DNA of 64,000 nucleotides, taken from assembly GCA_036785375.1 (NCBI GenBank), contig JAWMAR010000603.1, positions 806,001 through 870,000 of the forward strand, in the 5' to 3' direction. The DNA is from Leucoraja ocellata. Lineage: Eukaryota. Positions 1-64,000 of the stretch are shown here, piece after piece; position 1 is the first letter of the stretch; every line of letters starts with the position of its first letter. The notes under the pieces are model-generated. The model saw only the letters and a program-made list of their open reading frames with translations. It did no database searches and had not been told where the DNA came from. Position numbers and translations under genes: made by a program.

Positions 1-99
1 ATAAAGTCATCCCTCAACCTCCTTCACGCCGGTGAAAATAAAATCAGCCTATCCAAGCTCTCCCTACAAGTAATGCTTTGACTTGGACCACACCATATC

Positions 100-910
100 T
101 GATAAATAAATTGGAAGTCTATGGTATCGGAGGAACTGAGTTAGAATGGATTGAAAACTAGCTGACAAGTAGAAAATCATTTAAATTAATTGGTACTATT
201 CAGACTGGAAGAAGGTAACTAATGGAGTACTACAGAGATCAGTTCTTGGCCCGCAATTGTTCGCTATTTTTATTAACAACCTGTTGGAATGGATGGTTCT
301 GAATTTGCCAATGTAGGTGGAAGGCTAAGTTGTGGTAATGATACTGGGTTAAAGAAAGATTGAGTGGGCAAAGGATTGAAAAATTTAGTTGGAAAGTGTG
401 GGGTCATGAACTTCGGTAAGATAAATCAAAATGGCGGATTATTATCTAAATGGAGAGAGACTGCAAGTGAATGAGGTATAGAGGTATCCAGATGTTTTGG
501 AGCATGAATTATGAAAGGCTAGCAGGCAGGATAAAAAATAATTTAAGATGATAAACTACATGTGGGGTTCATTGCAATGGGGTTGGAGTTGAAAATTAGG
601 GAGGTTTTGTTACAATTGTACAAGGTGTTAGTGAGTACTATTTTTTTTGGTTTTCCCTTAACCTGTTTTCCCTTCCATTACCTGTTTTGGTCCCTATTTT
701 TTAAAAATGTCATAACATTGGAGGCAGTGCAATGGAGATTTATTGGCTAATTGCTGGAGTGAACCAAGAGGGAATAAATAATTGGGATCTATATTCCTTG
801 GAGTTCTGAAGAATGAGTGGGGATGTTATTCAAACATGTAAGATCCTTTGGCCAGTTGTCTGAGTAGATACTAAGATGTTTTCACCAGTAGTGGAGTCAC
901 AAGCAAGGGG
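100..910 (+). mobile_element. Degenerate CR1-type LINE RT region
   Basis: 205-285 reads DWKKVTNGVLQRSVLGPQLFAIFINNL (RT motif GVPQGSVLGP); further CR1-like ORF2 C-terminal fragments with many stops and frameshifts. Confidence 0.75.
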
Positions 911-2505
911 ATATTAGCTTGAAGAGTAAGTAGGTGAGGTAACACCAGTAAACTGGGCAAATAAAAGTGATTGTGTAGTTATTACCACAGTGCCCACGGT
1001 GTATTTAATGGGATCCAGCTGTGTGCAAATTGGCTGCTGAGTTTCAGCTCGTTTACTACACATTTTAAGAATTATTTCATGGTTGTAAATGTCTTTGAGA
1101 CATCTGGAGATTGTGAAATGCATTTTATAAATGTTAGGTTTTTTCTTGCTATTTTGTGATTAGGTATGCGCCATTTTAAACAGTATAACAGTTCTGTCAA
1201 CAAAAGACAATATAAAATCTTAAATTGATTCAGCTATTTCAGTGTAACTAGAAATTTAAAGCTGATTACCCATGGTAAATATTAATTTTTTGCTCATGAA
1301 GTTAATGGGGAACATATTTCGAAATTATAGCCTGTCAGAAGTTTATATGTGGTTCTGGGTGTAAAATTAATTTATTGTCCAAAAGCCCATTTCCCACAAT
1401 AGCATGCTAATTGGTATCTTGGGCAAGTAAATTTCCTCTTTTTCTAACTATTTGATGTATTTTCCTTCGCAATTCATTCTACCTTATCCACATGATCATT
1501 TTTGTTGGATTTTAATGAATTGATTGAACGACTGAAAAATACAGCATGGAAACGGGCCCTCTGGCCCACCGATTCTTTTAATCTTCTCTCCATTCCCAAT
1601 TTACTGTTACAGCATTTTGTATGAAAATTACTGGTATATCTGAAGGATCCATTTTCACGGAATTTCTTGATTTGCTTCATACACATTTAAAGATACAACA
1701 CATCTTTATGGAACTCTTACAGTATTGGATATGCTGTACATTACACGTCCAAGCTGCTACAACTATTGCCTGACGTAGGCGAGTTCCTAATATTATAAAG
1801 CATGTACCAGGCGGGGCTACTACTAACAAACACAATAATTGGCTAGCATGCAATAGCCAATCTACAATCCCCAACTGGAATATTTTACTTTCCCATATTC
1901 TTTCCAAATTGTGTGATTGCGTTAATTGGCCTCTATAAATTGCCCCTAGTGTGAAGGGAGTGGATGTAAAAGTGGGATAACATAGGACAAATGTGGGTAC
2001 AAAAAATTGCTGGAAAAACTCAGCGGGTGCAGCAGCATCTATGGAGCGAAGAAAATAGGCGACGTTTCGGGCCGAAACCCTTCTTTAGACTCAAGTTCAG
2101 ACTATAGAACAAATGTGAATGGGTGATCAATGGTCGGCGAGGACACATTGACCAAAGGGCCTGTTTCATCACTATCACTAAAACTACACCCTCAAAAGGG
2201 AATTACATAGCATTTTGACAGTTGATGGAGGGAAATCATTTTAATTTTAATTAACAAATGGTAACCATAACACAAAGATTTATGATGTTTGGCAAAAGAA
2301 ACACTGTATTGGGGGATGGAATTTTATCGTATGGAATGCACTGTTTTGTGGAGAGGCAGATCATCTTTTGTCTAATTGGTTGACACTGATTTGATGTAAC
2401 ATTTTGCTCGGAAGTGTAGGATTTACTTTGCACTTCACATGTCTGTGCCACTTATTTTCAAAAAGTAATTTGTACTTCCAACTCCGTTTTATTTTTTGCT
2501 TTTAG

Positions 2506-2588
2506 CAAGAAGTGATGAAGTTTACAGATCCAGAAAAACTCTACCTCTACCTTCAGTTGCCTTCTGGTCTCAGCAATGGAAACAAAAG
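2506..2588 (+). CDS. RFX7: RFX7 internal coding exon (QEVMKFTDPEKLYLYLQLPSGLSNGNK)
   Basis: tttag| acceptor and |gtaatg donor; 83 nt; translation matches the RFX5/RFX7 N-terminal EKLYLYLQLPSG motif; ends phase 2, compatible with the next exon. Confidence 0.95.
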
Positions 2589-2668
2589 GTAATGTCGACA
2601 TGGATATTCTTTTACTCTTTATATAGCTTTTCAAGGAACTATATGTTTATAAATAGTAACTACTTATA

Positions 2669-3187
2669 GGGTGATTTCACCAAAGGTCAAATGAGCGTAG
2701 ATCCCCCCTCACGTGACCGAAAATTTTAACTGGAGGACATATCTCAGTTTGGTACATGTTAGTGAATGGGGAAACACGTACTTTCCCACCCGTTAAAAAC
2801 ATGGAATTAATGGAGTTAATAATCCCTTACTTTTGATGAAATTCAGCGAGCAAACGCGATAATTCCCGATATTTTGGACCTGTAAATCACCACGGCAAAT
2901 GTTTGCTGTTCACTTCTGCTGTTTTCTACCTTCAGTTCCCTCTTGTAATTACCTTACTTTCTATCTTTTTTTTGCCTAAAAATTTAGGTCGCTGTGCTTC
3001 ACGGTCACCCCGACAAGCACAGAAAATGTCAGCTCAAAAATCGGCCGTTTTCCATGTTTTTAACGGGTGGGAAAGTGCGTGTTTCCCCATTCACTAACAT
3101 GTACCAAACTGAGATATGTCCTCCAGTTAAAATTTTCGGTCACGTGAGGGGGGATCTACGCTCATTTGACATTTGGTAAAATCACCC
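2669..3187. mobile_element. Young palindromic MITE with ~138-bp terminal inverted repeats
   Basis: 2669-2806 is the reverse complement of 3050-3187 with about 3 mismatches; termini GGGTGAT...ATCACCC flanked by TATA on both sides. Confidence 0.9.
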
Positions 3188-5125
3188 TATAGAAAATAAG
3201 CGACAACAAATGCTCGCAAGTCAATTAAACTTTAAAGAGGAATCAATCATTTTGTTATAAACAGATGCTGAGTAACAACAGTCAAATAGAAAAGAGGTAC
3301 ACCATTTAATTATTTTTGTTTTAAAAATAAAAATTACTTGGTTCCAGACAAGTAGCTCATAAGCTTAATTTTAGCAACCTATATTTATCATGTTATGATA
3401 GTCGTAGGATCCACAAGTGAATAACTTAACCTTTTGTGCACTTCTCATTAAAAACTTGAATTTTAAAGCAGTTTGTGTTAATTATTAATTTTTCTCGATA
3501 TCTTTTGATATTGCGCTCTTGAATTGATGAACCCTGACCAATTTTCAACAGGATACTAGTTTGAAGCACAGCGTTGATATGTAGCAGCACATTCACACTG
3601 CTACGTTTCTAATCATATCCTTGCTCTGCAGGTTGAAAGGGAAACTATTTCAGATGGGAAGTCTGAGTGGTCTTTCAGCCTGAGACATTGCCTGAAAATA
3701 GATTTGATAAATTTAGAAAAATACTTCTTTTTGGCAGCAGGCAGTTCTGGAAGCAATAATGGTGGAAGAAAATGTCTACTTGTTCATTCTCCTCCAATAG
3801 ATGAATATGATGTTTGCTCAAATTGCAAAATAGGTGGGAGTAGACAAACAAGAAAACTGGACCAAGTTGTTCGCTTGGACTCTGCAGTCCATCACAACGT
3901 GAACTGTGTGTAAATTAACATGTTGAAGTAATTGTATCACAACTACTGCATGATTGGTTTCCTTTAACAAATGATGCAGCTGTAAGTGGCAGTTTTGAAG
4001 TCTGGTAGCTTGATCATTTTCACCTGTTTAAATGGCAAGTTACTACAAGTTTACTGTGCGCATGTAGCTCTGGCCTGGCTCCAGGTATTATCTACATTTG
4101 AAATGTGCAAATTGTTATCACTCTAAAATAACCATAAACAATCGGTTTAATGGGATGTGCTGTATATCTTCTGGAAAATAGAAGATAAACATCCCATTAA
4201 ATCTCGTTGAAAGGTTTGATTCGAGGGTATTTACTACGAGAGCAGGAACAGTATGGAGCTAGGGGGTCATAAATGAGAGACCATCACAACTAATCCAAAA
4301 GGGAATTTGGGAAATAATACTTTATGTAGTGTTTAGCATGTGGCACATACCATTTTAAAAAGTAGATGAGGCATTTAAGAAGAAGCTAGATATATATGAG
4401 GGAGTAAGGAATGAAAAATACATTGCGTTAGCAGAAGAAAAAGTGAGAAGTTCAATTCCAAATATATCCTTTTGGGTCAAACAGTCTATTTCTCTGTTGT
4501 AACTGCTGTACAGTTATAAAGCAATAATACTGATTAGGCAGTTCTACTCAGGTCAAAAGCTAGCTTTATACTGTAAGAGCACCAGATTTATTATATCATT
4601 CATCAAAATTGTCATGCAGATAAACAATCAGTATGATTTTTCTTACATTTTATGTTGGGATAGGGTTAGAAAATCTGCTTCCTTTGAGCTTTATTCCAAC
4701 AACTTAATCAGCCGCATAGTAACATATATTTCTAATCTATTTTGTAGACTATAATAAATATTGAGGAATATAATTACAAGTAAGTTTTTTAATATTAAAA
4801 TAGACAACTGTTATAAAAAAATAGTTTAACTTGGTTTTCCTGATTTATTAGCAACTGGAATAAGGAAAACAAATTAAAATGTTAAAAGCTATTAAGTTTA
4901 TTATCAGAAATCTTTATTGTCAGAAATAATTGAAATTGTATTATGAGAAAGCGGCCTGTCAATTAATTAATTAATTAATTTGTGAGTTGATTAGCTTGTC
5001 ACAAATTCCAAAAGGTTAGATTTAATGGTAACTTTTCTCCTGTTTCTAAAACCAGAAAACCTTCCCTGTGCATCTTGCTTAATTTCTATGTTGCAACTAT
5101 GCTAACATTTCTTCGTTGTTTGCAG

Positions 5126-5248
5126 CAATCCAAGCTCTTTGTCTTCAAGCCGTACTCTGCAAATGCATGCATGTAACTGGATCCGAAATCATTTGGAGGA
5201 CCACCCAGATACTTCACTGCCCAAGCAAGAGGTTTATGACGAATACAA
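5126..5248 (+). CDS. RFX7: RFX7 coding exon, start of RFX winged-helix DNA-binding domain ([35 protein letters not shown])
   Basis: tgcag| acceptor, |gtgggt donor, 123 nt, RFX DBD motif [20 protein letters not shown]. Confidence 0.95.
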
Positions 5249-6673
5249 GTGGGTATTACATTAGAAAACGTAAATGACCAAGTGAAATATAGATTACAGA
5301 CAGACTTTAAACATGGTTTGTAGTTTATAAATGATGCATCAGTGAAGAGCTTCATAACTTAACTGATATATAAATGTTCTACAATTTTTCATCCTTGTAA
5401 TATACTTTGCTAATTAAGGATAATTTAGATTTCTTTAAGATTAATCCGTTGAATCTTCAATCTTTTTTACTCTCGCAGATGTTTCTGTTATTCGTTAACG
5501 TTATGGGACAGAGCCATAACAACAGATAATTCCGTTTCTTCCCTTTTGATAAATATTGTTTGTTTATTGATCTAATCATGGTTATGAAAACATAAATACA
5601 TCGAGGAGCAATGATTTGCCCGTAATATTCTTTGTTATCTATTGTTAAAAGGACAACCTATTTTTCAGGATATTGGATCTTCTGCTGTTAGAACATTTAT
5701 GAAAAGATATGAGGAGCTATAAAATAATTTGGTTACAACTAATGAAGAATGCAATACCTGGAAGCAAATAGCATATTTTGTAAAGAGTTATGTTTTGCAT
5801 TTTGTAAAATACACTACTAATACTTTGATTAAACCGCATTGGACTGGTCCTTCCTTGCTGGATTTGCAGCTTACAGTCTGCCCAAGGCCATACTTAGTTA
5901 AGCCAGATGACGAAGGCAAGTGCTGTTGGCTCACCAGATATCAGGATCCAGCATTGTTGAGGGATGGTGACTCAGCCTCTGGCAGCTTGGCCTTAAATGT
6001 TCCTGACAGGATTTAGTTACATTTGAAAAAAAATCGAGCCATTTTATCACCCCTCGGACCCCTGCATATGTGTATTCACTGAATTCTGTATCTGGAGCGA
6101 GCTTCCAGAGGAAGATATTGAGGCAGATACAATTACCCATCACTGGGCCCTCGCCTTTCTTCACGTCTGACGCCTGGGACAAAATCCCAGTGTGTTTTAA
6201 GCTTTTTCCTTTTCTCTTCCCCCTCTCCTCCCCCAAATCAAACTCCTCCTGACCCAAGTAATATAATGCTAGGGAAAACACAGTAATACTGACTCTCGAT
6301 CTATCATAAAGTTATAAACTTTGGCACTTCACAGACCTACAATTATCTTGAACTTCAGTTTGAAAGTGTCAGATGATCTATGATAGTGATTCACATGGAT
6401 CCACCAAAAAATGATCATGATTAGTACAGCTATTTTTCATCATTTGGAATCATAAAATGAGGCAAATACTGAAAACGTCAAATCATCAACCTAAAACGTA
6501 ACTGTTTTTCTCTCCACAGATACTGCCTGAGCTGCTAAGAATGTCTAGAATATTCTGGTTTTATTTCAGATTTCAAGCATCTATGGCATTTTACTTTTGA
6601 AATTTGATTATTATTATTTATGCAAGGTAGTTGTGCCTGAAAGCAGGTGAGTTCATTGAAAGATGATCTGCCC

Positions 6674-7089
6674 TAGAATTTAGGAGATTGAGAGGGGATC
6701 TTATAGAAACTTACAAAATTCTTAAGGGGTTGGACAGGCTAGATGCAGGAAGATTGTTCCCGATGTTGGGGAAGTCCAGGACAAGGGGTCACAGCTTAAG
6801 GATAAGGGGGAAATCCTTTAAAACCGAGATGAGGAGAACTTTTTTCACACAGAGTGGTGAATCTCTGGAACTCTCTGCCACAGAGGGTAGTTGAGGCCAG
6901 TTCATTGGCTATATTTAAGAGGGAGTTAGATGTGGCCCTTGTGGCTAAGGGGATCAGAGGGTATGGAGAGAAGGCAGGTACGGGATACTGAGTTGGATGA
7001 TCAGCCATGATCATATTGAATGGCGGTGCAGGCTCGAAGGGCCAAATGGCCTACTCCTGCACCTAATTTCTATGTTTCTATGTTTCTAT
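6674..7089 (+). mobile_element. CR1/HER1-like LINE 3' end
   Basis: RLRGDLIETYKILKGLDRLDAGRLFP...TRGHSLRIRG (CR1 ORF2 C-terminus); (TTTCTATG)n tail. Confidence 0.92.
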
Positions 7090-8601
7090 ACCTCTAACAT
7101 TCCATACACTTTTTGTAAAATTACTTCATTTTCAAGATTGATAAAATCATAAATAATTTGGAACAGAGAAGATGACCATAATGAAAAAAAGAGCTCCCCG
7201 AGATCCATAACTCTACAGGTCAGGGCTCTTCAAGCAATCGTCCAAATATTGTTTAAATGCGATAAGTTATCCGTGCACTCATTTTAAGCAGTGAGAACTC
7301 TGCACTCTAATTCCTCCACCAAGTGCCTTAAATCCGTACACCCTAACTTTTGACCCTTCTGCTGAAGGACTAGATCATTCCCATTTATTCTACCAGGCCA
7401 TTCATTTTAAAATGATCTTCCCTCTGTCATATTTCTAATGAAAGTACCCATTGGTTATCCAGTTTTCAATTCCTGGTTCAATTTTCCTGGCTTGGCAACA
7501 TCTTTGTAAATTTCTGAATCCTATAATCTTTCCTATCGTGTGATATTTGCTATATAGAGACAAGTAATAACAGCAGAATCTGATTGATAATAGTTGTAAA
7601 AAATGTTGTGCAAAGTAATTTGGTAACTGGAGTACATCACAATGAATGCTTTCAACAAGAACTTTGTTAACTACAAGATTTGCAGGTAGCCTTAGGATGG
7701 GATGACTTCTGAGGTTTCAACATTTTAGGTAGTTGGAAGTAGGAAAGGTTTGTCCAGAAATGCTTAAAGCGCAACCATAAATTGTTCTCCTGAAATGGTT
7801 TCCAGCTGCCCGGTCGGTATCCGCAATGCAGTTTTGTGACTGATTAGCCGCAATTTTTTAGCAAGTTGATTGAGAGTCTTTGTGGCACAAAGATCCATTG
7901 TTATTCCTATTCATGAAATGGAACGTCACTCTGTTCAGTTCAGACTAGAAGTTAGTTATAAGAACAACAATGTCAGTGCTCATGGCGGCAAACTGAATTT
8001 AAAACCATTCACCATTAAAACCATTTTTGTCACCACCCGCTGAGTTTCTCCAGCATTTATGGCAAGTCTGAAGAAAGGTTTCGACCCAAAACGTTGCCTG
8101 TTTCCTTTGCTCCATGGATGCTGCCTCGCCCTCTGAGTTTCTCTAGCATTTTTGTCTACCTTAAACCCATTAATTCTGGTCCTTAATTTCAGTGGTTAAT
8201 AACCTACATAGGCTAATAATCTAAGACTGCGCATTATAATCTTCAACCATGCATCTGAGCAGTTCATTAGTTTTCAAAGGCTTGTGGGCATTTCAAGGAC
8301 ACAAGGCTGAACTAACAGATTTTCCTCATTAGTTTATGTTAGTCCCTGTTAAAACCTAACGCATTTATAATCGCTTTTTATATGTTACGCAATATCATAA
8401 TCAATTTCACAATAAACCAGCAAGTTTAAACGGAGTTGGGGAGATGGGTTCCCATTTGGTTCAAGGAGAGCATGGAAACTAGGGCTCTGGTGAGTTTAAA
8501 GGACAGTGGAGAATATGCCCAGCCTGATCTGCCAGGCTAGTCTTCCTACTTGCATTTCACAACGCATATATTTTTTTGTCTTGTTTCCTTTTTCTCCAAT
8601 T

Positions 8602-8826
8602 GAAATATAGAAAATAGGTGCAAGAGGAGGCCATTTGGCCCTTTGAGCCAGCACCGCCATTTATGGTGATCATGGCTGATCATCCCCTATCAATAACCCG
8701 TGCCTGCCTTCTCTCCATATCCCTTGACTCCACTAGCCCCTAGAGCTCTATCCAACTCTCTCTTAAATCCATCCAGTGACTTGGCCTCCACTGCCCTCTG
8801 TGGCAGGGAATTCCATAAATTCACAA
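8602..8826 (-). mobile_element. CR1-like LINE 3' end
   Basis: reverse-complement similarity to the 3' part of 6674-7089. Confidence 0.85.
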
Positions 8827-8892
8827 TTGCTCCCATTTACTCCTTGACGAGATAACATTGTTTACAGTTTATCCTCGTGCCACTCCTGAAGT

Positions 8893-8920
8893 CTGAAGAA
8901 GGGCCACGACCCGAAACGTC
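8893..8920 (+). ncRNA. Minimal type-I hammerhead ribozyme motif (PLE-associated)
   Basis: CTGAAGA-A-GGGccacgaCCC-GAAA-CGTC; core boxes intact; activity not shown. Confidence 0.6.
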
Positions 8921-9923
8921 ACCTTTTCCTTCGCTTCATAGATGCTGTCTCACCCGCTGAATTTCTTCAGCTTTTTTGTCTACCTTCGATTTTTCCAGCA
9001 TCTGCAGTTCTTTCTTAAACAAAGTAAGGTAACATATGACTTTGTAATTATAGCCATGTTGGATTTGATCCAAGGCAAAACCAGATTCATTGTATAGTAA
9101 AATGGACAATATAGCTTAAAAAATTGAGATTTGTTTGCTAGTGCTGTACTAGCAGATTTTCTGGAGTATTAAAAGCCACTACTATTAATACACAAATGCA
9201 TTTTCATTTCATTTTTTAAAAACATTTTACACAGTAGTATAATATGTGAACAGGAAATATACAAGCACTGTGGACCTTTGCTGTGTTTGCAAGGCTACAT
9301 GCTTCCTGACCCCCTGGTGTTTCAGCCCCAACCCTGTTTGCAGCTGCACAACGGCCCACTCTCCAGCATTCCTTTCTGACCGTGCTGCTGACCCCTGGCT
9401 CCTGTCACATTGCCTGATCACATTTTGGAATTCTGGCACACACTCTGGACTAACGAATGATTTCTGAACTATCCAGATTGTCAGAGTTTTATTTGTTCTG
9501 CAGTGTTTAACGTGTTGCCAGGGTCAGTGTAATTACTGGAGCACTTTAGATACGACAACATGCTTTGTGTTATATATGGTCCTCAGGCAAAAAGATTTTG
9601 TGCCTGTCTCTCCACTAGTTAAAACTTACAGCACCTCTTGTTCCCACGTGGCCTTTCAGCCAAGTACTAACGTCCTAAATCTACTTATTACTTGGTTTCT
9701 GAGATGCCATCTGGGTGGCAGTACCTTAGCATTTAAACAAATCAGTTATCGAGTACATAAATACACAAACTTGTAATATAAATGGCCTTCCTTTCAAAAT
9801 CCCTATTGTGTATACTTAGTGAGTAGTGATTTAGCCTGCAGCAGAAAGTTCTGCAGTTTCTATGAACCACCCTGTGGTGTACTTGAATGGTGTTGGGGAA
9901 ATTTGCATACAGTAGTTCCCTAT

Positions 9924-11418
9924 AAGCGAGCTTGGTATCTCTCGTGCGCAATGAATCATGGGATTTGTCAAAGGTCATTCGGGATAAACAAAGAGCATTG
10001 CCAGTGATTGCGAACGCAGTGCTTTATAAACTGTGTGTACGTATTGGGCGGAACTGTGTAAAAATAACATTTCCGGTCTGAGTTTTCGTCTTTTTTGTAT
10101 CTTAAAATGATAGCAAGCAACCCTCTATCGCGTGTACAACAACCATGACATGCCACCTAAATAATCATCTAGCATGTTTTTATCAATTATTTGCAATTCC
10201 AAAGCACTATGATTTTCCCCAACATTTTATCTCTACCTGGTACATGAAGAATTATTTGAAAACTACCCAGCAGATATGCCAAATGAGTTCCCGACATGCA
10301 TCCTGGAACTAATCCAGACACACATACAGTATAACTATTATTAAATAGTTATTGTGGCTTGAAGAAACAAATTATCTTAAAATTGTTTATACAAATGCAA
10401 CTACACTGGGCCTTCACAAAGTAAATGTATAGTTCAGTACTGTCATACTTGCGAGAAACACCAAGGCGCAGCTTTATCAACACGTACCATTTCATCCTTG
10501 ATGCTGAGTTTTGACCTGGGTCCAGATTTCTTTGGAGATTGTTTAAATGTCCTTGGTACTTTAGTACTAACGACTTTTTTCTTCCCATCCCAATATCGCA
10601 TTTTCATTGCTTTATGTTTCACCTGCTCGCATAGGTCTTCGAAGAAAGCCCTGTCAATCTTATCGCATTTTTGTCGGTCTTGATATTGCTACAAAAAGAG
10701 TTTTTAGCTGCAGCATTCTTCAGTTTTAATTTCAATTCTTCTACCTTGCCTTCCAAAATTTCAACTTTGTCGGTCAGTTTGTTTATGTCCTTCTGTTTTT
10801 GGATGCATCCCGTGCAAGTACAGTTCTCTTGACTGCTGCATTTGTACACATACACATGATCTACAGCAAATGCTCAAACGCTTGTTGACTTGTCCGTCAT
10901 CAACGTGTTGGTCAACATTGGTTTGCTTTACACAACTTTACTTACACATGTACATGCAGAATTCATTCAGAAGTCAACAAATGTGCATACAGCCCGTGAC
11001 TGTGGACTGGTATAGTAAGAGGTGAAAACCCCGCAAATACTTTTCATATTATCTATTGATAGTTATAGAAATCATACATTTAATTTCATTCTCCCCACCC
11101 CCCCTCCAAAAAAAACCCAATTAAAAATGGTTATTCATTGTCACGATCTCGCTCACTCAAGCGAGCCAGCAAGTGACCAAGGAAAAGCCAATAAAACCAC
11201 CAAATCAGCGTTGTTTTGTACATTTGAACCATATATACACCTAGTTAATAGTTTTGAAAGCAGTATTTTCTTACCTTGAAGAAGCAAAACTGGAAAATAC
11301 ATATGAAACGAAGGTCAAAACAATTATCGATCGTAGCTCAGCTGGCGAGAATGTTTGTCCCGAATGACCCACGACCTGGGCAACTCACGCATGCGCAGTT
11401 GTAATACCAAACTCGCTT
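9924..11418 (-). mobile_element. Internally deleted ISL2EU-like (PIF/Harbinger-related) DNA transposon
   Basis: TIRs AAGCGAGCTTGGTAT...GGTCATTCGGGATAAACA and TGTTTGTCCCGAATGACC...ATACCAAACTCGCTT; AT on both flanks; minus-strand transposase remnants DHVY..CTCTGC, coiled coil, KTDKNAIRLTGL, MRYWDGKK, SGPRSKLSIKDEM/VLIKLRLG. Confidence 0.75.
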
Positions 11419-13651
11419 ATTTGGAGGATGCTACGCTGGAGGAAGAATTTTGCTCCCAGTGTTTAACTTGTACATAAACACGGAATGCATGTGTCAGTCA
11501 GATAAGGTAAATGCTGCTTGGGATGTTATGGAGGTGAAATTCAATTCCGGTTTAAAAAAAAAAGTATTTAAAGGGAGTGTCTAATAATAAATAGTTATGT
11601 CATGTTATTCAGCAATTTCTGCCTTTCATCTGTTGTCAATATTGCAGCAGCTATCTTAAAGTTTTGCAGTTTATTAATTTAAACAAAATTGGCTGAAGGT
11701 TATCTTTTGGCACATTAATGTAGATATTTCCCACAATATGAAAGTTTGGGTCGATGATTTAATATACTGATATCTTGTGTGCACCTCAGTATCTGACTTT
11801 ACTGGTTAAATTTTGCAAATTTGTGCTGCTTTTGGCAAATAGTTGCTATCTTCATATACTTTATTATTTCTGACTTCTGATGCCTTATAAAACAGAGTTG
11901 TGGAATATTGGTATTGGATCCTTTTTTATAAAGTTTAATTGTACATGGAAAAGTTATTTCTTGTAATATCATTACACCCTAATAGTGGTCAATACCAACA
12001 TTCAATCATTGTCCATTGCATTTAGTCCAAATGCTTAATAATTCATGAGTAATGGGAAAGACGCTTCTTACTCTGGCCATTTGAGAGGTCGGCTCCCAAA
12101 TCAATGGAGAAGGCTTGATGAGAGCAAGACTTCTGAGCATTGGAGCAGTTCCAAATCTCACTGGCTGGCAGAGCTACCATTTAAATTGGATTTACTGTGA
12201 ACGGTGGATCATCAGCACCAATCAAACATGCATTGCTTTGTAGTGTGCGTTTTGTCAGGTGTTTTATTTATGAATGTGAGTTTTATGAATTGTGATTTGT
12301 TTACATAGTGAACAGTTAACCCCCAATTTTCTTTTGTCTTCAAATAGTGAATTTTTTAAAAGTATTTTGTTGCACAGCAGGTAAATTTAAGCTTTAAATT
12401 ACATTGTGTTAATATAAATTTGTGTTGAATCTTATTCCCATCGCTGAATTTTTTAAAAACTTTTTAAGTATGGTTTTGGCCATCGTTCAGGAATATTTAC
12501 ACAACGTTTCGTATTTGGGTAACTTTTCTTTTTCCCCATTATAATGCAGGAACATTTGTCAGATGTAATTTTCTAAGTGTTGATGATTTCCATAAAAGCT
12601 CATGCAATTAATAATTTACTCTTAATATCACTGGCTTTTAATTTAAAGAACATGTTTTAATGGGGTTTCTGCATTTGGCGGGGACAATATAATCTGGGGG
12701 GTAAATATGGACATAATGCACCAAATGATAAAGGGTCTGAAGAAATGTCGCCCATTCCTTCTCTCCATAGATGCTGCCTTACCTGCTGAGTTACTCCAGC
12801 GTTTTGTGTCTACAAATGATATTTAAACCTGCCCATGGTCAACCATTACTGATTAATTTAATAGGCCATGTGGTGGGTTCTGTATTAAATTTCAATGGGC
12901 GAGTAAACATGAAATGAATGAATAATTATTGATTAAAAGTTTCTGCAGTTACCGATTGTTAAAGTGCTTCAATCCATGCATCATATTAAAATGCTCGATA
13001 TTTTCCAGACTTGCCCTTTTCAATTAAAATAAAAACAACAAATAAACACATTACCCAGCAGGGCAGGCAAATATTTTGTTTTTACTTTGAACCCTCTAGT
13101 ACAAATAAAAAAAAGAAAAAGATTTGGCCATTCTGTCTATAGAATTCCAGAAACTAATACCAGCACATTTCACTTATCAGATTTAATGCATTGCAATTGG
13201 AGCTGAAGTCTGCTGTTGAATTCTTGAACTGGGTTTAGTGCCTGCTGCCTTAACTATACATTAATAATGGTGGACTTATTAAATAATATTAAAAACAATT
13301 GCATTTTTCTTTTGATATAATGGGGCAATTTATAGGTTAGTTATTCTTGCAAACTGTGAGTTAAAGTTCTTTCTGATGGAATATTTAAGTCCACGTACAT
13401 TACAAACACAGGTACAAATGTACTAATGAATATGGTGTATTAGAACAAGTTATCAGATTGGGTGAGCCTTTAAAAAAAGATAAACATCGGTAATGGCAAT
13501 TCATGATTCTATTGTTGATCTCTTGTGGATTCGTCACATGACAAAGGTATGGTAACTTTTGAACGGTGTTTGGGTGGATGGGGGAAGAAGTGTTCAATAT
13601 CTGAAGAAGTGAGAATGCAGGCCTCAGATCTAAAATTACCCCCAGACTTAA

Positions 13652-15508
<1,857 letters not shown>

Positions 15509-15593
15509 ATATTGCTATAGTGGTCTGAGGAAAAAGGCTTTTGTTCACATGCCGTCACTACCAAGCTTGGATTTTCACAAAACCACTGAAGGG
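15509..15593 (+). CDS. RFX7: RFX7 coding exon, end of DBD ([28 protein letters not shown])
   Basis: follows AC acceptor; 85 nt; |gtaagt donor; translation matches RFX7. Confidence 0.95.
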
Positions 15594-16656
15594 GTAAGTA
15601 TCCTACTATACTATAACAATATGTTTTCCTTCACTATTGGAAAGAATATTGTGTGTGCAACTGTCATCTTCCACTGTTTCAGTTGAAAGTGGCAGTCCTA
15701 TCTTTATATCCACCAATAGCAAAACCTCACCCACACTTGAATTTACAGACAAATCTGGAGAACTTGTTCTTCAGTCCAACGTTAAGTCCTGCACTCGTGT
15801 TAACCATTCTAAACTGCTTTCATACAGCTGCAGAATGTCCTTAAATGTTAGATTAAGTCATGCTTAATCACTTATAATATTATAATATATTATAATACAT
15901 CTGTGTGCTCAGGTATTCCTGTACGTTATACTTTTTAGTGGTCTTACTGTTGTTAGTATGGTGAATACTTCATTATACATAGTTCTGGAATGTGCCCTTC
16001 ACTCCAGGATGTTTATGCTTTTGATGCCAATTTAAACTGTACATCTGTCTGTACATGGTCTATATCCTTCCATTGTCTGACCGTGCCTTTTAAAATGCCT
16101 CTTAAACACTTTTATGTATCTGCTTCAACCATCTCCTCAGCAGTGCATTCCAGTCTCTTCCCATTCTCTGTGTAAATAAACTTACCTTGCAAATGTCTTT
16201 AAGCTTCCCTTTCCTCCCTCTAGTATTTGATATTTCTATCCTGGGGAGGTGGGGGGAGGGGGGGGGGGGGGGGGGAGGGACAATCCCATCTCTGCTTCCT
16301 AGAATTTTAAATGCTTTACAGCCTTTTATTTAATCTTTGAAAGTCAATCTGTAATAGCTCTTTCTGTTTGACTCCCACAAATTTATATTTGCCCACTTTA
16401 TCAGATAGCTTGCTGATGCCATCTGAAAACACATTAACATCGTCCATTTGTATATTTCTCTTCACTGCCTTTCAACCTCTTTTTTTAAGTTACACATTTA
16501 TTATATGAGGAGAATTTTCTTTCCGTAAATATTCTGAAGTTAAAGCATTGCTTTGAATATGTCCACTTTGTTTCATGGCTTATCAGCTTCATCCCTCCCT
16601 TGGATAACTATCTCAGATTGTCCAAGATTGTTGATAAACGATGTTAAACACTGACA

Positions 16657-17466
16657 TGTTTAAGAAAGAACTGCAGATGCTGAAAAAAATCGAAGGTAGA
16701 CCGAAATGTTGGCCATGGAGGAGGCCCAGGACAGAAAGGTCGGATTCGGAATGGGAGGGGGAGTTGAAGTGCTGAGCCACCGGGAGATCAGGTTGGTTAT
16801 TGCGAACTGAGCGGAGGTGTTGGGCGAAGCGATCGGCAAGCGACAAGTGTAGCATTGCAACCGCAGGAAATGCTACACTTGTCGCTTTACCGCCCCCTCG
16901 ACTCCATCCAAGGACCCAAGCAATCTTTTCAGGTGAGGCAGAAGTTCACCTGCACCTTCTCCAACCTCATCTATTGCATCCGCTGTTCCAGGTGACAACT
17001 GCTCTACATTGGTGAGACCAAGCGCAGGCTTGGAGATCGCTTCGCCTAATACCTTCGCTCAGTTCGCAATAACTAACCTGACCTCCCGGTGGCTCAGCAC
17101 TTCAACTCCCCTTCCCATTCCGAATCAGACCTTTCTATCCGGGGCCTGCTCCATGGCCAGAGTGAGTCCCACTGCAAATTGGAGGAGCAGCACCTCATAT
17201 TTTGCTTGGGTAGTTTACACCCCAGCGGTATGAACATTGACTTCTCCAATTTCAGGTAGTCCTTGCTTTCTCCCTCATTCCCCTCCCCTTCCCAGCTCTC
17301 CCACCTGTCTTACTTTCTCTGTCTACATTCTACCTTTTTCCCGCGTCCCCCCCACCCCCCCCCCCACATCAGTCTGAAGAAGGGACTCGACCCGAAACGT
17401 CGCCTATTCCCTCACTCCATAGATGCTGCCTCACACGCTGAGTTTCTCCAGCATTTTTGTCTACCT
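16657..17466 (+). mobile_element. Penelope-like element 3' fragment (GIY-YIG endonuclease plus hammerhead-bearing terminal repeat) with an inverted 5' arm
   Basis: + arm encodes CNRRKCYTC and NLIYCIRC...YIGETKRRLGDRF..HFNS..LEEQHLIF.LGSLHP.GMN (GIY-YIG); 16712-16835 is an inverted copy of ~17034-17157. Confidence 0.88.
17374..17401 (+). ncRNA. Minimal type-I hammerhead ribozyme motif
   Basis: CTGAAGA-A-GGGactcgaCCC-GAAA-CGTC downstream of the GIY-YIG remnant. Confidence 0.65.
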
Positions 17467-18019
17467 TTAAACCCTGACATGTTCATCCAAGCACATAAAT
17501 ATTCTATTACCAAGAATAAATACTTGCACTTCTATAATGAAGGAGCACATACTGCAAATAGTGTGAGTTTGCATAGCTTTGATTGCCAAGGGATTTGGCT
17601 GTCCTATGGTGTGATTTGCACACAGCTGGTATGCTGGTACAGGAAGCAAACAATATTATAGTTCATTGCCGGTATAATTTAATACAAAATAAGGAGATGG
17701 TTCTTATGTTGTATAGGGTTTTGGTAAAGTCACATCTGTAGGACCGTGTACAATATGGAACTCCTTAATGAGAGACAGGTGTAAATGCATTGAAGTAATT
17801 CAGGGCAGATTTACTGGACCCATTCCTGGAACAAATAGGTTGAACTATAAGGAAAGGTTGGATAAGATGGGCATTTTCCAGGAAAAATATAGATGTGAGA
17901 AAGAATTTGATTGAAGGCGCAAGATACTGAGAAATCTTGACAGAGTGGATATAAAGATAATATTTCTTCCTGTGGAAGAATCGAGTAGAGGTAATTGTCT
18001 TGAAACAGCATATTGACTG

Positions 18020-18560
18020 GCAGCATGGCCTGGTTCAGCAACTCGAATGACCAGGAATGTAAGAAGATTACTAAATGTAGTGGACGTCACTTGGTCCTTC
18101 ATGGGTGCTGACTTCTCCACCATCGAAGGGATCTGTACAAGGCAGTGCTTCAGAAAGGCAGCAAGCATCGTCAAGGGCCCTCCCCACTGTGGCCATGCTC
18201 TCATTTCATTCCTGACTGAAATGAGAGCATGACCAGGGTGTGAAGTGCCCTTGATGATGCTAGCCGCTTTACTGAAGCATCTTTCAGAAGGCAGGAGTGA
18301 AATGCCTGAGAACTATCACGTCCAGGCTCGGGACCACCTTCGTCGCAACAACCATCAGTCTCTTGAACACTATGAACACCAACTAAACTACAAACTGGCA
18401 TTGCAGTTTTGTATGGCATCAAAATTATTAATTTTTAATTTATTGAACTTTTATTGTTTATTGTGTTACCTATGAATACTGTGATTACAGACCTGTTATA
18501 CTGTTGCAAGCAACAATTTCATTGTTCCATTGTCAGTACATGTGACAGTTAAACACCAGT
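18020..18560 (+). mobile_element. Degenerate Rex1/Babar-like LINE 3' end
   Basis: AWFSNS...RRLLNVV...STIEGICTRQCFRKAASIVKGPPHCGHAL similarity to the Rex1/Babar ORF C-terminus. Confidence 0.7.
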
Positions 18561-18649
18561 TGCAACCAATTTCACAGTGCAGACAGCAAATATTCAGGAA
18601 ATGTACATGCTTAAAGTTTCCTGCACAATAATAAATGGCAGTATTTGAC

Positions 18650-19010
18650 CATAGAAACATAGAAAATAGGTGCAGAAGTAGGTCATTCGGCCCTTCGAGC
18701 CTGCACCGCCATTCAATATGATCATGGCTGATCATCCAACTCAGTATCCTGTACCTGCCTTCTCTTCATACCCCCTGATCCCTTTAGCCACACGGGCCAC
18801 ATCTAACTCCCTCTTAAATATAGTCAATGAACTGGCCTCAACTACCTTCTGTGGCAGAGAATTCCAGAGATTCACCACTCTCTGTGTGAAAAATGTTTTC
18901 CTCATATCAGTCCTAAAAGATTTCCCCCTTATCCTTAAACTGTGACCCCTTGTTCTGGACTTCCCCAACATCGGGAACAATCTTCCTGCATCTAGCCTGT
19001 CCAACCCCTT
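18650..19010 (-). mobile_element. CR1/HER1-like LINE 3' end, near-identical to 6724-7089
   Basis: ORF 18741..19004 DRLDAGRLFPMLGKSRTRGHSLRIRG; (CATAGAAA)n tail on +. Confidence 0.92.
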
Positions 19011-19982
19011 GACCTTGGGACATTATTAAAGAAACCTTTGAGTTACGACGTGTTTTGTAATGAGGTCCATATCTGCATTGGAATGTACTTCTTGACATAT
19101 AACCTCAAACTTCCAGTAGCTTGTTAAGTGGCCAGGCGTGACTACTTGTCTCCCCTTCTGTTATCATTTCCTTGGGAACCTGATGGTGACACTCCTTTGT
19201 AAAATAAACAGTTACCCCCCCCCCCCCCCCCCCCCCCCAAACTCTTGTTTCAAAGGATTTCAAAATATGAAATTATTTCTAACCCTTCTATGCTATTTAT
19301 CTTAAATCTAGATTGATATACTGTCTGTTATTTGTTTAGGGAATGAGTAAGACGACTTTGCACTTAATGTCAATTTGAGTCGGATTAACAGCTGGGTTAC
19401 CTTTTTGTTATTTCTTGTCCCAAGTTGTCATATACTATCGTTCTTTAATTTCCCAAAAGATTTTACAGAGCTGATGTGAAATTGCTCGGCTAACTACCTG
19501 CCGTTGGCTGGTATTGTCCTGCTTGCATTTCTAAGAAAATCTGAAAATCTAGTGATTGAACTTGGATGTATGTGTACTGAAAGAAAATAGTGATTTATCA
19601 TTTGCTTGTTTATGCATTAAGGTAAATGTACTTTCCTCAGTATTTTGTGCAGCAAACTTCTGTGGTCTCTATAATATAACACCTGGAATTGGGTATATCT
19701 GTCCCAAAGTCAAATGAAAGTTGCACTTTTTGAGGGAATGCATTTTCATAAATTGATCTGTTTGCATTTAATTATTTGTGTTGCTGCTCCAATCTTGACC
19801 TCAATGTTATTTTTATTTTAAGTTGCATAGGTAGTTGAATTTCTCTTACTGAAACCTCAAATGGTTTTTGTGATTAAAAGATGAGATTATCACGCAGAGA
19901 TATTCCTTATTTTTGGAGTGAATGTTTTATTTTCCACTGTTAATAATTAGAGACTAATTTTTGATTATCTTGTTTTTCTTAG

Positions 19983-20190
19983 TCTGAAGGATCAGACTGT
20001 GCAGGGCACTTGCAGAGTATTGATGAAGAGGTCAGATCTGCAGCTTGCAGTCTGGTGTGTGAGTGGGCCCAGAAGGTATTAATTCGCAAGTTTGATTCGG
20101 TGGTCGATCTCGCACGCTTCCTTGTAACCAGTCACTATATTGTCACTAAATCCGTCGCTGCGTTGTCCATGATGACTGGTGATCCTTCAG
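19983..20190 (+). CDS. RFX7: RFX7 coding exon ([33 protein letters not shown]...MMTGDPS)
   Basis: ttcttag| acceptor, |gtgagc donor, 208 nt; [10 protein letters not shown] motif of RFX5/RFX7; overlaps ORF 20010..20327. Confidence 0.95.
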
Positions 20191-20415
20191 GTGAGCGATT
20201 GAGTGTATGGAATATCTCCCCATTAAATATTTTAAGACTACTTTGCTGCTGCTTAATATACAACATTTTTATGATGGTAAAGGAAACAAGTTGCCAAGTA
20301 CAGTATTGCTTGCATTATTGGTTATGAAGTTCAACTACATACTGTAGTTACGTGAGGGGAGTTGCTCCTTCCCTTTCCTGATACGTGCATGATGTTGCAA
20401 CTTTTATGTCGTCAC

Positions 20416-21535
20416 AATGAACTGCAGATGCTGGTTTACATAAAAAGACACAAAGTATTGGAGTAACTCAACGGGTCAGGTAGCATCTCTGGAGAACATG
20501 GATAGGTGACATTTGGGGCTGGGACCCTCCTCCAGACAGATTGTGGTGGTGGGGAAGGAAGCTGAAAGACAGGAGGGACAGGACACTGCCAGGTGTGTGA
20601 TAGGTGGATACAGGTGAGGTGAGCTTTGATAGGCAGATGTTCAGAAAGCCAGAAAAGTGAGAGTTAAGGTTAGAAGAGTTGTAATTTGTGAAGCCAGAGG
20701 AATATAGGTGGAAGGGGAGGGGCAATGGGCTGTGGCAATGGAGGAGGCCCTCAACAGAAAGATCAGTAAGGGGATTTAAAATGGTTAGCAACCGGGAGAT
20801 CCAGTCGGCTTTGCCGGACCCAGCGCAGGTGTTCAATGAAACGGTCGCCGAGTCTATGCTAGGTCTCGCCAATTTAAAAGAATACAGTAGTTGACGTTAG
20901 AGGAGGTGTACGTGAACCTCTGTTTCATCTGGAAGGACTGCTGGAGTCCCTGGATGTATGTGAGGGAGGAGGTATATGGACTGGTGTTACACCTGTGGTT
21001 TCAGGGGATAGTACATGGGGGAAGGGGTTGTTTGGGTGGGAAAGGATGAACGAACTAAGGAGTTGCAGAGGGAGTGGTCTCTGGAATGCAGAAGGGAACG
21101 AATGGAAGATATGACTGGTGGTGGGGTCACATTGAAAGTTGTGGAAACGTCAAAGAATGATGTGTTGGATGCGAAGGCTGCTGGGGGTGAAAGGTGAGGG
21201 CCTGGAGAACTATCATTGTTCTGTCTGCGGGGAGGTGTGAGAACAGGACTCACTGGGACATATAGGAGGTGTCCATTTATGAGGGGGAAGAGGGGAAAGC
21301 ATGATTACTAGGGAAAGAGAGTATTATGGATGTCCTACAATGGAAAAGCTCATCTTGGGAGATGATGCGATGGAGAAACTAAGAGTTGGGGATTCCGTCT
21401 TTGCAAGAGACAGGGTGGGAGGAGGTGTATTCCAGATAACTGGGAGTCAGTGGGTTTGGAGTCGACTTCAGTCAATAGCCTGTTCCCCATGATGGAGACA
21501 AAGAGATCAAGAAAGAGGAGAGGCATCGGATGGCA
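20416..21535 (-). mobile_element. Older Penelope-like element fragment (RT C-terminus, GIY-YIG remnant, degenerate hammerhead)
   Basis: LFLDLFVSIMGNRLLTEVDSKPTDS (PLE RT motif FLD....KPT); degenerate hammerhead at ~20508-20535; same tail as the other PLE copies. Confidence 0.75.
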
Positions 21536-22984
21536 GATATTCTGTTCGGTGAAGGATTTGTGTGCGCAACTTAGTTTAAACATAGTTGAAGGCAAATTGG
21601 TTTGTCAGATCCACACTAGATCTTGCACTGAGTAAAGTCATCAAACTAATTCCTGCTCTTTGTTTCTCTGAAGTTCAACAATTTAACACACATGCCCATC
21701 AACTTCCCTTCTATTTTCTTTTTTACCCACATTAAACTTGTCCCATTAGCCTGCATTTGGCCAATATCCCTCTAAACCTATCCAATCCATTTATCCTTCC
21801 CTGTAAATTACAATTCATTATGAATATGCAGTATAACACATCATTCAAAAATGATATGCTCGGATATATTAAAAGAAAGCCATTTCAATAAACTATCAAA
21901 TTCCAACAACTATCAGTAAAAATTATATTTACTGATAATTTAAAACTTGTATGAATGCAGTTATCCAGCGATCCAGAGACATGGGTTTGATTCTGACCTG
22001 CTGTGTTACTTAATGGAGTTTTCATGCTCTCCCTGTGCCCATGTGTGCTTCTCCCTCAGGTGCTCAATTTGTTCTGACATCCTAAAGACATGCTGACTGT
22101 CAGGTGAATTGTCTACTATACGACTGGGCGATAGAAGTATTGGGAAGTTGATGAGCATGTATATGAGAATGGGTTACAGGGGGGAAATGTAGAGGACTTG
22201 ACAATGGTTTCATGGCTTTTAATTGTATTTTATCTTGTCAATTAAAAAACAAAATTGTTGGCAAGATTCCGCAATGAGAAAGGGGTAATGAGATTTTATT
22301 GATTATGTTGCATTGTTAAACCCATGCAGGCAAGAATGCTGCCTAGGGACTATACAGTATCTTGATATTTTTTATGTTGACTTGCTGTAAAAGCTGGACA
22401 GTTCTACATTGCTGGCACTGATATTATTGATCAGCAACAGACAAGTTTTTATTTATTATGTCGTAACAAAAGAACCTGAAGAACCACATATTACCTAACT
22501 GCTTTGCTTTTAATATCATATGTAAGAAATAACTAGCAACTGCAAAAGGCAAAAATAGTTGTGCCCAGGTTCCTGGATGAATTATGAAATATAACTATCG
22601 AAATCTTATGCTTTTATTTCGTGACTAATTGCTTATAAAAATGATTAGATTTATGTCTTTCTCTAGGGAGTTGGTGTTTCAACTATTGCAGAAACGATTG
22701 GAAATGCACCAGAGTTTAATGTGCTCAAAGAAATACAGAGCATTATGGAAACAGAATAGTTGTTTTCAACAATGATTATATCATGTTTCCATTTTTATCA
22801 GAGATCCAAAAAATGTACTGAAAGCACGGGTGGTGAAATGGTTATCATGAAAAATATAGTAATAAGCAGCTAACAAAATCAGAAGCTGCAGGTTTCAGAG
22901 CTAAATATCCTCATGATTTTGATGCTGACTTATCGAGTGTTCATAGTTTTGCGTGTTCACAGTTTATAATTTCCTTTGTTGCAG

Positions 22985-23289
22985 GAGGGAAGCAACCTTC
23001 TGCGTTTGTGCCTATGGCTGAAAGCAACTCTTTTCAGCCCCAAGTGAAGACTTTGCTTTCGCCATCAATAGATGCCAAACAACAATTACAGCGCAAAATT
23101 CAACAAAATACACTGAAGAAACAACAAGAACAGAAACTTCAATCTCCACTTCCAGGCGAGCAACAAGGGAAGAAGATAGAGGGCCCCACTGTTGGAGGAG
23201 TAACTAACATTCCCAATGGAAGCCCTGCTTTGCTTTCTCCACAGCCCACAATTGGCATAGTAGTGGCAACTGTTCCCAGCCCTATCCAG
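22985..23289 (+). CDS. RFX7: RFX7 coding exon ([22 protein letters not shown]...VPSPIQ)
   Basis: ttgcag| acceptor, |gtaggt donor, 305 nt, phase consistent with neighbours; [11 protein letters not shown]...[12 protein letters not shown] motif. Confidence 0.94.
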
Positions 23290-25102
23290 GTAGGTTATTT
23301 GTGATTCAGTGTTAAGATTGACAATCAAAGTGAAGACTGTTGGAGAGGGTGGTGTGGAGTGAGGGGAGGTGGCAGGATTTAAAAATCTAATGAATAAAAT
23401 CACATAATTTTTCAATTGTAAAGTCACATAACGTAGTTACATGGTACCAGGTGGTTTAATTGCTTTGGTGCTGCACATCCAGTTTCAGGGTAATGGTTCA
23501 GTTAAAATTTCTTGTGCTGATTTGGCGATGCATGGTCTGATACTATTATTTACTTGGCCACTTTTCCCAGTGTTGTTACTTGTCAGCACTATGTATTTTT
23601 CCAAAGGTCAAGCATTAAAAAAAAAGCTCTGCTTCTGAAACACATCTTTAATGCATTTTCCCAATCCATATCCATCCTCTCTTCATTTTTAAGTAATTAC
23701 CTTTATTTTTGTTTAAGATCCTATTCTCACACGGGTTTGCCACTCCAAACTAGATGTGAAAGTCCATCATGCTATGATCACTTCTTTCAAAGAATTCTTG
23801 CCATGAGAACACCAATTTAATCCTGTCTTTTGCCTGGTTCGCAAGGAGCTGCCCTATGAAATGGTTCAGCATGCATTCTATGAATCTATCCATAAGACTG
23901 CCTTTATGAGGTTGATTTGCCCAATCAATATGAAATTCAAGTTGCCCATGATTTTGTTCACTGCCTTACTGTGCCTTTGTCACAAGCCCCCTTTATTTTG
24001 TGATCAATACCATGTACAGCAATGTAGTCATTATGTGGAGACACACTGATTTCATTCTTTCTTATCCTGGGCCAGGCTGGCTCTATTTGCTGATTTTTGA
24101 GGCCTGAATATCATTCACAGCATTCATTTTACTCCTCTTTCTGAAATGCCAAATACCCAAGTATAGTCAATTCCCAGCAAGAGAAAATAAAAAAAACTGC
24201 AGATGCTGGAATTATGAAATTAAAGCAGAAAATGCTGTCAAAAGTCAAGTAGAAAAATATTTCCACCACTTTCTGTTTTTTATTTATTTCACAGCTTTGA
24301 TCACCTTGCATATACATCACTAATGAAATTGTGCCCATTTATGTCTCTGGGCAATGAGTTCATCAGACATGCGTTGAGATTCCAAACCTTTGGCTTCAAT
24401 ATATAATGATTTTTTTAAAATTAACTACGGAAGCTAAATATTTAGCGTCACATTTAGCACTTTTTGTGCTGCATGTTTGACCATATTTTTGTCTGGATTC
24501 TCTCTCCTGCTGCTTATCATTAATTGTATTAACTTGTCCTTTTTCTTTAACTAATTCAATTAACACCATCCACTCCCCAACTTCCACCTCATTATTCATC
24601 TTAAACCCTAACCGTCCTAGTTACTTACTTTTCCAGGGAACTTTTCTCTGGATCATGGCTGATCTACCTTCCCCTCATAACCCCATTCTCCTGCCTTCTC
24701 CCCATAACTTGTACTAATCAAGAATCTAACTCGCTGCCGTAAAAATATAGTACAATGCAGTTCTACCTAAAGTTGTATAGATCAATGTCAATTTGAATGT
24801 TTCATTTTCATTGCAACGTGATCAGCAAAACTACTAATAGTGAATGCTTTTAGTGCACATGATTTTCTTAGGACACTTTCAATAATTAACAGTGCAATTG
24901 CTTTAATTTTGAAACTAGTTGTGAAGGAAGTAAAATACTTTTATGCTTGGATGCATTGGTTGGATATTTTTCTTATCATAGCTTTGCAAAAAAAACATAG
25001 AAAATTGTTGACCATTTAATGTGTGCAAGGAAAAGCATTTCCTCTACTTTGAGTTCATTTATTAAACTTAGTTCTTATGTAACTGTTATGGTGTTTTTTT
25101 AG

Positions 25103-28100
25103 ATGCAAAGAAGCAGGCAGATGATGACGTCACCAAGTCCATTGGGTCCATCAGAAAGCAAGGTCCTTCCTTTGAATGTTCAGGTTGTGGCTCAACATAT
25201 GCAGTCAGTCAAACAGCAGCAGAAGACTATCCAGAATATTCCTGCAAGTCCACATAATGACCGCTCAAGGCCACGTTATCATCAAATCTTGCCTAAACCA
25301 CCTTCAACCAACACACTTACTCTTACCTCTCCAACAAGGGTACTTTTGGCCAGTAGCAGTCCAATTAAAACTGTTGTTTCTGGAGCATCCCATCCAAGCT
25401 CTTTGAATATGGTGAAGATGACTACAATATCTCTTCCACCCAGTACAGGTGCATCTCCTAAACCTACATCCACAGCGAGTAACAGTGGTGGAGTAACAGA
25501 AAAAACAAAATCTACGTCAACTGTGAAAGTTGGCGCAACTTCTCTTTCTGCTGCTGGGTCCAGATCAAGTAGTGCCACAACTACACCTACTGCGGAGGTC
25601 ATCAAATACGAACAGGAAGCGATATCAAATGATGAAAAGCAGATTCAGTGCCAAGATCATTCAAGAAACCTGAATGATCCCAGAAGAGCTTCTGGTTCTC
25701 CGTCCGGACAGAGAGGTAATAGTGAAAGTACCACAAAAGTGAAGACGCCAAATGGGAGAATATCTACTGAGAAGGCAGCTAAAGTCTGTAATGGTCAGAA
25801 AACTGAAGGAAAACGGTCAAAAAATGATGGCAAGTTTTTACACAATGAAAATCTGGCCATTTCATTGTCTGGAAATAATCAAAATTCTCTTGTTGTTTCC
25901 TCTGCTTTAATGATGAGCACCAGCATTAGTTCAAAATCCAATGCCGATACTGCCAGATTTCATAAAGATAATGGGATGTGCCCAAAAAGCCCAAGGAAAC
26001 GGTCTCCCTCAAATTCGTTATCTGAGCCACTGGTGCCACCTGTGAAGAAAGCTCTGGTTTTGGAACCCATTTTCGATAGTGCAGAACATCAGATCAGTCC
26101 TGGAACTGCAGTAGTGACACCTCCGAAGCTCTCTGCAGGTGTACTGGTAAAAAATGAGAAAACCCCAACATCTCAGGTTCATACACCTAGTAAAATTACT
26201 GTTAAACTAAATACAACAGGTATAACTCGTATATTAGCCAACCCTTCATCCGATATCCAAGTGGTCACCTTGGGTTGTGTTCAGACGGATACAGAACAAA
26301 TGTCTATCTTTCAGGAAAACGAGACCGCAGACTTGGAAAGGGGCTTATTTTCTGTGCAGGGACACAACACAAGTACAAAGCTGTTTGCCGATCATACTGA
26401 TATCCAGCATATCAAAAGGAAACACCAATGTTTTTTTATGAATACAGAAAGGCAGGCAGCTGTAAATGCTAATACAATAGGGAATTCAGGGACCATTGAT
26501 TTTCGAGAATCTGCATGGGAGCCAGCACAATGTAATGGGTTGGATCAGCAGCCTTATGATCAACAGTTGCATGCTCAAAATCAGATGCAAGTTTCTAATT
26601 CGGTTCAGCTGCAAGGACACCATCAAGTGCAGTTGTCACACCCGTTACCTCTGCAGGATAATTTGATGGATCTCACTGCTCCAAGTTCACAACCCAGTGA
26701 CAACTACTTTCAATTTGACGATGATCTTACACAGGACAGTATTGTAGAAGAACTTGTGTTATTTGAAGAGCAAATGTCCTTGAATGTTGATTATGAATCT
26801 GCGTTGGGAATACCTGCTCATAGTCATTCTGCAGGAAGTCAGAATACACTGTTATCTCATCAAATGGGGCAATTCTATCATCCCATCCATAGCAGTGGCA
26901 CTCCAACCCCAACGCCAACACCAACTCTGACACCCAATCCGACACCTACATCAGAAATGATTGGCTCCCAAACATGTTCCAGTCCTAGCTCCAGAATGGC
27001 ACAATCCACACCTGTTGACAGTGCTCTCGGTAGTAGCAGGCATACGCCAATTGGTACACCTCATTCAAACTGCAGCAGTAGTGTACCTCCGAGCCCTGTT
27101 GAGTGCCGGAACCCTTTTGCTTTTACTCCCATAAGCTCCAGCCTGGCCTACCAGGATGCTAGTGTAATTTCCAGTAGTCCTGTTAAACCGATGCAACGGC
27201 CCATGGCTACTCATCCAGACAAAACAAAAATTGAATGGATGAATAATGGATACAACACTGGAATGAGCAATCCAGCAATGTTGACCAGTGGTGTTGGTAT
27301 TCTTCCTAGTTACCAGAAACTTACAGAGGATCACTTTAGAAAACCACATGCCTTTGCAGTTCCTGGACAGACAATGCAATCATATCATAATACTGTGCAG
27401 TTACAGTCCAGACATCATGATGCTCAAATGGGCCGTGTTACTCCTGTTTCACCTATACCACACCAGGCAGCTTCAATGGCTAATGGCAATAAGCAGGAGG
27501 GCTTTGCAGTGCCAGCGCCTCTTGACAACAAAGGAATACATTCACTGATCAATAATTTTAGGTGCCGCAGTGTCAGTCCTGCTGTTCGTCAACGTAATCT
27601 TAGCGGAAGCACAGTTGGTCCAGTGATTAATCTGCCGAGAACAAGTTTGGCAACTTTTGGAAGCCCAATGACACCCGAGGTTCACAACACATTTGTTAAC
27701 AATATTTCTGATAATAGTGCCAACAGCATAGCTCAAAGAAGCCAATCTGTCCCTTTGTCTGTTATGATGCAGAATACTTTTCCATCTTACCAGAAGCCAA
27801 CTAACACGAAAAAGATAACAAATGTGTTGTTAAGTAAACTTGATTCTGAAGGTGACGATGCAATGAGAGGCTTAGGAATAAATAATTTGCCCTCCAATTA
27901 TACAGCACGAATGAATCTTACTCAGATATTAGAGACAACATCTAATTTTGCCAACCAGCAACCAATGATTAATCCAGGCTCTTCTGTCTTTGAATTCCAA
28001 AAGCCCAGTTATGTAACAAAACACATCAATAATGATCAGATGGGTTATATTTCTGAGGATAATCAAGCACAAACAGAAGCCAGAGTGCAATCATTGGATT

Positions 28101-28426
28101 TCAACAATACAGTCAAAGACTTTCTGGCTGAAGAGAGCCTACAGTCTAACCAGCAAGTGGTTGGTCAAGTATCATCAGATCTAAATGTTGCCTCTGATTT
28201 CTCCAGTGATCTCAGGTTACCTACTGAGCTTTCAGGCAGCATAAACGATCTGAGCACTTTAGACACAAATTTGCTGTTTGACCCTAGTAAACAACAGGGG
28301 CACGATGTTGATACTACACTGGAGGAACTAAATAATGATGCAGTATTTCAGCAAATCTGTAACGAGTCTTCAGGTTTTGACTGGATGGAAAGTAAAGATC
28401 ATCCTACAGTTGAAATGTTGGGTTAA
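25103..28426 (+). CDS. RFX7: RFX7 large terminal coding exon (1107 codons plus stop)
   Basis: tttttag| acceptor directly before the ORF; RFX7 motifs DDDLTQDSIVEELV, PTPTPT repeat, ECRNPFAFTPI, FRKPHAFAVP, C-terminal FDWMESKDHPTVEMLG; TAA at 28424-28426. Confidence 0.97.
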   Translation: MQRSRQMMTSPSPLGPSESKVLPLNVQVVAQHMQSVKQQQKTIQNIPASPHNDRSRPRYHQILPKPPSTNTLTLTSPTRVLLASSSPIKTVVSGASHPSSLNMVKMTTISLPPSTGASPKPTSTASNSGGVTEKTKSTSTVKVGATSLSAAGSRSSSATTTPTAEVIKYEQEAISNDEKQIQCQDHSRNLNDPRRASGSPSGQRGNSESTTKVKTPNGRISTEKAAKVCNGQKTEGKRSKNDGKFLHNENLAISLSGNNQNSLVVSSALMMSTSISSKSNADTARFHKDNGMCPKSPRKRSPSNSLSEPLVPPVKKALVLEPIFDSAEHQISPGTAVVTPPKLSAGVLVKNEKTPTSQVHTPSKITVKLNTTGITRILANPSSDIQVVTLGCVQTDTEQMSIFQENETADLERGLFSVQGHNTSTKLFADHTDIQHIKRKHQCFFMNTERQAAVNANTIGNSGTIDFRESAWEPAQCNGLDQQPYDQQLHAQNQMQVSNSVQLQGHHQVQLSHPLPLQDNLMDLTAPSSQPSDNYFQFDDDLTQDSIVEELVLFEEQMSLNVDYESALGIPAHSHSAGSQNTLLSHQMGQFYHPIHSSGTPTPTPTPTLTPNPTPTSEMIGSQTCSSPSSRMAQSTPVDSALGSSRHTPIGTPHSNCSSSVPPSPVECRNPFAFTPISSSLAYQDASVISSSPVKPMQRPMATHPDKTKIEWMNNGYNTGMSNPAMLTSGVGILPSYQKLTEDHFRKPHAFAVPGQTMQSYHNTVQLQSRHHDAQMGRVTPVSPIPHQAASMANGNKQEGFAVPAPLDNKGIHSLINNFRCRSVSPAVRQRNLSGSTVGPVINLPRTSLATFGSPMTPEVHNTFVNNISDNSANSIAQRSQSVPLSVMMQNTFPSYQKPTNTKKITNVLLSKLDSEGDDAMRGLGINNLPSNYTARMNLTQILETTSNFANQQPMINPGSSVFEFQKPSYVTKHINNDQMGYISEDNQAQTEARVQSLDFNNTVKDFLAEESLQSNQQVVGQVSSDLNVASDFSSDLRLPTELSGSINDLSTLDTNLLFDPSKQQGHDVDTTLEELNNDAVFQQICNESSGFDWMESKDHPTVEMLG

Positions 28427-28677
28427 ATCAAAGAGTACTGTTAAATATATAGCACACATTTCATTTTCTGATTCATAATATTTGACCTAATAGATGTGCC
28501 TGCCTTCAGAAAAAATTTGTTCATAAACAAGTGTATTCCAGGAGAAAAAACATAACTGTTCTCCATACATATGTTCTATTAATCGTGTGTCCATAATTTC
28601 ATTTTAGATGCCATCCTGTATGGTTCACTGTAAATACATCTGTGTGGATGTGTGTGTGCCATCCATTTATGGAATTG

Positions 28678-29517
28678 TGAGTAAGAAAGAACTGCAGATG
28701 CTGGTTTAAATCGAAGGTAGACACAAAATGCTGGAGTAACTCAGCGGGTGACTCGGCATCTCTGGAGAGAAGGAATGGGCGACGTTTCGGGTTGAGACCT
28801 TTCTTCAGACTGATGTCCGGGGAGGGGTTGGGACAAAGATAGAATGTAGGCGGAGACAGTAAGACTGGTGGGAGAACTGGGAAGGGGAAGGGGATGTAGA
28901 GAGAAAGCAAGGGCTATCTGAAGTTAGAGAAGTCAATGTTCATACCGCTGGGGTGAAAACTACCCAAGCGAAATATGAGGTGCTGTTCCTCCAATTTGTG
29001 CTGGGCCTCACTCTGACAATGGAGGAGGTCCAAGACAGAAAGGTCAGATGTTCCAGGTGTCAACTTCTCTACATCGCCGAAACCAACCACAGGCTTGGCG
29101 ATCGTTTCACTGAACACCTCCGCTCAGTCCGCCTTAACCTCCCTGATCTTCCGGTGGCTCAGCACTTCAACTCCCCCTCCCATTCCCAATCTGTCCTTTC
29201 TGTCCTGGGCCTCCATTGTCAGAGTGATGCCCAGCGCAAATTGGAAGAACAGCACCTCATATTTTGCTTGGGTAGTTTACACCCCAGCTGTAGGAACATT
29301 GACATCTCTAACTTCAGATAGCCCTTGCTTTCCCTCTCCATCCCCTTCCCCTTCCCAGTTCTCCCACTGGTCTTACTGTCTCCGTCTACATTCTATCTTT
29401 GTCCCGCCCCCTCCCCTGACAGAAGTCTGAAGAAGGGTCTTGACCCGAAATGTCGCCCATTCCCTCTCTCCAGAGATGCTGCCTCATCCGCTGAGTTATT
29501 CCAGTATTTTGAGTCTA
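28678..29517. mobile_element. Penelope-like fold-back element in the RFX7 3' UTR
   Basis: minus arm 28718-29049 and plus arm 29189-29517 are inverted copies; GIY-YIG remnant LLYIAETNHRLGDRFTEHLRS...LEEQHLIF. Confidence 0.9.
29427..29454 (+). ncRNA. Hammerhead motif, sense to the RFX7 3' UTR
   Basis: CTGAAGA-A-GGGTCttGACCC-GAAA-TGTC. Confidence 0.55.
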
Positions 29518-32500
29518 ACAAAGGAATTAGGTGCATTTACAAGCTCGGCTGCTGTCAGTAGGTAGATTTTAGCCCAGCGTCTTTTAAGATGCAACTTCAG
29601 GTCTCAAAATGCTTCATTGTGACTTTTCTTTTACGAGTTTAACTATTAATACGATTTAATAAGTTCTATTGAATTTAACAAGCAACAATATTTATACTGT
29701 TGTGTTTCAGCCACGTTTTCTTATTTTTGTTTGCTCTGTATTTCTTATTCGAAACATATAGAGGACTTGGCATTATGTACAATACTAAAAAACCTTTATA
29801 GTGATATCAGTGGGAACACTGTAATGCAATCCTTATATTACTCAAAACGTTATCTTGCAATTCACCCAATGTTGGATGCCTGAAACTGTCCATAAAGGGT
29901 GAAATAATACAAGTAATTGAGATACCACAACAGTAATGAAGAATTCTATTGCCAACCATATACTCTTATTGTCGGCAGTGTGATGCTTGCCTTGTAACAA
30001 GGAGGAATTCAACAGTCTGAATTTGGTAAAGCAAACAAATTAGTATATCATGCTAGTTGCTTTCCCACTTGAGACGCTGTTATGATACAACCTGACCATG
30101 GTATATTTCTCTGAGGTGTTGTAACAGTTATGTTAATCTATTTCAGAAGATTAACAACAGTGTTAAGCAGCACATGCAAGAATTAAACACAAATCAACTT
30201 GGGTGGTTTAAATCCTTTGTATCATTTGTAAAAGAGTATAGACTGTTCAATAAAATCAGTTGCTAGCTCTTAATGGTAAAAACATTCATGGTGCTTTATA
30301 AAAATTAGTTCATTACATAATTTACCTTTTTCTAGACTGATTGAGAGGATTCCCCAAATAAATTAAGTTCTATGAAAATATCATAAATGTCTCCATCCCA
30401 AGTATGGCACTTGTCTCCTGACAAACACTTTTCTTGTTGTCCACAACTCAAGAAATGGGTGAAACGAAAAGCTGCCCTCAAGGGAGTATTTTAAATTTGA
30501 TTCATATATAGTCCAATAGGATTTGATTTTTAATCAGGCCATGGTAAAACTTAGTTGCCTTTTTATTTATTCCCTTGCATATGGAGCTGCATTTTAAAGA
30601 CTACACGCCTTCCTATGCTGTTTAATGGATAAATGTGATATGCAAAATATGATCCTTGAACAACCTGAGTTGATTCCGCATTCCATGATTCTGTCTTGGC
30701 TATTCTCAAGGCTGATAACCTTCGATAGTCTTTTACAACTTATCAACTTATCAAAACTGAGAAGTGAGATGAGACTTTTGAGTTACCCATGTGATTGAAC
30801 AAAAAGAATCCAGGCAGAATGGTTGGCCTGTTTTATTAAAATGTATGCAATTCCTAGAAGAACTTGCTGTCTGAAAAGTGGTCTGAATTTTAGAAGCAAC
30901 AAGGATAAAAACATGAAATTAAGAAAACAGTTTAAAGTGTGAAGATTGCTCCTTTCGTGAGCAGGCACAATGGGCCGAATGGCCTCAGCTGATGTGAAAT
31001 GTAATGTTTTTATCATGTGAGAATTAAATTAATTTCAGCAACCCAAAACCAGCAATTCAAAAATTTGATTGTCAATTATCTCTAACTCCTGTTAGAAAAC
31101 TGAGCATTTTTCAGTATTCTCCTTTCCAACAAAACTGAAAACTACGTTTGCAGCACAATTAAAATAACTTGTTGAGTGATGTGAATCCAACATTTGTTTA
31201 ATTTTTAAAGTTGAAAGCCACATCATAAATTTAGTTCACATGCATAATTTTAGAAATCTTTGACCACAAGAGGGTGCTCCATTTTGTTGCAACTGAAGCC
31301 TTCTAAGATAGTTATCCCATTGAATTAGAAACAGTCATATTTCTAAAATCTGTAATGACAAATATAGCATAAACTGAATTTTCTCCTTATAGTTTGATTG
31401 TTCAGAATAATCATAATGATTATGGTTTGACACTTGATTATGTCCAGTCCCTCTCTGGAATTTATTTGTTAATTTTGCTATCATGAAATTTTGTTCATTG
31501 ATTTCCATATTTTTTTAAATAATGGGATTGTTTGTGAAGATGTACATGCTAGCTCATTCTTCATTTAGATTAACCCTTCTCAAACGCATCAATATTTATT
31601 CCAGTTGCAGAGTAAATTACTGATCATGAAGCGAACACCCATCCAGTGGATTTTAAAACTCAATTTTAAAAGCTGACCAACTAATTTACAGGAATAGATG
31701 TACACTATTGTAGTCGAGGTGTAGACTTATTCCACATATTCTCATTGCCTTTTGTGACACTGAAGACATGTTTTTTTTATCCAATCATATTTCAAGAACA
31801 AATTAATTTCCTAAATTCTTTCTTGATCTCTGTATTTGATTAAAATCTTAAATGAACAAAATATCCCTTTAACCAGTTGTAGGTAATGTAAATAGTTACG
31901 TTACTGGAGCAGCTGCCAAGAGTTTCTAACCATTGATCCAGAAAGTTCGAATCTCACCACAGCAGCTGGGAACTTTACTTTCAGATTAGTTTTATTAATT
32001 GAATTACAACTGGAATACTTAGCTGGATTGTCATTAGACACCTGCTTTGTTCACTAATGTCCATTCATGAACATTGCCACCCTTACCTCGTCTCAGCTAC
32101 CTACGACTCCTGATGCATCAACGTGATTGATTCTTATTTGCCACCTCAGGAACAATTAGAGATAGTAATAAATACAGCCAATTCCAGCATTTATTTAGTT
32201 TGTGAATAATATAAAGTTAGTGATTAAAGTTGTCCCATGAACAAATAGAAAAAAGTTAGTAATAAAATTTTAGAAAAAATGAAAACTTAAATTAAATTAT
32301 TTGTTTCCTATTACCATGCAATGTCTTTGCCTCCTCCATATCCAGATTATCATCTCCAAAAAAAATCTACGCATCACATTTGCATGCTTTCTCTATCAAA
32401 AATAAAGCTGAAAGCTGTACCTGGTTTTAGATCTAGTCTGGTTCTCAAGAGCACATGCAGAATTTGAAATAGCTTGCATTTAACCAGGACATTTTGTGCT

Positions 32501-32759
32501 AGCTTATTTCTGAATGGTGAGGACTAAAATGTTTTGCCACTGTCAATTTGTCTATAAAATAATGGATAGAAGCAAAAAGGCCCACTAGCCTATACACATG
32601 TGGACACTGCTATTCTCAATGGATCAGTATATATTCCTTGCATTACATTTTGTTATTGTCATTTATATTCCACATGCACTGCTTGATGTTCTTAGTTGGT
32701 AAACTTTTGAATGTTTTTTAAAATATATATATAAATATTTTATACCTTTAATTAGATTA

Positions 32760-33125
32760 GTCATGGATTCATACAGCAGAAAACAGTACATTTAGCTCAA
32801 AAGTTATATGCTGACCAAGATGCCTGTCTGAGCTAGTCCTTCTATTTTGACCCATATCGATCTAAACCTTTCATATCTATGCACATGTTCAAATATCTCT
32901 TAAACGATGTCATTGAAACTGCCTTAACCACTTCCTCTGGTGACTCGTTCCATATATCCACCACTCTGGGTGAGAAAGTTGTCACTAGGGTTTCTATTAA
33001 ATCTTAATCTTATGTCCTCTGGTTTTTACTCTGGGTAAAGGACTCTGTGCATTCATCCTATACCCCTCATGATTGTATAAACCCCTATACGATAGCCCCA
33101 CAGTCCTCTATGCTCTAAGGAATAA
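32760..33125 (-). mobile_element. Degenerate CR1-like LINE 3' end
   Basis: reverse-complement similarity to 56910-57210. Confidence 0.65.
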
Positions 33126-35300
33126 AGTGCTGAGTTTGGAGTGTTTTATCCTTATCCTCAACTTCCTGATACGTGTCTGTCAGGTGGACAGTCAACCTAT
33201 GGGCATCAATTATGCAGAACATAACATTGTGTTGCTCAACTAGTTATTTTAACTTGGTCAATTAATTTGCCTTGACAGTCAAAGAAAAGTTTCCAGAATG
33301 CATCAAATATACCCAATGATGTCACGATACTAGTTACATTTCATCAGTGTAGACTGATTCTTTGTTTAAGGCTATGGTATTAACATATACTTTATCCCTA
33401 TGATACTTTTACATTTGTGATTGCAGATTTAGTGATTCATGCTTTAACTGAAACAATTGACTGAAAGGCCAAGCACATCTTTAAACTTTAAAATTTTAAA
33501 GCATTTTTAAACATATTTGCCAATTAACCAAAATCTACAGTCTCTGTTTTCATCAATCTCTACAAAGGAAGGTCTTGCTAATTTTATTTTGATGTGAAGA
33601 AATGTGATCAATAGGTATTAACCAAGGGCAGAGCTGTTACATTACATATAATTTCTGTAATGTTTTAAAAGTCAATCCATATAATTATCGGGCTTGGAAA
33701 ATGATGAGCTGAGTAAATGGTTGAATGGAGAGGATGCGATGTACCAGTGATTTATTTTAAATCTGTCCAGTTGAAGAGTTTTCTGGAAAACTCTAAAAGT
33801 GGGCTATATATGTGTGGTTTTATGTATGGGGAATTGAAATGCTCATGAAAACTTTGGACATTTTTAATTCATATTTGTGTTTCTTTCCTTTTTTTTTAGT
33901 CTGCTTTTTAATATATGCACTTACAAAGAGGTTATCACTTTGGCAATCTCTGAAGTTTGATATTTTAATATTGACATATTAGCTATCACATTGTTGTTGA
34001 CATTCTGGTCCACTGGACCTGAACTGCTCAGCAGAGCACAAATAATCTACCTTTATCTAGCTGAAACAGCGCTGAGCGTAACATTGCATAGTTTTTAGCA
34101 AGAGGTTCTTACATAGGTTTGCACCTTAAGTATATTTGGAGATGCTTTTAATCTAAGTATATCCTCAGTTCTGAGTTCAGTGGATATATTTTGATCATAT
34201 TTTGCACTAGATGTCTAAAGGGAGTTTCTGGCCTGGCACATCTCTTAGGACAAATGTTAATCGTTACACAAACTAAGTTGTCATTTGAATTGATTTTAGA
34301 AGGTGAGACCATACATAAGATGAAATGTCATTGCAAAATGACATTTTGAGTGTTTTATGTAGCAGTGTACATTGATCTCAATGAGATAATTGTTTTTCTT
34401 AATTCTCTTGTATGAGAATATTAAAACGATGAAAATTTAACGTTCAGTTTTTCTTCACCATGTTAATAAATGATCACAAGTGTGCATGTGTGTTGTTGAA
34501 TTATATTGTACAGTGCTAGTTATATTCCAGTAACCTCTTTTTGCTGAAATGAATCTGGTTCTTTAAGGGCCAGGGATGCTCAATTAGACACATTACAAGT
34601 TATGTACCTTTTCTGAAGTTTACTAATTCACATTGGAAACGTTGAATATGTTATCACTTTTGTTCAATTGATTTGGGGAATTAGTGTTTGGTAAACTATT
34701 GTGGAAGGTGCTACAGTAATTTGCTATACATATATTTTTGCGAAATAAATTGCCATTAATGTGAGCTGATTGAAGATGATTTGGTTTCAGCAATTATAAC
34801 TAATACACATCAAGAGAAACTACAAGCATTGAACCCCAACTACTTACTACATCACAAGGTAATGCTGGCCTGTACCATCATTTTTATTTAGTGTAGATTT
34901 TTTTAAATGGTATTTGTGTATTGTACTGCTGAAAAACAAAATCAGTAGTGCAGTAATGTTGGAATAGCATTTCAGTTTAGCTTTTTTTTTTCTTATTGAT
35001 GAAAGTGCTCACAGATATTGTTGAAGTTTTGTAAATGGTTTCAAAAACCAATAAAAAAATTTTGTACCACATTCCAATCTGGAAAGCGTGTCATCATGTG
35101 CCTTCTGCTCTGGCAGGCAACCAGCAATCATTACCCTCATGGGTAAGTCCAGGAGAAACATTACATGGATTTGGATATGTACTTAATCACCAAGTGCCTT
35201 GGATAATTACAATAAGAAGCCTGTTCAACATGGAAGATAATAAATTGCTGTACTTTAAAACAAAAGGAACTGGTCCAGAACTACCATTCCAATCACAAAA

Positions 35301-35594
35301 TTTAGTTTAGTTTAGAAATACAGCGTGGAAACAGACCCTTCAGCCCACAGAGTTAATGCCTACCTGCGATCCCCAAACACTAGTTCTATCCTGCAGACTA
35401 GTGACACAGTCCGGAAGCCAAGTAACCTACACACCTGCTGTCTTTGGAATGTGGGAGGAAACAGGAGCACCCAGAGAAAACCCACGCAGTCACAGAGAGA
35501 ATGTACAAACTCCCTACAGGCAGCATGTGTAGTCAGAATCAAGCCCGGGTCTCTAGCGCTGTCTGTGGAAGCAACTCTACCGCTGTGCCGTCAC
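35301..35594 (-). mobile_element. tRNA-derived V-SINE/HE1-like SINE
   Basis: A-box GGCACAGCGG, B-box-like sequence, V-domain-like GGTTTTCTCTGGGTGCTCC..TTCCTCCCACA, CR1-like tail. Confidence 0.8.
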
Positions 35595-35599
35595 TTGTT

Positions 35600-36100
35600 T
35601 TAGACAGGTCTCATGGAATCCAGAATGATCCAGCCAATTGGATATAAAATTGGCTTGGAGGAAATAATCAGAGCATAGCAGTGGAGGTTGTTTTACCTAT
35701 TGGAGGCCTGTTACTAGTGATGTGCCATAGGGACTGGTGCTGAGTCCATTGATATTTATCACACTTGTTCAGGATTTGGATGACAACGGTGTAAGTTTTC
35801 AGGTGACACCAACAGTTTGTGGTTATAGTGGGCAGTGAGAGGGTTATCTAAGATTACAATAGGGTCTAGATAACTGGTAGTGAGTCAAAGAATGGTGGAT
35901 GGAATGTAACTTTGGATAAATGTGAGATGTTGCACTTCGGTAAATTAAACAAGGGCAGGACTTGCTCAGACAATTAGATGTATACATCGATAGGAAATGT
36001 TTAGAGGGATACGAGTCAAACGTAGGCAGATGGAATAGGTCAGCTAGACAACTTTGTCGGCATGAACGTGATGAACCAAAGGGCCTGTTTCTATGGCTCT
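35600..36100 (+). mobile_element. Degenerate CR1 RT fragments
   Basis: WRPVTSDVP*GLVLSPL and DKCEMLHFG motifs. Confidence 0.7.
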
Positions 36101-37852
36101 ATAATAACGACACATCAATGTTATGTGCAGTCTAAAAGTAATGTTGGGAGTCTTCTGGACTTTTAAGGTGAATACTAACTTAGCAGCTACTTAACCAATC
36201 ATGTTTTTATGCGTTCAACAGTTTCTTGCGCACCTTTGGATGAAAGATTGTTTAAATACACCATTGTGATATTAAATGGTAGAGGAGGAGTGAAATGTAT
36301 GGCTGGAGGGAAGGATATGGGTGGAAGGGACAGAGGAAGTTATCTTTCATCTCCGAGTTCTTTATTTCCCTTTCATCTTGCCTACTTTATCCATTTTGTC
36401 TGCTTTTCACCTCTAGCCTTTGTCACTCACCCCACCAATCTGCCAATCACTCTTCACTTGCGTGTATCCATTTGCTAGACGTGGCCCCACCCTTGGCTCT
36501 CTTTTCCAGCTTTCTCACACTTGCTCTGTATGTCAGAAGAAGGGTCCTGACCTGAAACATAATCTGCCCATTCCCTCGGATACCTCCTGACCTTTTGAGT
36601 TCCCTCCGACACTTTTTGAGTTGAATAAATGTCTCATCCAGTTGATTTACTCCAGCCTTTTGTGTCTATCTTCAGCTAATTTTAATGTTGATTCAGATGT
36701 TGTCTTGGGTCAGCTTGACAAATCTTCCCACAAATTCAAACGTGCCTGTTTTGGGGAACATTTTGGCACAAAAGCATGAAATGGAATAAAACAATAAATT
36801 GCTATGCCTTACAAAAATGAACTTTCTGATGAAGCTTAATGTGATAGCCATGCAAATTGAATACTCTGCTTTTTGTAATAGGGTAGGGATATTGTTTCAT
36901 GCAATGCATTCATGCTGTGTTCAGTAGCTTGGACAATGAACTTAAGATCACGCTATAATTACTGCAAATGGGTGTGACACGAGGCCAATTACATACTCAT
37001 GCAACTGGGGGGTAATTGTAGACTTCTCTGTACATTGGTATTAGTGCCTTGGGTAAATTACAGTTCACAAAGATGTTTCTAACATGAAAATCACAAACCT
37101 AAATCTCATTATCTTGGTAATATGTAATTTCCCCACACTGAAGGTTAAAAAATATGCACAATTACGAACATATCTCAGTTTGCTCTCAGATCGATTTGGA
37201 AGTAAATTTGATTCATATTTAGTCTTGTCAGTTAAACAGTCCTTTTGTGGTCATGTAGACTTGTGCTTTCTAAACATTTCAATCTGAGCACTGGGTGTAG
37301 AGCTTAAAGTCCTTTGAGAAAGGAAATTAAAAGTGAGTTGAAGTATTGAGCAAAACAATGTATTAGAGTAAATAAGCAGGCCAGGCTGTATCTGTGGAGG
37401 GAATGGACAGATAGTGTTTCAGAACAGCAACCTTTAAACAGATGGAGCAAAGGACAGGTAGTTCTGTCTCCGAAAAGGTCGTATGTCCTTTACCTTCACA
37501 GATACTGCCTGACTTGCTGAGTTACCCCAGCACTTTATGATACGCTCAAGATTTAAGCATCTTCAGTTCCTTGTGTCCCTGAGACGAAGTCGTCATGAGT
37601 TACCAGCTCACATTACAGGTATTTAGGCAGCACCTCAGTTCCTTGGCTGCAGAATCACCCAAGTATAAGTAGAAAAAGAGATTTATGACAGAATGTATCC
37701 TACACTAATTTTAGAGATAATACGTTGCTTTCCTGTTTCTTAAATGGGCAGAGAAATCTCTTTACAGCCATCCTTCTCGGGTAGAATTTACTATTCTAAT
37801 TTCTTCCAACCGCTCCACACACCTCCCCATCAATAGGTGAACACTTCTCAAT

Positions 37853-38159
37853 AAAAATACAGTGTTGGAGTAATTCAATGGGTCAGGCAGCATCTCTGGA
37901 AAACATGGATAAGTGACGCTTCGGGCCGGGATCCTTCTTCAGACTGAATGTAGGAAGTGAAGGATGGAGAAAGATGGATAAAGAGGTTGGGGCGTTACAA
38001 AACCAGGCAATTGATAGGCGGATGGGATTTTTGATAAAGGCCAGAGATGAAAGACTAAAGTAAGGATAGAAGTGTAAAATATTAAGCCAGAGGAAGGAAT
38101 ACAAGGGGATGGGTGGGAAAGGGAGCAATTGTCCAGCCATCTGGCTATCACCTCCCCCC

Positions 38160-38202
<43 letters not shown>

Positions 38203-38390
38203 ACCTCTCACTTGTCAAACCCGGTTTCCGCTCCATCCTCTCTTCATATCTTCTCCTCTTGCCCCCTTACAAACAGTCTGAAGAAGGGTCCCGGCCCAAA
38301 TGTCATGTTCTCCAGAGGTGCTGCATGACTCGCTGAGTTGCTCTGGCACTTTGTGTCTGTTTTTGTAAACCAGCTTCTGCAGTTCCCTGT
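37853..38390. mobile_element. PLE-derived fold-back element with two opposed hammerhead motifs and a central poly-C tract
   Basis: minus motif ~37915-37942, plus motif 38278-38304; 16-bp direct repeat GTGAACACTTCTCAAT at 37837-37852 and 38391-38406. Confidence 0.8.
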
Positions 38391-39849
38391 GTGAACACTT
38401 CTCAATCCTAGTCAGTACAAGTCTACATGGCACATATGTTCCCATATATTATATATTGACATGTGGAGTTGTACTGAGTAGGATTGCTAAGTGTTCACAC
38501 AAGCAACTGCAGATGCTGGTTTACAAAATAAAGATGCATATGGAAATGTACATAGCCCTTGACAATTAATTACATCTTTGGATGACACACGTTCCTATTT
38601 CTCATTCACAAGGCACTATCGTTAGAGGAACTGTTAAGAATACCAGGAGGTGGTGTATCTTTTCAAGGGGCAGGAACATTTGATTTCCACAAAATCATCC
38701 ATATATACTTAGAGTGCTTTGAACCTCCATCTTCAGTAATTTACCTCGAATGAAATTTATGGCTAAAAGTAATGTTACAAAAAATATAAATAATTTCTCA
38801 CAAGTATTGTTTATTCTCCAGAAAAAAAAAATCTCTGGCTCTTGATTTTCTTTGTGAGCTGGGAAATGTGTTGCCAAAGCATGAAAAGCACTGGCTATTT
38901 ATCTGTAAATGTTATGCTGTCTGCATAGGTGTTCCTCCCCCATCAATCAGGGAAGGTGTGTTGGCGCAATGTTCAGTAATGCGGTTATGACGACTAATTC
39001 TCAGGATTATTTACAGAGCTCGCCATGACCTGCTTATAATAAAGAACAGTGATGCAATGGAGATATTATCAGATACCTGAAATAATCCAGTGGAAGCCCA
39101 AATTCATAATTGTTTGTGAAGCTAAATTAATCTTAACGAAACTCCGTCCTGGAAATGGCAATATGATGGTACTATAAATACAAGAAACGGATAATCCCTT
39201 TCAAGATATTCCAATATCCATCAGAAAAATTTAAATATATTAAAACGTTGATATATTTTTGAGAACTCGCTTCTTCAGTTCTGCTTCCATGTATATCTGT
39301 CTCTGTGCACCTGTGATCTATCTAGTATTTGAAACTAATATACATGCTGTTTTATGTTCCTGCTTTCTCCCATCCATCCTCAGCATATTTCAAGCTCACT
39401 TCTCAGAACATCAGTCCCATTTTATCTAAATTTGCACCAGATTTGATAATTTTGTATAACAATAAAACAGAGAACACCAAACTCCGGAGGGCTCAGATGA
39501 CGGCTGGTCCACGAGTGGCTGCATGATAAGCAGGTAAATCTAGACTTTGCACATTGCACACCCTGCAGTTTAGTTAAGCGTCCCCTATTTTCAATTGGAA
39601 TCACCAATTTCTAATGTTATGGGAGAGAAAAGGGTTTGCTTAGAAGAACAAATTAATTCGGAATGACCAGACAGATTTGCCATTCATGTGAAAAATATCT
39701 GCGATGGATTTCTCCTAAATATATTTTATTGATAACAATCACATCAACTATAATCGGAATGCCGATATCTAACCACTCCACGAGCAATTCAATGCATTAT
39801 CTCACAGGATGTCAACATGAAACGCTGCATCAGTGAAGTGTGTGGGAGT

Positions 39850-40080
39850 CCTTCAGTCTCGTGGAGTTAAGACCAAAGATTATAGAGGTGGTCCTTTCCC
39901 ACAGATCTGTTCAGGCTGCACCGAGACCAGTGTCCCGCTCGCCACCTGTTCCTGCACCTGGGAATGTTGCAGCATTTGGTTGCAGAGGTCTTGCACTGGG
40001 GGACCAACGAGCTTCAGGCAGACCAAGGTGCGGCTTTGACTGAGTTGATTGTGATGTTGCACAGCGCCTGCCTGGGACCT
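39850..40080 (-). mobile_element. Tx1/L1-like LINE 3' ORF remnant
   Basis: INSVKAAPWSA*SSLVPQ..KCC resembles the Tx1 C-terminal INSVKDALWSARN.LVFQ motif. Confidence 0.5.
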
Positions 40081-40499
40081 GATGAGACTGAAAGGTTCGC
40101 TTTGGTCGGTTCCTCCCTTGAGAGCCGCGGGTGGCCTTTGCTCTCACTACTCATCCTAGAAACCGAACCCCTTGTAAACAGGACTAGCGGCGCACGCATC
40201 AAATGTCACTATTCCCCTAAACAAGGAAACTGCAACAAAACAAACTATCGGACTACAATGAACTGAAGATGCTGGAATCTTGCCTGGAACGCAAAGTGCT
40301 GGAGTAACTCCGCGGGTCTGGCAGTACCTCTTCCCCCAATTCTCTCCGTTCATTGCAAACAGTCTGAAGAAGAGTCCCGATGGAAACATTGCCTATTCTC
40401 CAGAGTTACTCCAGCACTTTCCACAAACGAACGAGGCATTTTGTTTTGCCAGAGGTCAGCTTCACACAGAATCTTGACCAGCTGATTTAAATCTAACAT

Positions 40500-40840
40500 G
40501 CAGTCAGAGTGATACAGCGTGGAAACGGGCCCTTCGGTCCAACTTGGCCACACCGACCAACGCGTATGTCCCTGCTACACCAGTCCCACTTGCATGCGTT
40601 TGGCCCATATCCTCTAAACCTCGTCTATCCACGCACCTGTCTAATTGTTTCTTAAATGTTGAGTCCTCGCCTCAGCTCAATCTCCTGGCAGCTCGTTCTA
40701 TACACCCACCACTCTTTGTGTTAAAAAGTTACCCCCTCTGATTCATATTAAATCCTTTCCCCCTTCACTTTAAACCCAAGTCTGGTTCTCGATGTCTCTT
40801 AGGGCAAGATCTATCCCTCTCATTATTTTATACACCTTAT
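40500..40840 (-). mobile_element. CR1-like LINE 3' end
   Basis: reverse complement of the family at 56910-57210. Confidence 0.8.
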
Positions 40841-40990
40841 ATAAAGAGAATACTACAAATACAGTGAGCTCAAACGCCAACGTGTTCAATTTGTAAATCC
40901 TTCAACAGAACTGTTTGATATTGAAGGTAGACACAAAATGCTGGAGTAACTCAGCGGGACAGGCAGCATCTCTGGAGAGAAGGAATGGGT

Positions 40991-41018
40991 GACGTTTCGG
41001 GTTGAGACCCTTCTTCAG
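40991..41018 (-). ncRNA. Hammerhead motif in a ~105-bp TSD-flanked mini-element
   Basis: reverse complement CTGAAGA-A-GGGTctcaACCC-GAAA-CGTC; TTTGATATT direct repeat at 40914-40922 and 41027-41035. Confidence 0.65.
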
Positions 41019-41229
41019 TCATTTATTTTGATATTCATCATCAGGCTCCAACGTTCAGATTCGGACCTTGTAGATTCTTTGTTTTAAAGATTCCTTTTGA
41101 TTGCTAATGTTACTTTATTTCAGAATGCAATTCTGCAATATCCAGCCGGTCTTAACCATGCGTTTCAATGTATCCACTGGAAGCGAGCAGCTACTCCACG
41201 TTGGTGACTGTGTCTCTTATTTTGGTTAC

Positions 41230-41925
41230 TTTGGGCGTGGCTGTTGCTGTTGCGGGGTGGGCGGGCTCGGCTCGGCTCGGCACGACTCAGCTCGGCAAGT
41301 TTTCAGCGGCGGCTGCAGGGGAGTGATCGGGCGGCATGCGAGTCTGGAGTCTCAATCCCCGGAGAGAGGAACGGGCTTCACCGAGCAACAACAGCCGTCT
41401 ACCCTCCTCACACCATGGCATCGTTACCCGAAGTACGCGGCATCTCCACGGATGAGGTAAACATGCCCAGGCGCTACTTGTTTAACACCGCCACCCAAAG
41501 CAAAGATCTCCGGGGCTGATTGCTACTCTGTGCCGCGGCCGGGCCGAGCCGGGAGAGGGGGGACCCGCTTCCTCGCCCGTCCTTGTGACCAGGAGCTGTC
41601 TTGTACCGGCGGGGCCGGGTGGTGAATCCTGATCCCCGACAACTGGGCTTCCACCCACCGCCACCGCCACCTCTCCCCTCCACCCTCCTCTCTCCCCGGG
41701 AGAAGAAGGTCTTCCAGAGTTCAGGCCTACATATCCCACGTATCAGGGCTCGCCAGCTTCCAAGCCCGAAGCCAATTTGTTGCTAATTCGAGGCCGGTCA
41801 CCGCCCCCCAAAGATACTAGAGGATACTAGCTGTAGCTCCTCTTGTATCTTTGCCGCTCGCCCCCTCCCCAAACCCCACCGTCGCTTCTGGTCACTAACG
41901 CGCCGATTTGTCGTTTGCAGGAAGG
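41230..41925 (+). promoter_or_regulatory. NEDD4: CpG island / promoter and 5' region of NEDD4
   Basis: GC- and CpG-rich island in an AT-rich background; GC boxes (GGGCGTGGC ~41233, GGGTGGGCGGG ~41255); (GGCTC)n; contains the first coding exon. Confidence 0.8.
41415..41456 (+). CDS. NEDD4: NEDD4 E3 ligase first coding exon (MASLPEVRGISTDE)
   Basis: Kozak cacc-ATG-G; GAG|gtaaac donor; resembles the vertebrate NEDD4 N-terminus (MA...EV.G...DE); lies downstream of RFX7 on the same strand, as in the known vertebrate RFX7-NEDD4 arrangement. Confidence 0.8.
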
Positions 41926-41995
41926 ATCTCGAATTCTAAGAGTGAGAATTTTAGCTGGGAATGGGCCTGGCGAAGAAGGATATTTTGGGAGCCAG
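41921..41995 (+). CDS. NEDD4: NEDD4 exon 2, start of C2 domain (EGSRILRVRILAG then, after a +1 shift, MGLAKKDILGAS)
   Basis: tttgcag| acceptor, AG|gtaggt donor; matches NEDD4-family SRI.RV..IAG.GLAKKDI.GAS once one base around 41957-41965 is removed. Confidence 0.88.
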
Positions 41996-42719
41996 GTAGG
42001 TGTTTTTTTTTTTGGGTGGGTGGGGACTGGAACGCGTTCTATCCCTGATTGGCGACTTAAGCCGGCACCTAAATGTTACCAGGTTACTCTCTCTGTGTCT
42101 TATCATAAACGTGGATCGAGGGATTCTTAGAATGAAGTAACAGAGTTAGTAATCACTTTGTTTAAAAAAAAAAGGTAAACATACCAAGATTTGGTCAGTA
42201 GTACAGGATCAATGTTATTCTCACCGAGACACAAAATGCTGGAGTAACTCAGCGGAACAGGTAGCATCTCTGGAGAGAAGGGATGGGTGACGTTTCGGAT
42301 CGAGACCCTTCTTCCTGCTGACTTCCCAGGTCAAATCAACTCTTCAGCAGTGTTGGAACTTCAGTCAACAATATAGAATTTGGGGCAGGGGGATCCTATT
42401 GGTCTTTGATGGCGATTAAAACGATTGGATTCTAATTCAAATCTCATCTGCTTTCGCAATGTCCCTTGGGAAGGAAGTCAAAATGCAGGCTGGTCCATAT
42501 GTGACCCCAATGTGGTTGACTCTTAAATGTCTGAAGTAGTCCAACAAACCACTCGCTGACTGGTAATGTAATGTAATGTTCAGAGAAGGATTAGAACCTA
42601 CATGGAACCTAATTGGCGACGGGAACCGAGCACCGAAATATTACCAGGTTGCTCCCTGGGTCATCATAAACGTGGACCGAGGGGATTCTTAGAATGAAGT
42701 AACAGAGTTACTGTATCCA

Positions 42720-45000
42720 GATACAGCCAGGTTCCTCCCAGTCTCTCAGACTTGCAAACATCTGAGGACTGGTGACAATGGGGAGAATTACCCACAGCCT
42801 ACGCAAGCCACAGCATGATGTGGTAATTCGTACAAACAACGCACATGACTCCTCCATTGCAACATGCTTTGTGCCACTGACATATGCAGTGATATGCTGA
42901 TCGTGAGGATTAGGAAGCATTCCTTGGAATCCCCAGGTTTGACTCCAAACCCTGCAATATCCCATGGTATCAGTTAGGATTGAGCAAGGTTCCTCGTCCT
43001 GATCACCACCTGCCATTCTCCCTTGGTTGAAGAATCATTGATCCGTCATCTCGGTCAATGGTGGAGGAAACATCGAAAGGAGCAAGGTCACAGAATGTAC
43101 TCTGCCTGGGGTTGAATGCCATCACTGATAGTCCCATATTGGCTGAACTAGGCAAGTCTTGAAGGATGTACCTGGAGAATGGGTCTGTGGCAGGCAGTGA
43201 GAGACTAATTGGAGGTAGACACAAAATGTTGGAGTAACTCAGCAGGACAGGCAGTCTGAAGAAGGGTCTTGTCCCGAAATGTCACCCATAGAGTCTGAAG
43301 AAGGGTCTCAACCATTCCTTCTCTCCAGAGATGATGCCTAATCCGCTGAGTTACTCCAGCATTTTGTGTCTACCTTCGATTTAAACCAGCATCTGCAGTT
43401 CTTTCCTAAACCTAATTGACCTTGTCCTCACTCACCCACTGTCATGGACAGAAGCAACTGTCAACAACAATGGTAGTACTGACTCTCAACATCCTTGTGG
43501 GTACAGAATCTCTGTCATCGTATAAAGGAAGCTCTTGATTGTAATGTGTCACTCTACTGTAAATGGACAGACATGGAGTGAATCTGGCGGCTCAGAACTG
43601 GATATCCATGAGGCTCTGTATTGGTTTATTATTGTCATGTATACCGAGATACAGTGAGAAACTCTGTTTGCACGTTACCCAGACAAATCAAATCATACAT
43701 GAATACAACAGGTGGTGAAAAGGGAGAAGGTAAACAGAGTGCAGAAGATCGAGTTACAGCCGGAGAGAATGTGCAGATGGAAATAAAGGATAATGGCCAC
43801 AACGAGGTTGATTGGAAGATGGGGGAATCCTTCCTTAGTTTATGGGCCGACCAACACAAGAATCTGATAATAACGGGGAATAAGCTGTTCTGGAATCTGA
43901 TGGTAGAGGCTTTCAACTGTGGTCCATCAATAGCAGCAGCAGAGATGTCCAGCATTACGATGTGCAAGCTCATGGTTTAGCATGTCCTACATACTACCAT
44001 TACTAATGAGCCAGGGCATCAACACTGATTCAGTGACGAGCAGGCCGGGAGCACCATCAGTCGTACCTAAAATGATGAGGTGCTAACCTAACGAAGCTGC
44101 AATACCAAATCAAAAGGGTCCTAAACAGCATGTGGTTGATAGAGCTAAGTTTATCTTGCAAACAGTTGTAAAAAATTCAAATGCTGCAGTTCCACCTTAT
44201 CTAGTCATAGACAATTAAACAACAAATTAGAGGAGGCAGTCACAAGAACATCCCTCTCCTCGTTGATGGCAGAGACCAGAACAGGAGTGATAGATTTAAG
44301 AATGAAGCATTTTTAACTGTGATCAACCAGTGCATGAAACATCTTGGTATCAACCTGAAAGTCCCTCCCCCCTCCCCTCACCCCCCCCCCCCCCCCCGCA
44401 CAGCATTATAGAAGCCAGTCTCCAGCCAATTTGTTTCGCACCATACAATATCAAGATGAGAGGAATGGATACAGCAAGGACCAGCCAAAATCTTAACTGG
44501 TACAGAAGACTCCAGAACCAGCCGTGCCTCTAGCTCCACTCTAGTACCGTTGGAAAGCAGGTGTCAACCTGACAGTGTGAAAGGTTTCCCTGATGTGCGC
44601 TGCTCACAAAATGCAGCTATTTACCCAATCATTCTGCTGTCAGTCATCAGCACTGTGGTGAAAGTGGCACGTACTCGCCAATAACTATTTGCTGTTGTTC
44701 AGTTTGTGTTTTGCTGGGACTACTTGGTGTCAGACCTCATCATAACCTAGGTCCAAACATAGAGCAAGGGTTGAATACCATAGATGAGTTGATTTGTGAC
44801 TGCACTTGATGTCAAGCAGCACTTGACTGAGTGTGACATAAAGTGAAGTTTGCAAAAATGAAGTTAATGGGTGTCAAAGGCACTTCAATGGTTATGATAC
44901 CAAAACCCAGTCCCAGGACATCATGGTGGAGTTCCAAAAGGCAATGTCCATGGTCCAACTGTCTTCAGCTGCTGCACCGTTGACTTTCTTTCCATTGTAT
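42720..45000 (+). mobile_element. Highly degenerate non-LTR retrotransposon interrupted by younger insertions
   Basis: VTALDVK/AALD*V*H near 44800 and GVPKGNVHGPTVFSC near 44930 match RT domains 3 and 4; 5' extent uncertain. Confidence 0.55.
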
Positions 45001-46482
45001 ATTACCAGTCCGCCATCATTGCATGCTCATGATACTGGAATTCCATTCCCAACAGCACCGTATCTTCACTAGAAGGTTTACATCAATTCAAGTAGATGTC
45101 TCACCACCACCTGAGTGTGGTTAGCACATTTTGACCTTGCTAGCAACCCCAGATCCTGAACACAAAATTAAATAAATAATGTGGTCCATTTCTGACAGTT
45201 TCAATACAAAAGTAGAAAGCTTTGAAACTTGTTATTCCACAATGGTGTAATAATACATTATTGTTGTGTTTTAGATTGACATTGCATGTCATTTCCTTTT
45301 TATGTGAGTTTCAACCAGTGCATTGTTTAACTAATGTGGTGAGCCGGTTGGTTGGATGAGTCATTGTGAGCCACCCCTGCCTTACAAGAACATTAGTTGG
45401 AGGAAATAACAAGAGATTGCACTTGAAAACGTTCAAAATACCATTGCTGATGGCTGAAGGTTTCTTAACTCGTTCTAGATTGGCACTGTGCAGGTCTAAA
45501 TATATGGTGAAGCTTGGCATCAGACAGACAGAAGAGTGTAAGGCAGAGGCGCAGGGCACAGGCTTAAAATTCCTGTTACCTTATCCAATCAAATATTACC
45601 AACGTTGTCCCGAAGGATTGGATATGGAGTGAATCCTGATGTTAGAGGAGAACTAGAAATACTTTGAGCTGCAGCTATGATTCAATATAAATTGGAAGTA
45701 AACATTTTAACTATTCCCTTTGTATTTATTGAGGGCATTTCCTCTAGCCCCCTTCTACATATTCCAGATCTGAACCAGGTGAGAAATTCCCAGATTGTAT
45801 GGCTGAATGTGATCCCCCCCTCCCCCTTTCATTGGCATTAGGGGTATGGGGGGGGGGGGGGGGAGGCAGGAGAATGGAGTTGAGTGGGAAAGATAGATCA
45901 TCCATGATTGTATGACAGAGTAGACTTGATGGACCAAATGGCCTAATTCTACTCCTATAATTTATGAGCGTATGACTACTTGATCATTTTGTCCATGTAA
46001 AATTCAACTGCTGCATTAAACTAGAGGAAAATTCTGATCAATTGATATCCAACTATTTAGCAATCCTGATTCTTTGGCATCTGGTTCACTGGGTGCTAAT
46101 TCCTGTGCTCCCTTTCAACTCACCTGATTTCCTGGACAATTCTGTGATGTAATGTTTATACATTTAAAACATATATGTTTGTTGGAGCATTAGAATAATT
46201 TCTAGAAAAACTCGCTAGACCTGCACCACAAAAGTCCTGAGCACAATGGATGATCAGAGTTTTGCGCGGACTGGACATTGTGGGCCTGTTCAATTCCAAG
46301 ATTAATCTTTAAAATGTGAGCCTATTTGTTTGTGAGTTTTTAGTAGGATTTTCAGGATGCATAGTCATTCTCTGTAGTCATAACGCATTAAGTAAATCCA
46401 GTTTGAATTCTATGTTGAATAAGCTTTGACCAGATCTGACCACTTATCATGAATGGAGGCTCGCGACCATGTGGTTCTTTAC

Positions 46483-46752
46483 TTTAGACGCTAAACTCTA
46501 AAGATACAGCGTGCAAACAAGCCCTTCAGCCCACTTGTCTGTGCTGACTAGCCATCACCCCGTACACTAACCCTATCCAACACACTAGGGACAATTTACT
46601 TATAAACCTGTGAATCTTTGGAGTGTGGGAGGAAACCAGAGCACCCAGAGAATACCCAACGTAAAACTCCGTACAAGCAGCACCCGTAGTATGGATTGAA
46701 CCCGGGTCTCTGGCGCAGTAAGGCAGAAATCCTACTGCTGAGGTGCTGTGCC
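46483..46752 (-). mobile_element. V-SINE/HE1-like SINE
   Basis: B-box GGTTCAATCC and V-domain-like core on the minus strand. Confidence 0.75.
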
Positions 46753-47204
46753 TCCCTCTGCTACGATTCTAATTGTCATTCATAGATGGAAACAGTGGCG
46801 ATGGATGTCTGTGATCTTTTTTCTTTTGTCTATAATGGATTTGGATATAAGCCAGTAAAACCCACGTGGTGGAACAGTTTTCAAGCATTGGCCCAGCACT
46901 GTTGTTCCCAGTGACGGTGCACTTGATATATGTCATGGTCAGAATTATTGTTTCAACATTATTATAACATCTCCCTGTGGAGCATGCTTAAAAGATTTAC
47001 CTCTTATTCAACTCAAGGATACTTCCACAGATCAGCCTCGACTTCTGCAACTTTCCTTTCTGTAAAGTGTTAACCACATCCTTTGTACTTGTAGTCCTCC
47101 CAATTGCCTAATCAGTCCATCTGACATTAATTCACACATGTAAAACAACTTCTAAAGGCAAAACATCATTAAAGCCACAATAACATGCATTCAAAAGAAA
47201 ACTG

Positions 47205-47740
47205 CACACAAAGTGTTTGAGTAACTCGGTGGGACAGGCCACATCTCTGGAGGACATGGATATGTGATGTTTTGGGTCGGGACCCTTCTTCATACTGATT
47301 GCCATGGAGAGGAGTGGGTGCAGCTGGAAGAGAAGTGGGGGCAGGACAAATTCTGGCAAAGGATGGGTGGATAGACAGAAAATGCTGGAGTAACTCAGCG
47401 AAACAGGCAGCATCTGGATAGGATGAATATGTGACGTTTTGGGTCGAGACTCTTCTCTCCTCAAGGGATGGGTGGATACGTGGGGATTTATATTTGAGAG
47501 GGAGTTGGTTGGACTGAGGCTAGGGATGTAAGGACAAAAAGTTTGAGATAAGGATAGAAGGGGTATTAATTGTGAAGCCAGAGAAAGGAATAAATGTTAA
47601 AGGGGGAAGGGGATAAATTAGTGTGGATCCTGGTGGTGGGGGTGGGAGGAAAGAAGGGAGGAGGGTTGTTTGTAGGTTAATTACCTAAAATCGAAAAATT
47701 TGATGTTCATGCCATCAGGTTGTAAACTCCAAAGAGGGAT
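47205..47740 (-). mobile_element. PLE terminal fragment with a nested hammerhead mini-element
   Basis: two motifs (~47265-47292, ~47433-47458); nested copy flanked by GGATGGGTGGATA at 47361-47373 and 47466-47478. Confidence 0.7.
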
Positions 47741-48429
47741 TATTGGAACTGGTGCTGTTGGAAATATAATTTATAATCCCTTCGTGATGACTGAGGAATT
47801 TAATGAAGTCATTGAATGAATCTGGAATAAACTGTTTACATCAGTAATTATAGCTGTAAACCTGGAGCATCATTAAAACTAAATGGAAGGAAGTTTAGTT
47901 CTGTGTATCTATTAGAATTGTGGACATTAAAAACATTGAGGAAGTGAGGTCCATTACGTAAAGTGGATTTGTATTACAAAACCCGCTTTGGTTATGCAGA
48001 ATGACGGAGCAGGCTCACGAGACTCTGCAGTCTCCACCCTCCTGTCTGTGTTTACAAAATGCAAACAAGTCACTCAGTTTTGCCCTTTTTTAGTTCTGTG
48101 GGATATTTTGAGCAATTTGCTTAGCAGAAGCTTGCCAATGTTTCCAAGAGATGTCGAAATCTTTAATTGATTATCCGGAGAGTATTGCATCTACGCCGTT
48201 GATGCCCGGTCCAGTTATCGGTTGATGTGACGAGTATTCTCTGCAAACAAAAAGGTGGCACGCAGGAAAAGGCCAATTGTCGGTCTCGCCGCCTTCCTTT
48301 CAATCTACATTCCTTTGTTGGCTTGGGAGAGCTTAGAAACCAGGAAATGGTGAAGAACATTTTTATTTTTGACCCACGACATCACAACATTGTGCTGCAG
48401 TGAATTGTTTTATTTTCCCTGCTGTGGGA

Positions 48430-49400
48430 AGTCATAGAATACAGAAACCGGCCATCGAGCCACCGTTTTCATGCCATCTGGGGTCACCCACCCGTATTAA
48501 TCCCATCTCCCAGCACTTGGCCCATATCCCCAAGAGACTCAAATGCTTGTTGAGACATTTCCTACAATCTAGCTTCAATCATTCTCGCAGGCAGTGTATT
48601 CCATGTACCCTCACTTCTGGGTAGAAAAGGCCCCCCTTGGATCCAATTTCTTGCCCCATCCTAAATCTGGGTCCCATGGTTTTATTTGCCTCGTTAAGGT
48701 GCAAGGTTTTCTGCGGTGTGGCCTATCAGTGTCACTCATAACTTGATAGACTTCAATCATGCCCCTTTTAATCTCCTCCGCTCCAGTGGAGCAGTCCTAC
48801 CCGCTCCAGTCTTGCCTCATAACTCAAACCCTGCAACCCAGCTGACATTGTGGTGAATCTCTCTGCATCCTCTCCAGTGCTATCGTGTTTTCCTATGGTG
48901 GTGACCAGAACTGCCCGCAGTACTCCAGCTGAGATCTGACCAATGTTTTATAAAGTCTATTATGTGCATGTTTTGATTGATGTAAACAACAATATAAATT
49001 TCCCATTCCAAAAATTCCAAGAACAAACTGCAAAGTATTTGGATAAAAATTGGTAATGTGTTGCAAATTGCTTCTCACAACTTCCTGATGTTGAATTCAA
49101 TACCCTGACTGAAGGCCAGCATCCCATATGTTGTCTTCACCACATTATTTGCCTGTGATGGCACCTTCAAAGATCTCTTGACTTGTACACCAAGGTCCCC
49201 CTGTTCCTCAACACTCCCTTTGAGTCTACCATTCATTGTGTACGTCGCAGGTTCATCAGTACTCCCAAAATGCATCAGCTCACATTTATCTGGATTAAAC
49301 TCAATCTGCCATTTCTCAGCTCATTTCACCAAAAACATCAATGTCATCCTGATTACCATCCACAATGTCAAAAATTCCAGCAATCTTCGTGTCATGTGCA
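48430..49400 (-). mobile_element. Degenerate CR1 LINE
   Basis: ORFs MHFG...DLGVQVKRSLK and LYKTLVRSQLEYCGQFWSP. Confidence 0.8.
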
Positions 49401-49407
49401 AACTTAT

Positions 49408-49788
49408 GCCCCTGTCCCACTTAGGAAACCTGAACGGAAACCTCTGGAGACTTTGCGCCCCACCCAAGGTTTCCGTGCGGTTCCCGGAGGTTTTTGTCAG
49501 TCTCCCTAATGGTCGAAAGTGGTTTCCGCTTCTTCTATGTTCCGGCGATTTTTCCCAAAAAATTCCAAACCGGCCGCGACTAAAATTAGGTTGCCGTTTT
49601 AAAAATCGGTGATTTTTTAGTCGCAGCCGGTTGTGATGGTGGTTGGCGGAGGTTGCAGGTAGTGGAAGGTAAGACCTCCCTGGTGGAATAAAACTGGGTG
49701 GAAAAAAAGGTCTTACCTTCCACTACCTGCAACCTCCGGCAACCACCTTCAACTAGCATCGCAACCGGCTTCAACTAAAAAATTACCG
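49408..49788. mobile_element. Truncated Harbinger-like MITE with internal palindrome
   Basis: GCCCCTGTCCCACT-type terminus; inverted arms ~49604-49676 and ~49709-49788; no matching right terminus seen. Confidence 0.55.
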
Positions 49789-50063
49789 TAGGGAGTGGTG
49801 AACTCACCCTGGTCAATCACAGGCATAGTCTTCTCCACCATCAACAGCCTCTATATGAAGTACTGCCTCAAGAAGGTGTCGTTTATCATCGTGTTTCCCA
49901 CCATCTGGGCTATGCCCTCTCCTCACTGCTGCCATTGGGCAGAGGGCACAGAAGCTAAAATCCTAAGAAAGCAGATGAATTGCTTTCTCATAACCACGAG
50001 ATTCTTGGACCTACCTGCATAACTGTAATCCTATATTAGCGAGGTAATACCACGGTCGACTTT

Positions 50064-50348
50064 TAATTTTAGATTTAAGAGATACAGCATGGAGACATAC
50101 TCTTCGGCACACCGACCAACAATCACTCGTACAATTGTTCTATCCTACAAACAAGGGACTATTTACAGAAGCCAATTATCCTACAAGCCTGTGTTTTGGG
50201 AATGTGGGAGGAAACTGGAGCGCTGGAGAAACCCCACATGGTTGCGGGGAGAACGGAAGACCCTGTATGGACAGCGTCCCTAGTCAGGATCGAACCTGCA
50301 TCTCTGGTGCTGTCAGGCATCAACTCTAACGCAACGCCACCATGCCGT
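50064..50348 (-). mobile_element. V-SINE/HE1-like SINE inserted in a Rex1-like remnant
   Basis: B-box GGTTCGATCC on minus; flanks 49790-50020 and 50350-50540 resemble a Rex1/Babar 3' end. Confidence 0.7.
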
Positions 50349-51726
50349 TCTTTTTACACTATCATGGCCTAGTTTTTTTAATTGGGCTTTACAGCAATGT
50401 CTTGTCTTTCTTCGCAATCTTTTTCTTTTCCCGTCTTGTGTAACTTGTGTTGCCTGTGCCTTGATGCCTGTGATGCTGCTGCCAGCAAGATTTTCAATGC
50501 TTCTCTACCTTGCGTTACATGTGCTTATGACAATAAACTTGAAAAGTACTTTACTGCCTATGTAAAGATTTAGTGCGACTTCTGCCACCTTATTGATCCC
50601 TGAGTTTGATGTTCAGACAATTTATTTGATCTAAGGATATTAACTAATAGTCTGTATAATTTTTTAACTGCGGTATATTAAGCAATTGATCTTGTACTTT
50701 TTAAGTTCAGAGCATGAAAAGCCGAGTGCCACTGTTTATTGTGCATATACTGTATCAGGTGCTCTTAACTTGACCTACGTTTACACCACTTTTGAATTTG
50801 GTAATGTAGCGTTAACACTGTGAAAGTTCTCTTGTGGTTCACAGGTGTCATGAAACAAAATAGGGTGGTAAAGAGTAGATGTCAAGGAACTTTCTACAGG
50901 AGGAGACATGTACGGAGAGGTTAAGGAGTCCAGAGTTCATGCCCTCAGTAGTTCTGAACAATGGAGGATGAGAATTCTGTGTGTGGAGAGGTTGTGGGAC
51001 TTGGAGCTGACAAAGATGTTTATCGAGGCTGTGAAGTAAAACGTGGGTGAAAGTCACGGGTCAGTTGGTGGCTGAGGAATCTGTAGGTGTAACGATCGGA
51101 ACGTTTTCTCATTCCACAGTTATCTGTTACTCCCCTGATTTATTGATCTGTCCATGGATGGTTGATCAGCTTATTTATGAACTGCTTCCTGGTGCCTGCA
51201 GCTTCACTTCTTTCTTAAGGCAAATGAAACATTACCATTGTTCCAGGAACTATATTCATTTATCTCTCTTCACAATTTGCAAATCTTTCATCCTTTTGTC
51301 TCGTATCTTCTTTTATTTTCATCTCGGGCCTTTGTCCAACATCTGCTTATCAAAATCCCGACTCACCTGTGTTCACCTGTCGCTCCTTGTCCTGCTACTC
51401 CTCGCTCTTTGCTCCTCCTCCCAACATTGTCTAAAGAAGGGTCCCGACATAAAACGTCACCTGTTCATGTTCTCTAGGGATGCTGCCTGACCCGCCTGGT
51501 TACTCCAGCACCATGTGTGCCTCTTTTTTTTCCACAAATCAGCATCTGCAGTTCCTTGCTTCTACATTCTGTACTCATTTACTTCCTGGTACGTGCAGTT
51601 GTACAAATGTAATGATTAGCGGTGAGAAATTACTGGTGCTGGTTAATTATGTTGCAGCTCAGCCCTCACAACGATTAGTCTGCACAAGATTAAACTTTAA
51701 AAAATTAAGAAAAGGAAAATACTTAT

Positions 51727-52109
51727 TTTAACAAGCTAAATAGATTTTTATTACCTTTAATTTAATTAACTTTATATTAATGCCAGGGATTTGCAATATT
51801 AAATTTCGCCACCCTGCACATTCTTCCTCAAGTTTTAGTGGAGTTGCAAAGGATCAATTGACAATTAAAGGATCAAAATGACAATTAAAATTGAATCTGA
51901 ATCTGAATCTGATCGCAATACAGGATCAGGTTTCCAAGCAAACTGGGGAATTTCCCAACATCCTTATGGTTGACAATAAGTTTATATCCCGATCTTTTGC
52001 AACTCCCCTAACAGTTCAGGAAGAGCGAGCAAGGTGGGGAAATTTAATATTGCAATTCCGTGACATGAATTAAATTAAAAGTTAAAAAATATCCATTTAA
52101 CTTGTTAAA
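51727..52109. repeat. Diverged long inverted repeat (old MITE-like)
   Basis: arms ~51727-51855 and ~51991-52109, e.g. TTGCAATATTAAATTTC / GAAATTTAATATTGCAA and GGAGTTGCAAA / TTTGCAACTCC. Confidence 0.75.
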
Positions 52110-54552
52110 CCAGGTGATTGGTTTAGGCCACATTGCTGGTGTAATTGAGGTCCTGGGCACAGTGAATCCGATTCCTCAGCTTGATGTTGTTCAGCTGTAG
52201 CACTACACACTGGTGAGTCCAGGGTCAGTGAGGGAGGTCAGATATTCTGGAGTGTAACCTACAGTGTGTTCTTGACTTCTTAACTGCAACATGGATGTTG
52301 GTCAGGAGCGTGCTAACATGAAGAAGATATCCAGTTCTCTGCTGAACCACCAGCAAAAGGCAAATACATTTCAGCCATTCTGTGGGTTTAGCATATGCTG
52401 TTATCTCAAATTCCAGCTAAAACCTTACAACACTTCTGTCTCTCCATTTGTTACTTTTAACCCTATGGAATAAAGTGAGTGATATTTGAATGGGACTAAT
52501 AGCGCCACTTAACATTGAAGCATTAAAAGTGTGTTCATCTGAGCAGATGTCCAGACTTTAATGTGGCACCAGTTGCATAAAACTTAGTCTATAGTTTTTC
52601 CACAAGTATTAAAATGTGACAGGAAATTTGTATTTGTATGTAAATAATTGCCCTTAAAATTCAGGTTAAAGGCAAAATTTAGATTAAATTATTTAATGCT
52701 TGAGTTCCAATCAGAAAATCAAATGTTCGTTACCTGATTACATAAATTTGTCGGTACAAATCAAGTAAGATGCCTGCCTAAGAAACACTCAATAAATCTG
52801 GGTTTGTTCAGAGATTTATGATTAGTGTGAGAGCGGCCTCAGGGGACTGGGAGGGACCTGTTTGTGACCTCTTCACTGCAAAGCTGTGCAGCAGTGCTAC
52901 AGGAGAGCCTTCTTCCCTGTAGCTATCAAACTTTACAACTCCTCCCCCTAGACTGAGGCTGACTCCCCCAACCCCTCCCCAATCTTTGCACATCCCCCAA
53001 GCCTTTCCACTTGTCATGTTTTAATTTCATGTTTCATGTATTTTGTGTTTTTATGACTGTTGTCAGATCAATTTCCCTCTTGGACTAAATAAAGTTCTTT
53101 CGTATCATATCGTAAGTTTATAAGTTAGTTGTCTTTAAGTGTCTTATTGGGATGCCCACAGTAAATCAGTGCATCTGCTGGAGAAATTGTTCAAAAATTG
53201 TTTCATGTTAAAAACAGTTTATTGATACTGAAGAGGAAAAACTTTTAAATTGTATTTTTAGTAGTAACTAGACCAAGTGGGACCCGTTGGGTCCCTGTCA
53301 CACGGGTGGCCTAGTCCGCACAACACGACCAATTTCCCCCACGCAATATATCACCACTCACCCATAGCCCCCACGTCACTTAATATACTTGCTGCCAGGA
53401 ATATTTAAAAAAAGGGATTGCAACATTGCAGGACTGAGTGTCCCAGAATTGCAACATTGTAACAATCCCATTGTGAAGTCATAGCTGCAGAGGGAAGATT
53501 TTTTTCTCAAATTTGGATTTTTTTAAATTAAAAAATGTGAAATAACTTGTGAAATATAACATCAATCTGAACGACACTTAGTATCATATATATCGATGAT
53601 TTCGGTTTTTGTTATAACTTTCTCTGAACCAAAGCTTTCTAACTAAATTAAGACGTGTTTAGGAGCAACTTAATATTTATTCTTGGTGTGTAGGATGATT
53701 AAGTATGAGAGTATGGGGCAAAAGTCACATTCACCCTCCATTTATATGAATAGAAAATGAATTACTTTTACTATCTTGCATGTTTGACATTAATTAAATA
53801 TAGTTATTGATTTCCAAATGTCAAATCCACAAGTTTAATCAAGATGTCATCCAGTATATAGGACCATAGAACTTCCCTACTAGAATGACACACAATTTGA
53901 CCATTGCTCGTGTATACTTGTCTTGATGGACAATTGATCAAATGGGAGGGGAATATTTGAAAGTATGAATCACTGACTTATAAGTAAACATTTTGCAAGG
54001 AACTGTGACCCATTATCAGTTTTTAGCTTAAATGCAGGTGCTTCACTTCACTGGTGTTGGTTCTTGAATGATTCGAGGGTATTTGGGGATTACTTTGGAG
54101 AAGAAAAATACTTTTATTGTGAAGTGAGCGATGTTTATAATGGCTATTAAAGCACAGAACAGGTTTTAAGATTGGTAGAATTATACTGTGCCTCTATTCC
54201 AGGGAGCCCCAGTGTGGGGAGCTGCAGACTTGCTCATTCACAGCACAGTAGTTGTGAAAGGATATTTGGAATCTGAATCTGTGCATTGACTCACTGTATT
54301 GACCGCAGGGGAAACTTGGAGAATTGCAATAATGTTTTAATTTGGGATGATAAGGGAGGTAGGCAGCAATCCTTTATCAGTCTTTTGTAGAGGAATGTCG
54401 CAATGTGAAACGGATTCCTGTTCACCAGTTGGAGGGAAAACCTGGGGAGGAACATGACAGGCGATTTTACTTTCACTTCACTCAGGAAGTCAAGTTCTGG
54501 TAGAACAAATGGAGTAAATAGCGGGGTCCTTGAGAGTGCTGATGTACTGAGT

Positions 54553-54746
54553 CAGGGGTCCCCAACCTTTTTTTGTCGAGTTTACCTCAGGCAACTTTTC
54601 GAAAGTAAATTTACCCCACCCTGTTTTGTTCAATAATTTGAGTTTACACTTCCACCATAATAAAGGGGAAAGTTTAAAATACTGTTTTTAACATTATTAT
54701 TTTAAGTTGCAGAATCAACACATTTACCCCAGGTTGGGAACCCTTG
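54553..54746. mobile_element. hAT (Charlie-like) MITE
   Basis: TIRs CAGGGGTCCCCAACCT / AGGTTGGGAACCCTTG; 8-bp flanks TACTGAGT / TATTGAAT (6 of 8 match). Confidence 0.8.
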
Positions 54747-54949
54747 TATTGAATAAACTTTGGATGCAAGTCCATAGCTCACTAAAAGTGGTGATTCAAG
54801 TGGTAGTGCGCAAGTTGTTTGGTATGCTTGCCTTTATGAGCTAAGGGTTTTAATAAGAGTTACGATGCCCTGTTGCAGCTGCACGAAACATTTGTAAGAC
54901 GGCAGTTGAACCAATGTGTACAGTTCTGATTGTCACATGACAGGGGTGG

Positions 54950-55082
54950 AAGATTGCAACCTTCACGTGGTCCGCCCTGTTTCGACCTAATGCAATCAAC
55001 TCGACGTGCACAAACGGAAGATCAAATAGAACAAGTTGTCCAACAACTTTAGGCTGTGCACGCCACACGAAAGAAGAAGAAG
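54950..55082 (+). mobile_element. Short retroposon 3' end with (AAG)n tail (Vingi/RTE-like), inside a CR1 remnant
   Basis: CpG-containing segment ending GGCTGTGCACGCCACACGAAAGAAGAAGAAG. Confidence 0.45.
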
Positions 55083-56614
55083 TCAGACAACTGGAGGGAT
55101 GTGATAGTATTAGCAGGAGTGCACATGAGATCCGCCAGGATGTTACCTGGAATGGGAAGCTGTGGTCACGGGGAGAGATTGGGCAAGCAGGGTTTATTCT
55201 CAATGGAAAGCAAAAATCTAAGAGGTTTATAAAATTACGAGAGGCACAGAGAAGACAGATCATCTTTTTCCCAGGCAGAGAAGTTTGGGTGGAGAGTTCA
55301 GGTTTCAGGTGAGAGGGGAGAAAATTTGAACAGAAACAGTACACAATAGGAATAGGCTCTTCAGCCATGATATGCGTGCCGACAGTGATGCCAAATTAAA
55401 CCAACCCCAACTGCTTGCACATGGTCTGTATTCTGTTCCTTGTCTGAATGCCTCCGAAATATCACCATCGTGTCTGCTTCCACCCCCACTGAAAACATGT
55501 TCCAGGCATCTGCATATCTTATGATCTTCATGATTTGTATCAGGCTTATCCTGGGGTTCTAATGCTCCACAGAAAGCTATCCAAGTTAGTCCAGCCTTTC
55601 TCTGCTACTGATGTGAGGCTCCCTGACCTATGATTTTGCTGGATTATCCCTGTTGCCATTTTTAAACAAAGGAGCCAGATCGGCTACTCTTCGATACTCT
55701 GGGACCTTGCCTGTGGCTGGAGAAGATAAAAATCTACATTTAAGTCCCAGAATCCTCCTTTCTAGCATTTCAATGACGCAATAAATCCCATCAGGTGAAT
55801 AGTGATGAATCCCAATAGTGAATCCACTATTCATATTCCTCATGAGATCCAATGCTATTTCCTTAATCTCACCATTTTCCAGGTATTGGCATAATACCTT
55901 CCATGTCCTTCTTGGTGAACTTAAATGGAATCCGTGGAGAAGGTTTTTCACACAGAGTAGTAGTAATTTGGAAAGAAGTACGAGAGGAGGTGATGGAGGC
56001 AGGTAGAATTATGTTTATGACATTAGGACAGTTGTTTATATTGGAAAGGTATGGTGGGATAAGGGCCTAATGCACGTGTGTAGATAGCCAGCTTGGTCAA
56101 CATGGATGAAATGGGCCGTAAGGGCATGTTTATCTGCTGTACAATTCTGTGATTCTTTTATGTTCAATACTGTTCAATACTTGTCCCAATCTTCTGATTC
56201 TGTAGTTAGGCATTTGAATGTTTCAGCTACCTGGCATGAACTCCTTGAACTCTTGTTCCTGTACCATTGTTTATTTTGCTTGTTCTTTCTTGCTGACTGT
56301 AGAGAAGGTGTTTCATCAGAGTGACTCATCCCATCTGGACTTTTTCTGCTAGATATTCCCATAGTGTTCTGTTTCTCTTTCATGTTTCCAGTATCAATTT
56401 TGTCTTTTCTTTCACACTTGTCCATATTCTGTATTTAAGAAATATTAACTGGAGAAATTACACCTCATTTTGGGAATTCAGATTAAAATTCTCATAAATC
56501 ATTTGGCTGGAGAGCATCCAGTGTTGGTATAGGGGAATTGATCTTGAGTGCTTTGGTATAAACCTATGGCAACAGTTATGCTTCATTGCTTAATATTTAT
56601 GGCCTTGGTACCTC

Positions 56615-57330
56615 ACACTGCCCCGGCAAGGCCACCAGCATAATCAAGGACGAGTCGCACACTGGCCACTCTCTCCTCTCTCTCAGGCAAGAGGTATAGA
56701 AGTGTGAAAACACACACCTTCAGATTAAAGCACAGTTTCTTCCCAGCTGTTAACTGAACTATCCTACCTCAACTTGGGAGTAGTCCTGAACTACTATCTA
56801 CCTCATTGGAGACCCTCAAACTATCTTTGATGGGACTTTACTGGCTTTATCTACACTAAACATTTTTCACACTGTTCCCTTTATCATATAGATGCACAGA
56901 GTCTCTTGCTCAGAGTAAGTGAATCGAGGACATAGGTTTAAGGTGAAGGGGAAAAGATTTAATAGGAATCTGAAGGGTAACTTTTTCACACAAAGGGTGG
57001 TGGGTGTATGGAACAAGCTGCCAGAGGAGGTAGTTGTGGCTGGTACTATCCCAACACTTAAGAAACAGTTAGACAGGTACATGGTAGGACAGGTTTGGAG
57101 GGATATGGACCAAATGCAGGCAGGTGGGACTAGTGTAGCTGGGACATGTTGGCCGGTGTAGGCAAGTTGGGTCGATGGGGCTGTTTCCACACTGTATCAC
57201 TCTATGACTCGATGTATCTGTACACTGTGAATGCGTCGAATATAATCAAGTAGTGTCTGCTAATTGGTTAGTATGCAATATAAGCTTTTCACTGTACCTC
57301 GGTACACGTGACAATAAACTAAACTCAAAC
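56615..57330 (+). mobile_element. Rex1/Babar-like 3' end with a nested CR1 3' end (~56890-57210)
   Basis: SIIKDESHTGHS...GKRYRSVKTHT.RLKHSFFPAV; nested RGHRFKVKGKRFNRNLKGNFFTQRVVGVWNKLPEEVV. Confidence 0.8.
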
Positions 57331-58014
57331 TAGTATCTTCACAAGGAAATCAGAGCAGGAGTAGGCCACCATGCCCTGAAACCTGCTCTGTCATCCAATA
57401 TGATCATCACTGATCTGTGGTGACCTTTCATGTGCCTGTTTCACATAACTCTCAATTCCTCAGTCTTTCAAATATTTGTCTGTCTCCACCTTAAATAGAT
57501 CTAATGATCTGCCTAATGATCTCTACTATCCTTGGGAGCGGAAAATTACAGATTTGTTGCACTCGAAGAGATGGCCTGATTCGTCATCATACAACTCATT
57601 ATTGCGTAATTTCTTTGAGGAAGGCAGTGTCTGACACCTAATTTTTTTTGGCCTTTTCCCAAAGGGCAGTGGTGGAAAGTTACAAACTATTGGCAATGTT
57701 TTCTGAGCAGCAGAGTTAAACTTTAATCTCATGGAGTATCTGGTCATCGGTCTTGGCTGAGACCTTAAAGGAGTCAGTCAGGGTACAGAGAGAGGCCACT
57801 TGAGTCGTTGGAGGTGGCAAGCTTATGTGATGAAACCTCAGCCCAAGTACAACATCCTCAGTGAACACTACACAACATTGACATCCGCAACTGCGGTCTT
57901 CCATTGACTGCCTTTGGTTGCAATATGGTCTTCGGCTTTGCATTATTATGGTTAAGACGGTTATTAATTTATTGTATTATTTATAGGAAAATATTATATT
58001 TTCTATTGTATTGA

Positions 58015-58255
58015 TAGGAACCTGAGGGGTAACATTTTTACACAACAGGCGGTGGGTGAATGGAATGTGCTGCCGGAGGATGTAGTTGTCATATACTATT
58101 TACAATGCTTAAGAAACAATTAGATAGTTACATGGATAGGATTGGTTTAGAGGGACATGAGCCAAATGCAGGCAGGTGGGACTAGTGTAGATGGGGCATG
58201 TTGGGCGGCATGGGCAAGTTGGACCTGTTTCAGCACTGTATAACTCTATGACTAT
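58015..58255 (+). mobile_element. CR1-like LINE 3' end
   Basis: similar to 56960-57210. Confidence 0.8.
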
Positions 58256-58660
58256 TATTGACTATTGTACAATTATTTGTATATAATTGCATATGAAGCT
58301 GCAGCAAACAATAGTTTAATTGTTCTGTTGCTGGTATATATGACAATTAAACACTCTTGACTCATGTAATGTGGCCTTTTCTCCGGCTGCCTGTGTCTGG
58401 TCTGCCTTTGTGACTTTGATTTAGCTTACCAGCCTTCCAGGGTCTTCAGAGTTCTCTGTGAACTTATGCAGAGTTATTGACCTTGCAATACTTGGGGTTC
58501 ACCCAAGTGATATCCCTTACCTTGTTACTGTCATGGAATTGGGTGTGCAGAGTTCATCATTATGGTTCTGACTCATAGCAAGTAATAGTTGTCATTACTG
58601 GGAAGTGGATTGCTGAGAGCGATATTTCGGCATCCTTGATGTTTGTAAGATGTCGGTCAC

Positions 58661-58966
58661 AGATACAGCGCGGAAACAGGCCCTTCGGCCCACCGGGTCC
58701 CCGCTGACATGTGATCCCCACACATTAACACCATCCTACACACACTGTGGACAATTTGTTTTACATTTACCAAGCCAATTAACCTACAAACCTGTACGTC
58801 TTTGGAGTGCGGGGGGAAACCGAGGATCTCGGAGGAGACCCATGCAGGACACGGGGAGAACGTACAAACTCCATACAGACAGAACCTGAAGTCGGGATCG
58901 AACCCGGGTCTCCGACGCTGCATTCGCTGTAAGACAGCAACTCTACCGCTGTGCCACGGTGACCAC
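58661..58966 (-). mobile_element. Near full-length tRNA-derived V-SINE/HE1-like SINE
   Basis: minus strand: A-box TGGCACAGCGG, B-box GGTTCGATCCC, central domain, CR1-shared tail GGGCCGAAGGGCCTGTTTCC. Confidence 0.88.
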
Positions 58967-59035
58967 CGAATGATCTAGTTTGTGGACGTGGGTGCCTTTA
59001 ACAAATAACATCAATGAGTAAACAGGAGAGAGGAA

Positions 59036-59640
59036 TAAGTAAGTAAGTAAGTTTATTGGCCAAGTATTCACATACATGGAATTTGCCTTCGTGATCTGCC
59101 ACATGTAACAACATGACATATAGTGACAGAAACGAATGACTCAAAAAACACTAAACATTAATAATAATAAAACATTAATGATAAAACACCATTGATCAAG
59201 CATGCGAACCAATAAAATACCAGATCAAAGGGAGGCTACAGATTTTTGGCTGTCGTGGATAAAAGCTGTTTTTATGTCTGGCTGTGGCAGCTTTGACAGT
59301 CCGGAGTCGCCTTCCAGAGGAAAGTGATTCAAAGAGTTTGTGGCCAGGGTGAGGGGGGTCAAAGATGATCTTGCCCGCTCGCTTCCTGGCCCTTGCAGTG
59401 TACAGTTCATCAATGGAAGGAAGGCTGCAGCCAATAACCTTCTCAGCTGATCAGACGATTCGCTGCAGCCTCCAGATGTCGTGCTTGGTGGCTGAGCCAA
59501 ACCAGACCATGATGGAGAAGGTGAGGACAGACTCTACGATGGCCATGTAGAATTGGACCATCATTGCCTGTGACAGATTGTGCTTCCTCAGCTGCCGTAG
59601 GAAGTACATCCTCTGTTGCGCCTTTTTGACTGTGGAGTCA
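59036..59640 (-). mobile_element. Rex1/Babar LINE 3' end
   Basis: KKAQQRMYFLRQLRK...FYMAIVESVLTFSIMVWFG; (CTTA)n tail. Confidence 0.88.
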
Positions 59641-62470
59641 AAAACTGGAAATTGCTGTACCCAGTTACCTCGGATGCTGTTCACTTCATCATGTTTCTAC
59701 TTATTCTCGATGTGAACAAGTGCAACAGAAGGCAATTGATGAACATAATAGTACACTGTTTCAAACTTGCAGAACAGCACTCCCTGGAGTCATGGTCACC
59801 ATAAACTACTCCCTCTTATTGCACAAACATTTTTACAACAGTGCTTTATTTTATTTTAAGGTAAGCAGTTTTATAATGCTCCAGGCCTTTATTTTTTTGG
59901 CAGATCCTGCCTTTCAGGCTTTGAGCTCATTATTATGGAGTTATGATCCACTGCACAGGAAGATGATGAAACCGTGTGTTGCTTGGAGCTTGCGCCACAA
60001 CCATCATGTGACTGAACAATGACGGCCAAAATGCCAGACATTGAAATCAATCTCTGCAAACCACAACTCTGTCGAAATAAGCAACTGTGAACAAAATTGT
60101 CTAACCAAATCTATGACGGCTGTGCTAAGTTGCGCAAGGTTAGAATCTACAGAGTCCTCAAAGCTTTGATGTTGATTGGTTTAGTTCCAACTTCATTATA
60201 TAACATTTTAGGTGTCTGACAGTCAACCAAGTGTTTCTTTTTACAAATGCATCCCGCAGTTGTTAGAGTCAAGCTGAACTAATCATGTGTGTAAGAAAGA
60301 ACTGCAAATGCTGGAAAAATCAACACTTGACAAAAATGCTGGAGAAACTAGTGAGGCAGCATCTATGGAGTGAAGAAATAGGTGTCGTTTTGGGTCGAGA
60401 CCCTTCTTCAGACCTATGAAATAATCATATGTTCAACATTAGGAATAGCACTAATGTAATTAGCAGGTTTTATGGTTATAATGGTAAAACCCAGCAATTT
60501 CTATAGCTGTGTAAATTAAAATAGTAATCCTTAGTTTGTTGACAGTAATTCAGTTCTCCACATGTTGTGCCATCATATAATTTTCTTGCAACAAATCAAG
60601 ATAAATCATTGAATTGATGAAAATCTCTGGCGGGTCAAAGTAGCCTTTCAGTCATTTTTTAAAAGGAGAACTAAACATTGATAACTGCTTCTCAAACTCA
60701 CTAGTCTCAAATAAAATCTCATTTCATTTATGTGGAATGTACATTCACCAAAAAAGGCATTTGTATTAATTTTAAATTTGATTTTAAATTTAAATTAGAT
60801 TAAGTTGTCAGGGGTTATGGGGAGAAGGCAGGGGAATGGGGTTGAGAGGGAAAGATAGATCAGCCATGATTGAATGGCAGAGTTGTCTTGATGGGCTTAA
60901 TGACCTGATTCTGTTCCTATAACTTATGAACTATGAAGTTTAATGATATCACCATTGCTGCAATGTGGAAATCCCATTTATCAAATGTCTTTAAGAGGGT
61001 GAAACGTGAGCCACTGTTTGATTCTGGAAGGCAGTGTGCAACAAATTGTGAGAATATTGTTTCAGTATTCACATATTCCCTACACTTTTTATATACATTT
61101 CTCCCGTACATTGAACACCAGGGACATGTTTTCATGTTGTAAAATAGGCTTTAATTTCACCTGTTCAACCATCTCAACAATATCCGAGAATTATATTTTA
61201 CGAAGCCACCTTCAGGTACAGAGAGCTTTTGAAAACGCTTTCTCTGATACTGTTTAAATTTGTGACATTCTGGTACATTTTAAAGAACTTTGCAAGTAAG
61301 TGCTTTAAAATAAGCAACCAGTGAATTGGCTGCTCTGCTCCTGAGGATGTCTCCAATTGCTTTTAATCCTTTTCTAACACTTTGGTGGAGAGATTGTTTG
61401 TTGACATTTTTTGCATGCGTTGCATTTGAGATGTGATTCCACGATGTATCTCCATTCAATTTGCTCCTTTGTATATCTGTGACTATGATGTTCAATGGGA
61501 AGGAACCACTGATCTTGATGTAATTCTCTACTCCTGCTATCAAGTCATATATTCTTTACCCTCTTTGTGCAGTTAAATTATATTTAGGATAGTTTGAGTG
61601 AAAGTTTATTTCCACCAGAATAGTTTTAAAACAATTGCCAATTGTGGTTTGGTTAGATCTGCAGTCAGATAAAGTGGAAAATAAGTGGGATTTTTCCAAG
61701 CTATTTAGTCGGTGTCCTGAAGATGGCTCAGTGTATTTTTTCCAATTTTCACGCTAGACTTCAAACTATAAATTAAGTTTCCAATGATGAGAGTGATAGC
61801 AGATGTTTCTGGTTTTCTTTCCTTGTTTTTTTGCGGGCACTGTATTTCAGTGTATGAATTGTCCATGTTAGTGTACAACAGACTCCAGAGACGTTAGCTA
61901 CATTGGCTGCAATAAATCTCTGTTGCCTGTGGAATTTTTTGTTCACTGGTTGCTAAGTTGGTAGCTGGGATATTGGGCTAATGTGGATTCCAAGTCATAC
62001 AAGTGGCAATGAAATGTTCTGTAGTTGGGCTAACATATACACGGTTTATTTGAAATAGCATTATTTCCTATTACTAATTATTTGTGAAGCCCATGTTACT
62101 GCTTGTACACTTATATTCTCAATAAGTGTGATTCAGTAACTTTACAAGGTTGTTGCTCACGTTAGATCTCCACACATATTCTTAATGGGTTGAGATCAAA
62201 TCTGGGTAAAAAAACTTGTAAAGTTATCCTTACATTGGAAGTTGTTGCTGGTACATATGTGGGAAGACATTTTGAGTGTCTACCCTTGAAGAATTGTACC
62301 TCATGCACTTGTGATACAGATACAAATGTACATTGATTATGTTCTAAATGGACAGAAACATCGTGTTAGTCAACTCAATATAATTTGATTGCTTGGCTTA
62401 ATAAAAATGGCCAAATGGGAAAATTATCGCATTTAAAGAGGAAAATTTCATGTTGGTTCAATAAGAATTT

Positions 62471-62750
62471 GGGCGTCACAGCTGGTAGAGCTGCTGTCTC
62501 ACAGTGTCAGAGACCTGGGTTCGATCCTGAACTCGGATGCTGTCTGTGCAGAGTTTGTAAATTCTCTCTGTGAGTGCATGGATTTACTCTGGGTGCTCCA
62601 GTTTCCTCCCACATCCCAAAGATGTACAGATTTGTAGGTTAAATGGTTTCTGCTGATTGTAAATCGTCCCTCGTGTGTAAGATAGCGGTAATCGCTGATC
62701 GGCGAGGACTCGGTGGGCTGAAGGGCCTGTTTCCATGCTGCATCTCTAAA
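62471..62750 (+). mobile_element. V-SINE/HE1-like SINE
   Basis: B-box GGTTCGATCC, GGGTGCTCCAGTTTCCTCCCACATCCCAAAGA core, CR1-like tail. Confidence 0.85.
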
Positions 62751-64000
62751 GTAAATAATGGCTAAGAATGAAAAGGAAAGCAGAGTGGACACCATCACAG
62801 TTCATCACAGTTGCTGATCTTCCATCATCGAAATGGCCTTTATTCAAACCTGACAATGTGCACTTTAACCATGTGTGATTTTTTTTTCTATACAAATCTC
62901 AAATTGTGGAGTACAGAGGCAAATAAATAAATGATGGGTCTTTGTCCCAGACATTATGGAGGGCACTGTATCGAAAGGAGACACTGCCTCAAAAAGGCAT
63001 CCATGTAAAGGTGCACATCACTGGCCAATGGGTGGCATGGACTTGGTGGGCCAAAGGGCTTGTTTTCATGCTGTATCTCCAAACTAAACTAAAGAAGGAA
63101 TGGAATACTTTATTGTCACATGTGACAAGGCACAGTGACATTCATTGCTTGCATACCTTGGGTTTGCAAATAATCGCCACACACGGCGCTGGCAAAGTTA
63201 CAAAGTACCCCCGTCAGTTCCTCCTTTCTTCGCCTCCCTCTCCTCCCCTCCTCACCCATGCCAGATCCTCCATCGTTCTTCCCCCTCCCCTCCCCTTACG
63301 GTGGTCCCCCCGTGCCCTCATCGACTGCCGACCATGGGTCGACCAGCGAGGCTTCACCACCGCCGCGGCGAAGCTCCGTCGGTCACGATGCCATCGCTGA
63401 AGCTCCATCTCCACTGCCGAGGCTCCACCGCTGCTGCCGAGGCTCCATTGGCCCAGTCAGGATGCAAAGAGCAGAGGAAGCTTTTACAGGACGTGACTAA
63501 GGGTCTGAAGAAGGGTTTCGGCCCAAAACGTTGCCTATTTCCTTTGCTCCATAGATGCTGCTGCACCTGCTGAGTTTCTCCAGCATTTTTGTAATCATGC
63601 CCTACAGGATGTGAATATTCTCTATGCTGAAATTGAAATATTTCCAGACACATTAATAGTGAACTCATAAAATTGTTAAAACAGTTCAAGTATATGCACG
63701 TGTGTCTCCTGTGCTTCTGATAAATATTTATCATCTGCGAAGATGTCAGCAAAAGTTGGGATGATAATTTCCCTCACCCCGTTCATTGCACCATATTACT
63801 CTACAGGAGCAGATTAGTCTGTGAGCCAGTTATTGCCTTATCTACTTAGTCAAATGGAATGGAGTTCTGTGTTAGAGAACAGTTTTTTTTAAGTGTAACT
63901 TTTGTAAAAAGTAAAGTGCTACTGTTTCTATTGATGCAAACTGGAGGTATATACTAAATTTTGAGTTGCCAACACATTATTTGTAATTAGAACACTCGAG

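Follow-up and report, generated by a model that had tools for sequence, protein, structure and literature searches.

Short hammerhead-bearing copies of a Penelope-like terminal repeat in Leucoraja ocellata share a 5′ edge that likely marks the start of the parent RNA

Overview

The hammerhead-bearing repeat dispersed through this DNA of Leucoraja ocellata is the pseudo-LTR (pLTR) of a Neptune-type Penelope-like element (PLE) with a reverse transcriptase (RT), a CxxC linker and a GIY-YIG endonuclease (EN). The element class, the ribozyme and the tail have all been described before. The short copies are probably run-off cDNAs from the 5′ terminal repeat of the parent RNA, and their fixed 5′ edge, judged from sequence, likely marks the start of that RNA rather than a new ribozyme-driven element. 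A preceding sequence-only reading had proposed a separate retrozyme-like or SINE-like family. This idea is not upheld: the copies do not form tandem arrays, do not pile up at the cleavage site and carry no Pol III boxes, young short and long copies have subfamilies and divergence in common, and copies that read through into the parent body have the same edge.

Copies in the window

The unit occurs at all 22 coordinates listed previously for the window (the whole stretch of 64,000 nucleotides that was analysed), each time on the strand then assigned. A profile built from ten window copies gave 19 window matches of at least 40 bits, the highest score in null sequences (n = 3) being 7.1 bits. Older or partial copies absent from the previous list lie near 6487, 8034, 36633, 37348–37572 and 40257–40331. 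The copies at 17374, 20508, 28781 and 29427 belong to longer pieces with endonuclease-coding sequence, whose ends they form (Table 1). With 3.0 matches per 10 kb, compared with 3.45 in 113 genomic stretches chosen regardless of content, the window is not enriched, and it contains no tandem array of hammerhead-bearing units.

Table 1. Position, strand and character of the repeat copies in the window
Coordinates	Strand	Description	Basis
1982..2117	-	Short pLTR copy, about 1996-2091, starting 3 nt before C3; 14-bp direct repeat 1982-1995 / 2104-2117	
6487..6579	+	Old partial copy, new relative to the previous list	profile, 24 bits
8034..8162	+	25-nt fragment, then short copy 8065-8162 (start -3, G12 lost)	
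8890..9021	+	Short copy with tail, start -3, intact core, 3-bp stem II	
12722..12821	+	Short copy, stem II deleted; 9-bp direct repeat 12722-12730 / 12813-12821	
14991..15082	-	Old short copy	profile
16656..16835	-	Pieces of tail and endonuclease, inverted partners of the long copy 16856..17467	
16856..17467	+	Long PLE piece, 5′-truncated, with GIY-YIG C-terminus, then pyrimidine tract and hammerhead unit (C3 at 17374)	
20395..21514	-	Long PLE piece of greater age, with coding remains at 20730-21514 followed by the unit and its tail	
28678..29049	-	Inverted long copy with tail; a single insertion together with 29049..29517	
29049..29517	+	Long copy with endonuclease C-terminus, then pyrimidine tract and tailless unit (C3 at 29427)	
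36530..36674	+	Old degraded copy and fragment	profile
37348..37572	.	Old head-to-head pair of partial copies, new relative to the previous list	
37846..37948	-	Copy of an old subfamily; upstream rich in pyrimidines, 5′ end uncertain	
38263..38385	+	Old-subfamily copy, internal deletion, tail	
40257..40420	.	Two head-to-head copies, 40257-40331 (minus) and 40358-40420 (plus)	
40914..41035	-	Short copy 40923-41018, starting at C3, intact motif; 9-bp direct repeat 40914-40922 / 41027-41035	
42225..42314	-	Short copy, start about 2 nt inside the core	
43205..43418	.	Composite insertion made of an inverted part, a partial tandem (43256, 43295) and a tail; 7-bp direct repeat 43205-43211 / 43412-43418	
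47192..47299	-	Old-subfamily copy	profile
47361..47478	-	Short copy 47374-47457; 13-bp direct repeat 47361-47373 / 47466-47478	
51426..51567	+	Tailed copy of an old subfamily; upstream rich in pyrimidines, 5′ end uncertain	
60285..60417	-	Short copy with tail	
63499..63592	+	Short copy, start -2, G12 lost	

All five flanking direct repeats reported for the window were found as originally written, the pair at 1982/2104 with one mismatch. At 1982/2104, 40914/41027 and 47361/47466 a spacer of about 8–12 nt separates the direct repeat from the 5′ end of the unit. An empty-site test against the near-identical contig C391 revealed no presence/absence difference at any copy and so yielded no empty allele for the duplications. 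Short units have been inserted separately with target-site duplications of their own, as had been proposed: 17 of 77 have duplications of at least 9 bp, compared with 0.3% of shuffled pairs.

The very high copy number suggested from the window alone holds in the 1.32 Mb sampled, where the profile finds 440 matches (333 per Mb, each of about 100 nt), or some 3–4% of the sequence. Scaled to the assembly, this is of order 10^6 copies.

The parent element

The Penelope-like origin already suspected for the unit is supported by the anatomy of the parent. In long copies the unit is preceded by the C-terminus of a GIY-YIG domain and a pyrimidine tract. RT motifs are seen in three loci (L094, L096 and L251), and translations reveal, between RT and EN, the CX2-5CxxC zinc-finger-like linker that serves as the criterion for Neptune and Nematis (PMC8557442). 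The assignment to Neptune rather than Nematis is putative and made from domain layout. Pfam gave a GIY-YIG match with an E value of 6.6e-4, below the curated cut-off, and no match for a 90-residue peptide of the window. Among 14 homologues the top nine are from rays and sharks.

The pLTR is present at both ends of the parent, after the EN stop and before the body, and in some copies the unit with its tail continues into the body. All of the parent copies observed are broken. Elements of this type can retain a spliceosomal intron close to the 5′ end; here donor-like and acceptor-like sites lie downstream of the tail, and no GT..AG joint was seen in four sets of contigs, a kind of data that does not reveal transcript starts or ends.

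The hammerhead motif

The minimal type I layout with a palindromic ACGT, as first described from the window, is supported at the level of sequence: the core (CUGANGA, GAAA and UH), stem II and the palindromic stem III are kept in the majority sequences of all three main subfamilies. A hammerhead descriptor search gave 59 matches in 1.32 Mb, against 1–3 in shuffled sequences. Most individual copies have decayed, with the motif kept in 56 of 193. The full motif attributed to the window copies applies to few of them. There are four strict matches, 4 of 24 copies pass a core-plus-stem filter and three (8893, 17374 and 41018) pass both; stem II is gone from the copy at 12736. Rfam returned no hammerhead family match and only sub-threshold miRNA-like hairpins elsewhere.

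Two-sided covariation in stem II was not observed. No two-sided pair change occurs in 17 window copies and only one-sided U-A/U-G changes occur among the 193, a comparison of little power because the masters are closely related and their copies are decaying. The subfamilies differ from one another at loop II, H17 and wobble pairs. For three natural copies the predicted folds favour other structures, with stem II pair probabilities of at most 0.16, and the dimer form is predicted to lie 3–5 kcal/mol above the best fold. Core positions change at a lower rate (0.05 versus 0.10). We do not attribute this difference to selection on the copies, since unresolved subfamilies and detection bias can yield the same result.

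The ends of the copies

End counts were restricted to young copies, at least 88% alike to a library member (254 of 423), because the 5′ caller fails on old ones; the long copy 20395–21514, for example, is called at -6. The 5′ ends are non-random and concentrated just before the CUGA box, as the sequence-only reading had anticipated. Among young copies at risk, 93 of 140 end at -9 to 0, compared with 2 of 47 at -19 to -10 (Fisher test, 5e-15) and 44 of 184 at +1 to +10 (1e-14). Leaving out inverted copies gives 69 of 111 versus 2 of 42. Within the motif, the stop rate rises towards the peak (0.06, 0.15 and 0.24 per 10 nt); across the edge it falls roughly 15-fold, from 0.66 to 0.04 per 10 nt. 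In a held-out sample of 19 stretches 17 of 31 young copies end at -9 to 0 and none at -20 to -10. A further peak near -90 in the initial run was an artefact of inverted library copies and vanished when 24 of the 89 members were dropped. A bump at +20, considered as a stem II fold-back, proved to be mostly a 66-bp tandem derivative.

The main pile-up, 0–6 nt before C3, occurs both in short copies and in those that read into the body. Among read-through copies reaching +1, seven of 12 independent loci end at -11 to +1, where 0.8 would be expected; the remaining five reach further upstream, which counts against a fixed start. The width of the distribution argues against a single start, the 5′ ends spanning about 7 nt with a shoulder to +20, broader than a simulated single fixed start.

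An extra G at the junction is expected from a copied cap. It was present in 12 of 25 junctions against 7.7 expected (p 0.055) and in 7 of 18 against 5.2. The flanks of edge-ending copies are not pyrimidine-rich (0.46). An initiator-like TCAGT, for which the INR TCAGTY (PMC1779564) is our reference, overlaps the edge directly before the core, and YYANWYY is found at -5 to +1 in 48 of 65 long copies; against an initiator, the same pattern arises by chance about 3.6 times in the 144 nt upstream. There are two 3′ end positions, separated by about 38 nt (161 and 93 of the 254), which are those of the known PLE tail. A head-to-head inverted partner accompanies 87 of the 254 young copies.

Origin of the short copies

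Our preferred model is as follows. Transcription would start at the initiator-like TCAGT directly before the core. By analogy with the anole Poseidon element in vitro, the GIY-YIG domain would nick the target and the two 3′ sites would act as internal priming sites. The element's own RT would prime inside the 5′ terminal repeat of the RNA, and the cDNA would reach the RNA 5′ end after about 95 or 133 nt. The hammerhead would be carried along uncut and then decay; cleavage is not required to account for the copies.

The foremost alternative, which we judge unlikely, is that the edge results not from a transcription start but from RNA processing, at a splice acceptor made up of the pyrimidine tract and CAG, or from arrest of reverse transcriptase at a protein-bound boundary. 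A pyrimidine tract does end in CAG immediately before the core, and the rise in stop rate ahead of the peak also speaks for this explanation. In Drosophila virilis Penelope a 75-nt intron begins 46 nt after the start, and its end maps to the hammerhead edge at the 5′ end of helix I (PMC2377424, PMC4209133), so that the edge there is a splice acceptor and not a start, which counts against our interpretation. A common upstream exon is nevertheless missing: flanks match upstream sequence of the element in 5 of 89 cases against 4 of 89 controls and match one another in six against four. In addition, duplications lie mostly within 14 nt of the junction (16 proximal, five distal; n = 86), the fillers vary among copies and few copies (6 of 69) start at exactly -1.

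Next in order, and likewise judged unlikely, is the earlier view that short copies are transcribed from an internal promoter of their own and recopied by the parent protein, forming a self-propagating SINE-like family. SINEs typically carry a Pol III head derived from tRNA, 7SL or 5S, with A and B boxes. Here, five cluster majorities contain neither box, and no tRNA head or gene and no such Rfam match was found. In copies starting no earlier than -3 the pyrimidines of the initiator-like motif are gone, and the edge recurs in read-through copies. Young edge-ending and long copies belong to common subfamilies with equal divergence (0.073 versus 0.065; 0.077 versus 0.078), and no independent short-copy master lineage is seen in the young subfamilies, in a clustering of low resolution based on 88 columns. 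The oldest subfamily has 36 edge copies and one long copy, long copies there being poorly detected, and it may hold a short-only lineage. The SINE-like explanation would account for the excess of short copies (upstream sequence beyond 9 nt is present in just 47 of the 254 young copies) and for their separate insertions with target-site duplications, and precedents exist in the internal promoter of D. virilis Penelope (PMC2377424) and in rotifer pLTRs that act in trans (PMC3846280).

That the copies are retrozymes, templated by an RNA that hammerhead dimers release, in linear or circular form, from a tandem transcript, is very improbable. The minimal type I layout is one that cleaves as a dimer (PMC4209133), subfamilies vary at loop II, H17 and wobble pairs, and non-LTR retrozymes derive from pLTRs and are present in the one chondrichthyan sampled (bioRxiv 10.64898/2026.07.22.740005). 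The cleavage site, however, has no pile-up (1 of 254 copies starts at +28), and copies span both sides of it without a circular junction. Tandem arrangement is rare (eight same-strand neighbours within 400 nt among 247 copies), and insertion by the anole element in vitro is unchanged by hammerhead mutants (PMC11167929). Ordinary 5′-truncated debris with randomly placed ends is scarcely credible: long and intermediate truncations exist and most motifs have decayed, but simulations of uniform truncation yielded no peak, with miscalls in 2 of 200 and 2 of 199 long copies, and the drop at the edge was repeated in held-out data.

A bolder form of the run-off model is offered tentatively, as rather unlikely in its entirety. 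Most of the approximately one million copies would be complete cDNAs of the first 95–133 nt of a capped RNA, so that the genome would hold a base-resolution record of where transcription starts, and where priming occurs at both sites, in a vertebrate Penelope element. Promoter and hammerhead would lie within the same 35 nt, and some solo copies would be re-transcribed, spreading as a Pol II-driven mini-element.

Comparison with known systems

Neptune-clade EN+ PLEs (PMC8557442) share the order of RT, CxxC linker and GIY-YIG, the pLTR at both ends, 5′-truncated and adjacent inverted copies and an optional 30–40 bp tail. In our family, about four-fifths of young copies hold the pLTR only, with a sharp 5′ edge; the literature examined contained no such end distribution.

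Published minimal type I hammerheads resemble ours in the core boxes, the extra base before stem II, G10.1-C11.1, the palindromic ACGT without loop 3, and the occurrence of dispersed single motifs and opposite-strand pairs. They differ in that here stem II measures just 4 bp and stem I just 2 bp. The approximately 59 descriptor-passing motifs per 1.32 Mb correspond to an order of 10^5 in the assembly; in coelacanth and Xenopus a different descriptor is reported to have given 4,000–9,000. The text consulted names no cartilaginous fish.

The Poseidon element PAc of Anolis carolinensis (Frangieh et al., 2024; PMC11167929) has a hammerhead at the pLTR–ORF junction, genomic copies that end on either side of the tail, at two sites about 110 nt downstream, and insertion that does not need cleavage, and its tail and two internal priming sites are known in vitro. 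PAc belongs to a different clade, and the text consulted describes neither RNA 5′ end mapping nor pLTR-only run-off copies. Non-LTR retrozymes (PMC7229834; bioRxiv 10.64898/2026.07.22.740005) are likewise non-coding, pLTR-related and equipped with a type I hammerhead, but they form tandem hammerhead arrays that give circular RNA, whereas ours are dispersed monomers or head-to-head pairs unbounded by the cleavage site. Our literature search, with Repbase, Dfam, most subscription papers and bioRxiv supplements (any of which may contain it) outside its scope, yielded no account of the family from cartilaginous fish and none of pLTR-only copies whose 5′ edge is fixed.

Implications

These observations bear on the general question of how pLTRs, tails and solo repeats form in Penelope-like elements. 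Should the RNA begin at the fixed edge, priming inside the 5′ pLTR would explain solo pLTRs directly as run-off products, would account for a repeat of order 10^6 copies and would yield exact testable sites. Hammerhead counts in such genomes would then mostly reflect decayed passengers.

The repeat unit and its parent element

The unit was found at all 22 positions given in the sequence-only reading, and the five flanking direct repeats claimed there were each confirmed in the sequence. A profile built from ten window copies produced 19 window matches of at least 40 bits, together with several weaker ones, against nulls of at most 7.1 bits. In 113 stretches of 10 kb, drawn across the genome with their content ignored, there were 390 matches of at least 40 bits and none in the reversed sequence; 19 further stretches held 50 matches. 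The very high copy number that had been proposed is borne out, since 333 matches per Mb scale to some 1.1 million over the 3.44 Gb of the assembly, an upper figure because the assembly includes duplicated haplotigs and because inverted halves and tandem units are counted separately. The density of the unit in the window is average for the genome.

Four window copies are preceded by a pyrimidine tract and by the C-terminal part of a GIY-YIG endonuclease, and a walk through the genome recovered the reverse transcriptase (RT) motifs, the CxxC linker and the N-terminal region of the parent. At L221, L227, L234, L239 and other genomic loci the unit, tail and body are continuous, placing the unit also 5′ of the body. 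Because it precedes the body as well as following the endonuclease C-terminus, we assign the unit as the pseudo-LTR (pLTR) of a Penelope-like element (PLE), in agreement with the Penelope-like origin suggested earlier. The RT, CxxC linker and GIY-YIG layout is that described for Neptune or Nematis PLEs (PMC8557442), which the parent fits by its predicted domain layout. Among 14 homologous proteins the top nine are from rays and sharks, which makes an elasmobranch host probable. Dispersed pLTR minimal hammerheads, as single motifs and as opposite-strand pairs, have been described (PMC4209133).

A fixed 5′ edge

Position 0 is C3, at which the CUGA box begins, and young copies are those with at least 88% similarity to one of the library members (254 of 423). 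Of 140 young copies reaching position 0, 93 have their 5′ ends at −9 to 0, compared with 2/47 at −19 to −10 and 44/184 at +1 to +10. Uniform truncation of real long copies, when simulated, produced no such peak, and held-out stretches displayed the same pattern (17/31 at −9 to 0, none at −20 to −10). The idea that starts just 5′ of the CUGA box are non-random is thus upheld. The edge copies, short copies that begin just before C3, have flanks of ordinary pyrimidine content and therefore are not overlooked long copies, which extend further upstream.

Copies found via sequence downstream of the tail, and hence primed further inside the element, were also considered (30 loci, five of them duplicates, leaving 25 independent). 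Twelve reach +1. Seven of these end at −11 to +1, against 0.8 expected from the downstream stop rate; one ends at −26 and four at −133 or beyond, one of which is the query itself. Since seven of the read-through copies have the same edge, it is a property of the parent's template and not of a separate short master.

At the other end of the unit, 161 of the young copies terminate near +92 and 93 near +130. These two end sites lie about 38 nt apart, and what separates them is the optional tail known from PLEs, which in an anole element sits between two internal priming sites (PMC11167929).

Origin of the edge

We suggest that the RNA starts at an initiator-like site at −3. The bases before the core fit the initiator pattern (TCAGTY; PMC1779564) in 48 of 65 long copies, although the pattern is short, which counts against this reading. 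The predicted start falls at the 5′-end peak, with −3 and −2 holding 30/69. An additional G at the junction, such as copying of the cap would leave, was seen in 12 of 25 cases against 7.7 (p 0.055) and in 7 of 18 against 5.2. The protein would then prime at either tail site within the 5′ pLTR of the RNA, and run-off at the RNA 5′ end after about 95 or 133 nt would give short copies; priming at the 3′ pLTR would give long copies, variably truncated. Alternatively, the edge might be a splice acceptor, as reported for the corresponding edge of Drosophila virilis Penelope, where the start lies about 120 nt upstream (PMC2377424, PMC4209133). Such a model predicts a shared upstream exon, however, and none was found in the flanks of the copies.

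A separate SINE-like family, as the sequence-only reading had it, finds no support. Subfamily clustering over 88 columns places edge and long copies together in the same young clusters at like divergence: 28 edge copies at 0.073 and 17 long at 0.065 in one, and in another 52 edge at 0.077 against 0.078 for 19 long ones and 33 targeted long ones. The oldest cluster has 36 edge copies versus one long, long copies being poorly called there. A Pol III head was looked for in the unit and none was found. Nor is a retrozyme-like family supported: the retrozymes reported to derive from pLTRs form tandem arrays (PMC7229834; bioRxiv 10.64898/2026.07.22.740005), tandem neighbours are rare here, and 1/254 young copies starts at +28, the predicted cleavage product.

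Hammerhead motif and insertion

Few copies match the hammerhead as originally written (four strict matches; 4/24 pass a core-plus-stem filter; three pass both). The subfamily majorities do preserve the core and the ACGT palindrome, with stem II at 4 bp and stem I at 2 bp; what varies among them is loop II, H17 and wobble pairs. The motif is kept in 56/193 copies, and CpG columns, G12 among them, are changed in 24%. No two-sided covariation was present in the predicted stems of the copies compared, and for three natural copies folding predictions prefer alternative structures. For related motifs, weak cleavage is reported in dimer form (PMC4209133) or in the presence of protein (PMC11167929).

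Separate insertion of short units is supported by flanking repeats of at least 9 bp in 17 of the 77 young edge copies that lack an inverted partner, versus 0.3% of shuffled pairs; the repeats are 10–17 bp long with one mismatch allowed, as read from occupied sites alone. A head-to-head partner accompanies 87/254 young copies, an arrangement known for PLEs (PMC3846280, PMC8557442).

Further features of the window and of loci outside it
Sequence	Coordinates	Observation
Window	2665-3191	Element with 142-bp inverted ends (98%), TA on flanks; presumably a young MITE
Window	49600-49790	Long near-perfect hairpin, sub-threshold Rfam miRNA matches; probably another MITE
Window	18828-19852	About 1 kb missing from the near-identical contig C391; begins within LINE-type 3′ fragment 18641-18892
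Window	6724-7091, 8599-8824, 18641-19010	Further LINE-type fragments, mutually similar, both orientations
Window	1534, 35313, 40507, 46499, 50077, 58658	Second dispersed short repeat family, six 36-nt copies
Window	12731-12813, 43295-43320	Deletions between short direct repeats, removing stem II or the GAAA-to-H17 part; similar ones at other loci; possibly template slips
L243, L246	1330-1460, 1320-1450	Donor- and acceptor-like sites in parent, ~165 and ~290 nt downstream of C3; point to an intron retained at the 5′ end; contigs show no splice joint
L251	~2480-3000 (minus strand, reverse coordinates)	~190 nt after tail missing; putative SLKKG.DPKR-type frame continues, with one stop, into N-terminal coding region
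L070	5500-6100, 9100-9300	Short arrays of 66-bp tandem minisatellite from pLTR; units begin at G12, lack CUGA box; judged by sequence a satellite of pLTR origin lacking a functional hammerhead
L043, L205, L199		Short arrays of the same minisatellite

Concluding remarks

The element class has been described before, and so have its ribozyme and tail, its inversions and its duplications. No description of the fixed 5′ edge or of the present pLTR family came up in a search of the literature that did not cover repeat databases. Beyond the known element class, the analysis yields one useful mechanistic clue.
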